64,000 nucleotides of DNA. Source: Octopus vulgaris (Eukaryota). Position 1 is the stretch's first letter, and the number at the start of each line of letters is the position of its first letter. Below the pieces are notes generated by a model that saw nothing but the letters and a program-made list of their open reading frames with translations, searched no databases and had not been told where the DNA came from. This document shows, piece by piece, positions 1-64,000 of this stretch. Location: NCBI GenBank assembly GCA_951406725.2, contig OX597815.1:68076001-68140000 (forward strand). Direction: 5' to 3'. The translations under genes and the position numbers were made by a program.

Positions 1-352
1 ATGTTTTTCTCAGTTCTGCTGGTTGCAAGTCTCACAGAATGTTTGTCAATATCAACATTTTTTTCTGGCCTGAACCACTTCTGTGCAGCTCATACACTCC
101 TCTCCATACACTTTCTGCAACTCTGCGTAGGCCTCTGAGCAGGTATCGTCATGACAACTTTCTCTTGTCATGGTCACTGTGACAATCACATGCTACACAC
201 CTTCCTTCCAAGCAGTGCAATAAACAGAAGTTAGCCAGAACGTTAAAACTTAGTACAAATGCACAGCAGAGTTCAAGGTCAATCTTTGCCAAGTGGTTTC
301 ACTCTGAGTGTTACTAAGACAACAGTCTAGATACTTATTGATCAGACCTCAT
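1..352 (-). mobile_element. Mariner transposon 5' fragment (decayed), truncated by window edge
   Basis: Minus strand starts with mariner-type TIR (GAGGTCTGATCAATAAGTAT, 331-350) and encodes DTCSEAYAELQKVYGEECMSCTEV, resembling the mariner N-terminal HTH. Confidence 0.7.
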
Positions 353-656
353 GTGTGTGTGTATGTATATATATATATATAATATCTGAAGGAAACAGTT
401 TTCTTTTTTTTTAATGATATAATGTACTCATTTATCAATTAAAAAATTTATTAGAAACAGCTGTAATGATTTGACACTAAAAAATGTACAAGTCTGAATA
501 GCTCAAGAGCAGATTATATACTCAGTTGGGTCAAAATGACTGCATACACCACCCGAATATCATTCAGCCAGTACTTCTGTACCAAGGTTGGTATTTATCG
601 AAAAATTGCTGTGAGTATTCAACTGAATCTTGTTTATATTGTAATATATGTATATA

Positions 657-1756
657 TGTCAGGTGAGTAAAAAGTAAGCAATGTTTTGAACCATAGAGAA
701 TTTGTACCAGATCTTTGCAGAGTTTTTTTTTTTAAACATTTTTTTTGAAATTATCTGATAATACAGACATAGACTTGCCCAAATGCATCAATAAATTAAC
801 ATTGATATTTTTTTTCACAGTTGTTACAATCATCTGAAATGGAACTGTCAAAGCATGATATTCAAGCAACTTTGCTATTCAACTTCAAAAAGGGATGTAA
901 AGCAGCTGAAACTGCTCGCGATATCAATGAAACATTTGGTGAGGAAATGGCCAGTGAGTGGTCAGCTAGAAAATGGTTTAAACGTGAACATAGTGGAAGC
1001 CCATCTGTCATCGATAATGGTCAATTAAAGACTGTCATTGAGAAAGATTCACGTGAAACCACTCAAGAACTAGCAAAAAGAACTTCAGATTAGCCAGAAA
1101 ACTGCTTGCAACCATTTGCATGCAATCAGAAAATCAAAACCCCTTGACAGATGGGTACCACACGATTTGAATGAAAATCAGAAAATGCACAGACCAAAAT
1201 GAAGCACCAAAAACCTTCCTTAAACCTGAGCTCTTCAAAAAGAAGGTTATGTTGACTGTTTATTGGTGTACTGCTGGACTCCTCCACTATAACTTCTTAA
1301 AACTGAGAAAAACTATTACTGAAGAAACATTGCCATGAAATTGCCAAAATGAATGAAAAACTGATACTCCTGCATCTCAGACTGGTCAACAGAAGAGGGC
1401 CAATGACAATGCTCAACCACACATTTCACTAATGATGCTCCAGAAGTTGAAGGAACTTGGCTATGAAGTTCTTCCCCACCCAGCTTATTCCCCAGACCTT
1501 TCTCTAACCAACTACCACTTTTTCAAGCACCTTGATGGTTTCCAGCAAGGAGTTCAAAAATCAAACCGATGCTGAAAGTGCATTCAAAGAGTTCATCAGA
1601 ACTCCAGATTTTTGTTACCAGAATAAACAAACTTGTAACTCGTTGGTAAAAATGTGTTGATTGTAATGGTACTTACTTTGATGAATAAAATTTCTGCATT
1701 GTTGAAATATATTTCAAATGTTTCAAAATGTTGCTTACTTTTTACTCAGCCTGATA
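657..1756 (+). mobile_element. Mariner (Hsmar1/SETMAR-like) element with internally deleted, frameshifted transposase
   Basis: ~35-bp TIRs (TCAGGTGAGTAAAAAGTAAGCAATGTTTTGAA / TTCAAAATGTTGCTTACTTTTTACTCAGCCTGATA); ORF FKKGCKAAETARDINETFGE; WVPHDL motif at ~1150; LPHPAYSPDL at ~1471. Confidence 0.93.
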
Positions 1757-1816
1757 TCTCTCTCTCTCTCTCTCTGTATATGTATGTATATATATATATA
1801 TATATATATGCATACA

Positions 1817-2155
1817 CAATTGCAGCATGGAAGGTGTTTATAAGCCATTTAAGAAACTCACAAAAACCATTAGATTCACTTAAACATTTAAATTTAATTT
1901 GCCAAAATATTTTTGTCGCTTTGAGACCGCGACCTGCTCACTGGCAACATTCCGAGCACGGAATTTTGTTAGTGAACAGGTCATGGTCTCAAAGTGACAA
2001 AAATATTTTGGCAAATTAAATTTAAATGTTGAAGTGAATCTAATGGTTTTTGTGTGTTTCTTAAATGGCTTATAAACACCTTCCACGCTGCAACTGTTTT
2101 CATCCCAGCACACGATCTCAGATCAGGTCACTTGCTATGCAAGTACATCTCCGTA
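1817..2155. mobile_element. Fold-back repeat (Penelope-like inverted pseudo-LTR), family A, copy 1
   Basis: ~137-bp inverted arms (1817-1953 vs 1960-2097) plus a ~58-bp unpaired tail; second copy at 23543-23883. Confidence 0.8.
1899..1947 (-). ncRNA. Minimal hammerhead-like fold, G3-C8 variant (G12 decayed); mirror copy on + strand at 1965-2015
   Basis: TTGCCA-GTGAGCA-G-GTCGC-GGTCTCAAA-GCGAC-AAAA-ATAT-TT-TGGCAA: 6-bp stem I, 5-bp stem II, palindromic stem III. Confidence 0.55.
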
Positions 2156-3270
2156 ATACACACACTCACACACACAAATGGGTTTCCTTCAGTTTCTGTG
2201 GACCAAATCCACTCACAAGGCTTCGGTTCACCCAGGGCTATAGAAGAAGATATTGGTCCCAGGTCTCACACAGTGAGACTGAAACAGAAATCATGTGCTT
2301 GAGAAGCAAAATTAACCACACAGCCAAGAAGACAAAATAATTTTTTTTTTAAATCAACAGTTTAAAATATAAAATCCTCATAGTGATCTAACAAAAATCA
2401 TTTCCGGTTTTAACCTAGTAATGTCACCAAAAACACACGCAAAAACTTTAAGAGGAAGGAAAACAGGAATGAAAGAAAAAAAAGTTGAAGAAATTTCAGG
2501 AAGTGAAATCCAAAACAGGAAAATCACATAAAGACCAAACATAAGACATGACAAAATACAATATTTCACAGAAAACTGGAAAAAGAAAAGATTTCAACAA
2601 ATGTATCAGAATGCTTAGAGAAATTTTGAGGAAGGAAGAAGCTATGTTCACTATCATCATCATGAAGAATAATGTTTTTTTTAGTTTTGCTGTTAAGAAA
2701 ATATCAAAATACTAACAGTCACAGCAAGTTCACATATAAACAACAAAAATCAAAACTGGAAACCAAACTAAAAATGTTTTAAATAAAAACTTACATAAAT
2801 TAACATTGCCTAAGAAACAGTATTTCGTTTGCTAAACTAATTCTGAACTTTGGTTAAAGTTTGATAATGAAAAAAAAAAAAGGGATTAGCAAATGTTTTT
2901 ATAATGTAGCAAAAATGTTTATCAATTCTTTTTCATTGGTTTGCATTGAATTTTAAGCACAGGCATGGCTGAGTGGTTAAAAAGTTCATTTCCCAAGTGC
3001 ATGGTTTGAGGTTTAGCTCCACGACAAGGCACTTTGGATAAAGTGTCTGCTACTGCAGCCCATAAACAAAAGCTTCATAAACGGAAACTGAAAGAAGCTC
3101 CCCATATGCATATGAGTGTCTAAATGCTTTTAAATTTTTTTAAAGATCCGAATAATGCACGTTATAAGAAATAATACAAGCAGATGGTTTGTACTTTTAC
3201 CTTGTAAGCAATGTCTTCACTACGTGAAAGCATGTCCCAGTTTCTTGATATGTTTTCAAATGTTACACTA

Positions 3271-4160
3271 GGCGCAAGTGTGGCTGTGTGGTAAGAAGTT
3301 TGTTTCCCAACCTTCCAGATTCAGTCCCACTGCACAACATCTTAGGCAAGTATCTTCTACTTTAGCCTCAGGCTGACCAAAGACTTGTGAGTGGATATGA
3401 TAGACAGAAACTGAAGGAAGCCTGTCAAATACATCATCATTTAACATCCGCTTTCCATGCTGGCATGGTTGGATGGTTTGACTGAGGATTGACGAGCCAG
3501 ATGGCTGCACTAGGCTCCAATCTGATCTGGCAGAGTTTCTACAGCTGGATGCACTTCCTAACGCCAACCACTCTGAGAGTGTAATGGGTGCTTTTACGTG
3601 CCACCGGCATGAGAGCCAGTTAGGTGGTACTGGCAATGGCCACGCTCAAATGGTGTTTTTTATGTGCTACCTGCACAGGAGCCAGTCCAGCGCCACTGGC
3701 AACAACCTTGCTCAAATGTTTTTCACATGCCACCGGCACAAGTGCTAGTAAGGTGACGCTGGTAACGATCATGCTTGAATGGTGCTTTTGATGTGCCACT
3801 AGCACAGGACCCAGTCAGCAGCCCTGGCAATGATCACACCCGGATGGTGCTTTTAACGTTCCACCAGCACGGGTGCCAGTCATGCAGTGTTGTCATCGAC
3901 TTGCGGTGCTATATATATATATATATATATTTATCTATGTGTGTCTGTGTATTTGTATCTGTTCCCCCATCACCCCTTGACAATCGATGTTGGTGTGTTT
4001 AAATCCATGTAACTTAGTGGTTCAGCAAGAGACAGACAGACTAAGTACCAGGCTTAAAAATTGAAAAAGTACTGGGGTTGATTCATTCAACTAAAATTCT
4101 TCAAGGTAGTGTCCAAGTATGGCCTCAATCAGAGGAGTGAAACAAGGAAAACGTAAAATG
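3271..4160 (+). mobile_element. tRNA-derived SINE interrupted by an oppositely oriented retroposon-type repeat (3430-3900) with internal tandem subrepeats
   Basis: GGCGCAAGTGTGGCTGTGTGGTAAG head (A box) and B-box-like TTCAGTCCC; the insert matches copies at 23969-24385 and 61075-61445. Confidence 0.75.
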
Positions 4161-4459
4161 TATCTTTGTAAGCTAAAAGCTTGTTCTTACAGTGTCATTG
4201 GTTCCAAATTCTCCACATAACTATGTCTGGGTTGTTTGTGGTTCAACAGACCAGGAGATTATTACCTCAGTTGGAAACAAGGAACAGGTAGGAGTTGGCA
4301 ACAGGAAATACATCAAACTGTAGAAAAACCCTGCCTCAAAACACTCATCTAATCTATGTAAGTGTGTTGAAGTAGATTGTTAAAACAAAGATGATGATAA
4401 ATAAATTCTCCTGTAAATAGACTTCAAATCAGTGAGTACAGGTAAACCAAGCAGCATTC

Positions 4460-4666
4460 TAATCCCTTTAGCATTCAGATTATTGTCTAATGTAAAGCAT
4501 TTTTATTCACATTGTTTTGTATTAATCATTATCTTGCAGCTTTAAGATTTTGATATGTTTGTTTGACATAGTGAGTTAGGTGTGAGAGGCCACATATAGC
4601 CAGTTTGAAGATAAATAAGTAGAATATTTGGGCCGGAATTGGCTAGTTTAAATGCTAAAGAGTTAA
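4460..4666. mobile_element. piggyBac-like MITE (related copies ~5202-5430 and ~25950-26165)
   Basis: Termini TAATCCCTTTAGCATT...AATGCTAAAGAGTTAA, TTAA-type ends. Confidence 0.6.
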
Positions 4667-6783
4667 AGAAGGGGGGGGGTTCCATTACTTTCCCCCTTAC
4701 AATCCTATGAAACTACCCCTCTCTACCCATCCCTGATCCACTGTCCTCTCATACTCGGCTTTTTGTATATTGAGATACCCTGGCATCTCATCACTACCAT
4801 CTTTATTTTCTTTCCAGCTACTCCCATCATTACATAATGCAGAGTAGCTATATATCTCTTCTAAATCATGACATCTGGGTCTATCCCTGTATCGTTCTTT
4901 AGCCTCTCAATAACTAGCATGAAACCACCTTCCCTGCCTCTCAAATAACCACACATACACTTAGTTGAGGGGCCTTTTTCACTTTTTCCTATTCTTTTTT
5001 CAGTTTTGCAAGTCACTCAGTAACCTCACTTCTGCCAGTGGCACAAAAAAGGTGCCCAGTACACACTGTAAAGTGGTTAGCATTAAGAAGGGAATCCAGC
5101 CACAGAAACCATGCCTATGCTAACACTGGTGCTCAACATTGCCCTGCAGCTCGCAGGGTCTTGCCAAACTGTCCAACCCATGCTAGCATGCCAAGCAGAT
5201 GTTGACCCTTTAGCATTTAATCAGGCCATATCTGGCTCAAATATTTTTCCTGTTTTACATTCAAATCGGCCAGATTTGGCCTCTCACACATATGCTGCAA
5301 TGTAATTCCAAACACAGACAATAACATCATCAAAATCTCAAAGCTATGAGACAATACAGGATTAATTCTAAACACTGTGAATAAAAAAGCACTGCATTTA
5401 GCAGAGCAATCTGAATGCTATATGGTTAAACAATGATGATGAACATGTATCATATTTTTCCAAATTATTATAGTAATTTTACTTAGTTTACTAATTATCC
5501 ATAGAAAGATTATAAATTAGTCATCAGCTAAGTTAATGGGTATGTCTTTGCCACAAAGAAGAGAAAATGTAAAGACTACGCAATTAGCTAAAATCAGATC
5601 ACAATGAATGAACTAAGAAAAGAACATCTATACTAGAAACAATGAAATGTCCTTCGAACCATATCCTATCGCATTTCAAAAAGGATGTGTTGGATAATTT
5701 TAGTTCTAAATACATTTGGAAAAAAACGACCAAACAGAACACTAGAAGCCAGTTCAATCAGGGCTGACCCGCAGATAGTCAAGTCACAGAAATGTGTACT
5801 AAAAAACAAGCTTATCTCACCACCACCTCTAAAAGCACAAGGCTTGAAATTGGGGGAAGGGTGTAGTTGAATATATAAACCCCAGTACTTGACTGGCACT
5901 TTATTTTATTGACCCTTACAAAAGGATGAAAAGCAAAATTTACCACCAAGGAGTATGAGAAGACATTTTGGTGCCATTTGGGATCACTGATCCAATATAG
6001 ATTTATTTCACATGGGATGTTTTAATGTTTCTCTCATTCTCTCTCTCTCTCCCTCATTTCTGCATGCATGCATATGTTTGCCTCCAGCACCAGATTAAAT
6101 ACTGTCAGCAAAACATGCTCAATGTCCAGTCAGTTGTGCCATATCATCTATGTCTAAACAGCTGGCCCCATATGGTTTCATTAAAGCCACAGAGGGAAGT
6201 GAACTCAGAACATAAACAGTAAACAGTCAGAAGAAATACTGCAAGGCATTTTTCCCAATACTCCAACAATTCTGCCACTTGTTACACCAAACTTTCATAT
6301 GCGATAAACAACAGGTAACCTTCCTAACTCATTTCAACAATCTAGTGTAGTTAACCTCTAAAACTGTGACAAACATTTTCTCCCAATTCTAACTTTTATA
6401 TTTGTACCATTTATCATCATCAACATCTGTTTTCCATGCTGGCATGGGTTAGATGGTTTGAAGGAGCTGTTCAGACCCCAGTTGTCTGTTGTGGCATGGT
6501 TTCTTCAGCTGGATGCCCTTCCTAATGTCAACCACTTTACAGAGTGTATGGGTGCTTCATATGTGCCACCAGCACATGTGCACCACTGACACGAGTGCAT
6601 TTCATGTGGCACTGGCACCTGTGAAGGCCAAGTCTGCATGTATGGATGACCACAATTTGTCTTACTTCAAATTTTATGTCAAAGGAACCTCAATTCATAA
6701 CTGCAACCAGTACATATCATCTATTTTCAGCCAAGCCCATTTCTTGTCTAAACAAGAATAGCAACTTCTCTTTCACAAACAAG

Positions 6784-7013
6784 TTAACCCTTTCAATTAC
6801 TGTATTTATTTTGTGATGCTCTGTGTTTCTTTCAATTATTTTAACTATAACAAAGAATTTAGTAAATTAACTTTGTTATCATTAAGCTAGTGTTAGGAAT
6901 ATAAATTTTAATTAAGATTCGGAGGAAGATTTGAATTCAAAACTTATGAAAGCAAGACATTTATACTAAAGAGCCAGAGCCAGTTTTAGCCGGGTTGGTA
7001 ACGAAAGGGTTAA
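6784..7013. mobile_element. piggyBac-like MITE
   Basis: TTAA-CCCTTTC ... GAAAGGG-TTAA: TTAA TSD and CCC/GGG termini. Confidence 0.75.
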
Positions 7014-9839
7014 TGTTTTCTGTTGATAAGAGAATGTGCAGGAAGAACTAGATAAATAGATAAAATGAATAAATGAATGCTAAATCAGATACCAGGTGTT
7101 TTTATAATCTATATTTCTTTAATTCAATAATGTGAGAGTGTGGCTATACATATCTTGGTTGACACTAGTCAATCCATCTTCATTATCAGAATTGGTTCCA
7201 CAATGACATTTATACAAATTACAAGACATTCTATCAACATTACTGGGCAGAAATCTTATCAATATGGATGACTCAGTTTACCTGGGTATATGTCAATTAT
7301 ATTCAACAGATAATAATAATGAGTTAGATTTTTTTTTTATTCTAGTTCATAGCTCATTAAAAATAAATGCTAACAAAAAAGTATACTTAATTAAATAAAC
7401 AAAAAATAGCTGGGAATTCTTTAGAATTTGGTGTGAAAAATCGATTTTTATTAAAAAAAATATCCATTAGAGAGAACAGAATTTTCGTCAACAGATTAAT
7501 TATTCAAAGTTTATTAGTAAACAGCTGTTTGTAATATTCATTGTAACAAGAAATAACCCAACTAACAAGACAAACTGAAATGGAGTAGGAGACTTCATGA
7601 AACTTAAAGTTTATTTTTAATGAGAGTCTTATGAGAGAAGTGGAAACAACAAGATTGATTCATTTATAGCAGAAAACACTTGCCCAAGAAACCATTCTGT
7701 GCAACTGAACCCAAGAACAGGATTAAAAAATGAACTTCTTAGCAACACAGCTATACACACACACACACATCATTATTGTTTTCAAGCATCCTTTTCCATG
7801 CTTGCTATGCATCAGGCAGAATCTTTTGTGGAATCTCTTGTGGCAGATTTCTTCTTTTTTTTTTTTTACAACGAGAATCCCTTCCTGTCACCAACCCTCA
7901 TCTGTTCCCAATTAAGGTAATAATTTTACATGACCACTTAGGTTTTCACAGAAGATTGGAAACAAATGATGCATTTAAAACTATCACACAATGTTACAGC
8001 AAGGGAACACTAACACACAATGAGCTTCTTTCAGTTTCCATCTACTAAATCCACTCACAAGGCTTAGGTCAGCTCAGAGCTATAATAGAAGATACCTGCC
8101 CAAGATGCCATGCAGAGGGACAGAATCCAAAACCAAGCAGCTGGAAAACAAGCTTCTTATGAATACAGCCATGCCTACAGACATACACATGTGTGTGCAT
8201 GAATTTGTGCAAGCGTGTATGTATGTGTGTGTGCATGCACGCGCAATGATGCAAGTCAAGGACTGGATTTCAGAGTCATTTCCAGAGTTGCTCTTTAACC
8301 TTTTCCAAAGATTCTTGAAAAAAACCTGAGCCAAATGCTTGCAACAGGTAGTGATGTCAGATTATTCAACAGATTAATTCTACCAACCAGAGTAGGATTG
8401 AAGACAAAGAGCTAGAAACAATTACCAGAAAACATCCAGTCTGATGCTCTTACACTTGTATCATTCCTCCACCTTTAAGTGGTACTTGTTCTATCATCCA
8501 TGAAAAGTTGCCTTCAGCAGGATTTGAACCCAGAACACAGAGTCAGATGAACTATACTGAAAAATGGTAGGATCATCCACTAATAATAGCATGGGGAAAA
8601 ATCACACCAAATCTAAAGAAACAAGAAATTCTTTCAAAGAATTTAAAATAGGTTTTTCAATACCATACTAATGATATTTTAATTTTTAAATAATATATTC
8701 TAATGTAATCTTTATCATATCATTTTCAGTAATTGTGCTTTGTGTCTGCATTTGTCCCCCAATACTGCTTCACAATGGGTGTTGGTTTATTTACGGCCCC
8801 ATAACTTAGCAGTTTGGCAACAGACACCAATAGAACAAGTACCAGGCACAAAAAAATATGTACGGGGGCTGATTCATTTAACTAAAATTCTTCAAGGTGG
8901 TGTCCCAGTTTGGTTGCAATCTAGTGACCGAAACATATAAAAGTTAAGAGATAAAGATAATTTCAAGTTTCAAGTTATGTCATGGTGAAGAGTCCATAAG
9001 GAGGATGAATTAGCACTATGCACAACTACCAACAATTCAATAACTTTATCTCATGGAAATAAATTAAAAAGATTATATGAAAAGATATGTATGCTCTTCA
9101 CTGTTTAATGTAATTATAAATTCCTCAACAAGCTTAAAGCTAAAAGCAATTCTCTCCTCTTCAGTAGCAACCACAGAAGTCAACCAAAGACAGCATATTT
9201 CATTCAAAATATGGTATCAAAAGGGTTAAAGTGATTTGAATTTAAAATTTTTATCAAAATTTCATCTTATTTTATGTTCCAAACACCAGCTTAATAATGA
9301 CAAAGTTATACTAAATCATTATTTTCAAAATTAATCGAAACCAAAGCAGTGTTATTTCAACAGAAATAAAACAAAAGCATAAAGTTTTCAGAATCTTAGT
9401 TACTTGTGCTAGTTTACATAAAGAGTACTTTAAGGACTAATAAATCCAAGCAGAATACATTCTTTCTAAATTAGACCATTGGTTAATTAGAACATCAGTT
9501 AATTGGGACAAAATCTGAATGAAGATGGATATTTACAAAGATTCACTCTATTGAGTTCAGTAGACAGTAAACTATTAAAGACTCAATAAGAAAACTTCTA
9601 TAAAATCACCTGACAATACTAGAAATAGCAGCCCAAATCCCTCAAAATCACACCAAGAAAACAATGGCCAATATAATCCTAGACATTCAGACAGGATGAT
9701 CACAACTGATATACATTTGAATGTAGGTTTACTCAGTCACCACTTAACCCTTTTGATACAAGCCCACCTGAGACAGTCCCTGATTCTAAGATACAAACTT
9801 CTTGTTTTTAAGCTATCTAAATTAAAACCAATCAAAATT

Positions 9840-11165
9840 CTCCCAGGCTCCTGCAATACAGTCTACAATGAAGGCAATATACTGCCATTTCCAAAGGAAG
9901 GTGATTTGGGTCTCAAAGAATTACAGAGGCATCACTCTTACAGCCATCACTGCAAAAAAAATTTATAATTCATTCCTACTCAACAAGATACAAGAAATTG
10001 AGTTTTGAGAAGAAATCAAAATGGCTTCAGAAAAAATGGATCAGCTGTTGGACAAATATTTACAGTTCATCTACTAGGAGAAAAGCCAGAAACCTTGAAG
10101 CAGTATTACTGTTTGTTGATTTCTCAAAGGATTTTGACTATCCACCATGGTCAAATGAAAAAAATACTGCTGGCGTATGGTATCCCTGAGGAAACAACAG
10201 CAGCAATTATGATGCACTGTAAGAACACCAAATCAATGGTGAAGTCCCCAGATGGAGACACAAGTTTCTTTGATATCAGAGCCAGAGTACTCCCAGGAAA
10301 CACATTGGCACCTTTTCTCTTTGCAGTCATTCTGGATTATCCCCTCAGAACATTATTTGACAATCTAGGCAACCTCAGTTTCACATACATGAAAAGAAAA
10401 TTGATCAGATAGCCAGCTTCAAAAATAACCTATGTAGCTTATGCTGATGATTTTGCCTTGATCTCTTGACACAATATTGAACTCTCCACTCAATTACTTC
10501 ATAGTCTAGAATTAGCTGCACATAATGTTGGACTACTTGTTAACCCTAGTAAAACCAAATTCCTTGCTCACTATCAACAAGGATCCATCACCAGCATCAG
10601 TGGGGATGCCCACCAATCAAGTGGATGATTTTACATATTCCAGTCCTGAGATAGCCTCAACAGAAAAGGATGTAAAAACTCAGACTACCAAAGCATGGTC
10701 AGCCCTATGCAAACTGGATGTTGTTTGGAAATCAACCCTGTCAAACATCCTTAATAGGAACTTTTCCATACAACAGTCAAGTCAGTCCTTTTCTATGAAG
10801 CAACTGCCTGGATGCTTACCAAAAAACTGGAATCCAAGCTAGATGAAACTTAACCCAAATGTTAGGAGCAGTTTTAAATCTTGGAGAACTCATCCTACCA
10901 AGAAGCAGCTGTATGGAGACCTGCCTGTTTCCACTACTGTAAGGGAAAGGCACTTGCACTTTGTGAGACACTACTAGCTAGCTAAACAAGAGCTGGAAAG
11001 TGACCTACTGCTATGGCTGCCAAAGCATAGCCATACTCAAACAGGTCATTCGAGCACAACATATGTAGATCACTCACCAGAGACACAGGATGCCTCCTTG
11101 AAGACCTCCCTTAATTACTGTAAGACAGAGATGGATGGCATGTGTAGGTTAAAAATTGTCCAGAC
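9840..11165 (+). mobile_element. 5'-truncated RTE-like non-LTR retrotransposon, RT pseudogene
   Basis: Frameshifted RT motifs YRGITL, QNGFRKNGS, LLFVDFSKDFD, VLPGNTLAPFLF, YADDFAL (~10440); inserted into a TTAACCCTTTTGATAC-type MITE. Confidence 0.88.
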
Positions 11166-12230
11166 AGTGATGATCAAATTCCATGTTCATTTATGTACTA
11201 AACACCAATTTAATAATGAAAAAATTTCTTAGAGGGTCTACCCTGACAGCTCATCACCACCATTCTTATTTCTTACCAGCTCCACCCATCAAAGTACATG
11301 GGGCATGTGAGTGAGTAGGGGGTTGCAAGTGTGTATGGAGGGCAGAGAAACAAACACACACATACAATGGCCTTCACTTTTTGTCTACCAAATCCACTCA
11401 CATTATAATAATAAATTCTTGCCCAAAGATAAAATGAACAGTTTTAACTGAACAAACATAACCAACCAGATCCATTGTAGACACACTTGGTCATATTACA
11501 TCAATTCATCTCAGCAAATGTTTATTTTTAAACCCTTTTGATACCAAACTGCCTGAGAAACTTTGGTAACAAACAGGTTAAATTAACAATGGATTTATAA
11601 ACCATCACTTCAGAAATACAATTAGATCATTCAATCTCCAGTTAGCTTCTTAAAAAGTATTCATTGTATATCAACTTTCATATTGTACAGTCACAAAAAA
11701 TCTTAATAGTTGCAATTGAAGGGCAAAAAAGGAATGGTTAACTTTCATGGGCACAGATCTTACAACTTTCTAATAAATTTACATCATTTATTTTAATTAA
11801 TTGTATTTTATTAACAGATGATAAATATCTTTCTTTTTTTTTTTAAGTATACTGTTCAGAAACCTAAAGCAATCAATTATATTTAATTACAATTTATTTT
11901 ATTGATAAAAAAAAAAATTACTTTTTTAAAAAAGATTTTTATAGCATACAGTTCAAATATTTTTATGCTATCATAAACGACAATCAATTTAATCATTATT
12001 TGATTTTTTTTAGTACAAGAAACAAAAAAATTATAAAAGTATCAACAGAAAGGATCAAGGGACCAGCGACAGATGATTTATAAAGTTATTTAGATGAATA
12101 TCATTAACATTGATTGAATTATATTCTTAAAATTGTAAACCTAAATTAAACCAATCATTTACTCATCAATAAAATCATTTGAGGACACTCAAAGAAATGT
12201 GGAAATATGCAATTGTAAATCCTCACTTAC

Positions 12231-12323
12231 ATAATACTGTACAAGACACCTGTGCCTGTCCCTTTCACCACCTGACATAAAACAACCGCCTTCTTTACCA
12301 CAACAGTCACTGTGGGGAGACAT
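12231..12323 (-). CDS. Candidate first coding exon of an unidentified host gene: MSPHSDCCGKEGGCFMSGGERDRHRCLVQYY (exon 12231-12366)
   Basis: Acceptor TTTCCTGTGTTTTATTGAAACAG (ends 12367), AAAATG start at 12323, 31 open codons, perfect GTAAGT donor at 12230-12225; non-repetitive sequence. Confidence 0.5.
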
Positions 12324-12934
12324 TTTCTTTGTTTTGTGTTGAATGTGTTACATGGCGACCTCACTACTGTTTCAATAAAACACAGGAAATAAAAACAACA
12401 GTAGCTCAGCTCTAGTGAATAACATTTTTGGTCCCAATCCACATGAATACTGACCCTGGGTCTAATGACACAAATTCCTGTTTTATGGTGATCAAATAAA
12501 AACCTTCAATCAAAATTTGATGTTAATTTATGTTCCAAAATTCTATGTTGGTCTATGCTAACTTAATAATGACAAAGTTACTTCAATCAATAATATTAAT
12601 ACACTTAATTTTTTGTTGTTTTTTTTGTACATATCTGTGGTGTCACACTTACTTCAAAGGAAGAAGTGAGTGGCAAAGCGAATGAGGAGGACAGAGAGGA
12701 AGCAGGAAAGAAAGAGAGAGGGCATTTGTTTTGTTTTTAAATGTTTATCACATTGCAAGAAAAGTAGATACATACATACATGCATATACTGTTAAATTAA
12801 AAACAAGAGACAAGGGACATAATGGAAGTGAAAGAGACAGTAGATACGTAGATCGAAAGAAAAGTTGATACATAGACATTGTTAAATCAAAGAGAAATAA
12901 CTACAGCAAATATTGGATGTCACTTTCAGTTTTT

Positions 12935-13100
12935 ATTACAACATGAGGAAAAAATTAACTCGCAAGTGGCTGAGTACTCCACAGACATGCATACCATTAA
13001 CCTAGTTCTCAGAGAGATTCAGCCTCACACAGAATATGACATGGCAGGCCCCTTTCAATTACAGCTACAACTCATTTTCACCAGCTGAGTGGACAAGAGC
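12935..13100 (-). mobile_element. SINE fragment (same family as 36648-36980)
   Basis: Reverse-complement match to GTCCACTCAGCTGG...CTGTGGAGTGCTCAGCCACTTGC segment. Confidence 0.65.
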
Positions 13101-13610
13101 AAGAGTTATTTTCGCAATTTATCCAGTACAACCCTTACACAAGTAAATAGTATTTTCCTAAACAATAGATCCACTTATATTGGCTTGTGACTAATTCATG
13201 AATAAACCAACACTAGCACCACTGAGGGCAATATCCTCTAAGAATGCACAAAGCCCTTTTCAGCGTTATTTACTTTGAATTGTTATTATCTCATATCTGA
13301 TTAGCTTATTATTATGTAACATGCTGCATGATTTTAGCATACATACCTTATTAGTATTTTCTCCTAAGTTCTATATACTCTGGGAATGCATTAAAGCCCT
13401 TTTTGAGGCTACTTTATTTGAATTCTTACTATCAGGTAACTAATTTCATGTTATTACATAACTGACTTTACAATTTAGGTATTCATAACTTATTGGGATT
13501 TCCTGAAAACAAGATCCTGTGTAAGACAGTTCGGTATTCTCTGCAAATGCACAAAAACCGTTTTAAGGGCTACATACTTTGTATTGTTGTTGTTGGATTA
13601 GTGAAACAAT

Positions 13611-14429
13611 TATGAGAACAGAACCAAGGGATAAGCTACGCTTTCCAGGAATTACTGGGTATGTCAGCTAGTGCTTGCATGTATCAGACAAAGTTTATTA
13701 AAGCATATTTTCTATGGCTTTAATACAACAGGAACAAGGTAATATTTCCCCACTGCCAGATATATTTTCATAGAATACTGGAAATGACACTGCTTGTATG
13801 ACAGTGATACTCATTTACAGCCATCAAACGATATCAAGACAAGGGTACTAACATGTCCGATTCCATGACAGGGGTCAACAATATATGAGAACAGAACCAA
13901 GGGATAAGCTACGCTTTCCAGGAATTACTGGGTATGTCAGCTAGTGCTTGCATGTGTCAGACAAAGTTTATTAAAGCATATTTTCTATGGCTTTAATACA
14001 ACAGGAACAAGGTAATATTTCCCCACTGCCAGATATATTTTCATAGAATACTGGAAATGACACTGCTTGTATGACAGTGACACTCATTTACAGACATCAA
14101 ACGATATCAAGACAAGGGTACTAACATGTCTGATTCCATGACAGGGGTCAACAATATATGAGAACAGAACCAAGGGATAAGCTACGCTTTCCAGGAATTA
14201 CTGGGTATGTCAGCTAGTGCTTGCATGTGTCAGACAAAGTTTATTAAAGCATATTTTCTATGGCTTTAATACAACAGGAACAAGGTAATATTTCCCCACT
14301 GCCAGATATATTTTCATAGAATACTGGAAATGACACTGCTTGTATGACAGTGACACTCATTTACAGCCATCAAACGATATCAAGACAAGGGTACTAACAT
14401 GTCCGATTCCATGACAGGGGTCAACAATA
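13611..14429. repeat. Tandem triplication, 3 x 273 bp, near-identical units
   Basis: TATGAGAACAGAACCAAGGG recurs at 13611, 13884, 14157; only a few substitutions between units. Confidence 0.97.
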
Positions 14430-15699
14430 TAAGAAGTTCGCTGACCCCTGCACTAAACTGCATCTCTGGAAAGTTTTATTTAAAAAATATGCAATTTTAA
14501 GAAAATACTTAACAAGGGATAACCTGCAGTTAAAAAATTTTTAAAAGAACTTGTGAGCATCGGAAACTGACTTGTAATTTGGTTGTCATTTAATCTCCGG
14601 TCAGCTCTGATCGAAAGTATTTTAGGGTAGCGTAAACATCCCATCTTTTTGAAATGTGCAGGCAACACCAGGTCACATCTCCAGCATAACCTTATCTGAG
14701 TTGATAGAGTACAAAGAAAGAAATTTAGCTATTTATATCTTGCAGGTTCAGTAACAAAGTAGAAGAACCTTCATCAAGGTTATCATTCATTTTAATTATC
14801 CAGAAAATGAAAGAACAAAATTGTCATTTGCCAGTGGCTGAAACTCATAAATAAAATGAAGCTAATTTTTCTTGTCTCTCTCTTAAACTGTAAGTCTCGA
14901 AAGCGGAACTTTTCAGGTGAGAAATGCCTCTGAGAATCATAGGAGAGGACATAATTATAATTAACATTGATGATCTAATTAAAAGGAATTACTTCCTAAG
15001 GGATATTGTGATAGATACCTTTAAGTTTCTTGCATCGTTAGGATTAATTAATATTTCAGCAGTGTGCTGTGATGAGCCAATGCCTTTAGTGAATCGCCAG
15101 ACATTTAGAAAGAGCTACTATATAGTCAAGCCTAATAAAAGCAATACACAAAAGTTGTTCTTCACTGGCTCTCTTTGTAAGGCTTATGTATTTGATGGAG
15201 TGGCATCGACAGAGATGTTTGGAACCTCTTTCAGAGGTCTTGAAGGGGTCATTTTGCCAGTAAGAAATACACAGACAGGTTCTATTCCATTTCTTCACCA
15301 TTAGTTTGCTAATCGATTGATTAATTGTTCTGTCATTCAATCAATCAGTTGCTCTGTCAGAATCTTTTCATTACTCTCCACAAACGACTTCATCAATGTC
15401 CAAAGTCTGCATTGTCTCCAAATCAGCTCGATCCAAGCAATTGATTAATTAATAGGTTAACTCGTTGACTAATAACTGTATTCAAATTAAGGACAAAACC
15501 AACAATTTTGAAAATAGGGAGTTAGTCAATACAACTGACCACAGTGCTTGGCTAGTACTTTATTGTAATGATCCTGGAGGAATGAAAGGCAATGTTAACT
15601 TCAGCGGGATTTGAACTCGGATAGCGCAATACCATATGGCAATTTTTCTGAAGCTCTAGTGATTCTACAGTGAGTGTGACCCTCCCATGACAGTGGTTT

Positions 15700-18300
15700 C
15701 AATATGTTTTCAACGAAATAGTTCACTTTCATTTTATTATTGTCGAAAATGAAAGATTGCTCTCATAAAATCCTGTTACGTATTTCCAAGTCGGCTCTAA
15801 GCGACAAGACAAAATGGTCAAAACGCTTTAGAAACGAAACAGTGCTTTTATATTTATAGGCTTTCCTATAAAATAAAGTTGGAAATTACCTAGGGCACTA
15901 AATACCAAAACTTCTTTGGATGTGTAAGTTTTAAGCATGAGAGGAATTGTGGCTGCGAAATTTTGTCCGATTATTAATTATTGCGTCATTCCGTTTTTTG
16001 TTGTTTTCTTTTTTTTTTTAAACAGGAGAGTGCGAGTCGAAGGAGATTTGGCTGCTACATTTAGTACGTTGAGACGACTACACACGGTCCCGCGTTGGTT
16101 CGACGGATAGTTGTTTGAATCGTGCCACTTGGAGGTAAAGAAAGCGTACACCACTAGTTTTTGGCGTAACCCTAAACCTAACTGGCGAAAACGAGTGGTG
16201 TGCGTGTTCTTTGCCTTGGCCGAAGCCCTCAGGGGAAAAGAAGGGTACAAAAGAGGGAGGGATACAATGTAAAATGAAATTTTCGGTAAAAAATTATTTT
16301 CTGATTCGTAATTTCCGTGGTATCTATACAAGAATATTTAGGGGTGAGGAACCTTTCCTTTCTCATGAGGTATGGGACTTCAAAGGATAGTTATTCCAAA
16401 ACTCCGTCCTAGATTTTTGACATGATGTTCGATGCTAGAAATAGCAGTCAAATCGGAATTCTTTCTGAAGTTGATCGGGCCAAATTTCATTCTTGTTTTC
16501 ACTTATAATTTAATCCTTCTTTCATACGTTATAATAACACAAAAGTTTCCTTTCACAAGTCTCAAGTTACCATGATGGTTGACAAAAAAACATGTATCAT
16601 ATGATCGGTGCATGGATGCCAAGAAAATATGTCCTGCGAGTCACATATGGTACACAGAACAAGTAAAAGATACATTGGATTGAAAAGATAGGATGGTCAC
16701 GCTCGGAAACAAACTGATCATTAGAGGTCTGCTTAACCAGAATTAACCTGGGGCCAAACACAGAAGGCGAACACGAGGTAACCTTTTAAATCGCCGAAAC
16801 TACAAACTTTCTTCTGCCTAACCCACCTATGAACAGACTCTAGTTATTGGTTTCTCCGAGTGAAAATTCATTCAAAACATTTCATAGTGGACGATATTAC
16901 AACGCCTCAACTGTGAAATTTAATAAATTGTACCAAGTTGACTTAGTAATTGAAAACGTAAAAGAAAATATTAACAAAAAATTTGGTTGATTGAATCGGC
17001 CATACATACATACACACACACATACATACACACACACATACTTACACACACACACACACACATAGATACATACACACACACACATGCAGACATACATATA
17101 CACATACACCGAGTAAAAAATTACGATGAATCGGCCATACATACATACATACACACACACATACTTACACACACACATACATGCAGACATACATATACAC
17201 ATACACCGAGTAAAAAATCAGTTATCTCTCTCTTTCACACACACTAACAGAAGCACTTCACTTACACAACATACTGTCTGTCTCCCACACCCCATCAAAC
17301 ACACACAGGCCGACTTCAAAGTGAAACCTTCTCGTCGTAAAATCGCTTCCTCTTAGTCTCTTTCGCTCTCATTACTTATGTAAAAAAAATAAAAGTTTTT
17401 TACGGAAATCGACGGAAATCTGATCTACGACATGCGAAACTTCGCCATATAGGCATCCATATATATATAAACGATTTATATAATTATAATTGGTTTCCTA
17501 TATTCATTGATCGTAAAATTTGTGTAAATATATCGTATACAAAAAGTCTTAATCATCTAGAGTTAAGGGAAATGACACGTACTGCGACATCAAAGTGTTA
17601 ATTTTTGCTGGGAAATTAATAAAATCTGAAAAGCAATAATTAATTTATATTTAAAAAAGAAACTATATACTCCCTTTAAAAAGTCAATTAGTATTTTAAC
17701 ATACATCAAGTTTCTAACGAAAAAAGTGTTACAAGTATTTGAGGAAACTTACGTACGTTGAAGGCGACAGCGAAAAGTGAAATGCCCGCAATTTTGTTTT
17801 GTTTAAATATTTGAGCGCGAATTATGGGTAATATATAAAATCCGGAATGGACATCATCAAAGTCTTTTCAAAGAAACTTTGTACACTGATGTTAACTTAA
17901 TCAACTAAATGACTCGTTTATTTTTATTTATTTATTTATTTATTCCTATAAGATAAGCTATATATGATATTTAAAAAACAAATATTTATTGTAAAACGAT
18001 AAAAAAAAATGGGTAGTCGTTTTAATAAGAAAATCCATTGAGTTCATTCCGTGAAAGCCAACTTTTCTAAGCTAGCCCGTCATAGTTCACAGTATACTTC
18101 AAGTATATAATGTAACGTGCAGAAAACGAAGATCAATTAAGATGGCACTAGTTTTAGCAAAGGCATTTTAACCTCGGTATATTATTCTGAGTTTAAATTC
18201 CGCCGAGGTCGGCTTTGCCTTTCATCTTTTCGGGGTCGATGTAATCAACTAACTTCGTAACGCGAAACTGCTGGCCTTGCGCCAAAATTTGAAATAACCA
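15700..18300. promoter_or_regulatory. CpG-retaining region, probable promoter/first exon of the minus-strand gene
   Basis: CG dinucleotides visibly frequent here versus strongly depleted flanks (judged by eye); minus-strand donor AC|GTAAGT at 17752-17747; TATATAAAA at ~17832; E2F-like GCGCGAA at ~17815. Confidence 0.5.
16993..17218. repeat. Tandem duplication of a (CA/TACA)-microsatellite-containing unit
   Basis: GAATCGGCCATAC...CACCGAGTAAAAAAT present twice (16993, 17128). Confidence 0.85.
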
Positions 18301-18402
18301 TCATTATTATTATAATTATAAGTACTGAAGTTTCGATGTAATCGACTTGCCCCTCCTCTAAATTGCTGACATTGTGCCAAAATCTGAAGCTATTTTAATT
18401 AT

Positions 18403-19106
18403 TTGGTAGTTTTTAGTTATCTCACCCCCATTAAAAAATTGAGTTATCTCTCCACTAAAAAGTTGAGTTTATGTGGGGACAAGAGATTGGATTAGAGTGG
18501 TTTAGATCAGAGGTTCCCAAACTTCTCATAGCCACATAATACCCACAGTGCTCCCACCCCTATTTTTATGTTTAAATAAATATTTAATATTTTACTAATT
18601 TTTACGTACTATGAATCATTTGACATTTAATATAATATTATATAATTTGTATACAATACTATAATAATATTATAATAAATTCATAGCGTCCCCCAATCCA
18701 CTACCTTCCTCCCAACGCATCCTTTTTCCCTACCACCCCCTAGACACCAGCACCCACCTGGACTGTCTCAACTCCGACCGGAGGGCGGTAGCGCCCACTT
18801 TGAGAATCTATGGTTTAGATCCTCTTGATTCAATACTTCAACACATTGTTGACATTTGGCCTCCTCAATAGGCATGCCATGATTTGTTATAAAAATGTTA
18901 TTAGATTCAATGAGATGTTTTAAACTTTTCAGTTTTCCTTTTTATTTTATTCTGTTTTCGTGTTTATTAATTTTTTCCTTTGTTTTATTGAGGGTTAAAC
19001 AATTTTTTTTAGTTGGGGGAGATAACAAAAAGTGCTGATATTTTTCATAAAACGGGGGGAGATAACCCAACTTTTTAATGGGTGTGAGATAACCAAAAAG
19101 TACCAA
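18403..19106. mobile_element. Non-autonomous DNA transposon with ~55-bp TIRs (superfamily uncertain)
   Basis: TTGGTAGTTTTTAGTTATCTCACCCCCATTAAAAAATTGAGTTATCTC / GAGATAACCCAACTTTTTAATGGGTGTGAGATAACCAAAAAGTACCAA. Confidence 0.75.
18508..18812. mobile_element. hAT (Charlie-like) MITE nested in the previous element
   Basis: CAGAGGTTCCCAAAC ... CACTTTGAGAATCTATG termini; exact 8-bp TSD GTTTAGAT (18500-18507, 18813-18820). Confidence 0.85.
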
Positions 19107-19195
19107 TTATTCTTATGCCTAAGGCAGATAACAGATAAAATTGTTAGAAAGCCAGGCAAACGGCTTAGCAGCATTTCATCTGTCTTTAAAATATG

Positions 19196-19356
19196 GCGCA
19201 GGAGTGGCTGTGTGGTAAGTAGCTTGCTTACCAACCACATGGTTCCGGGTTCAGTCCCACTGCGTAGCATCTTGGGCAAGTGTCTTCTACTATAGCCTCC
19301 GGCCAACCAAACACTTGTGAGTGAATTTGGTTGACGGAAACTGAAAGAAGCCCGTC

Positions 19357-19402
<46 letters not shown>

Positions 19403-19615
19403 ATGTTTATGTGTCTGTGTTTGTCCCCCTAGCATTGTTTGACAACCGATGCTGGTGTGTTTATGTCGCCGTCACTTAGCGGTTCAGCAAAAGAGACCAA
19501 TAGAATAAGTACTGGGCTTACAAAGAATAAGTCCCGGGGTCAAGTTGCTTGATTAAAGACGGTGCTCCAGCATGGCCGCAGTCAAATGACTGAAACAAGT
19601 AAAAGAGTAAAGAGT
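19196..19615 (+). mobile_element. Full-length tRNA-derived SINE with internal (TA)n(TG)n; many further copies in the window
   Basis: A box TGGCTGTGTGGTAAG, B box GGTTCAGTCCC, CCTTGGGCAAGT-like core, 3' GTAAAAGAGTAA tail; reverse copies at e.g. ~47540-47965 and ~43050-43470. Confidence 0.85.
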
Positions 19616-19811
19616 TCAAATTTCACCCATGTCGACTTTGCTTTCCATCCTTTTGGGGACAATAAAATAAGTACCAGCAGTTCATTGGGTCGATAAGATT
19701 AGTAACAGTTAACCACAAGGCTTGATCACGTTGAGTAGCACCTTTTCCCAAAATATCAGGCCATATGCATATAGTAGAAATTATTATTATTATTATTATT
19801 ATTATAAGTTG

Positions 19812-20045
19812 AAATGGCAGAATCGTTAGCACACTGGATGAAATGCTTACCGGTATTTCACCAGCTGCTATGTTCTGAGTTCAAATTCCACCAAGGTTGA
19901 CTTCGCCTTTCATCGTTTCGGGGTCAACAAATTAAGTATTAGTCAAGTACTGGGGTCAATGTCATCGACTTACCCTCTCCCCACAAATTTTACGCCTTGT
20001 GCTTATCATAGAAAGGATTATTATTATTATTATTATTATTATTAT
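19812..20045 (+). mobile_element. SINE with Deu/Nin-domain-like core and (ATT)n tail; abundant family
   Basis: GGCAGAATCGTTAGC head, GAGTTCAAATTCC B box, GACTTCGCCTTTCATCGTTTCGGGGTC core. Confidence 0.7.
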
Positions 20046-20211
20046 GCTTCTGAAAATGGAGAGACTTTTGGATCTTCAGATGTTTGAACATCAGATTCAG
20101 AATCTACAAACAATTTTATAAGCTAAAAATTGATAATGGGTAGAGGATTTACACCTGTTGTACTTTTTTTATGTAAAAATATTTCATTGGTTAATAGTTA
20201 TCGCCAAGCTA

Positions 20212-20490
20212 ATATAGCAGTCCAGAAAGATAGGACAAATGCTGCTGTTGATTAGCTCCAAGAGGCCATCGCCTCTGGCAAGCTATGTGACACACAAGCC
20301 TGTGTCCATTACAACCTTTGAACTGGGGAGGTCAGCCGCTTTCCCAGGCTGGTCAGGCATCTGCAGACTAGTTTCAAGGTATTTGCCCCTTATCAATGCA
20401 GAGCAGGCGTCGCTACTGACCATCTGTTCGAAGGATTATTTACCTAAATTCAGTGGAATACATCCACTGGTTTTCAAAAATAGAAATATT
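20212..20490 (-). mobile_element. GC-richer repeat carrying a minimal hammerhead (probable Penelope-like pLTR remnant)
   Basis: Composition contrast with flanks plus the embedded hammerhead fold; boundaries approximate. Confidence 0.5.
20361..20401 (-). ncRNA. Minimal type I hammerhead ribozyme, U3-A8 variant
   Basis: CTGCA-TTGATAA-GGGG-CAAATA-CCTT-GAAAC-TA-GTC-TGCAG: 5-bp stem I, stem II, GAAA, palindromic ACTAGT stem III, GUC cleavage triplet. Confidence 0.75.
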
Positions 20491-20667
20491 ATTATTTCTA
20501 TATCATTGGTATTTGCAGTTAGTAGATGGGTAAGTTGTTGGCCTGCTGAGCTCACATAAAATAGAGGTTTTTGATTCCTCAAGCAAAGCACATTATTTTA
20601 CATCGTTCCAGTCTACTTTTATTCTGTAGAGTAATCCAAGGATGAAATGTAAAGTTGACCCTGACGG

Positions 20668-20810
20668 AATTTGAACTCAGAATGTAAAGTTTTGTATGTA
20701 AGTCTTGTATTTTATATGTATTTTGTATGTAAATTTGAACTCAGAATGTAAAGTTTTGTATGTAAGTCTTGTATTTTATATGTATTTTGTATGTAAAGTC
20801 TTGTATTTTA
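20668..20810. repeat. Local 64-bp tandem duplication
   Basis: ATTTGAACTCAGAATGTAAAGTTTTGTATGTAAGTCTTGTATTTTATATG repeated twice. Confidence 0.85.
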
Positions 20811-21216
20811 CAGATGTTTACCCCCACAGAAACCAAAATAAGCTCCAGGCTAAATGGACCTTGAGACATTAGAGAAGGCTCATGACCTAGTGGTTTGGGA
20901 TGCTGTGTTCATAATTTTGAGATTGGGGAGTCAATTCTTGGAGCAGGTAGTGTGTTGTTTCTTTGAGCAAGGTGCTTTACTTTATGTTGTTCCAGTCTGC
21001 TCACTTGAAAATGAGTATCAGCAACATGCAGGATTTAATCCAGTGAGAAAGTAACAATGTCTCAGGTGGGGAGAGTTTTGCATCATGCATCTCAAAAAAC
21101 CAGATACACTCCATTTTCATGTACCTGTAGGCTTGAGGTAGACTTATCCTTACCTCAATGGAAATCTGGTCTTTAAAACACATGCACACACATATATGTG
21201 TGTGTGTGTATGTGTG

Positions 21217-21508
21217 CAGTGGTGGATTGGCCAGGTTGCCAGCTTGCTCGATGGCAAGTGGGCCCCTGCGCCATTAGAATTCATATACAGAGGCTCATGT
21301 TAATATCTAAGGGGCCCATCCCCTCTAACTTGAGAACTTTTTATTCACTCCTGGAAGAATACATTAATTATTTAGGTGCTTGGCTGTGTTTGTAGACAGT
21401 TGAAAAGAGTACTTTTATCAAAAAAAAAATTAAATGATAGCATTGTAGTTGCATGTGGGCCCCCTTAGTCTCCTGGCAACCAATATTTTTAGACCCAGTT
21501 CGCCACTG
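21217..21508. mobile_element. hAT-like MITE
   Basis: CAGTGGTGGA ... TTCGCCACTG termini, 8-bp TSD TATGTGTG/TATGTGCG. Confidence 0.8.
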
Positions 21509-21773
21509 TATGTGCGTATGTATATATATATATACATATATATATATTCTTTTATTTGTTTCAGTCATTTGACTGCAGCCATGCTGGAGCACTGCCTTTA
21601 GTCAAGCAAATTGACCCCAGGACTTATTCTTTGTAAACCTAGCTCTTATTCTATCAGTCTCTTCTGCTGAATCACTAAGCTACAGGGATGTAAACACACC
21701 AACATCATTTGTCAAGCAATGTTGGGAGGGACAAACACACACACATACATACATACATACATACATACATACA

Positions 21774-21809
<36 letters not shown>

Positions 21810-22416
21810 TATATAATAATATTAGGGAATAAATTATTATTCCAACCTTACAGGTAAGATTCACTATAATAATATTAGACCGAATTTCGTTATATATAAT
21901 ATATAATATATGTATATAACTAATTTAGAGACGAACCACCATTTCACAACTCAGTCAATGAAGAACCCGTCCAAAACCATGCTGTGAAACATATAACATA
22001 CAAAATACTAATCTAAAATTTAAATAATATATAATATTGAACAGTAAGATTATTACAATGATATAATATATAAGAGCAAATACTTGTAAAATCACAGCGA
22101 ATAACATATGAAGAAACATCCATCATAAAAATATTAATCTAAAATCAAATAAAGTATATTTTGTACAATAAAAATGAATGCAATAATATAATGTATAAAA
22201 GTAAGTACTTGTACATTGACTACATGCATTTCATGGCTGAATTATGACTATATAAAATCATACAGCTATGCACCAGTGATGTCGCAACTCATTTCTACAG
22301 AATAGTGAACTGGAGCAATATGAAATAAAGTGTCTTGCTCAAGAACACAACACATAGCTAGCCCATGCCAGCATGGAAAATAGATGTTAATGATAATGAT
22401 GATGATGATGATGATG

Positions 22417-22470
<54 letters not shown>

Positions 22471-22474
22471 GTGT

Positions 22475-22815
22475 GAAGGCGCATGGCTCAGTGGTTAGAG
22501 CGTCGAGCTTACGATCGTGAGGTTGTGAGCTCGAATCCCAGACCGGGCTGCGTGTTGTGTTCTTGAGCAAGGCACTTTATTTCACGTTGCTCCAGTTCAC
22601 TCAGCTGTAGAAATGAGTTGCGACGTCACTGGTGCCAAGCTGTATCGACCTTTGTCTTTCCCTTGGATAACACTGGTGTCGTGGAGAGGGGAGGCCGGTA
22701 TGCATGGGCGACTGCTGGTCTTCCATAAACAACCTTGCCCAGACTTGTGTCTAGGAGGGTAACTTTCTAGGTGCAATCCCATGGTCATTCATGACCGAAG
22801 GGGGTCTTTACCCTT

Positions 22816-22817
<2 letters not shown>
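22475..22817 (+). mobile_element. Young full-length tRNA-derived SINE (third family; reverse copies ~44905-45235, ~49055-49397)
   Basis: TGGCTCAGTGGTTAGAGC A box, GCTCGAATCCC B box, CpGs retained. Confidence 0.85.
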
Positions 22818-22868
<51 letters not shown>

Positions 22869-22869
<1 letters not shown>

Positions 22870-23518
22870 TAAAATTAAGGATAAAATCTTTATAAGAAAT
22901 TATCAGTAGTTAGCGTGAAAAACCTCATAAGAGAAAAAATCCGTAAATTTTTCCACTTTGAAAATATTTATTTATATTATATAGAGGGTACTATTATTCA
23001 TAGGTACCCTCTATATAATATAAATAAATATTTTCAAAGTGGAAAAATTTACAGATTTTTTCTCTTACGAGGTTTTTCACGCTAACTACTGATAATTTCT
23101 TATAAAGATTTTATCCTTAATTTTAAATTTATATTTTTCACCGGAATAGTTCAATACTGAATTTTTGTTCCGACTAGGCAATTTGTTACCGAAATGCATT
23201 GCGAATAAGCCCGCCATTTTCATAGATATGTAAAGATAAACATTCGTACATGCTGCGGCAAATTCTACGGTTGGCTGTCGGGTTTGTAATGTTGTGTTTT
23301 TTCTTATATGTCTTGAGTTTGTTGCACTGATGAGCATAGAATGCATATTCTGCATTGATTGCAAAATCACAGGTGATATGTAACTAAATTCTGCTTTTAA
23401 ATTACTTGCTTTGAAGTTTTGCATTCGGTACAATTTGTTTATTTTAGTAGTTTTGACTGCAAGAGTCCCTCCTAGCGTGCGGTACCTATGAATAATAGTA
23501 CCCTCTATATAATATATA
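22869..23518. mobile_element. Penelope-like non-autonomous element: inverted arm plus direct terminal repeat
   Basis: Near-perfect ~120-bp inverted arms (22869-22991 vs 23004-23126); loop sequence reappears reverse-complemented at 23481-23516. Confidence 0.7.
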
Positions 23519-23542
23519 TATATATGTATGTATATATATATT

Positions 23543-23882
23543 ATGGAGATGTACGTGCATAACAAGTGACCTGATCTAAGATCTTGTGCTGAAACAAAAA
23601 CAATTGCAGCATGGAAGGTGTTTATAAGCCATTTAAAAACACACAAAAGCTGTTAGATTCATTTTGACATTTAAATTTAATTTTTCGAAATGCTTTCATT
23701 GTTTTGAAACCACGACCTGTACACTGACAAAATTCCATAATGCAGCATAGTATTTTTCAGTGAACAGGTCGCAGTTTCAAAGTGGCAAAAATTTTTCAAC
23801 AAATTGAATTTAAATGTTGAAATGAATCTAACGGTTTTGTGTACTTTTAAATAGCTTATAAACACCTTCTATGCTGGAATTG

Positions 23883-23883
<1 letters not shown>
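23543..23883. mobile_element. Fold-back family A, copy 2 (opposite orientation)
   Basis: Homologous to 1817-2155; left arm retains GAAA in the hammerhead-like fold. Confidence 0.8.
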
Positions 23884-23941
<58 letters not shown>

Positions 23942-23968
23942 TTATATATGTATGTATATATATATATA

Positions 23969-24381
23969 TCGTTACCAGCGTCGCCTTACTGGCACTCGAG
24001 CCCCGTGCTAGTAGGGTATTAAGAGCACCATCCGAGCGTGATCATTGCCAGAGCGGCTATCTGGCCTCCGTACCGGTGGCACGTAAAAGACACTATTTGA
24101 GCATGATCGTTACCAGCATCACCTTACTGGCACCTGTGCTGGTGGCATGTGTAAAAGATTCGAGTGAGGTCGTTGCCAGTACCACCTGACTGGCCCCGTG
24201 CCAGTGGCACGTAAAAACACCCACTACACTCTCGGAGTGGTTGGCGTTAGGAAGGGCATCCAGCTGTAGAAACTCTGCCAGATCAAGATTGAAGCCTGGT
24301 GCAGCCATCTGGTTCGCCAGCCCTCAGTCATTTGTCCAACCCATGCTAGCATGGAAAGCGGACGTTAAATGATGATGATGA

Positions 24382-24385
<4 letters not shown>
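23969..24385 (+). mobile_element. Retroposon-type repeat with tandem subrepeats and (GAT)n tail
   Basis: GAGTGGTTGGCGTTAGGAAGGGCATCCAGCTGTAGAAAC ... CCATGCTAGCATGGAAAGCGGACGTTAAA(TGA)n, many copies in window. Confidence 0.75.
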
Positions 24386-24425
<40 letters not shown>

Positions 24426-24867
24426 ATATATATATGCATGTATGTATTGTTGTATAAAATATGTTAATAATAAGTATTTCAGACATGTGCTATACTAAGT
24501 GACATGTTTTCATACCATAAATAATATTAATGAACAAAAAAAACCCACCTCTTTCTACTTCAGCAGAAATAGTTGCAGTTGTATTCATTAATTGTTTTAA
24601 TTTCCTAATTGTTCCTCAAGCAGGAAGATCTTTCAGATGAATGCTATTGTCTACATAGTTGTAGTCGTGATTATCATTTATTTGAATAAAAACAATGTTA
24701 CTCATCATATGATGAGTAACTTTGGAACTATACTTTTGCCACCTTCAGCACTATGGCATACATACAATAATTATAACAAAGTTTTTATTAAATTTCTTGC
24801 TGCTTCCACAAAATGATGAAATAAATACTAATTTTCAAATAAAAAATATTTATTACCACAAAACAAA

Positions 24868-25186
24868 ATTAAAAAGAATACTCAGAGAACACGAACCTCT
24901 GCCAAGGCAACATGAACGTCCTCTCAATGATTAACTGGAGATGATTTTTAAAATGAGAATATCTGAAATAAATTTGACTGCTCTCACAAATGAGAATACT
25001 AAAAATGAACCCAACTGCTCTCAAAAATTAAGTAAAAAAAACGGAAAAATAATCCAGAATCCTTGACCAGTACCAGATTGATCCCAAAATCTCATCCATC
25101 CAGCAGTTCTTTAGATATCTTGTCCACGGCAAACAAACAAACATGACTGAAAACGATACTGCCACCTTCGCTAATGCGGAAGTAAT
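24868..25186. mobile_element. Helentron-associated (DINE-1/HINE-like) non-autonomous element
   Basis: ACTCAGAG..AACCTCTGCCAAGGC start, (AAAC)n microsatellite, terminal GCGGAAGTAATAA inverted to ACCTCTGC. Confidence 0.55.
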
Positions 25187-25339
25187 AAAATAAAGTTCTC
25201 ATTTGTATATTTGCAATAAATATGTGTCATTATTTTTCCAAATTTTATCACAATCTGCTCCATCAAAAACCTATCTCTGAAAAAGTTTATGAAAAAAATG
25301 TATATATTTCAACAAGTTATAAGAAACAAAATCAGTGTT

Positions 25340-25500
<161 letters not shown>

Positions 25501-26756
25501 GCATGTACACTTATCCTGCATCTCTCTCTACAATGTAAAGTGTAACTAGAAGAAATCAACCAACCAACCAATCAACTTTATTGATAGAGATTATCAAATT
25601 TCAAATTTTAGGATTTTATTCACTCAATAATAGGTTTATTACAGTTTGTACTTTTATTGAGTTCATCTGCCTTCGACAAACTCAATTGTCTTCCTTCAAT
25701 AATAATTGTTTCTAATTTAATACTTTGCGAAGGCAGTGAACTGGTAGAATAGCTAGCATGATGGGTAAAAATGCTTAGCAGCATTTCATCCAACTTTACA
25801 TTCTGAGTTCAAATTCCGTCAGTGTCAACTTTACATTTCATCCTTTTGGGGTCGATAAAATAAGTAGCAGTTGAGCACTGAGGTCAATGTAATCAACTTA
25901 CTCTCTCCCTGAAATTGCTGACCTTGTGCCAAAATTGGAAACAAATTTAAAACTTTTTGGCATTTAAACTGGCCATATCCAGCCAAAATATCTTACTTGT
26001 TTGTTCAAACTGGCCAGATCTGGCTTTTCACACCTACCTGATAATGTCATTCTAAAAATATGCAATCATTGAAATCTCAAAACTGAAAGATACCACATTG
26101 TTAACTGAAAACAATGTGAATAAATAAGCATCACAATTGACCGAGTAATCCAAATGCTAAAACATTTAGCACAAGGCCAATAGCTTAGAGGGAAGGGGTC
26201 TGGGCAATACCATTGGTCCTAGTGCTTCATTAGTAATGGTAGTGACAGTGGTGATGATGATGCTGTTGTTGTTTTCGTCATTGTTATCATCATCATTGTC
26301 ATTTTCTTCTTCTTCTTCTTCTTCTTCTTCTTCTTCTTCTTCTTCTTCTTCTTCTGCTTCTTCTTCTTCCTCATTTCCCTTTTCCTTCTTCAGTCATAAT
26401 AATTACCATTCACATCTTGGATGCTTTATAAGGATCTTACATCAACTCAATCTTTCATTAGTACTTTACCAGAAAGATAAATGATGAAGTTGAAAGGATT
26501 TGAACTCAGACTGTAAGAGACCACACATGACAATATACTGTAGACATTTTTTTTTTTTGCTCGACATAGAAATAAAACATATAGGCACAGGTATAGCAGT
26601 GTGGTTTAGAGGCTTGCTTGCCAACCATGTGATACTAGGTTCAGTCCCACTGTGTGGTACTTTGGGCAAGTGACTTCTCCTATAGCCCTGGGCCAACCAA
26701 AGCCTTGTGAATAGATTTGGAAGAAAAAACTGAAAAAAGCCCATCATGTATGCATG

Positions 26757-29700
26757 TACGAGATTTAGTCAAAAAGTATCCTACCTTGATTTTTTTTTTG
26801 CACAAAATAATGTGTGAACAAAATCCACATGAGCATTAGGTGGCCGCATCCTTCCTGAGCATACACAAAAATTTCTGTTTCTGTAGGTTGCATCATTCAC
26901 CTGCCGTGATGCATTGAGTACAGATGTGAAGAGTGTACTATGTTATTTATTTTTTTTGTCAAGATGACCGAGCACATTGAGCTGTATCAAATTCAGCCAA
27001 AACCTTGGTGATACGCAAGCCCAGACTATCAAGAAGATTCAAGAGGCCTTTGGAGATGACGCTATGGGAAAAACACAAATAAAGGAGTGGTATAATCAGT
27101 TCAAAGATGACCGCACCTCAGAGGATAGTGAGCCACGTTGTGGCAGACCATTGACTAGCAGAAATGAAAAAATTATTGCAAAGGTTCGAGGTAAAGTCTA
27201 TGGAGACTGTTGTGTGACTATTGAGGAGATTATTGGAGGAAGTTGGAATCAGCCATGGGTCAGTTCAATCAATTATAACAGGAGATTTGTGCATGAGGTG
27301 GATGTCAGCCAAATTCATAGAAAAGTTGTTGTCTGACTATGGAAAGAAAACAGAAAGGAAATCTCCCAGGACATGCTGGAGTATGCTATCCAAGATTAAA
27401 ACTTCATGAACACTATCATCACTGGCAAGGAAACATGGGTGTATGGTTATGACCCTGAAACAAAATTGCAATCATCCCAATGGAAGCATTCATCCTCGCC
27501 AAAACCAAAGAAAGCAATGTTAAATGATGATGAACTGGTTTTTTTTTACTTTAGAGGTATTGTGCACCATGAATATGCATGTTGTAATGAGAGTTACAGT
27601 GTCCCCTTGCAAGAGATAGACTGGTCAAAGTAAAGTATGAATAGTAACAATCCAAGTGAGTTTGAGGGTTCAGAGTCAAGTGAAGTTTATGTTAGTTCAC
27701 AGAGAAATCAGAAGGTGTCAGTTGATTAGTTCTCAAGGAATATTGATTGTTGGTTAGAATTATTCTATTTATAGGATCTTCCATAAATTTCTATTGCAAA
27801 AACATAAATGATTGTCCCTCTAAAAATATTTTGTCTGGAGAGTTGAAGTGAAATTTTTTTTAAATATTTCCGCAGGTACTCTCAGACAAACTATGCACAA
27901 AGACTGAAGCATGTTTTTAATTAAATGATAACATTACACCTGTGTTCAAGCCTAATAGGAGAGTGCTTTTTGCTGCAATAAAGTAAGTGGACAATGAGTT
28001 GGACAGATTGGAAAAAAACGGAATCATTGAAAAAGCAGATTACACAAAATAGGCAAAAATTAGGTTGTGTGCAAATTTTTCATCTTGTTTAAATGACTAT
28101 TTAAAAATGAACCATTATCCACTACCAATCGCAGAAGATATTTTTACAAAACTAAACAGAGGAAAAATATTCTCAAAACTCAATCTGTCTGATGCATATC
28201 TGCAAATCAATGTAGGTAAAAAAAATGCTCAAAGCTGTTAGTGGTCAACATGTACAGGAGCTATACAAATACAATAGCCTAACTTTTGGACTGAAGATAG
28301 CACCTGCCATATTTCAACAGGTGATGGATGCAATGTTGGCAGACTGTCAATTTGTTATTCCTTACCATGACATGTTAATCAAAAGCTAATCATGGAATGA
28401 GCATATTGAACACGTGAAGTGTGTCTTTAAAAAAATTAAGGATTATGGTTTCACACTCGGTGAAGAGAAGTGTGAATTCTTTTGCCTAAAATCAAATACC
28501 TAGGTCAAATCATAGATAAGAAAGGAAGACGTCCTGACCTGTCAAGGGTAGACGTAATCAAGAATTCTCCAATGAACATACCAACATTGCAAGCTTTCCT
28601 TGGCCTAGTAAATTACTATCGACAGTACATTCCAAATAAATATAAATTGCGAGCACCATTAAACGATTTACTAAAAAAAAAGAAGTAAAATGGAATTGGT
28701 CAGTAAAGTGCCAAAATGCACTTGAAGACATAAAGAAAATACTAATTTTTGACTTGTCACTAGCGCATTTCCATCCTAGAATGGACATTGTTGTTGCATC
28801 TGATGCTTTGGAGTATGGAATAGTAGCAGTCTTGCTACACAAGTATAAAGATGGAAATATGAAGCCAGAAGTTCATGCTTCACATTCACTGATAGCAGTG
28901 GGAAAAAAAGTATTGTCAGATAGAGAAGGAGGCTCTATCGATTATTTTTGCTGTAAAAAAATTTCACAAATTTCTACATGGTAGAAGCTTTTTGTTACAA
29001 ACTGACCACCGGTCATTACAATCAATCTTTGGATCAAAGAAGGGATTGCCTACCCATACAGCGAACCAACTACAACACTGGGGTACTATATTGCTGAACT
29101 ACAATTTTAAGATACAGTATATTCCATTGAAGAAAATTAGTCATGGAGACTGCTTATTAAGGCTAATTCCCAAGAGCGTGGAACCACTAGAAGAGACTGG
29201 TAGTGTCGTAGCAGTCAGAAAATGAAATTGTGTGTAATATAATCCAGGAATTGCTGGTGACAGCACAAGATATAAAAATTAAAGTTGTTGAGGATAGTTA
29301 CATTACAAGAATGAAAGAAACATTGAAAAATAGGCATAATAAAAGTACAAATTCAAATAATTTCTCACTATGCGATGGTGTCATAATGTATACGCAAACT
29401 GTAGTAGTACCAAGTGCATTACAAAAACGAGTATTGCAACAATTCCACTGTGGGCACCCAGGAATGTCCAGAATGAAAGCTTTAGTGAGGAGCTTCGTAT
29501 ATTGACCAACCTGTACAGGGACATGAAGAAATTAGTAAAAGCATGTAGAGGTTGCATGTTGGCAACCAAAGTACCACCAGTAAAATACCAACCGTGGCCA
29601 GATACTGAGAGCCCATGGTCCAGGATACCTATCAACTACGCTGGACCATTAAATGGCGCATACTATATAATCATTGTGGATAACTGTACAAAGTGGCCAA

Positions 29701-31106
29701 AGGTATGCAGATGTAATAAACCCACAGCAAAGACAATAAAGTTCTTATTCAAGTTATTTGCTCGATATGGTATTCCAGACACATTAGTTTCAGATAGTGG
29801 AACACAATTCACGGGATATAAACTAAGAAATTTCTAAAAAATACATGTCATAAAGCACATCTTTACTTCACCCTACAACCCAATGTCAAATGGGCGGGTG
29901 GAAAGATTTGTCAACATGTTCAAAAGAGCTCTAAGAAAAGCTAGGAATGAGCTAGATAATGACAAGGCAGTAACAAAATTTTGGAGAGTATATAGGATAA
30001 TGCCAAATCCAAATACTAATTCAGGAAAGTCACCAGCAAAGCTAATGTTTGCGTGTAAAATAAAATCGCCCTTCGATAGATTATTGCTAGGAAAAAATAC
30101 ATATAAGGGAAAGACAAAAAAATACATTTGAAGGAAATACAAAAAATATTACAAAACATTTCAAAGTAAGGGAGAAAGTTCATTTTAAAAAATGCAAAAA
30201 TGGTAAAGAAAGTTGTGAGGATGGCTGTGCAATTAAAAAATTAGGTAACATAATGTATTTAATTACAGGAAAATATTTGGAACATAATAGACTCTTTAAC
30301 CAGCTAAAGATGAGACATACAGAAGAACGAAGGGTAATACCAATGGAAGTCTTCTATGATATGTTTGAAGTGCCAGCCCAAGAGATATTGAACCTCATAG
30401 AACTAGCTTCAGAAAACGAAAATAGACAAAAATTTCTGTAATACCTAAATGAAAAAGATATTAAATTTTCAAAAACAAAAAGAGTGCTAACAAGAGTGCT
30501 TAGTACAACGAAAGGAAAAAGTGTTGCATGCAATGAACAATACAACCTTAAAAGTTGGGCAACAATTAAGATACACCAGTGAAAAAAAGAGGGTGAGGTG
30601 CTGGAAAGATAAAGAGGAAAAATAAAAGAAATTCCACTTTCTCACAGTAGTCAAAATCTCGAAAGGGGAGATGTTGTAATGCCTCCTTGCAAGAAACAGA
30701 CTGGTCCAAGTAAAGTATAAACAGTAATGATCTGAATGAGTTCGAGAGTTCAGAGTCAATTAATATTCACTGTTCGAATGAATAGCCATATTCGTGTCCA
30801 ATGTCATTTCCATGTTAACTGGGTTTGATTGATTCTCAACTCCCTCCTCTTGGTCAATCCTACTCCCCAGACTTGACCCCATGTGACTTTTGGCTATTCC
30901 CAATGCTCAAAAAAACACCCAAAGGGAGAAATTCACCAGTACATCTCTACAGCATCCCAAAAAGAGATTTCCAGAAATGTTTCCAGCAGTGGTAGGAACG
31001 CTGGCAGAAGGTGAATACTTTGAAGGAAACTAAATCAAAATAGTGAGTTTTCTAATATTACTTGTTTTTTGGCCAAAGGTCAGATACAATTTGACTACAA
31101 CTCATA
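26757..31106 (+). mobile_element. Mariner element split by a Gypsy insertion
   Basis: TA-flanked TIRs TACGAGATTTAGTCAAAAAGTATC / GATACAATTTGACTACAACTCATA; CIKFSQNLG, IITGKETWVYGYDPETK before the insert; YSPDLTPCDFWLF (~30860) after it. Confidence 0.9.
27580..30840 (+). mobile_element. Ty3/Gypsy LTR retrotransposon remnant (K02A2.6/Mag-like pol pseudogene; gag/protease not evident)
   Basis: Homologous LTR starts TGTTGTAATG..CCTTGCAAG at 27580 and 30672, PPT GAAAGGGGAGA at 30661; RT (IFSKLNLSDAYLQI), RNase H (VVASDALEYGI), integrase (HCGHPGMSRMK, LVSDSGTQF, SNGRVERF). Confidence 0.93.
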
Positions 31107-31113
31107 TGTATGA

Positions 31114-31146
<33 letters not shown>

Positions 31147-32369
31147 TGTATAACAGGCTTCTTTCAGTTTCCATGTACTAAATCCATGTTCGACCTGAGG
31201 CTACAGTAGAAGACACTTGCCCAAGGTTCCACGCAGTGGGACTGGACTCAGAACCATGTGGTTGGGAAGCAAGCTTCTTACCACACAGCCATGCCTGCAC
31301 CCATATGTTTTATTTTTCCTTGTCTCAATCACTGGACTATGGCTATACTGGAGTCCCACCTTAGAGATTTAGCTGAACAACCTGACTCCAGGATTTTCTC
31401 CTTTTTTAAAATTTGGTACTTATTCTATCAGCCTCTTCTGCCAAACTGTTAAGTTAAGGGAGCATAAGCAAATTAACATTAATTGTCAAGTGGTGGAGGA
31501 CAAACTCAAAGACAAAGACAGTCACTGATAAGTACATACATATGTGTGTGTGTGTGTGTGTGTGTGAAAGATGGGCTTTTTTCAGTTTCCACTTGCCAAG
31601 CTTTGGTTGGCTCAGGATTATAGTTAGACGCTTGCCTAAGTGGCCAAGAAGTGGGACTGAACCTGAAACCATGTGGTTGGGAAGTGAACTTCTTAGTAGA
31701 CAGCCACACTTGCACTTATATCTGTTGTAGAAATATTTTTAAGTTGCTGTCAACATTTATTAGACTCATGAAAAATGCTGTAAACTTTCTCCTAAAAAAA
31801 ATCTTGATTAGGCTTGTTCCATTGATTTCATTTATAACATCAGATAAAATAAATTTTAATTGATAGCTCAAAAAAAAAATGGCCAAATTATAATGTCTGA
31901 AAATTGTTGAATGAATCAGCAACTCTAAAATTTTCATCTAAGTGTGGTACTCGCTATGTTAAAATAAAATGCAATCAAGTATTTTTTACTTTAAATATTA
32001 TGTGTTCAACCATACACCATTTAACATTCGTCGTAACATATTATAAATATTTTTTGGGGTGTTGTTCCTTCTAATCATAGAAATGTTTCTTCACTTTATT
32101 GCTGACAATTCCCCTAATTCACATTTTAGAAAAATTACAAGCACAATTTTCCTTAGAATTAATGAGGTTTCAGAAATAATAATTATTAGTGCTACCCATG
32201 GAAATTCCATGGTTATTCTGGAAATTGTATGAGGAAATTTATATTTTTCTGACACATTTGATTCTTGAAATGTAAAAATCCACATAGACAGTATTGAAGG
32301 GGCAATCAGTCAATCAATCAACTTATCTATCCATCTATCTAGTTGTCTCTCTATCTGTTTATCCATCTG

Positions 32370-32435
<66 letters not shown>

Positions 32436-33243
32436 ACATTCTACTTACATTTCTGCTGACATATGTGTCTGTCTACTCTAACAATATGGATAAACATGTA
32501 AACCAAATAACTAAAAAAAAAAAAAATTGCAGTACCCCAGCATGGCCTCAGCCTTTGTGCTGCTACACATTAAAAAAGTAACTTTTATCTTTTAAAGTAA
32601 CATCCACAGCTATTTGCTAAGGTTATTTCACTTTGATTAAAATATGTGTTGATATCTTCTAGCCATCTGTCTTTCTATTTTTTCTATCCATCAACAAATC
32701 TATCTATCCATGTTGAGACATTGACAGATTGAAGATATAGAAATGGTTGAACATTAAAGCCTGTAAGAACAATTAAACTTTTATTTTTATTGTCAATCAC
32801 AATATTCTATGACATGATGCTTAAAATAATATAACTGCTTTCTACTCCCATGTTTCCTTCAGTCTAAACTCTCTCTCTCTTTCTCTCTCTCTTTGCCTCT
32901 TACTTCAACAATACCACATGCCACTGCACTTAACATCTTTCTATATTTCTCTTTCTACTTTCTTCAACAAATCACAAAATGTAATATCAATACCTTTCTC
33001 TGGTTCTCAGTGCTAACACTCTTCTCTCTCTCTCTCTCCTTCTCGCTTTCCCTCCCTCTCTCTCCTTCTCGCTTTCCCTCCCTCTCTCTCTCTCCTTCTC
33101 ACTCTCCCCCCCTCTCTCTCTCTCTCTCTCTCTTCCCTCCTTTGAACTAGCCATGTGGCAGCATCACATATTCAGTCTTTGCATAATAACTATTACTTTC
33201 TCCCTACCTCATATTGTTAACACTTCTCTCTCCCTCTTTTTCT

Positions 33244-33393
33244 AGAAGAAGAAGAAGAAGAAGAAGGAGAAGAAGAAGAAGAAGAAGAAGAAGAAGAAGA
33301 AGAAGAAGAAGAAGAAGAAGAAGAAGAAGAAGAAGAAGAAGAAGAAGAAGAAGAAGAAGAAGAAGAAGAAGAAGAAGAAGAAGAAGAAGAAGA
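33244..33393. repeat. (GAA)n microsatellite, ~150 bp
   Basis: Direct reading. Confidence 0.99.
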
Positions 33394-34103
33394 ATGGTTT
33401 CAAATTCAGAATGGTGGAGTGTAGTATATCACCACCCCAGTGCTTAATCAACACTTTATTTTATTGACCTCCAAAAGGATATGCAACTAAGCATTTTGTC
33501 CGACATTCAAACAATTTTGCAAGCTTACCACCTTTAATGATAATAACAATAACAATAATAAACTTCTCAAATTTTGGCGTAAAGCCAGCAGTTTTGAGGG
33601 GAGGGAGCAGTTGATTACATTGGCCCCAGTACATAAATAGTTCTTCATTTTATCAACCCTGAAAGTATGAAAGGCGATGTCCATTTTTGGTCTCAGATTT
33701 TGGCACAAAACCATCAGCTTCAAGGAAAGGGGCAAGTTAATTATACTGATCCCTGTTCTTGACTAGCACATTATTTTATTGACCCCAAAAGGAGGAAAGG
33801 CAAAGTTGACCTGGGTGACATTTGAATTCAGAAAGTAAACTGTCAAAAGAGATGCTGCTAAGCATTTTGTTTGGCATGGTAACAACTTGGCCAGCTCACA
33901 ACCTTGATGAGGATAATAATAAATTTGGGGGGAGGGCTAAGTCGAAGACATCAGCCCCAATGCTGAAATAGTGTTTATTTTATCAACCCCAAAAGGATGA
34001 AAGAGGAAGTGAACCAAGACAGACAAAATGCAAACAGTTTCCTGAATTGATTCCATTCTAAATTTAGAATTCTTCTTCGTCATTTAATATCTAGCAATAG
34101 GCA

Positions 34104-34487
34104 AAGCAATGAGCTGGCAGAAACGTTAGCATGCTGGGCAAAATGCTTAGTGGTATTTCGTCTGCCGTTATGTTCTGAGTTCAAATTCCGAGGTCGACTT
34201 TGCCTTTCATCTTTTCGAGGTCGATAAATTAAGTACCAGTTACGCACTGGGGTCGATATAATCGACTTAATCCGTTTGTCCCCTCTGTTTGGCCCCTTGT
34301 GGGTAGTAAAGAAATAGGTACTTCACCTGTCTTTATGTTCTGCGTTCAAATTCCAACCTCAATGGAATTTGAACGCTTTTCATTGATAAATTAAGTACCT
34401 TTCATTGTACCAGTTGTGTATGAGGGTTGATCGAATCGATTGACCTCCTCCCCAGAAATTTTGTGCCTTGTGCCTGGAGTAGAAAAG
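34104..34487 (+). mobile_element. Dimeric Deu/Nin-like SINE with 18-bp TSD
   Basis: AATATCTAGCAATAGGCA at 34086-34103 and 34488-34505; B box/core segment occurs twice. Confidence 0.85.
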
Positions 34488-35022
34488 AATATCTAGCAAT
34501 AGGCAGTTCCTGCTTTCCTAAGCTGTAAAACTCATTAAAAAAACCTTCACTGATTAGTTTAATATTTTTGTCATTAATTTTATCAAAGACTGAAAATATG
34601 AGAGTTTTCTTTTATATTCATTTAGTATATTTACAATATTTTTAGTTATATTTATTTATTTTATCTATTCATTTATTGTTTTTATCCTGTGGTAGGGTCG
34701 AAGCAGCACCCAACCAGGATGGGAAGGAAAAATGTGTCCTCAAACCAGTGACCTGGCCCACAAGGTTACAACAGAGTGGGGTCCACTAAAGGTACCCAAG
34801 TTGCCAGGTGATGGTATTAAACTGGGTGATGTATTCAGCCTACTCTCTAACAATGTCCATGGTGTGATTTGAACCCTGAACACAAGGATTCAGAACAAAT
34901 GCAAAAAGGCATTAGGTTCTAACAATTACGCCAATCCACTGCCTTGGACTTCAGGCCTGTCGCAAGACTTTGGTACCAGGAAGGAGTGGGGGCGCCTTCA
35001 GAATGTTCTGAGTGAGCACTAA

Positions 35023-35404
35023 TCTCTCTCTATATAAACGGCAGTTTGTCTGTGCGTTTTCTGTGTGTCTGTTTTCTCGTACCCTCACTCTGACCACGGC
35101 TTTCAACCGATTCTGATGAAACTTGACACACACATAGCCCAATGTCATAATTCAAAACTAACGCAGCGAAAATTTTGAAAAGTTCCCCCAGTTCTGAAAA
35201 AATCGATAAATTCGACATGGGGTCGAGAATCAGAAACCCAAACCACAGACCGTCTAGGGGACGCAACTCTACCTTTTTTAACTCTCAAAAAAATTTACCA
35301 TCATTTTTTTTCCATTTTTTTGCTATTTTTTGGCTATAACTCTCTAAAAATGCTTTATAGTTATTACCCTTACAAACCTGAGCAACGCCGGGTGATACTG
35401 CTAG
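35023..35404 (+). mobile_element. Non-autonomous Helitron
   Basis: 5' TC, 3' hairpin CCTG-AGCAACGC-CGGG then CTAG, inserted between A and T; same 3' end as 62939/63468 copies. Confidence 0.8.
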
Positions 35405-36647
35405 TTTGTAATAATGCTAAAGTGGAGTTTCAAAATAATCAATACCTTGTAAGAACTAAATAGAGTATAAAATACCTTTAATGAGTGAAATCGTTGAACA
35501 CAAACCCAAAATTTCATTTTTCACCTGAACAGAGTCTTAAAGACAAAAATTAAAATAAAAGTCGTTGCTATATGGATGAATAGGAAAACAGGTGATGAAT
35601 GTGAATGAAGGTTTGAGGTAAATTTTAGGGGTATTTAGCAGGAAAACATAAATGTTAAGGCAGAAGTACCTGTTTCTGTCGAGCTATTGAGAAAAGAGTA
35701 TAGTCTGGGTTACTTTGAAAATGTTTCGATGACAGAAAATATTTAAAAAATAAAATAAAAACTATGTCAAATTATATTTTGATGTCCCAGTAAAGCCTTA
35801 ATGCAAGGGAGGTACATGGTTGGTACAGGGATTTGAAATTCAAATATGCTGGGTAAACAAAGATTTGATTAAATGTGATAGCAGCATTGTTGATGTGGTA
35901 CATTATTGTTGTATATCATTAGAATAATGATGTTTGAGCGTGAAATTTGATGTGCTTTAATTAATCTTTCTTTGGCCATTTAATTCAAGGAGATTATTAT
36001 TTATTCGTCTGGTTGGACTTAATTATATATTGGTGATATTTGCTTTGTCTAGAGCCCTGAAGACCTGAGAGATTCATTGGAGAGTGTCATAACATACAGT
36101 GTGTCATCAATATCATTGTCGTTGTTGTTGCCGCTGCCACCACCGATGGCGGCATCATCATCATCACTACCATCTCATTTCCCACTTGCATCATCATCAT
36201 TATTTAAGATCTGCCTTCTATGCTGGCACGGATTACACAGCTTGACAGGATCTGAAGAGTATAAGGACAGTGCCAAACTCCAGTGAGCAGTTTTAGACCT
36301 CTCCAGGTTCAGTTGCAGCTGATTTCTTCCAGAAAGAGAGAGAGACACACACAGACATAGAAAAGGAGAAAACGAAAGAGAAAAACTGACTCCAGAATAG
36401 AGTTGGTACTTTATTTATTGACTTTGAAAGGATCAGCAGCAAAGTCAACACTAGAAGTATTTGAACTCAGACCAGAGAGAACTAAAATACAGACAATCTA
36501 TTGGATACTCTGCCAATACAGCCAAATACTTGCATGTTGGTGGTGGTGAGGATCAGGTGTATACATCTATGTGTGAATGAATATAAGTTGCTATTACATC
36601 TAAGTAGGTATTAAATTCAAATTATAAATAGGCAATAATGGTTTCAA

Positions 36648-36980
36648 GGTGTGTGAGAGTGCATGGCTTAATGGTTAGGGTACTTAACTCACAGTACTAA
36701 GGTTGTGAGTTCAACTCCCAGTGGTGCATTGCATCCTTGAGCAAGACACTTTATTTCATGTTGTTCCAGTCCACTCAGCTGGCAAAAATAAGTTGTACTT
36801 GTATTTCAAAGGGCCAGTCTCGTCTCATTCTGTGTCATGCTGAATCTCCTTGAGAACTACATTAAGGGTACATGTATCTGTGGAGTGCTCAGCCACTTGC
36901 ATGTTAATTTCATGAGCATGCTATTCCATTGATCAGATCAACTGGAACCTTCATTGTCGTAACTGACAGAGTGCCAATAA
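36648..36980 (+). mobile_element. tRNA-derived SINE with 11-bp TSD
   Basis: TGGCTTAATGGTTAGG and GAGTTCAACTCC boxes; AATGGTTTCAA on both sides. Confidence 0.75.
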
Positions 36981-37616
36981 AATGGTTTCAAATTTTGGCG
37001 CAAGCAATTTCAAGGGAAAGGGCTAGTCAATTACATCAACCGCGTACTTATTTTATCAACCCCAAAAGGATGAAAGACTAAATTAGTTTCAGTGGAATTT
37101 TAACTCAGAATGCAAAAGACAAACAAAATGCCACTAAGCCTTTGGCCCAGCATGCTAATGATTCTGCCAGCACACTACCTTAATAATAAATAATGTTTTC
37201 AAATTCTGGCACAAGGCCAGCAAGTTTGGGGAAAGAGTTAGTAGATTACATCAACCCCAATATTCCAATAATACTTATTTTTTCAACCCCAAAAGGATGA
37301 CAAGCATAGTTTGTTTCAGTGGAATTTGAACTCGGAACATAAAGAGAGATGAAATGTTGCTAAGCATTTTGTCTGGTATGCTAACAATTCTGCCAACTCA
37401 CTGCTTTAAATAAGTAAGCAATAAATGATAAGAGAATATTGTTTGACTATGTAATAATATGGTTATATAAAATTTGAGTTGTATAAAATATACATTATCT
37501 ATTACAATGTTGTAGCTACTGGTAAGGATATTGCTTGTGTGGTTTGAAATTAAAAATGTATGTTTACAAGTGCAAGAGAATTTTAGAGCATTGGTCATTG
37601 AAGTTACTATCTCAGA

Positions 37617-37661
<45 letters not shown>

Positions 37662-37704
37662 GTGGTGGTGGTGGTGGGGATGATGATGATGATGATGATG
37701 ATGA

Positions 37705-38235
37705 TGGCTCTCATGGCTTCTCATTTTAACTGATTGGAAGTGTTATCATGTGCATTGTTTTGTCTTGGTATAAAAGATGGGCTACAGCAAATATTCTGCT
37801 CAATACCACAGATTTACTTGTTAGTTGTTTGACCATAACCAGTTAAGCATGTCCCTTAGTGGCTGACAATATGTTCATCTCTAATCACAAGTAGTGGGGG
37901 AGCATCATAGCCATGCATTGAGAGGAATTCTTTGACACTTGGATAATTCATCTTTGAAAACATGGATATTTCATTCAACATCCTTAAACAACCCTTATTC
38001 AGGGACCTTTTGAGCAGGATGGGCTACTTGATCTGAAGAAAATTCTAACTGGCCCCACTTGCAAGATTATGCACTGTTTATCTTGATATGAGATCACCAT
38101 GTTGCGCACATATGGTTGTGATGCATGTGCCTAGTGTACCCTTATCAGACGGGTAGTCATGATGGGTATACTGGACTTCGTATATTTTACCCCAGTGTTA
38201 CTTTGATGGCATGCACTGCTCTCTCACTCAATAAC

Positions 38236-38295
<60 letters not shown>
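37705..38295 (+). mobile_element. Probable 3' end of a non-LTR retrotransposon with (AAT)n tail
   Basis: Complex segment between (GAT)n and (AAT)n arrays; family not assignable from sequence alone. Confidence 0.4.
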
Positions 38296-38296
<1 letters not shown>

Positions 38297-38399
38297 TAAA
38301 AAAATAAACTTTTCACTATCTCCTCACCACTGCCACCTCCACCATCATCATCATCACCACCACTATTATTACTACCACCATTATCATTATAGTTTGCAT

Positions 38400-38830
38400 C
38401 CTTGTATGTAATGAAATAATGTTGCAGGCCACACTGAGTAAGAAGTTAATCAATGATAATGATGAGACCTTCCAGGAGTACAAAGTGAGGACCAATGAAG
38501 AAGAGATCATCAGATTTTATTATAATGACCAAGTACATAATGAAAGATTGTGTTTGACTAGGTTACATAAAGCATGAAATGTATGATATATGTCCAGGTG
38601 TCAAAACCATAATGATATCTGGTAGGCAGCTGATGATGGAAGTATATGTTTAATATACTTGTTGTCTCTGAATCTTTTATATCTTGTGCTCTCATTGTTC
38701 TAAGTTGTCTTTCATTCTCATAGGGTTGAACTTGCCAAGGAGTCCTTGGTTTCTTGGTTTATGGTAGTTTTGTTATTTATATTATGCTATACATTGATAA
38801 TGCAAGATTGTCCTTCACCAGGTTTCGAAT
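38400..38830 (+). mobile_element. Decayed R4/Dong-like fragment
   Basis: 38435-38510 is homologous (opposite strand) to 51727-51810 within the R4-like element. Confidence 0.55.
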
Positions 38831-39830
38831 TTATAAAGGTTATATTACACTAATATTATGATTTGCATTTACAAAACTATTTCTATTAGAGTAATCTGGG
38901 TTTAATATTATATATATGTTCTTTCGATGTTTGCTTTCTAACCATGTGGTTATGAATTCAGTCCCTGACAAGTTTTCTGATTTTGTACCAGGCTGACCAA
39001 AGCTTTATGGGTTGATTTAGTAGACAGAGGCCTGTTGTATATATATATTTCGGTGGGGGGATGTATATGTGCATGTGCACGTGTGTGTTTGTGCCTCCTT
39101 GTTTTCACATCCTGTGATGGTTGTAAACAAGTGTTACCCTCATACAAGCCATGTCTTTTGTTTCCAATCTTCCATGGATTGGATTTGGCTTGATTCCTAT
39201 GGTTGGATGCCCTTCCTAACACCAACCACACCACAGAATGTACTGGGTGATTTTTATGTGGCACCATCTCCAATACTTTTTACATGGTACTAGCACCAGT
39301 GCTTTCTCATGGCATCAGCACCCACACCAATGCTTCTTACGTGGCACCTTGGTTTTAGGATCTCAATTCTGTTATGGTGAGCAGGTCTTGTTAAGTACAG
39401 CAATGTGCCACATATTTTGGTCCTCAGTCATCTCCTTCATAAGATTCAGCATTTTGAGATCAGCCTTTAATATTTCATCTTGTCTTCCTGAGTTTCCCTT
39501 TTCCACAGCTTCCCTCTACTTTTAATTAACAGAATTTATTTTCTGTGCAGACTTCTTTTTTCCCATCATGTGTGCACAAGTGAACTAATGTCATTTCCAA
39601 CCTGAAATATGAAAAAAATAGAAGCCATCCCTATATTTCCAATATGGAAATGATACCACTAACTTTTCAAATAAATGTGTGCATGCATGTAATGTTTGAA
39701 CGTGTGTAAGTGTATGCGTGTGTGTATGTATGTGTGTGTGTGTATGAGTGTGTGTGATCGCTTTGTGCGTGTATGTGTATCTGTTATGTACACAGATGCT
39801 CACATGCTAAATATACACATAATATTTATA

Positions 39831-41171
39831 CAGGGGTTGGACAAAATAATGGAAACACCTAGCATCATAGCATCATAATTTTGAAATATCCATAAAACCA
39901 TCAAAAGCTTATTTATTTTATGTTTTTTTTATTTATTACTAGTGTTGTTTAATATGTTTTTTCTAAAATTGCTGTTTCTTTTCAGATATCATTAGAAAAA
40001 GGTAATTAAAATTCATTAAAATGACACATCTATTGGACTTTCAAAGAAGTCAAATTGTTGGTGCTTGTATAGCAGGCACAAGCGTAATGAAAACAGCTGA
40101 AATGTTTGGTGTATCAAGAAGTACTGTCTCAAAAGTAATGACAGCCTTTGAGAAAGAGGGAAGAACCTCCTCATCAAAACAAAACTCCGGAAGAAAACCA
40201 AAACTCTCAGATAGGGACCGTCAGATTCTTACATGAATTCTTAGAAAGGATCACAAAAGTGCAGCTCTCAAAATTACTGCAGAGCTTAATGACCAACTTG
40301 GGAACCTACTTTTCACAAAAACTGTTCACTGGGAGCTACACAAAGCTGGATTTCATGAGAGGGCTACAATCAGAAAACCAGAACTTTCAAAAACAAACAT
40401 TACAAAGAGTTTAGAATGGAGTAAAGACCTACAGAATTGGTCCCTAGAGCAGTGAAAGAATGTTATTTTCTCAGACGTGTCATCCCTTACCTTATTTCCA
40501 ACCACCAGCTGAGTAGTCGGAAATACATTCCTAGATGTAGCCCCCCACCCAGATCATCACAGATCCTCCTCCATGTTTAGCAGTTAGAAGAAGGCAGTCT
40601 GGGTCAGATGCTTCTTTGGCTGTCTTCTAACTGTTAAACATAGAGGAGGATCTGTGATGATCTGGTGGGGCTACATCTTGGAAATTCACAGACCCAATGG
40701 TTTCCCTTTATAGCAGAATTAATAGTCAAGACTAATTAATAGTCAAGCATTTTATCTGATCAACTCCATCCTATAGTTGCAGAACTGTTTCCAGAAGGAA
40801 ACACAATCTTTCAGGATGATAATGCACCAATTCACACAACTAAAGTTGTTACTGAATGGCACGAGGAACATTCTAGTGAAGTTGAACATCTTATCTGGCC
40901 ACCACAGTCCCCAGATCTCAATATCATCGAACATTTATGGTGCATTTTATATAAACAAGTAAGGAGTATCCTCCACCATCATCACTACAAGAACTGAAGA
41001 CTGTTTTATCTGAAGAATAGACAAAAATTCCTTTGGAAACAATTCAAACTTTGTACAAGTCCATACCTAGTAGAATTCAAGCTGTAATTACTGCCAAAGG
41101 CAGTCCTACCCCATATCAAAATAAATTTGTTTGAAATTTTAAGGTGTTTCCATTATTTTGTTCAACCCCTG
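39831..41171 (+). mobile_element. Tc1 (DD34E) transposon, decayed, with internal inversion
   Basis: TA-flanked 30-bp TIRs CAGGGGTTGGACAAAATAATGGAAACACCT; paired-like HTH (FGVSRSTVSKV, SGRKPKLS), VIFSD, FQDDNAPIH, WPPQSPDLNIIEHLW. Confidence 0.95.
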
Positions 41172-41235
41172 TATATACTCATATGCAGATATACATAATA
41201 GCATGCATTTCTTCATATGTATGTATATATATATA

Positions 41236-41772
41236 TACATGAGCAAAACGCCACCAATGGACGGTGCTGAATTGTCAAACATTTAAACCAAATTTTCTCA
41301 AAACAACTTGTCCAACTGTCCCATAGGCATCTCCTTTGAGAAACACTGATTTAACATAAATTTGAGACACCAGCAAAAGAAGAAATAAAGATAGATTTTT
41401 TTCTATTCCAAAGAAAAACGATTTTATTCACACAAATATGCAACCAAAGTACCAGTAATGATAAGGCTGTTGACTGGGAGAACAGAAACATAGTTTAAAT
41501 AGTAAGTTTGGCAGGAAAGAAACGTGCCTTTAAGCAGTACAAAAACAACAAATAATGGAAGGTGCAGTTATGTACAGGTTGACGGAAAAAAAGCAGGACA
41601 AAAATGACTTTATCAATCGCATTCTCACCTGTAATCGATTTTTGTAATTTTTTCGAGACTTATACATGCCCTGATACCGTCGGTATCTACACATCAAATT
41701 TGAGCGCAATCGGATGGAGGATGCTCGAGATCCTAGAAGACACACACACAGACAGAATGGATTTTATATATA
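41236..41772 (-). mobile_element. Helitron-like non-autonomous repeat
   Basis: Small hairpin CACC..GGTG near one end; AAATTTGAG..AATCGG and CACAGACAGA..TTTTATATA at the other, same layout as the 62939 family. Confidence 0.5.
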
Positions 41773-42497
41773 TGCACATGTTGAAGTATGTATGTCTCTC
41801 CCCCTCTCTCTCTTTCTTTCTTTCTCTGTCTCACTTCATACCTAAAGATAAAGTTTATTGTCTCAAAACTTTTAATCTTATTCACAAAAAGTTACCTCAG
41901 ACGATTAAACATTTTTATCTCTCATCTTCTTTGATAAGATGAAAATAAAATAAACTCCATCAAGTTCAGACATGGACACAATGATGCAAAACAAATGCAC
42001 AATTTTTGCACATTTAACTAAATTTGTATAGCATGAATTCTAACATTCTAAGTGAAGCTCTTCTTTTGAGAGGGAAAATACAATAATTGATGCATAATTT
42101 AACATTCCCACTGTCTCTACCAATCTTGGTCAGTATTAAAAAATTCTAATAGCAGCATATCATCATCATCATCACCACCACCACCACCACCACCTTCAAC
42201 AATATTATCATCATTATCCTCATTATCATCGTCATCATCATCATCATCACCAAATACCTTTGCTTGTATGACAATGATGCTCTTCTTTTACATCCCTTCA
42301 TGTGACCTCTAGACAGGAGTACACACAAACACAATACTCTCACACACACACACATTCTACACATATACAAAACCATAAATAACAGCACATAAATATTGTG
42401 TGCACTTTGAGATATTCCAAAGACAGAATTAACTCACATTCTCTTGAAAGTTTATAAAGTTATTATGACATCAACAACATACAAACGTGCATACATA

Positions 42498-42536
<39 letters not shown>

Positions 42537-42546
42537 ATATAAAATA

Positions 42547-42587
<41 letters not shown>

Positions 42588-42649
42588 GATATAATATAAA
42601 TAATATATACATACATATATGTACATAAGTGCATATATATGTATATATA

Positions 42650-42795
42650 CATGCATATATGGGTACAGGACTTCAAAAAAGCAAGAACATAAAACAACAA
42701 AAACATGGAAAACAAACTTTTTTCAAACAACAAAAGAAACAAATAGAGAAATGAGACAGGCAACATAAATAACAATCCCTTCATCAGTTGTCCCT
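42650..42795. repeat. Fragment related to the arms of the 49.4-50.7 kb fold-back element
   Basis: ATGGGTACAGGAC and CCCTTCATCAGTTGTC shared with 49417 and 49542. Confidence 0.65.
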
Positions 42796-42882
42796 TATGT
42801 GTGTATGTATACTTATATACATTTATACATATATGTATGTGTATGTGTGTGTGTGCATGCACGCATATGTGTATAGATAGAC

Positions 42883-42920
<38 letters not shown>

Positions 42921-42949
42921 ATACATACATACATACATACATACATACA

Positions 42950-43014
<65 letters not shown>

Positions 43015-46000
43015 AATACATATATATAAAGAATACATATATATGGCTTTTATTTTTATCTTTTATCTTTCACTTGCTTCAGGCATTAGACTGTGGCCAT
43101 TCTGGGGCACCACCTTGAAGAAATTTTAGTCAACTGTATCCACCTTAGTACTTTTTTTTCAAGCCTGGTACTTATTCTATCATTTTTTTTTTGCTGAAGT
43201 GCTAAGTTACAGGGACATAAACACACCAACACCAGTTGTCAAGCTGTGGTGGGGGACAGACACACACACACATATAAGAAGCCCATTGTATATGTATATA
43301 TGTATATATATATATATACACAATGGGTTTCTTTCAGTTTCCATCTACCAAATTCACTCACAAGGCTTTGATCTGCCCAATGCTATAGTAGAAAACATTT
43401 GCCTAAGTTACCACACAGTGGGACTGAACCAGAACTGGGTGGTTGGTAAGCAAGCTTCTTACCACACCCACACATTTACAAAAGGGTTTTTTTTTTTTCA
43501 GTTTCTCCAAACCAAATTTATCCAGAAGGCTTTGGTCAGCCTGAGACCATAGCAGAAGACACTTGCCTGAGATGTTGCACATTGGAACTGAACCTGAAAC
43601 AACCTAGTTAGGAATTGGGAAGCAAACATCCTAACCATACACAGGTATGCCAATATTTTACAAATTAATGAAAACTACTTCTTTTACAGTGCAGTTTACA
43701 GGATGTAACAGACATATTTGTATTCTCACAAGATGAGTACAAAGGGATCTTCTCTAGACAAAACAATTTTGTAATTATTTTCAATTCCCAGAAGGAACTA
43801 TTCCATTTCACTTCATTTCTAGCACTGTTGCCCTCGAGGAAAGAGTAAATGCCTTAATTCCCATTCCTTTTTTTAAGTATTGTGTTTCGGTAATAAATTT
43901 CTCACAGACAACGAAAGCAGATGAAAAAGAAAGAATAAGACACTAATAGTGATTATGTTTCAGGTAACACACACACACACACATTCTTTTATTTTATTAC
44001 CTTTTGTAGTTGTTTCAGGCATTTGACTGCAGCTGTATTGAAGCACCACCTTGAAAGGTTTAGTTGACTGAATCAATCCCAGTGCTTTATTTTGTGTCTG
44101 GTGCTTATTCTATCAGTCTCTTTTCGTTGAGGTGCTAAGTTACTGGGATGTATACAAACTAACACTGGTTGTTGAGTGGTGAGAACAAACAAACATAAGG
44201 GTGCATCCACAGATACACACACACACACATATACATGCACTTTCATACATATATACATACACATGTATGAATATTATGGATTTCAAAGTTTGGCACAAGG
44301 CTGGTAATTTCAGGAGAGGGGTTATGTTAATCACGTTAACCCCAAAAGGATCAAAAGTAAAGTAGACCTCAGCGGAATTTGAACTCAGAATGTACAGACA
44401 GACGAAATGCCGCTAAGCATTTAACCCAGCATGCTCATGACTTTGCCAGCTCACCACCTTGTGTATGTATATTATTGTTGTCATCTTCTAATGTCTGTCT
44501 TCTGTACTAGTATGGATTGGATAGACAGAATTCCACAGGTGTCATACTCCAATGCCTACATGGTAGACATTGGAACATTGGAGTATTCTATGACTGAATA
44601 CCTTTCCTAATGTTAACAACTTTACAGAGAATGCAGGTTGCTTTGCTTTTTTTCATGATACTAGCACTAATGAGGCTGCCAAGTAACTTACAAGAAAAAT
44701 TAAAGGTAGAAGAAGCCTCCTCTACTGAGAAGGTTGTAGGGGAAGGGGTTTATGCCAGATGTTGAGAGGTTGAAGTATGATCGAGGTACTGGTGTCTTGT
44801 TATAGCAAAGATGCATGGCTACTACACAATTTATAGGCATGGGTGGGAATGAATACATATCTCTGGTTTAACATCCACTTTACCATGCTTGCATGTAAAG
44901 GATAATGACAACCTTCAGTCATGAACGGTCATGGGATTGCACCTAGAAAGTTACCCTCAGAAGCACAAACACAGGCAAGGTTGTTTATAGAAGACTAGTA
45001 GCTGCACATGCATACCAGCCTCCCTTCTCCATACCACTGATGTTATCCAAGGGAAAGGCAAACTCCAATACAGCTTGGCACCAGTGACATCACAACTCAT
45101 TTCTGCAGATGAGTGAACTGGAGCAACGAGAAATAAAGTGTCTTGCTTATGAACTCAATGCACAGCCAGGTTTGAATATTGAACTCACTACCTCATGATT
45201 GTGAGCCCAATGTTCTAACCACTGATCATGCACCTATCAGATAGACATCTCACTAAGGGGCACAAGAACTTTTACACATCACATATACTCACAGCAGGCT
45301 TTAGTTTCAACCTACTAAATTCACTCACAAGGCTTTGGTTGACCATGTGTATCTTTGTACCAGTGTTTATTACCTATCGCCACCATCACCACCACCACTT
45401 GACAACCTGTGTTGGTTGGTTTGCATCCCCATAACTTAGTAGTTTGGTAATAGAGGTGAATAGAATAATTACCAGACTTAAAAAGGTAAAAAAAAAAGTA
45501 AGTACTGGGTCTGATTTGTTCAACTAAAACCTTTCAAGATGGTGCCCCATTTTTAGATTAATATTATGTTTCTGTTGTGAAATGTTTACGTATACTATCA
45601 TGTTTTAATCTAATTATTATCATGAATAAATATTGGTTTCGAATTTTGGTGTAAGGCTAATAGTTTCTGGAGGAAGGACTAAGTTGGTTACATTGACTCC
45701 AGTGCTCAACTGGTACTTATTTTATTGACCCTGAAAGGAGAAAGGCAAAGTCAAGCTTGGTGGAATTTGAATTCAGATTGTAAAAACAGAAGAAAGCATT
45801 TTGTCCAGCATGCTAACCATCTTATCATAAATAATATTAAAATAAAGTGAGTATTTTAAAGCAAATTTATGAATAACAATAACAAAATATTTATTGATGG
45901 TAAGACTTAATACTAAAAATAGAGTAAATTTTATAAAATTTGTTTTGATTGGGACTTTGGAGTTTCATCTGAGGATTTATTCAACTAGTCTCTTTGAATA

Positions 46001-48956
46001 AGCTATCTGGCAAAATAAATTTTTTAGTTTATGATTAACTCTTTTGGAGGCAACAAGCTAGCAGAATCATTAGCTTGTAGGACAAAATGCTTAGCAGCAT
46101 TTCATCCATTTTTATGTTCTGAGTTCAAATTCTGCAAAGGCAAAATTTTGAATGAAATAAATACCACAGTCTTTGTACATACAGGAGATAGGATTATTAT
46201 CTCTTTTGCTACTATATTTCTGTTCAAAATACACTGCTTTGTTTCAGGTAATTTTGAGAATAACCTACATGTTATCTTCTACTTTTTTCAGTCATTGGAC
46301 TGCAGCCATGCTAGAACACTGCCTTAAAGAGTTTTAATCAAACAAATTGACTCCTGTACTTATTCCTTTAAGTCTGGTACTTATTCTATTGGTCTCTTTT
46401 GCTAAACCACTAAGTTATAGGGATGTGAACAAACCAACCACAGTTAACAAATGGTAGGGAAGGAAACAGAAACACACACACGCACACACACACACATACA
46501 CACACACATACACACACACACACATACACACACATACATATATATATAGAATGGGCTTCCACACAGTTTCCATCTACTAAAGTCACTCATAAGACATTGG
46601 TCAGTTTGAGGCTATAGTAGGAAACCATTGTTCAAGGTGTCACGCATTGGAACTGAACTTAAAACCATGCAATTGCAAAGCAAGCTTCTTAACCACACAG
46701 TCAAGCCAGAGATTTTAGTAAAATAACTTGGCTAATATTAATCAGGTTTTTGAGACATAAATTAACATGAAATTTTGATGGTAGAAGATTTTAATTTAGA
46801 TCACTTTAAAACAGGACTTTTGTATCATAAAATTAAGAGTAGTTTCAAGCAGGTTGATATCAAAAGAACTATCATTTTTAGAAAATGGCTATAAATATCG
46901 ACTTCAATGAAAGCTGTTAAATTTTACATCAAAGATAAACTCTCAGCACTGTGTATTATCTTCTGCTTTATCTACTCACAATACTTTTTCAACTCCTATG
47001 TGTCTTGTCGTCACAAACTCTGTAGTTCTCTCCCTTGCATGTATCACTAAAATTTTCATTTCCAGTCAATGAGAAAAAAAATAAACGAAATCAATTCAAA
47101 TATTTATTTAAATCAATTCAAATATTCTAGTTTGGAGTTACAACTCCTTTTGAATTTTTGCTTGTACAAAGTATTTTTAGAAGTTTGTCCTAAACATCCA
47201 TGCTTGTTTTCATACTTTTAGTTAACCCTTGTTATATACGTGCTGAGTAATATAAAACTTGCCTTTCATAAGTCCTAGGTTATTCTAGTGGTTAGAAAAG
47301 AAAAAAAAACCTGGAATATGTATCATAGATGATGCATGGACTCCAGGAAAATATGTCCTGTGTATCCAATGCAATGCACAGGACGGGCAAAGGACTAAGG
47401 TTGTTTATGATTTATTTTCAACCACAGAACAGCACTCATTTAATTAATCCTTTCTACTATAGGCACAAGGCCAACAGTTTCAGGGGAGGGGATAAGTCGT
47501 AAAGATGGGTGAAATGCTGCTAAGCATTTGCCCGGCATACTCTTATTCTTTTATTCTTTCACTTGTTTCAGTCATTTGACTGTAGCTATGCTGGAGCACC
47601 GCCTTTAGTTAGACAAATCGACCCCAGGACTTATTCTTTGTAAGCCTAGTACTTATTCTATCGGTCTCTTTTGCTGAACTGCTAAGTTACAGGGATGTAA
47701 ACACACCAACATCGGTTGTCAAGCGATGTTGGGAGGACAAACACAGACACACAAACATACACACACAAACATACACATATATATATATATACATATACAT
47801 ATATATATATATGATGGGCTACTTTCAGTTTCTGTCTACCAAATCCACTCACAAGGCTTTGGTCAACCTAAGGCTGTAGCAGAAGACACTTGCTCAAGGT
47901 GCCACACAGTGGGACTGAACCCGGAACCATGTGGTTGGGAAGCAAGCTTCTTACTACACAGCCAATCTTGCTAACAATTTAATTAATGGACATTTAATTA
48001 ATGATGAAATAAAATATCATCAGCCATTAATTATGAGATACAAGGGTGCAGGCATGGATGTGTGGTTAGGAAGGTCACTTTGCAATCATGGGGTCTTAGG
48101 TTCAGTTCCATTTCACAGCACTTTGGAAACATGTGTAAATATGTATGTATGCATTCTTTTATTCTTTTACTTGTTTCAGTTATTTGACTACGGCCATGCT
48201 GGGGCACCACTTTGAAGGATTTTTGTCGAAGTTGATCCCAGGACTTATTCTTTGTAAGCCTAGTACTTATTCTATCAGTCTCTTTTGTTGAGCCACTAAG
48301 TTATGGGGACATAAACACACCAGCATTAGTTGTCAAGTTATGGCAGGAGACAAACACAGCTACACACACACATGAATATATACATACACACATACACACA
48401 CACACACACACACGCACACACACATATATATACACACATATGTCCCTTTCCTTTCTTTTCTTCTCTTTCTTGTCCCCTCCCTAATTCTTCAACCCCTCTC
48501 CGCTTCTTCCACATGACCAACGTTCCACCAAACCTGACCTTTCTTTCTTGGTTCAACTTCCATCCATGTAGCATCTCTTATATTCCTTCTCATGACTCTC
48601 ATCTCTTATGTTCTTGCTGTAAGGCTTCACTCCACACACGCCAGCTTAATTTAATTCGTTTTTAGTCGGAAGACACCTGTTGTTATTGTCTTGTTGTGTA
48701 ACATTTATCCGTTATTGTCATCCTTGTTTTCATATATATTCGCTTGCTTTCTTCCAAAGAATCTAGTGCTCTCAGCTTAGATTTTCTTAGGGCCAACCAG
48801 ATTGGAGCAGTCTCAAGTGTAACCAGCCAAAACTGCAGGGATGATCTGGAACTTGACTGATGAGAGAAGGTTACAAATGACCTGTCCTTGTTTTTTCCTT
48901 CTTTGTATTGTCTAACTGTCTGGATGTTTTGTTGTGGTTTGCTATGTTCTTGTTCC

Positions 48957-48997
<41 letters not shown>

Positions 48998-49404
48998 CTT
49001 GGAAATGAATGCATCGCATTATATTAAATAATAAATAATATATAATATATATATATGCTGAAACTCCCTTCGATCATGACAGACCATTGGATTGCACCTA
49101 GAAAGTTACTGTCCCAGGCACAAGTCCAGGCAAAGTTGTTTATGGAAGACCAGCAGTCACCCATGCATACCAGCCTCCCCTCTCCATGCCACCAGTATTA
49201 TCCAAGGGAAAGGAAAAGGCCGATACAGCTTGGAACCTGTGACGTCACAACTCATTTCTACAGCTGAGTGAACTGGAACAATATGAAATAAAGTGTCTTG
49301 CTCAAGAACACAACACAAAGCCCGGTCAGGGATTTGAACTCACAACCTCACAATAGTAAGCTCGACACTCTAACCACTGAGCCATGTGCCTTCACAATAT
49401 ATAT

Positions 49405-50735
49405 ATACAGGCATGTATGGGTACAGGACATCACCAACAGTGCAAATAACATGAAATACGTAAACAAACAAGGGAAAACCAATTGAAATACGTAAACAAC
49501 AAGAAAAATGGAAAACATGACAAGTTAACACAGAGAAAGGACCCTTCACCAGTTGTCGGCTGTCTATCTACTCCTCATTTCAAGCATTCAACAATATGAG
49601 TCTTCAAAGACAGTTGCTCCCATAAATTCTAAAATAAAATTTAGGATTTATGAAGGGTCAAAGTTGGGAACAAAAAAATGACAGTGCAGACATATAAGGA
49701 AACTAAACAAAAACAAACATGGGGGGTTGTTAGACCAGAATGAAAGGAAAATAGTGAACACTAGGAGAAATATTTTTTTGATAAGAGAAAAGATAGAAGA
49801 GAGAGAAAAACACGTCCACTCACTTAAACGTCCATACAGGAAAAGAAAGATGGTCGTGTGAGAAAAAGAAAAATGGATGATGGTCGTATGAGAGCAACGA
49901 GGGAGAGAGAAAAAAGAAAAAGAGGGGAGAGAGAAAGAGGCAATTAGAAAATGGTGAAGGAGGGAGGGGGAGAAAAAGGGAATTAGAAAAGGATGGAGGA
50001 AGAAAACAGTATAGTGTAGAGAGTAGCATCAGAAAGGGGAAGATGAACTTACTTGGAAATGGATGCATCGCATTCAGTGACAGTTTTCTTCCTCCATCCT
50101 TCTCTAATTCCCTATTTCTCCCCCTCTCTCCTTCACCGTTTTCTATCTGTCATTCTCTCCCCTCTCTCCTTCACCGTTTTCTATCTTCATTCTCTCCCCC
50201 TCTCTTTTTCTTTTTCTCTCTCTCTTGATCTTTCTTTGCTCACATGTGACCATCATCCATCGTTCTTTTCCTCATGTGACCATCTTTCCTTTCCTGCATG
50301 GATGTTTAAATGAGTGGACATGTTTTTCTCTCACTTCTATCTTTTTTCTTTTCAAAAAATTGTTTCTCCTAGCATTCACTATTTTCCTCTCATTCTGGTC
50401 CAACAACCTTCCATGATAGTTTTCCTTTGATTTCCTTGTATGTCTCCACTGTCGTTTTTTTGTTCCCAACTTTGACCCTCCATAAGTCCTAAATTTTATT
50501 TTAGAATTTATGGGAGCAACTGTCTTTGAAGACTCATATTGTCATTGAATATTTGAAATGAGGAGTAGCTAGACAGCTAACAACTGATAAAGAGTCCTTT
50601 CTCTGTGTTAAGTTGTCCTGTTTTCCATTTTTTCTCGTTGTTTATGTACTTCACTCATTTTCCCTCATTTGTTTATGCATTTCATGTTATTTACACCGTT
50701 GGTGACGTCCTGTACCCATATATGCAAGTATATAT
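49405..50735. mobile_element. Large fold-back element (~600-bp inverted arms), Penelope-like architecture
   Basis: 49405-50008 is the diverged reverse complement of 50082-50735; ~73-bp spacer. Confidence 0.85.
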
Positions 50736-50804
50736 AAATATATATCTATATTATACATTATTTATTATATACACACACACACATGCATATAAACACACAC
50801 ACAC

Positions 50805-50835
<31 letters not shown>

Positions 50836-51489
50836 GGCTTCGTGATAAGAATTTTGTTTCCCAACCACTGAGTTCTATGTTCAGTCCTATCACATGGCAC
50901 CTTAGATAAGTGTCTTCTGCTATAGCCCTGGACCAATCCAAGCCTTGTGAATGGATTTAATAAACAGAAACTAAAAAAGTTGTTGTATGTATGTATGTAT
51001 GTTTCTGTGTGTATGTATGTATATATGCATGCATGTGTGTAAGTATGTATGTATGTATGTATGTATGTATGTATGTATGTATTATGTACATGTGTGTGTA
51101 TACATGAAAGTTATCATTTCCATTTCTTGCATGACTGGAGATTGTATGATTGAAAAACTTGCATTGTGTTTACATTGTCAGAAAATATTACATTCAATAA
51201 CCCTAAACTCTCAAAGAAGTGTAATAAATAATCCCTTATTTGTAAAGCAGATAAGAGCTGGCTACAAGAAGAGCCTTAAACCTTAACAATACTGCCCTAA
51301 ATAAGTATCCATCCAGCAAAGGAAAATGGTCATAAAGTATACAAATGAAGGGGATTGGTGGATAAATTAAGAATAAATTCATGTTTGGTATCCATACATG
51401 CAGACTTTATGTTTTAACATTGAGTACTCTCTCTTTCTCTCTCTCTCCCTCCCCCTCTCTCCCTCTCTTTTCACCTTTTCCACAGATTT

Positions 51490-52822
51490 TGTATTTGTTC
51501 TCTGACTGAACTTTATCAGTCTTTGTCTTTGCCAAGTTCAATTTAATGACTTATTCCTGAATGGCAATAATTAGTGCTTTGGTTTCCTACTTCAGGTTTC
51601 CACTCAACAGACACATCCAACATTCTTTATTTCCTATTTCCTTGGCTTGTTGCATGAATTGACCATGTAATTCTTTCTCTTTCTGTTTGCTGGAAAAACT
51701 TTCTGTGTAGGACTTTCTCTTTCCAGTTGATGATATTTTCCCTATTAGTCCTCATTTTGTACTCCTGGAGAGTCTCACCATTGTCACTGATTACCTTCTT
51801 ATTCAGTGTGGTTTATAACAGAAAGGCATGCAAAAATTTGGTCTCTTTTGTAACACTAATCTTTATTCTAACTAATCCTCTTCCACCTTCCTTTCTATGT
51901 ATGCAAAACCTTGCTACATTATTTCTTGTATGAAGCATCCATGCATGGTCATTATCTTCCTAGTTTTTCTGTCCATGCTGACCAGGTCTTCCTTTGTCCA
52001 TTCTGCAACTCCTGAGTAGTAGAATACCAAGCTTACAGCCAAAGTGCTGACATCACTGATCAGATTTCCTCCATTCAGCTTGGGTCTACATAGTTTTTTC
52101 ACTCTTCTGGTATATTCAAAAATCTTTTCCTTTATTTTGGTGTTCATTATCTGGCTTAATTGTAAAATACCAAGATACTTGTAACCCTCTCCATCACTTC
52201 TCTCATGCACTCATCAGCTGGAAGTTCTGCTCCACTACTGTCTACTATTCACCCTCTCCTCAGTTTGAGAACACTGCATTTATCTAGACTAAATGCCATC
52301 TGGATGTCATGTGAGAAAATTCTTATGGCCTGAGTAAGGGAGTCAAGTTGACCTCAACTAGTTCCATAAAGGTTCAAATAGTTCATAAACATCAGATGGT
52401 TCATTGGTCCTATGTTCTGTAATTTGTAACCAGCTTCCGTCTTCCTCAAAACCATGGAGAGTGGTAAGATATTAACAATAAACAACAAGAGTAACACAAG
52501 GTCTCCTTGAAAGATTGCCTTTTTGATGTTTACTTGTCCAGTTTCCCTTCCACTTGCTGTCAAAACTGTCTTCCAGTTGCTCATACTGTTTTTGAATAAA
52601 TATATCATATTTTTAACTGCCCTGACTATCTTCAGGTATTTTAGAGTTCACAAGTGAGAAACCATATCATATGCCTTCTTATAGTCAATCCAAGCCATTG
52701 ATAAGCTTGTCAACCTTTTCCAACAGTTCTTCAAAATTACCTGATCTATAAGCAACTGATCCTTTGTTCTTTGTGATCCCTTCCAGCAGCTTTTCTGTTC
52801 ATTTGCTAGCAGTTCATTTCTG
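51490..52822 (-). mobile_element. R4/Dong-clade non-LTR retrotransposon, RT pseudogene
   Basis: KDQLLIDQVILKN, LSMAWIDYKKAYDMVSH, AIFQGD, NHLMFM, YKYLGI, KLNGGNLI. Confidence 0.88.
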
Positions 52823-53059
52823 TTTTTATCATCATCAAGGAGGCAAGCTGGCAGAATCATTAGCACACTGGGTGAAATGCTTAGTAATATTTCATCTGTC
52901 ATTACGCTCTGTGTTCAAACTCTACTGAGGTCGACTTTGCCATTTGTCCATTCAGGGTCAATAAATTAAGTACCAGTTATGCACTGGGGTTGATGTAATC
53001 GACTAGTCCTCACCCACAAAATTTCAGGCCATGTGCCTATTGTGCCTATAGTAGAAAGG

Positions 53060-53235
<176 letters not shown>

Positions 53236-53237
<2 letters not shown>

Positions 53238-54835
53238 GCTTGGCTTTTGCTTTGTATTTGTTCAAGTGGACTCCGAGTCTCACTGAGAGACCTCAAGAGA
53301 CAACAAGTTAGAGATTCAAGTTGGTTTTATGACTAGCATGCCATATATTTGGTTTTGTACAGAGTATTGTTCTAGAGAATGTCTGTCAAAATATAAGTAA
53401 ATTAGAAGATTGTTTTAAAAGTAATTTGATTATAGTCTGATGTTAAGATGACAATAAAAAGTGCTTGCTGTTATGTACATTTAAAAGTATTTTGACACTG
53501 TTTACAGATTGAAATATTTTGAGGATTACATAGACAATATTTGTTCCCATGAGCATTATTTTTTGTTCCCATGAGCACTATTTTTTAAATTTCTTCCATT
53601 TTTGGATTTCCTGGTATCTGAGCCAGGTAGCAATCAGCCCCTTTTGCTATCATTCCTTGGGCACCTATGACAACAGGTATTGTTTTAGTTTTCAAGTTCC
53701 ACACTTTGCCAATATTTATTCCAAGATCTTTATTGAACTTGCTCAGTTTTAGGTGTGTCTTGACAGATACATTTATGTCAATTGGGACAGTTATATTGAT
53801 GAGGAGGCATGATTTTTGTCTGAAATCCTTCAATATAATGTCTAACCTATTAGCATCTATCTTTCTATTAGTTTGAATGGTGAAGTTCCAAAGGAGTGAG
53901 ATGTGATCATTTTCAAGCACTGGAGGTGGTTTGTGTTCCCAACAGTTTTTATCATGGGGCAGGTCCAAGTCTTTGCAAATTACCCAGTGAATATACTGTG
54001 TTGCTCTATCATGCCTGTTGAGATACTGACTGTACATGGAGACAACATGATCAGTGGTTTTATTTTGTTATTTACATACAGGACATATTGGGCTATTGCT
54101 ATTCTTTAAGATGTTGGCCTGGTAGTTTCTTGTAGGTAGGCATTGATCTTGGGCTGCTATGATGGATCCTTTTGTTTCTGATTTTAAGCCAGAAGATACT
54201 AGCCATTAATGGGTAAGGGCTTTGTCAACATTAGCATTATTAGCTCTCTTTGGGTATTTGCCATTGAAAGGTTTTTCTTGCCATTTATCAGTAAGAATAT
54301 CAAAGCAGCAGTTTTAGCAAGGGTTTTCATATACTTAGCTTTTTCTGTGCTTGTTTCCAGAATGTCTAATTCTGGGATTTGTTGTATTTAGAATTCACTT
54401 AGATATTTCTTAGTTTGTTTTGTTACTAAGTATGATGCTTTCTTGTTTTCATGCTTTAAGATAATTTTTAACATACAGTCATCAGAGTTTTTCAAGTAGG
54501 TGTTTAGGCTAATTGTGGCAATCTTCACTGTTAATTACAGTTGTAAAAGTCCATGGCCACTCTCCTTTCTTGGCAGGTAAAGTCGTTCTATATCTGCCTT
54601 AGGGTGGTACAATGTATCTGTCAAGACACACCTAAAACAATTTTCATATCTTTCTCCCAAGATTACAGATTTCAGTAATTGACCTGTTAATGATATTGAA
54701 ACTGTAAGTCACAACCGGTATGGTTAAAGTATTGATCATTTCAATTCTGTTTCTTGCATTCAGCTCTGTCTTGAGTATTGCCCTTACCCTGCGATAACAT
54801 TTTTTCTGATCTTTACTTTTCTTTCTTTATTTCTC
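53236..54835 (-). mobile_element. R4/Dong-like 3' portion (zinc knuckle + restriction-like endonuclease + 3' UTR)
   Basis: YLNRHDRATQYIHW, LLWNFTIQTNRKIDANRLDIIL, LLINITVP; ends in the (TAA)n array. Confidence 0.85.
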
Positions 54836-54959
54836 TCTTTCTTCTTCTTCTTCTTCTTCTTCTTCTTCTTCTTGGTATTATTGTTATAATTGTTATTATA
54901 ATTGTTATTGTTGTTGTTGTCGTCGTCTTCATCATCATCATTATTATTATTACTATTAT

Positions 54960-55252
54960 CTCTTTATCACAGGTTTTGTTGGAGCTCCTGGAGTCTTGCA
55001 TGCATAGTGGACTTACTGCCTGCAGCCTATAATACCATGTTATTTGTTCTTTCCAACTATCTAATAATTTACTGATTATTCTGGCTGTGCCAATGAGGCA
55101 AACCTTTTGTAACAGTTCTACTGGGCACTCTATTCCAACTTACTTTATAATCCTCTTGATACCTTGTGATACTGTTCCCAAGGACCCAACAATAATTGGC
55201 ACAATCATCACCTTCTTCATTTTCCATAGCAGGGCTATTTTGTACTTAAGAG
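54960..55252 (-). mobile_element. Short R4/Dong-like 3' fragment
   Basis: IALLWKMKKVMIVPIIVGSLGTV, the C-terminal motif of RLE elements; TAA-rich flanks. Confidence 0.7.
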
Positions 55253-55281
55253 GATTGTTATTGTTGTTGTTGTTGTTGTTG

Positions 55282-55343
<62 letters not shown>

Positions 55344-55363
55344 TCTATTACTATTACTATTAC

Positions 55364-55400
<37 letters not shown>

Positions 55401-55414
55401 TCTATTACTATTAC

Positions 55415-55460
<46 letters not shown>

Positions 55461-55462
<2 letters not shown>

Positions 55463-56313
55463 ATAGTTTTATTTTTATAGCATGCTTTCACTTCACTACC
55501 GAGTACAGCTCTGTGTGCCTTGGGTATGTGCTGTGATTTTTTGTGATGCTCTGATGGTTACTGTATTGAAAGTGTTTTGTGTAGGATGTGTGCAGTGCCC
55601 AGTAGTGCAATTTTCTGTATGTTATATATATTTGTAAGTCTGAATACTTTTTTTATCATACCTAATGCAGCTATTATGATAAGAATTGTTTCTGTTTTTA
55701 GATTCCACATTCAAGTTACTTCTATTTCCAGGTCTCTGTATTTTGAAAGTTTCTCCATTTCTTTTAGAGACACGTTGTCATCTGCTGGTATTGATACATC
55801 AATTAGAAAGCATTTTTTTCCTTCATGGTCTCTGACAACTATATCTGGCCTATTGGCCTTAATTTCTCTATCTGTGTGTATTGGCATATCCCAGAGTATG
55901 CTTGCTTTCTCGTTTTCTGTGACCTTTTCTGGTGTGTGCCTATACCATCTTTTTTCTGTTGTTATTCCATAGTGCTGGTATAGCTTCCAGTGTATGTAGG
56001 TCCCAACTCTGTCGTGTCTGTGAATATATTCCTTCTTAGCCAGGACTGGGTAGCCAGAGATAATATGATTTATTGTTTCTTGTCCATCTCCACATATTCT
56101 GCAGTTACTTATATGTTTTAGGTAATTTCTGGTGAGGACACTTTGGTCTTGTGCTGCAATTAAAAATCCCTCCGTCTCTGCTTTGAGTCCTGAGCTTCTC
56201 AACTATTGCAGGGATTTTTCTCTGTCTATTTCTCTTGCATTTAGTTTAGTCCAGTATTTGCCATGAAGGGGCTTTTCTTGCCATCGTTTTATCATGGTCC
56301 TTTGCTGTTCTAG

Positions 56314-56316
<3 letters not shown>
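55461..56316 (-). mobile_element. R4/Dong-like 3' portion, best preserved
   Basis: ETEGFLIAAQDQ, CRICGDGQETINHIISG, YIHRHD, ANRPDIVV, FLIDVSIP, EKLSKY (PD..D..K RLE); (TAA)n both sides. Confidence 0.92.
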
Positions 56317-56379
<63 letters not shown>

Positions 56380-56901
56380 AAAGACATTTCAAAGTAGCAT
56401 TATAAAGTCTATTTACTTCAGACCTAAACAAGAAAGTACTTCCATTTACAGCAGCAGCAGCAACAGAAGAAGAAAATGTGACACTTAACTATAACAGTAA
56501 CAGCAGCAGCGATAGCTGTACCATTGACCACAAGGGAAATGACTTAGCACTTTGCAGAATGGTGATCTAAATATCACCAATGTTGATTGAAATTTTCAAA
56601 TCCAATCATCTCTTGAGAAATGCCAACCAGTAGTTTGAAATTCTACCAAAGAACACAGAAATGTATAAAAATACATAAGTGTACGTGTGTGTGTGTGCGT
56701 GTGTATGATTCCAAAAAAAGTAATTTTTTATGCTAAAAATTGATTGAAATTAAAAGAAAACCAAATCAAAAATATTCTTTTTTTTCTATTTTAACAAATG
56801 ACAGGTATATTCTATGAAATAAGTGAGGAATATTAAATTAAGTCTGGTGAGAACTCGAGCAAAAGTTTTGAAACATCATCTAGTAAGTACTAATGACAGC
56901 C

Positions 56902-56932
<31 letters not shown>

Positions 56933-57350
56933 CATTGTAAATAGTTGATGAGAATGTTGAGAATTTAATTGAAAATTTCTGTAATTCTCTGACATCATTC
57001 ACTTCTGTGGTGTGATGACAATATCATAAAAAGAGGCTGTATCAAATATTACACATAGTAAGGTAAACTTGAATGTTGCTATGTTAAAATAAATGCTATA
57101 TGATTGATTAAATAATAGCGCAGAACATGTGGGAAAGACAGAATATATATTATATGTTGTATAAGTATGTTTTAGTAGTTTTAGAAAGTTTTTTCTGCAA
57201 TGTAAGTTTTTTTAATAAAAAAGTGATATAGTTAGCAATCTACTTATAATGATGGCTGTGCTATAGACTTTCAGCTTTAACAAATAAATATATATGTGTG
57301 CCTGTGTGTCATTGTTATCGTCATCATTATCATCATCTTCCTCCTCCTCC

Positions 57351-57386
<36 letters not shown>

Positions 57387-57537
57387 CCACCGCCGCCGCC
57401 ACCACCACCACCACCACCACCACCACCACCACAACCATCATCATCGTCATAATCATGAACGAGATGCTTTTGATACCTTTGAAAATTTTTTATATCGATG
57501 TAGCAATTGTTTTTATAACTGGATACTCTTCTTACAG

Positions 57538-57655
57538 CTAAAACCTCAACTGTGAAATGGGAACAGAACTCAATTTGTCAATCAGATAGATTGAAGCAAA
57601 GAAAGATTTTTTTGTGCTTTACCCAAAGACAGAATACAATGCCTATTGTAGCAAG
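57538..57655 (+). other. Candidate spliced exon (possible ATG exon, MPIVA...)
   Basis: Acceptor TACTCTTCTTACAG, one fully open frame, ACAATG, donor AAG|GTGTGA. Confidence 0.3.
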
Positions 57656-59246
57656 GTGTGAATTTATGAACATACTTTAATTAATTTGGAAATCGAACCT
57701 CATGGCCATGTCCTCTCTCTATTTCAAATTCATTTCACCTCTATTGTGATTCATACGGAAAATATCTTTAGCTCCAACACATAAAGAATGGCAAATGCAG
57801 GCAGTAACATATGAAAAATTAACATTTACAAGAGCAAAGCGTTGCCTTCCATAGGAAACAACAATAGATATTTACCAAATCACAGAAACTATGTATAAAA
57901 AATGGTTAAGTAGATGCACTCACTGCCAGTGTTGAGATTTTATTACTCTCTGGTTTTATTCTTTACTGACACTGTGAATAACAAATTATTGATTTATTGA
58001 TTGATTTATAACCTAAGGGATTATCCCTAAATCACATGACTTCAGTTTCTACAGGGTTACAGTTTTCACTCATTGCATTTCACTCTTCAAACAACATTGA
58101 ACTTCAGATACTGCTTACCTGTTCCTCATTTATATTACCTGACATATGGAGAAGAGAACACATTTGTCATCAATATAATCAATAGCTTGTATTTTGCTTG
58201 CAGCCCTTTACATCCTGAATTCAAATCTTGTTGAGATCAACTTTGCATTTTACCCTTCTGGTGGGGTGGGGTCAATAAAATAAGGTATTGATCAAGTACT
58301 CATCATTACCATCATCATCATCATTATTATTTAACATCCATTTTCCATGCTGATATGGACTGGACAGTTTGACAATACAAAAAGCTGGAATGCTGTGTCA
58401 AACACTAATGTCTGCTTTGACATGGTTTCAATGGCTGAGTGCTCTTCCTAACACCAGCCGCTTTACAAAATGTACTGGGTTCTTTTATCATGGGACTGGT
58501 ATGAGTGAGGTCACTGAGTAACTCCCATGACAAGTCTCCTTGACTGAGTGGTGTTGTAGTAGAGAAGGAGGTGCTTTGTGCTGGGTGATGAGAGGTGATA
58601 GAGGGACATGAACAGGTATCTTGCTGTAGAGGAGATATGTAGCTACCCTGTAACATATGGGAGTAGCTGGAAAATATATAAAGATGGGCTGACAAAATGT
58701 TAGGGTGTATCATGAAGAACACACCAATAAAACAGAGTATCAGTCACACACTGTGGTTCATATAATTTACTACATCCCTAACATCCTCAGATTTTGGGCC
58801 TTTATTAGAAACCCTTGTTATCAGTAATGTATATTCATGTTTAAATAAACAGTTGATATTATTTTAAGGCATCAAGCTAGCAGAATTGTTAGCATGCCAG
58901 GCAAAATGCTTTGTGGCATTTTGTCCATCTTTACATTCTGAGTTCATATACTACTAAGGTCAACTTTACCTTTCAGTCTTTCGGGGTCAGTAAAATAAGT
59001 ACCATTTGAATACTAAGGCTGATATAATCAACTAACTCCTCCCCTCAAATTGCTGGCCTTGTGCCAAAAATTAAAACCAATATTTTTTTAAGGCAGTGAG
59101 CTGGCAGAATCTTTTCATGTAATATAATGTATCCAATATTTATTTATATCCAATGTATTTTTCCTTTTTTAACATGGTATGGTGTAATTTGAGGGTATTT
59201 GACGATTATTTTCTACTTCTAACAGGCTAGAATGACTGTATAAAGT

Positions 59247-59592
59247 CGTGATTTTCATCTGGGGTCCATCTGACCCTTTGGTGTCCATATGACCCTTCAG
59301 GATCCATATAAGATTTTTGGGGGCCCATGTAAGCAAAATAGTAAATTGTGGACCTACAGTATTTTATTAAGTATCTATGTAAACATTTTGTTTTGGATGT
59401 ATTATTGCAACAAACAGCAAGATTTCTTTCTCTAACATTTTACATGGTTGACCCTACACAAGTTAATGTGTGATAAAAAAAATAGAAATTTTGAAAGAAG
59501 TATCTATAAAAGTAGTCTTTAAACATTGAATGGCTATGGGAGTCCACCAAAGTAAAGTAGTAATCTAAAGACCCATAGGTTGAAAACCACTG
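59247..59592. mobile_element. hAT-like MITE, decayed
   Basis: GTGATTTTCATCT ... AGGTTGAAAACCACTG termini, subterminal GGGTCCAT repeats. Confidence 0.65.
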
Positions 59593-60612
59593 ATATAAAA
59601 TCTCCTTTCCTAACTCAATTAGATTGCAGTTGGGAAGAGAGAGGGAATAAAAGACAGAAGAAAGAAAAATCTAGGATGAGGTTGTTAGACTGTATTCTAG
59701 AAATATTAAGTGCTGGGATGTCTATGTGGTTAAGAAGCTCATTTGCAATCACATGGATTCATGTTGAAACACACTGCACCACACCTGGGGCAAATGTCTT
59801 CCTCTATAGCCTTGGGTCAATCAATGCATTGTGAGAAAATTTGCTTGATGGAAACTGTGATGGAAACTGTGATGGAAACTGTGTGGAAGCCCATCATATG
59901 AGTGTATGTGTGTCTTTGTGCTTGTGTTTATTCCCTTCATCACTTGACAGCTTGTGTTGGTTTGTTTATGATCCCAAAACTCAGCAGTTTGGCAAAAGAG
60001 ACTGATAGAATAAATACAAGAATTAAAATATAAAGTACTGGTGCCAGTCGAATGAGTGAAACAAGTAAAAGATAAAACATATATGACAAAAGATAGAAGA
60101 CTGCAGATAAAAATGACCAAGAAAACAATAAGCTTCATGGAAAGAGCAATTATATAAACTCTGCAAGGCCACACCAGATTTAAGAAAGAAACATTAAATC
60201 AATAATGATATTTATAATATTATTATATCAACCAGCATGGTGCCAAACAGATAAGCAGAGTTAAATGTTAACAGTTTATAAAATGAATCTTGATCAGAAT
60301 CGAATTCTAAAAAAAATAACAAGTCATCGTCATTACCAACACAACTACGACAAACATCATTGTCGTTATTGTTGTCATCATAGTCATCATCAGCAGCACC
60401 ACCATCACTCACACCACTACCACCATCATCATTGTCCTTGACATTATCTTCATCATCATTACCATCATTTTAATGTCATCTTTTTCATACTTTCATCTTG
60501 AGCAAGCATCTTCTACTTGCTCAGGATACTGACCAAAGCCTTGTGATGGTTTTGGGAGACAGAAAATGAAAGAAGCCTATTGTGTGTGTGTGTGTGTGTG
60601 TGTGTGATATCA

Positions 60613-60994
60613 AACACACATATGCAAGATATGGGTATTGCCAGTTTGTGGGCAGGCTGTGATTTATAGGCATGAAAGAAAATTTTCTCATAAATACGCC
60701 AAGTGTAAAAACCCCTAGAAGTCATTGACAAGTGAGATAACTCATGCCCAGTTCATTGCAGGAGTGGTAGACATTAATGTTTTGTCATCTTTGTGGCATG
60801 GTATTGATAAATCACATAGATGATGAAATATTGATGTCTACCACTCCTGCAATGGTCCTGGCATGACTTATCTCACTTGTCAATGACTTCTAGGGGTTTT
60901 TATACTAGGTGTATTGAGGAGAAAATTTTCTCTCACACCTATAAATCACAGCCTGCCCACAAACTGGCAAAACACATAACCTTGTGTATGTGTT
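60613..60994. repeat. Fold-back repeat, ~185-bp arms
   Basis: TTGCCAGTTTGTGGGCAGGCTGTGATTTATAGG... mirrored by ...CCTATAAATCACAGCCTGCCCACAAACTGGCAA; short loop near 60798-60813. Confidence 0.9.
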
Positions 60995-61582
60995 ATCGAT
61001 GTTGCTTTGTATTCCTTGGGCTGCTTCTCATTCATATTTGAAAGTGTATATATATATATATATATATATATAGCTGTGATACCAGTGCCGGTGGCACGTA
61101 AGAGAACCATCCGAACGTGGCCATAGCCAGCGCCGCCCTGACTGGCCTCCATGCCGGTGGCACGTAAAAAGTACCATCCGATTCATGGCCGTTGCCAGCT
61201 TCGTCTGGTCTCCATGCCAGTGGCATGTAAAAAGCACCATCCGATCGTGGCCATTTGCCAGCCTCGTCTGGCACATAAAAAGCACCCACTACACTCACGG
61301 AGTGGTTGGCGTTAGGAAGGGCATCCAGCTGTAGAAACACTGCCAGATCAGACTGGGCCTGGTGCAGCCTTCTGGCTTCCCAGACCCCAGCTGAACTGTC
61401 CAACCCATGCTAGCATGGAAAGCGGACGTTAAACGATGATGATGATAAGAGGTAATGGTGTCATTGAGACCCAAAGGTGTCAGGTAATGCTGAATAAGTG
61501 CTATAGACAGACCATAGTTAAGTTCCAGGTTCAGTAATTTTGTGAATAAGGGGTTCAACATTGGTCATATGTCAGTGTGTGC

Positions 61583-61866
61583 ATATAAGAATTTTTTGCA
61601 TAATGAGATAAAAAACCAAGGCTGTGTAGATATTAGAACATTTATAGATAGAAGGTCTTACAGCTGTTTCCAGGATATTTATTAATTATATCCCTTTATA
61701 AGAGACACCGTCAACCTCTCACACCGTCAACCTCTCACACTGTCTCCGATGAAGGGATATAATTAATAAATATTCTGGAAACAGCTGTAAGACCTTCTAT
61801 CTATAAATGTTCAAACATCTACATAGCCTTGGTTTTTTTATCTCATTACGCAAAAAATTCTTACAT
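61583..61866. mobile_element. Fold-back Penelope-like pLTR with a hammerhead fold in each arm
   Basis: ~125-bp inverted arms; spacer has 2 x ACACCGTCAACCTCTC. Confidence 0.85.
61742..61793 (+). ncRNA. Minimal type I hammerhead ribozyme (U4C); degenerate mirror copy on - strand at 61655-61706
   Basis: GTCT-CCGATGA-A-GGGATAT-loop-ATATTCT-G-GAAAC-AGCT-GTA-AGAC; palindromic ACAGCTGT stem III. Confidence 0.72.
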
Positions 61867-61969
61867 ATCTATCTATATATATATATGCATATAAGTATAT
61901 ATCCATATATGTATATATGCATATAAGTATATATGCATATATGTATATATGCATATATGCATATATTTA

Positions 61970-62009
<40 letters not shown>

Positions 62010-62517
62010 ACTAAGGCACTGCGGATTGTTTTGCGTAAACTTGGTTGCTCAACACATCTTGTGAGCATCTTTAAGGAACTACACAGAAACATGAAAGCTC
62101 AAGTAGTCTTTAATGATGAGCTATCTCATGAATTTTGGTGGACAATGGTGTTAAACAGGGAGATATTCCTACCCCTACACTTTTCTCTATTTATTTTGCT
62201 TCATTGCTTTGGTATGCTTTCAAGGATTGCAACAGAGAAACTGGAATCAGATTTTAGACATCTGGTCATATTTTTAATTTGATCCAATTTAATTGCAAAG
62301 CAAAGACTTTCAAAATACTTGTTAGAGAATTATTTTATGCTGATGATGCTGAATTGTTGGCACACTCAGAAGGATATGCAATGTTTAGTAGACAGATTTT
62401 CCACTGCATGTGTACATTTCAGACTCATAATTAGTCTGGAGAAAACCAAAGTGATGTTTACTCCTGTGCCAGGACAAATATATTCTGAACCAAATATTTT
62501 GTGAGCATCTTTAAAGA

Positions 62518-62523
<6 letters not shown>
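62010..62523 (+). mobile_element. RTE (BovB-like) RT fragment
   Basis: [40 protein letters not shown] across frameshifts. Confidence 0.85.
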
Positions 62524-62573
<50 letters not shown>

Positions 62574-62697
62574 CTGCTCACTTAGCCAGCGAGGTGGCGT
62601 CATTCGAAGGCTAAAACAATGCGAACGCATTGTGACCAGCGATGTGTAACAACGTCTGATGGTCTGGTCGGTCACATGATCACGTGATATATATATA

Positions 62698-62728
<31 letters not shown>

Positions 62729-62755
62729 CTGTGTGTGTGTGAGTGTGTGTGTGTG

Positions 62756-62817
<62 letters not shown>

Positions 62818-62938
62818 TAATATATATATATATACAATGAAGGATGCTTCTTGTATGATGACAGCACTTGTTTACAACTACATTTGTGTGTGTGTGCATG
62901 TGCATATGTACATACATACATATATATATATATATATA

Positions 62939-63958
62939 CTAGCAGTATCGCCCGGCGTTGCTCGGGTTTGTAAGGGAAATAACTATATAAGCATTTTTAG
63001 AGAGTTATAGCAAAAAAATGCATTAAAAATGGAATAAAAAATTATGGTAATTTTTTTAAAAAATTGTTGACTCAGTGTCTTCAAGCCATGAAGTCGTTGT
63101 TCTAAAAGAACGCTGGTCTCCTTGACAACGCTTTACGACGTTGATTTCCTTACACTCCCTTCCCCACAGCTTCACGAGGGAGGGAAGAAGGGGGAGAAGC
63201 AACACAGGTGCAGGTGTGACCATGGACGCCAACTCCACCGCCATCGACACACGAAAAAATATGCGTTAAAATGGAAAAAAATGATGTTAAATTATTTTTA
63301 AAATCGTAGACTCATTGTAGACGCGCGCTAATACCCAGACGGGCTCAATATGAATCACGACTATAAGATACCTGAATTTGGTTAAACTGCACCGCAAAAT
63401 GTGGAAGTAGTTAGGAATCTAAATCGTAGGAGACAGACACTCACACAACTACAGTTTTATATATATACTAGCAGTATCGCCCGGCGTTGCTCGGGTTTGT
63501 AAGGGAAATAACTATATAAGCATTTTTAGAGAGTTACTTCCCTTATAAATTCGGCTTTCTTAGCCATTTTTGTTTTGGTGTCTTCAAGCCATGAAGTCGT
63601 TGTTCTAAAAGAATGCTGGTTTCCTTCACAACGCATTACGACGTTGATTTCTTTACACTCCCTTCCCCACAGCTTCACGAGGGAGGGAAGGGGGAGAAGC
63701 AAACAGGTGCAGCTGTGAGCGTGGACGCCAACTCCGCCGCCATCGACATACGATGCATTTTATGCATTAAAATGGAATAAAAAATGATGTTAAATTATTT
63801 TTCAAATCGTAGACTCATCGTTGACGCGCGCTAATAGTCAGACGGGCTCGATATGAATCACGACTATAAGATGTCCGAATTTGGTTAAACTGCACCGCAA
63901 AATGTGGGAGGAGTTAGGAATCTAAATCGAAGGGGACAGACACTCACACAACTAGAGT

Positions 63959-63970
<12 letters not shown>
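62939..63970 (-). mobile_element. Head-to-tail dimer of non-autonomous Helitron (units 62939-63467 and 63468-~63970)
   Basis: Each unit on the minus strand ends CCCG-AGCAACGC-CGGG...CTAG|T; CpG-rich, hence probably young. Confidence 0.8.

Positions 63971-64000
<30 letters not shown>

Follow-up and report, generated by a model that had tools for sequence, protein, structure and literature searches.

Does the Octopus vulgaris genome carry natural hammerhead ribozymes whose 3:8 core pair is something other than the canonical C3-G8, and what kind of repeat carries them? The question is raised by the window, by which we mean the whole 64,000-nucleotide stretch of DNA analysed here, in which the original prediction placed several hammerhead-bearing repeats with three different 3:8 pairs.

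Hammerhead layouts in the window

The predicted cores are all in place: CCGATGA at 61746 (+), TTGATAA at 20396-20390 (-), GTGAACA at 1972 (+), GTGAGCA at 1941 (-) and GTGAACA at 23760 (+). A fourth family, element F at 60.8 kb, had been missed. The features are as follows.

1816..2158: family A copy 1, a fold-back with arms 1816-1954 and 1959-2097 (92% complementary)
2098-2158: one-sided 61-bp tail of copy 1; flanks are (TA)n on the left and (CA)n on the right
1965..2015 (+): hammerhead layout of the copy 1 right arm; stem I 1965-1971/2009-2015, stem II 1980-1984/1994-1998
1972-1978 (+): its core GTGAACA, with G3 and C8; extra G at 1979
1999-2002: its positions 12-15.1; letter 12 is A in copy 1 and G in most of the family
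2002-2007: its palindrome, with U17 at 2008 and the predicted cut after 2008
1899..1947 (-): hammerhead layout of the copy 1 left arm; core GTGAGCA from 1941, G12>A in copy 1
23539..23885: family A copy 2, 81% to copy 1; fold-back 23600-23885, tail 23539-23599, (TA)n on both sides
23760 (+) and 23724 (-): copy 2 cores GTGAACA and GTGTACA, more decayed than copy 1; the minus arm retains GAAA
20360..20402 (-): element B, intact hammerhead layout; stem I 6 bp, stem II 4 bp, GAAA, palindrome ACTAGT
20396-20390 (-): element B core TTGATAA, with U3-A8; C17 at 20366
60616..61045: element F; (TG)n on the left, then the fold-back 60616-60993, then ~50 bp more, on this side only, up to (TA)n
60799..60843 (+): element F hammerhead layout; stem I 5 bp, stem II 4 bp, GAAA, C17 at 60838
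60804-60810 (+): element F core TTGATAA, with U3-A8; 10-nt palindrome, perfect in the left arm
61583..61866: element D, fold-back with arms 61610-61707 and 61741-61838 (93%); microsatellite on the right
61742..61793 (+): hammerhead layout of the D right arm; core CCGATGA at 61746 (C3-G8, U4>C), stem II 7 bp, GAAA, A17
within 61742..61793 (+): palindrome of the D right arm, ACAGCTGT
61702 (-): core of the D partner arm, CTTATAA

Part of the predicted picture survives at this level. GAAA is present at 20.4 kb and 61.7 kb as claimed, but the family A copies in the window depart from it: three of their four arms read AAAA, the fourth has GAAA but carries A6>T, and G12 is regained only at the level of the family. 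There is thus one core lesion in each arm and not a single intact copy, while stem II is paired in 19/20 cells and stem I in 22/28; the stems of the copy 1 left arm are both present in its predicted minimum free energy (MFE) fold. Between the arms of copy 1, stem II seems to covary from G-C to A-T; this was rejected as covariation, since CpG decay accounts for it. As for the three 3:8 pairs, family A has G-C and B and F have U-A, but the supposed C-G family, element D, simply holds the ordinary pair.

B and F each have one copy in the window with TTGATAA intact, and the left arm of F lacks a core because the inversion begins inside stem II. B lies in a GC-richer stretch of roughly 240 bp (about 20200-20445) that folds no better than shuffles (z -0.60), and a metagenome scan for its motif returned one locus (L001) with unrelated flanks and a weak stem II, near a rough chance estimate. 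D carries two decayed hammerheads reading outward. B and F probably belong to the same kind as family A, with the published pair U3-A8. D, decayed in both arms, is probably a member with the ordinary C3-G8, and its CCGATGA would most simply be a single-arm lesion. The U3-A8 half of the claim had already been published for Penelope-like elements (PMC4209133), with a core (UUGAUAA) the same as that of B and F.

With descriptor tiers fixed after the hits were seen and dinucleotide shuffles as background, the B tier was reached in 3/912 shuffles and the D tier in 21/912, the three hits with at most one core mismatch, stem I of at least 6 and stem II of at least 4 were equalled in 0/912, and the zero-mismatch pair of B and F in 0/1145. 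Hits at 8718, 32975, 35175, 41301 and 56945, with one mismatch or short stems, were discarded as chance-level, and the descriptor found no match in the fold-backs at 22.9 kb and 49.6-50.6 kb. Fold z-scores of eight short pieces were weak (-1.82 to +0.41). None of 145 Rfam matches in the window was a hammerhead, nor were any of the 8 and the 1 in local scans; the minimal forms found here simply escape the Rfam families.

The majority sequence of family A

Thousands of sequence records hold family A; they come from several related animals, and the runs in which it occurs bear five organism labels. For a family-level test, reads and contigs from four public runs were aligned on one family A arm, which gave 12,845, 14,560 and 7,290 contigs from three DNA runs and 1,714 RNA reads. 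Contig depth favours abundant words and loses rare variants, and only relatives of at least 80% were aligned.

In the window arms the dinucleotide at 11.1/12 is CA in three and TG in one, a CpG signature from which G12 was predicted prior to the alignment. At position 1999 (G12) the share of G proved to be 83.8, 93.7 and 89.8% by contig depth for the DNA runs, and 412/571 RNA reads have it, a majority of 72-94% over the runs. Among the 40 of 102 differences listed, six frequent changes (at least 38% in all DNA runs) fall within 1965-2015, at 1970, 1983, 1984, 1995, 1999 and 2011, and each restores either a Watson-Crick pair or G12. This pattern indicates that the window lesions of family A are copy decay. 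An initial reading of family A as a plain MITE without GAAA was rejected, as the read and contig data show GAAA in the majority.

The majority sequence of the family is neither canonical nor stemless: its core reads GUGAACA, with a stem I of 7 bp and a stem II of 5 bp. It has the invariant core bases U4, G5, A6, A9, G12, A13, A14, A15.1, U16.1 and H17, both helices, G10.1-C11.1, a palindromic helix III and the extra base after A9, which is G and not H. The C3-G8 identity of CUGANGA is absent and a Watson-Crick 3:8 pair is present. All four window arms have G3-C8; a G>C change was tallied in none of the four runs, nor was C>G in run X12. The zero count of G-to-C changes makes G3-C8 look family-wide. 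Judged by its layout, this high-copy non-coding family would bear out the prediction that repeat ribozymes escape CUGANGA searches. A motif scan found family A in neither viral contigs nor prokaryote genomes (0 in each).

The prediction of selection on the 3:8 pair fared less well. Within the family no 3:8 covariation was seen, G3-C8 being constant, and between arms the cores (60/66 identical) are no better conserved than the remainder (424/472). Selection can be inferred for founder lineages only, from the intact pairing across families, and the descriptor itself favours a paired 3:8. Two features of family A may weigh on cleavage: at -0.2 kcal/mol AAUAUU makes a very weak self-duplex, and the MFE fold contains an additional G3-U17 wobble, which may be inhibitory. 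The idea that N17 is kept from pairing with N3 was dropped, as U17 is common anyway (24/56 examples in PMC4209133).

In each window copy one arm is short and the other tailed, the ends lying at matching places in both copies (an asymmetry of 61 bp), and the inversion points of the two copies agree to within about 10 bp. Contig ends in run X1 form two 3' end classes, at 2093 (95) and 2156-2158 (85-99 each), and contigs also show (TA)n loose ends. Strand-switch joints vary, from 1955 to 2029, 2068 or 2111, from 2016 to 2107 and from 2044 to 2097 (1-2 contigs per run each), and 185 RNA reads run on 5' of 1955 into sequence matching nothing in the arm. No pile-up of starts or ends was seen on family A in the RNA run, a type of library that may not show one.

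Relation to Penelope-like elements and competing readings

Cervera and de la Pena (2014, PMC4209133) describe minimal type I hammerheads in the pseudo-LTRs of Penelope-like elements from metazoans. Those hammerheads share with the present ones the short helix I, the extra base after A9, G10.1-C11.1, GAAA, a palindromic helix III and U17 or C17, as well as dispersal as solo copies or opposite-strand pairs 100-700 bp apart. Four features that had not been searched for (the extra base, G10.1-C11.1, a palindromic loop 3 and a U-rich 5' flank) are present or nearly so in family A. It differs in its longer helix I (7 bp), in its extra G (the consensus there is H, with G in 1/56) and in G3-C8, which appears in 0/56 examples there (53 C3-G8, 2 U3-A8, 1 U3-G8), the descriptors of that study not having asked for it. 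Insertions of Penelope-like elements (PMC8557442; traits also per PMC11167929) have an inverted adjacent copy, a tail at one end and microsatellite or (TA)n targets, as do the window elements: an inverted 5' copy, one-sided tail and microsatellite target are found in both family A copies and in F; B shows no tail, and the tail boundary of D is not definable. Family A differs from those insertions in having no ORF and a tail of 61 bp against 30-40 bp. The proposed link to Penelope ORFs was not borne out within the window, where no Penelope reverse transcriptase or GIY-YIG match was found among the 150 ORFs scanned.

The layout, one-sided tail and (TA)n flanks are compatible with a non-autonomous Penelope-like piece. 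We consider it probable that family A is an abundant repeat of ~215 bases with a minimal type I hammerhead layout and swapped G3-C8, likely a solo pseudo-LTR copied by a helper, and that its founder RNA, by prediction, cleaves itself slowly in dimeric form. The helper element's reverse transcriptase and endonuclease would copy it; two RNAs would pair through the AAUAUU palindrome to form helix III and be cut after U17, probably with the aid of protein. The two 3' ends, which lie about 60 bp from each other, would stem from two start sites of reverse transcription, and the fold-backs would arise when a second copy is attached in inverted orientation at the 5' end. Inserted copies would then decay neutrally, mostly at CpG, and a transcript spanning a whole fold-back would form one long hairpin in which the ribozyme is hidden.

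The predicted retrozyme-like nature of the elements is a different matter. Non-LTR retrozymes (PMC7229834; bioRxiv 10.64898/2026.07.22.740005) are also non-coding, carry type I hammerheads and are tied to Penelope-like pseudo-LTRs, a link drawn in the preprint, and B resembles them in its sizes, which are of the canonical type (6 bp in helix I and 4 bp in helix II, the extra base being absent), a possible outer stem and its GC-richer stretch. Retrozymes are head-to-tail repeats that give rise to circular RNAs, whereas the window holds no tandem arrays: a head-to-tail repeat is absent for all four elements, A, D and F are inverted, B is solo, and its stretch shows no excess of fold over shuffles. 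Tandem monomers producing circular RNAs are therefore a very improbable account. A DNA-transposon MITE or other palindromic element, with the hammerhead layout captured or accidental, we regard as improbable. The long near-perfect inverted arms, a centre similar in both copies as in a fixed palindromic DNA element, TA-rich flanks and the mariner and Tc1 pieces within the window would fit it, and a target duplication is not discernible in microsatellites; yet the ends are asymmetric in both copies, many reads extend 5' of 1955 into non-arm sequence, the inversion joints vary, and only 0.003 zero-mismatch hits (stem I at least 6, stem II at least 4) are expected per shuffled 64-kb window. It is likewise unlikely that B and F owe U3-A8 to decay of an ordinary CUGAUGA core in one copy. 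Each is a single copy and both changes are transitions, but neither lies within a CpG, the same TTGATAA stands in two unrelated elements with the other core bases free of lesions, and for Schistosoma a family consensus with exactly this core has been published.

The harder question is whether the swapped pair works. Engineered C3G/G8C rescue mutants of the Anolis Poseidon hammerhead (PMC11167929; review PMC8495972) have the same pair and partial activity in a Penelope-like context; those were made in the laboratory, whereas in family A the pair is the natural majority state at high copy. Perreault et al. 2011 (PMC3088659) describe natural 3:8 covariation as here, the section consulted reporting U3-A8 and not G3-C8. 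In the literature searched, of which coverage is incomplete, we found no natural G3-C8 core, and the pair appeared in print only as a lab-made mutant. What looks new is thus G3-C8 as the apparent natural majority state of an abundant family; the general kind, a Penelope-type minimal hammerhead, is already known, and family A does not amount to a new kind of system.

Family A may descend from a Penelope-like hammerhead and yet be dead or nearly so in its G3-C8 form, having spread without need for cleavage. In vitro, insertion by a Penelope-like protein is not blocked by hammerhead mutants, and the double mutant is rescued in part only (PMC11167929); Naiad elements spread without canonical hammerheads (PMC8557442); for a G3-C8 variant, G17 was reported to give higher activity than C17 (PMC3884650, where the data are not shown); and family A has its weak helix III and predicted wobble, and copies that decay neutrally. 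Against this, the majority sequence has no lesion in either stem or in any other core base. The swap needs two matched transversions, and with G8C alone the rate falls about 10^5-fold; without selection, drift should thus more probably have damaged the stems or another core base before that. We hold a dead G3-C8 form to be rather unlikely. That family A is a working natural G3-C8 hammerhead we propose tentatively, at somewhat less than even chances: its founder would have crossed a two-transversion gap with nearly inactive single steps, kept the other core bases and reached high copy in several species.

Significance for Penelope-like elements

Why Penelope-like elements retain hammerheads is puzzling, as one clade lacks them and insertion in vitro needs no cleavage (PMC8557442, PMC11167929). 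A natural family fixed for the swapped pair is a direct test case for the role of the hammerhead in these elements. Descriptor-based genomic counts miss such families because they require C3-G8 and because individual copies lose G12 to CpG decay. If the G3-C8 form does work, whole families of genomic ribozymes would be invisible to CUGANGA and UUGANAA searches, and family A would count as evidence of selection for self-cleavage in the life cycle of Penelope-like elements.

Hammerhead motifs and their core pairs

Three unrelated repeats in the window were originally predicted to carry minimal hammerheads with three different pairs at core positions 3 and 8 (C-G, U-A and G-C). A descriptor scan of the window permitting any 3:8 pair recovered these cores where they had been placed; overall, the observation is partly confirmed and its interpretation partly supported.

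1816..2158, copy A1 of the fold-back repeat family A, hammerhead layout with core GTGAACA (G3-C8)
20.4 kb, minus strand, motif B, core TTGATAA (U3-A8)
23539..23885, copy A2 of family A
60616-61045, a fourth hammerhead-bearing fold-back, absent from the original prediction, with motif F and its intact U3-A8 core at 60804
61746, motif D, core with U4>C

B was the sole motif to pass the initial scan with zero core mismatches and good stems, and F, a second intact motif with the TTGATAA core of B, was gained by permitting G-U in the helix III palindrome. In shuffle tests with tiers chosen post hoc, the matches being already known, the tier of B was reached in 3 of 912 shuffles, that of the A1 right arm in 9 and that of D in 21; three 1-mismatch-tier matches together occurred in 0 of 912, and two zero-mismatch matches like B and F in 0 of 1145. 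Fold z-scores of the candidate pieces were weak, and an Rfam search of the window found no hammerhead match. Elsewhere, a hammerhead-like pattern in metagenome locus L001 (122-160; TTGACAA core, weak stem II) was considered as a relative of B and rejected, being unrelated to it and near chance level.

The inverted partner arm of D reads CTTATAA, and the simplest ancestor of D would have had an ordinary CTGATGA core; D is probably an ordinary member. The U3-A8 pair is already reported in PMC4209133 and PMC3088659, and B and F are probably new members carrying this known variant. G3-C8 is found in 0 of the 56 examples in Fig. S3 of PMC4209133, where the descriptors did not seek it. A search for natural G3-C8 found only engineered cases in the literature covered, which excludes Lunse et al. 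2017, Przybilski and Hammann 2007, and supplement file 1 of PMC4209133. The main finding is a G3-C8 layout occurring naturally in the high-copy family A, whose activity is predicted.

Majority sequence of family A

The motifs at 1.9 and 23.7 kb are four arms in two fold-back copies of one family, 81% alike. The GAAA originally described for them stands in one arm, which carries A6>T, and fails in the other three, which have AAAA at that place (positions 12-15.1). At the 11.1/12 dinucleotide three arms have CA and the fourth has TG; both are CpG decay products, which predicts an ancestral G12.

Among the 24 listed rows of a sequencing-run search, 20 hold the family (13 studies, five organism labels). 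Family-level evidence comes from one comparison, in which four runs were aligned on 1945-2170 at 80% likeness, a cut-off outside which a more distant C3-G8 relative would fall. Matches comprised 12,845, 14,560 and 7,290 contigs in three DNA runs and 1,714 RNA reads, contig depth over-representing abundant words, omitting rare variants and not being a copy number. Position 1999, the G12 site, is G at 83.8, 93.7 and 89.8% in the DNA runs and 72.2% in the RNA run. Within 1965-2015, among the 40 of 102 rows listed, six differences have a share of 38% or higher in each DNA run (C at 1970, 1984 and 1995, G at 1983 and 1999, and A at 2011, this last at only 38-52%), and each repairs a pair or the core; these 40 rows include none at 1972 or 1977. 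No G>C change on the arm was tallied in any of the four runs and no C>G in DNA run X12, while DNA runs X1 and X2 and RNA run X22 had one or two C>G changes each, their place within the arm not assigned; the tally is taken to cover all 102 rows, including those outside the 40 listed.

Because the frequent changes repair pairs or core and none is tallied as G>C, the majority form has intact stems, GUGAACA and GAAA: stem I of 7 bp, the core, an extra G, and a 5-bp stem II closed by G10.1-C11.1, then GAAA, the palindrome AAUAUU and U17. Family A is a natural, high-copy minimal hammerhead layout with G3-C8, a predicted ribozyme. A minority of X22 reads has A at position 17 (2008; 74/703), A as the extra base (1979; 65/383) or T inserted after 1980 (38/398); these variants perhaps mark one expressed locus or a subfamily.

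Element type and repeat setting

A1 and A2 each pair one short arm with one arm bearing a common 61-bp extension, and both sit within microsatellites. Contigs of the family have 3' ends at 2093 and 2156-2158, with (TA)n past 2158, and varied strand-switch joints (1-2 contigs per run). F has a similar one-sided extension, its inversion beginning within stem II. PMC8557442 describes an inverted 5' copy, a one-sided tail and (TA)n targets for Penelope-like elements, and PMC11167929 links the tail to two reverse-transcription starts. Family A resembles these elements in all three features, although its tail exceeds the published length. Depth on the family climbs 5' to 3', as 5' truncation would produce, though the reference copy's divergence confounds this reading. 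Counting against such an origin, the inversion points are similar in both window copies; of 259 ORFs found, 171 passed filtering, and the 150 of these that were scanned included no Penelope ORF. Family A is probably Penelope-derived.

At 35.6% GC the window is AT-rich, animal-type DNA dense in repeats; besides microsatellites it contains fragments of mariner, Tc1, LTR-type and non-LTR elements, and its short repeats appear cephalopod-like. Pfam matches mark mariner, LTR-type (RNase H and integrase) and Tc1 fragments at 806-1090, 26968-27333, 28646-30128, 40006-40994, 53588-54067 and 55714-56202, the last two frames probably resembling an R4-type non-LTR element at its endonuclease end. A 50-bp dispersed repeat (20638-20691; at least nine more copies in the window) adjoins a 64-bp tandem duplication (20668-20797). 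Inverted arms at 22260-22645, split by another short repeat, belong to a repeat recurring at 45053-45235 and 49208-49407. A 97% perfect fold-back at 22861-23134 lacks a hammerhead match, and its centre is found again at about 23480-23510, beside the A2 tail. A 1-kb fold-back at 49560-50576 (arms 80-84%) has CTGATAA and CTGGTGA at matching arm places, resembling a bare half core; no GAAA was found at a fitting distance from them.

Predicted cleavage and selection

Minimal hammerheads cleave weakly and only as dimers, according to PMC4209133, and by extension family A would do likewise. A very weak helix III duplex is predicted for it, at -0.2 kcal/mol (versus -4.8 for B, -4.2 for F and -11.1 for D), and its predicted fold includes an added G3-U17 wobble. 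PMC11167929 describes an Anolis element hammerhead that is protein-dependent and whose C3G/G8C mutant is partly active.

X22 reads on family A run about equally in both directions, with no pile-up of starts or ends seen. On 1945-2170 they show A>G at 22 and T>C at 29 places, whereas a DNA run with that organism label has 5 and 4; C>T and G>A together rise only from 17 to 29. The A>G/T>C excess is consistent with A-to-I editing of double-stranded RNA formed by the fold-backs, the DNA being from another individual.

In the predicted fold of a transcript of the entire A1 fold-back, stems I and II have pair probability 0.0, which suggests that whole fold-back copies would be unable to act. Between family arms the core is no better kept than the rest (0.909 versus 0.898). 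Selection on the hammerheads, if any, would have acted on founders rather than on inserted copies.
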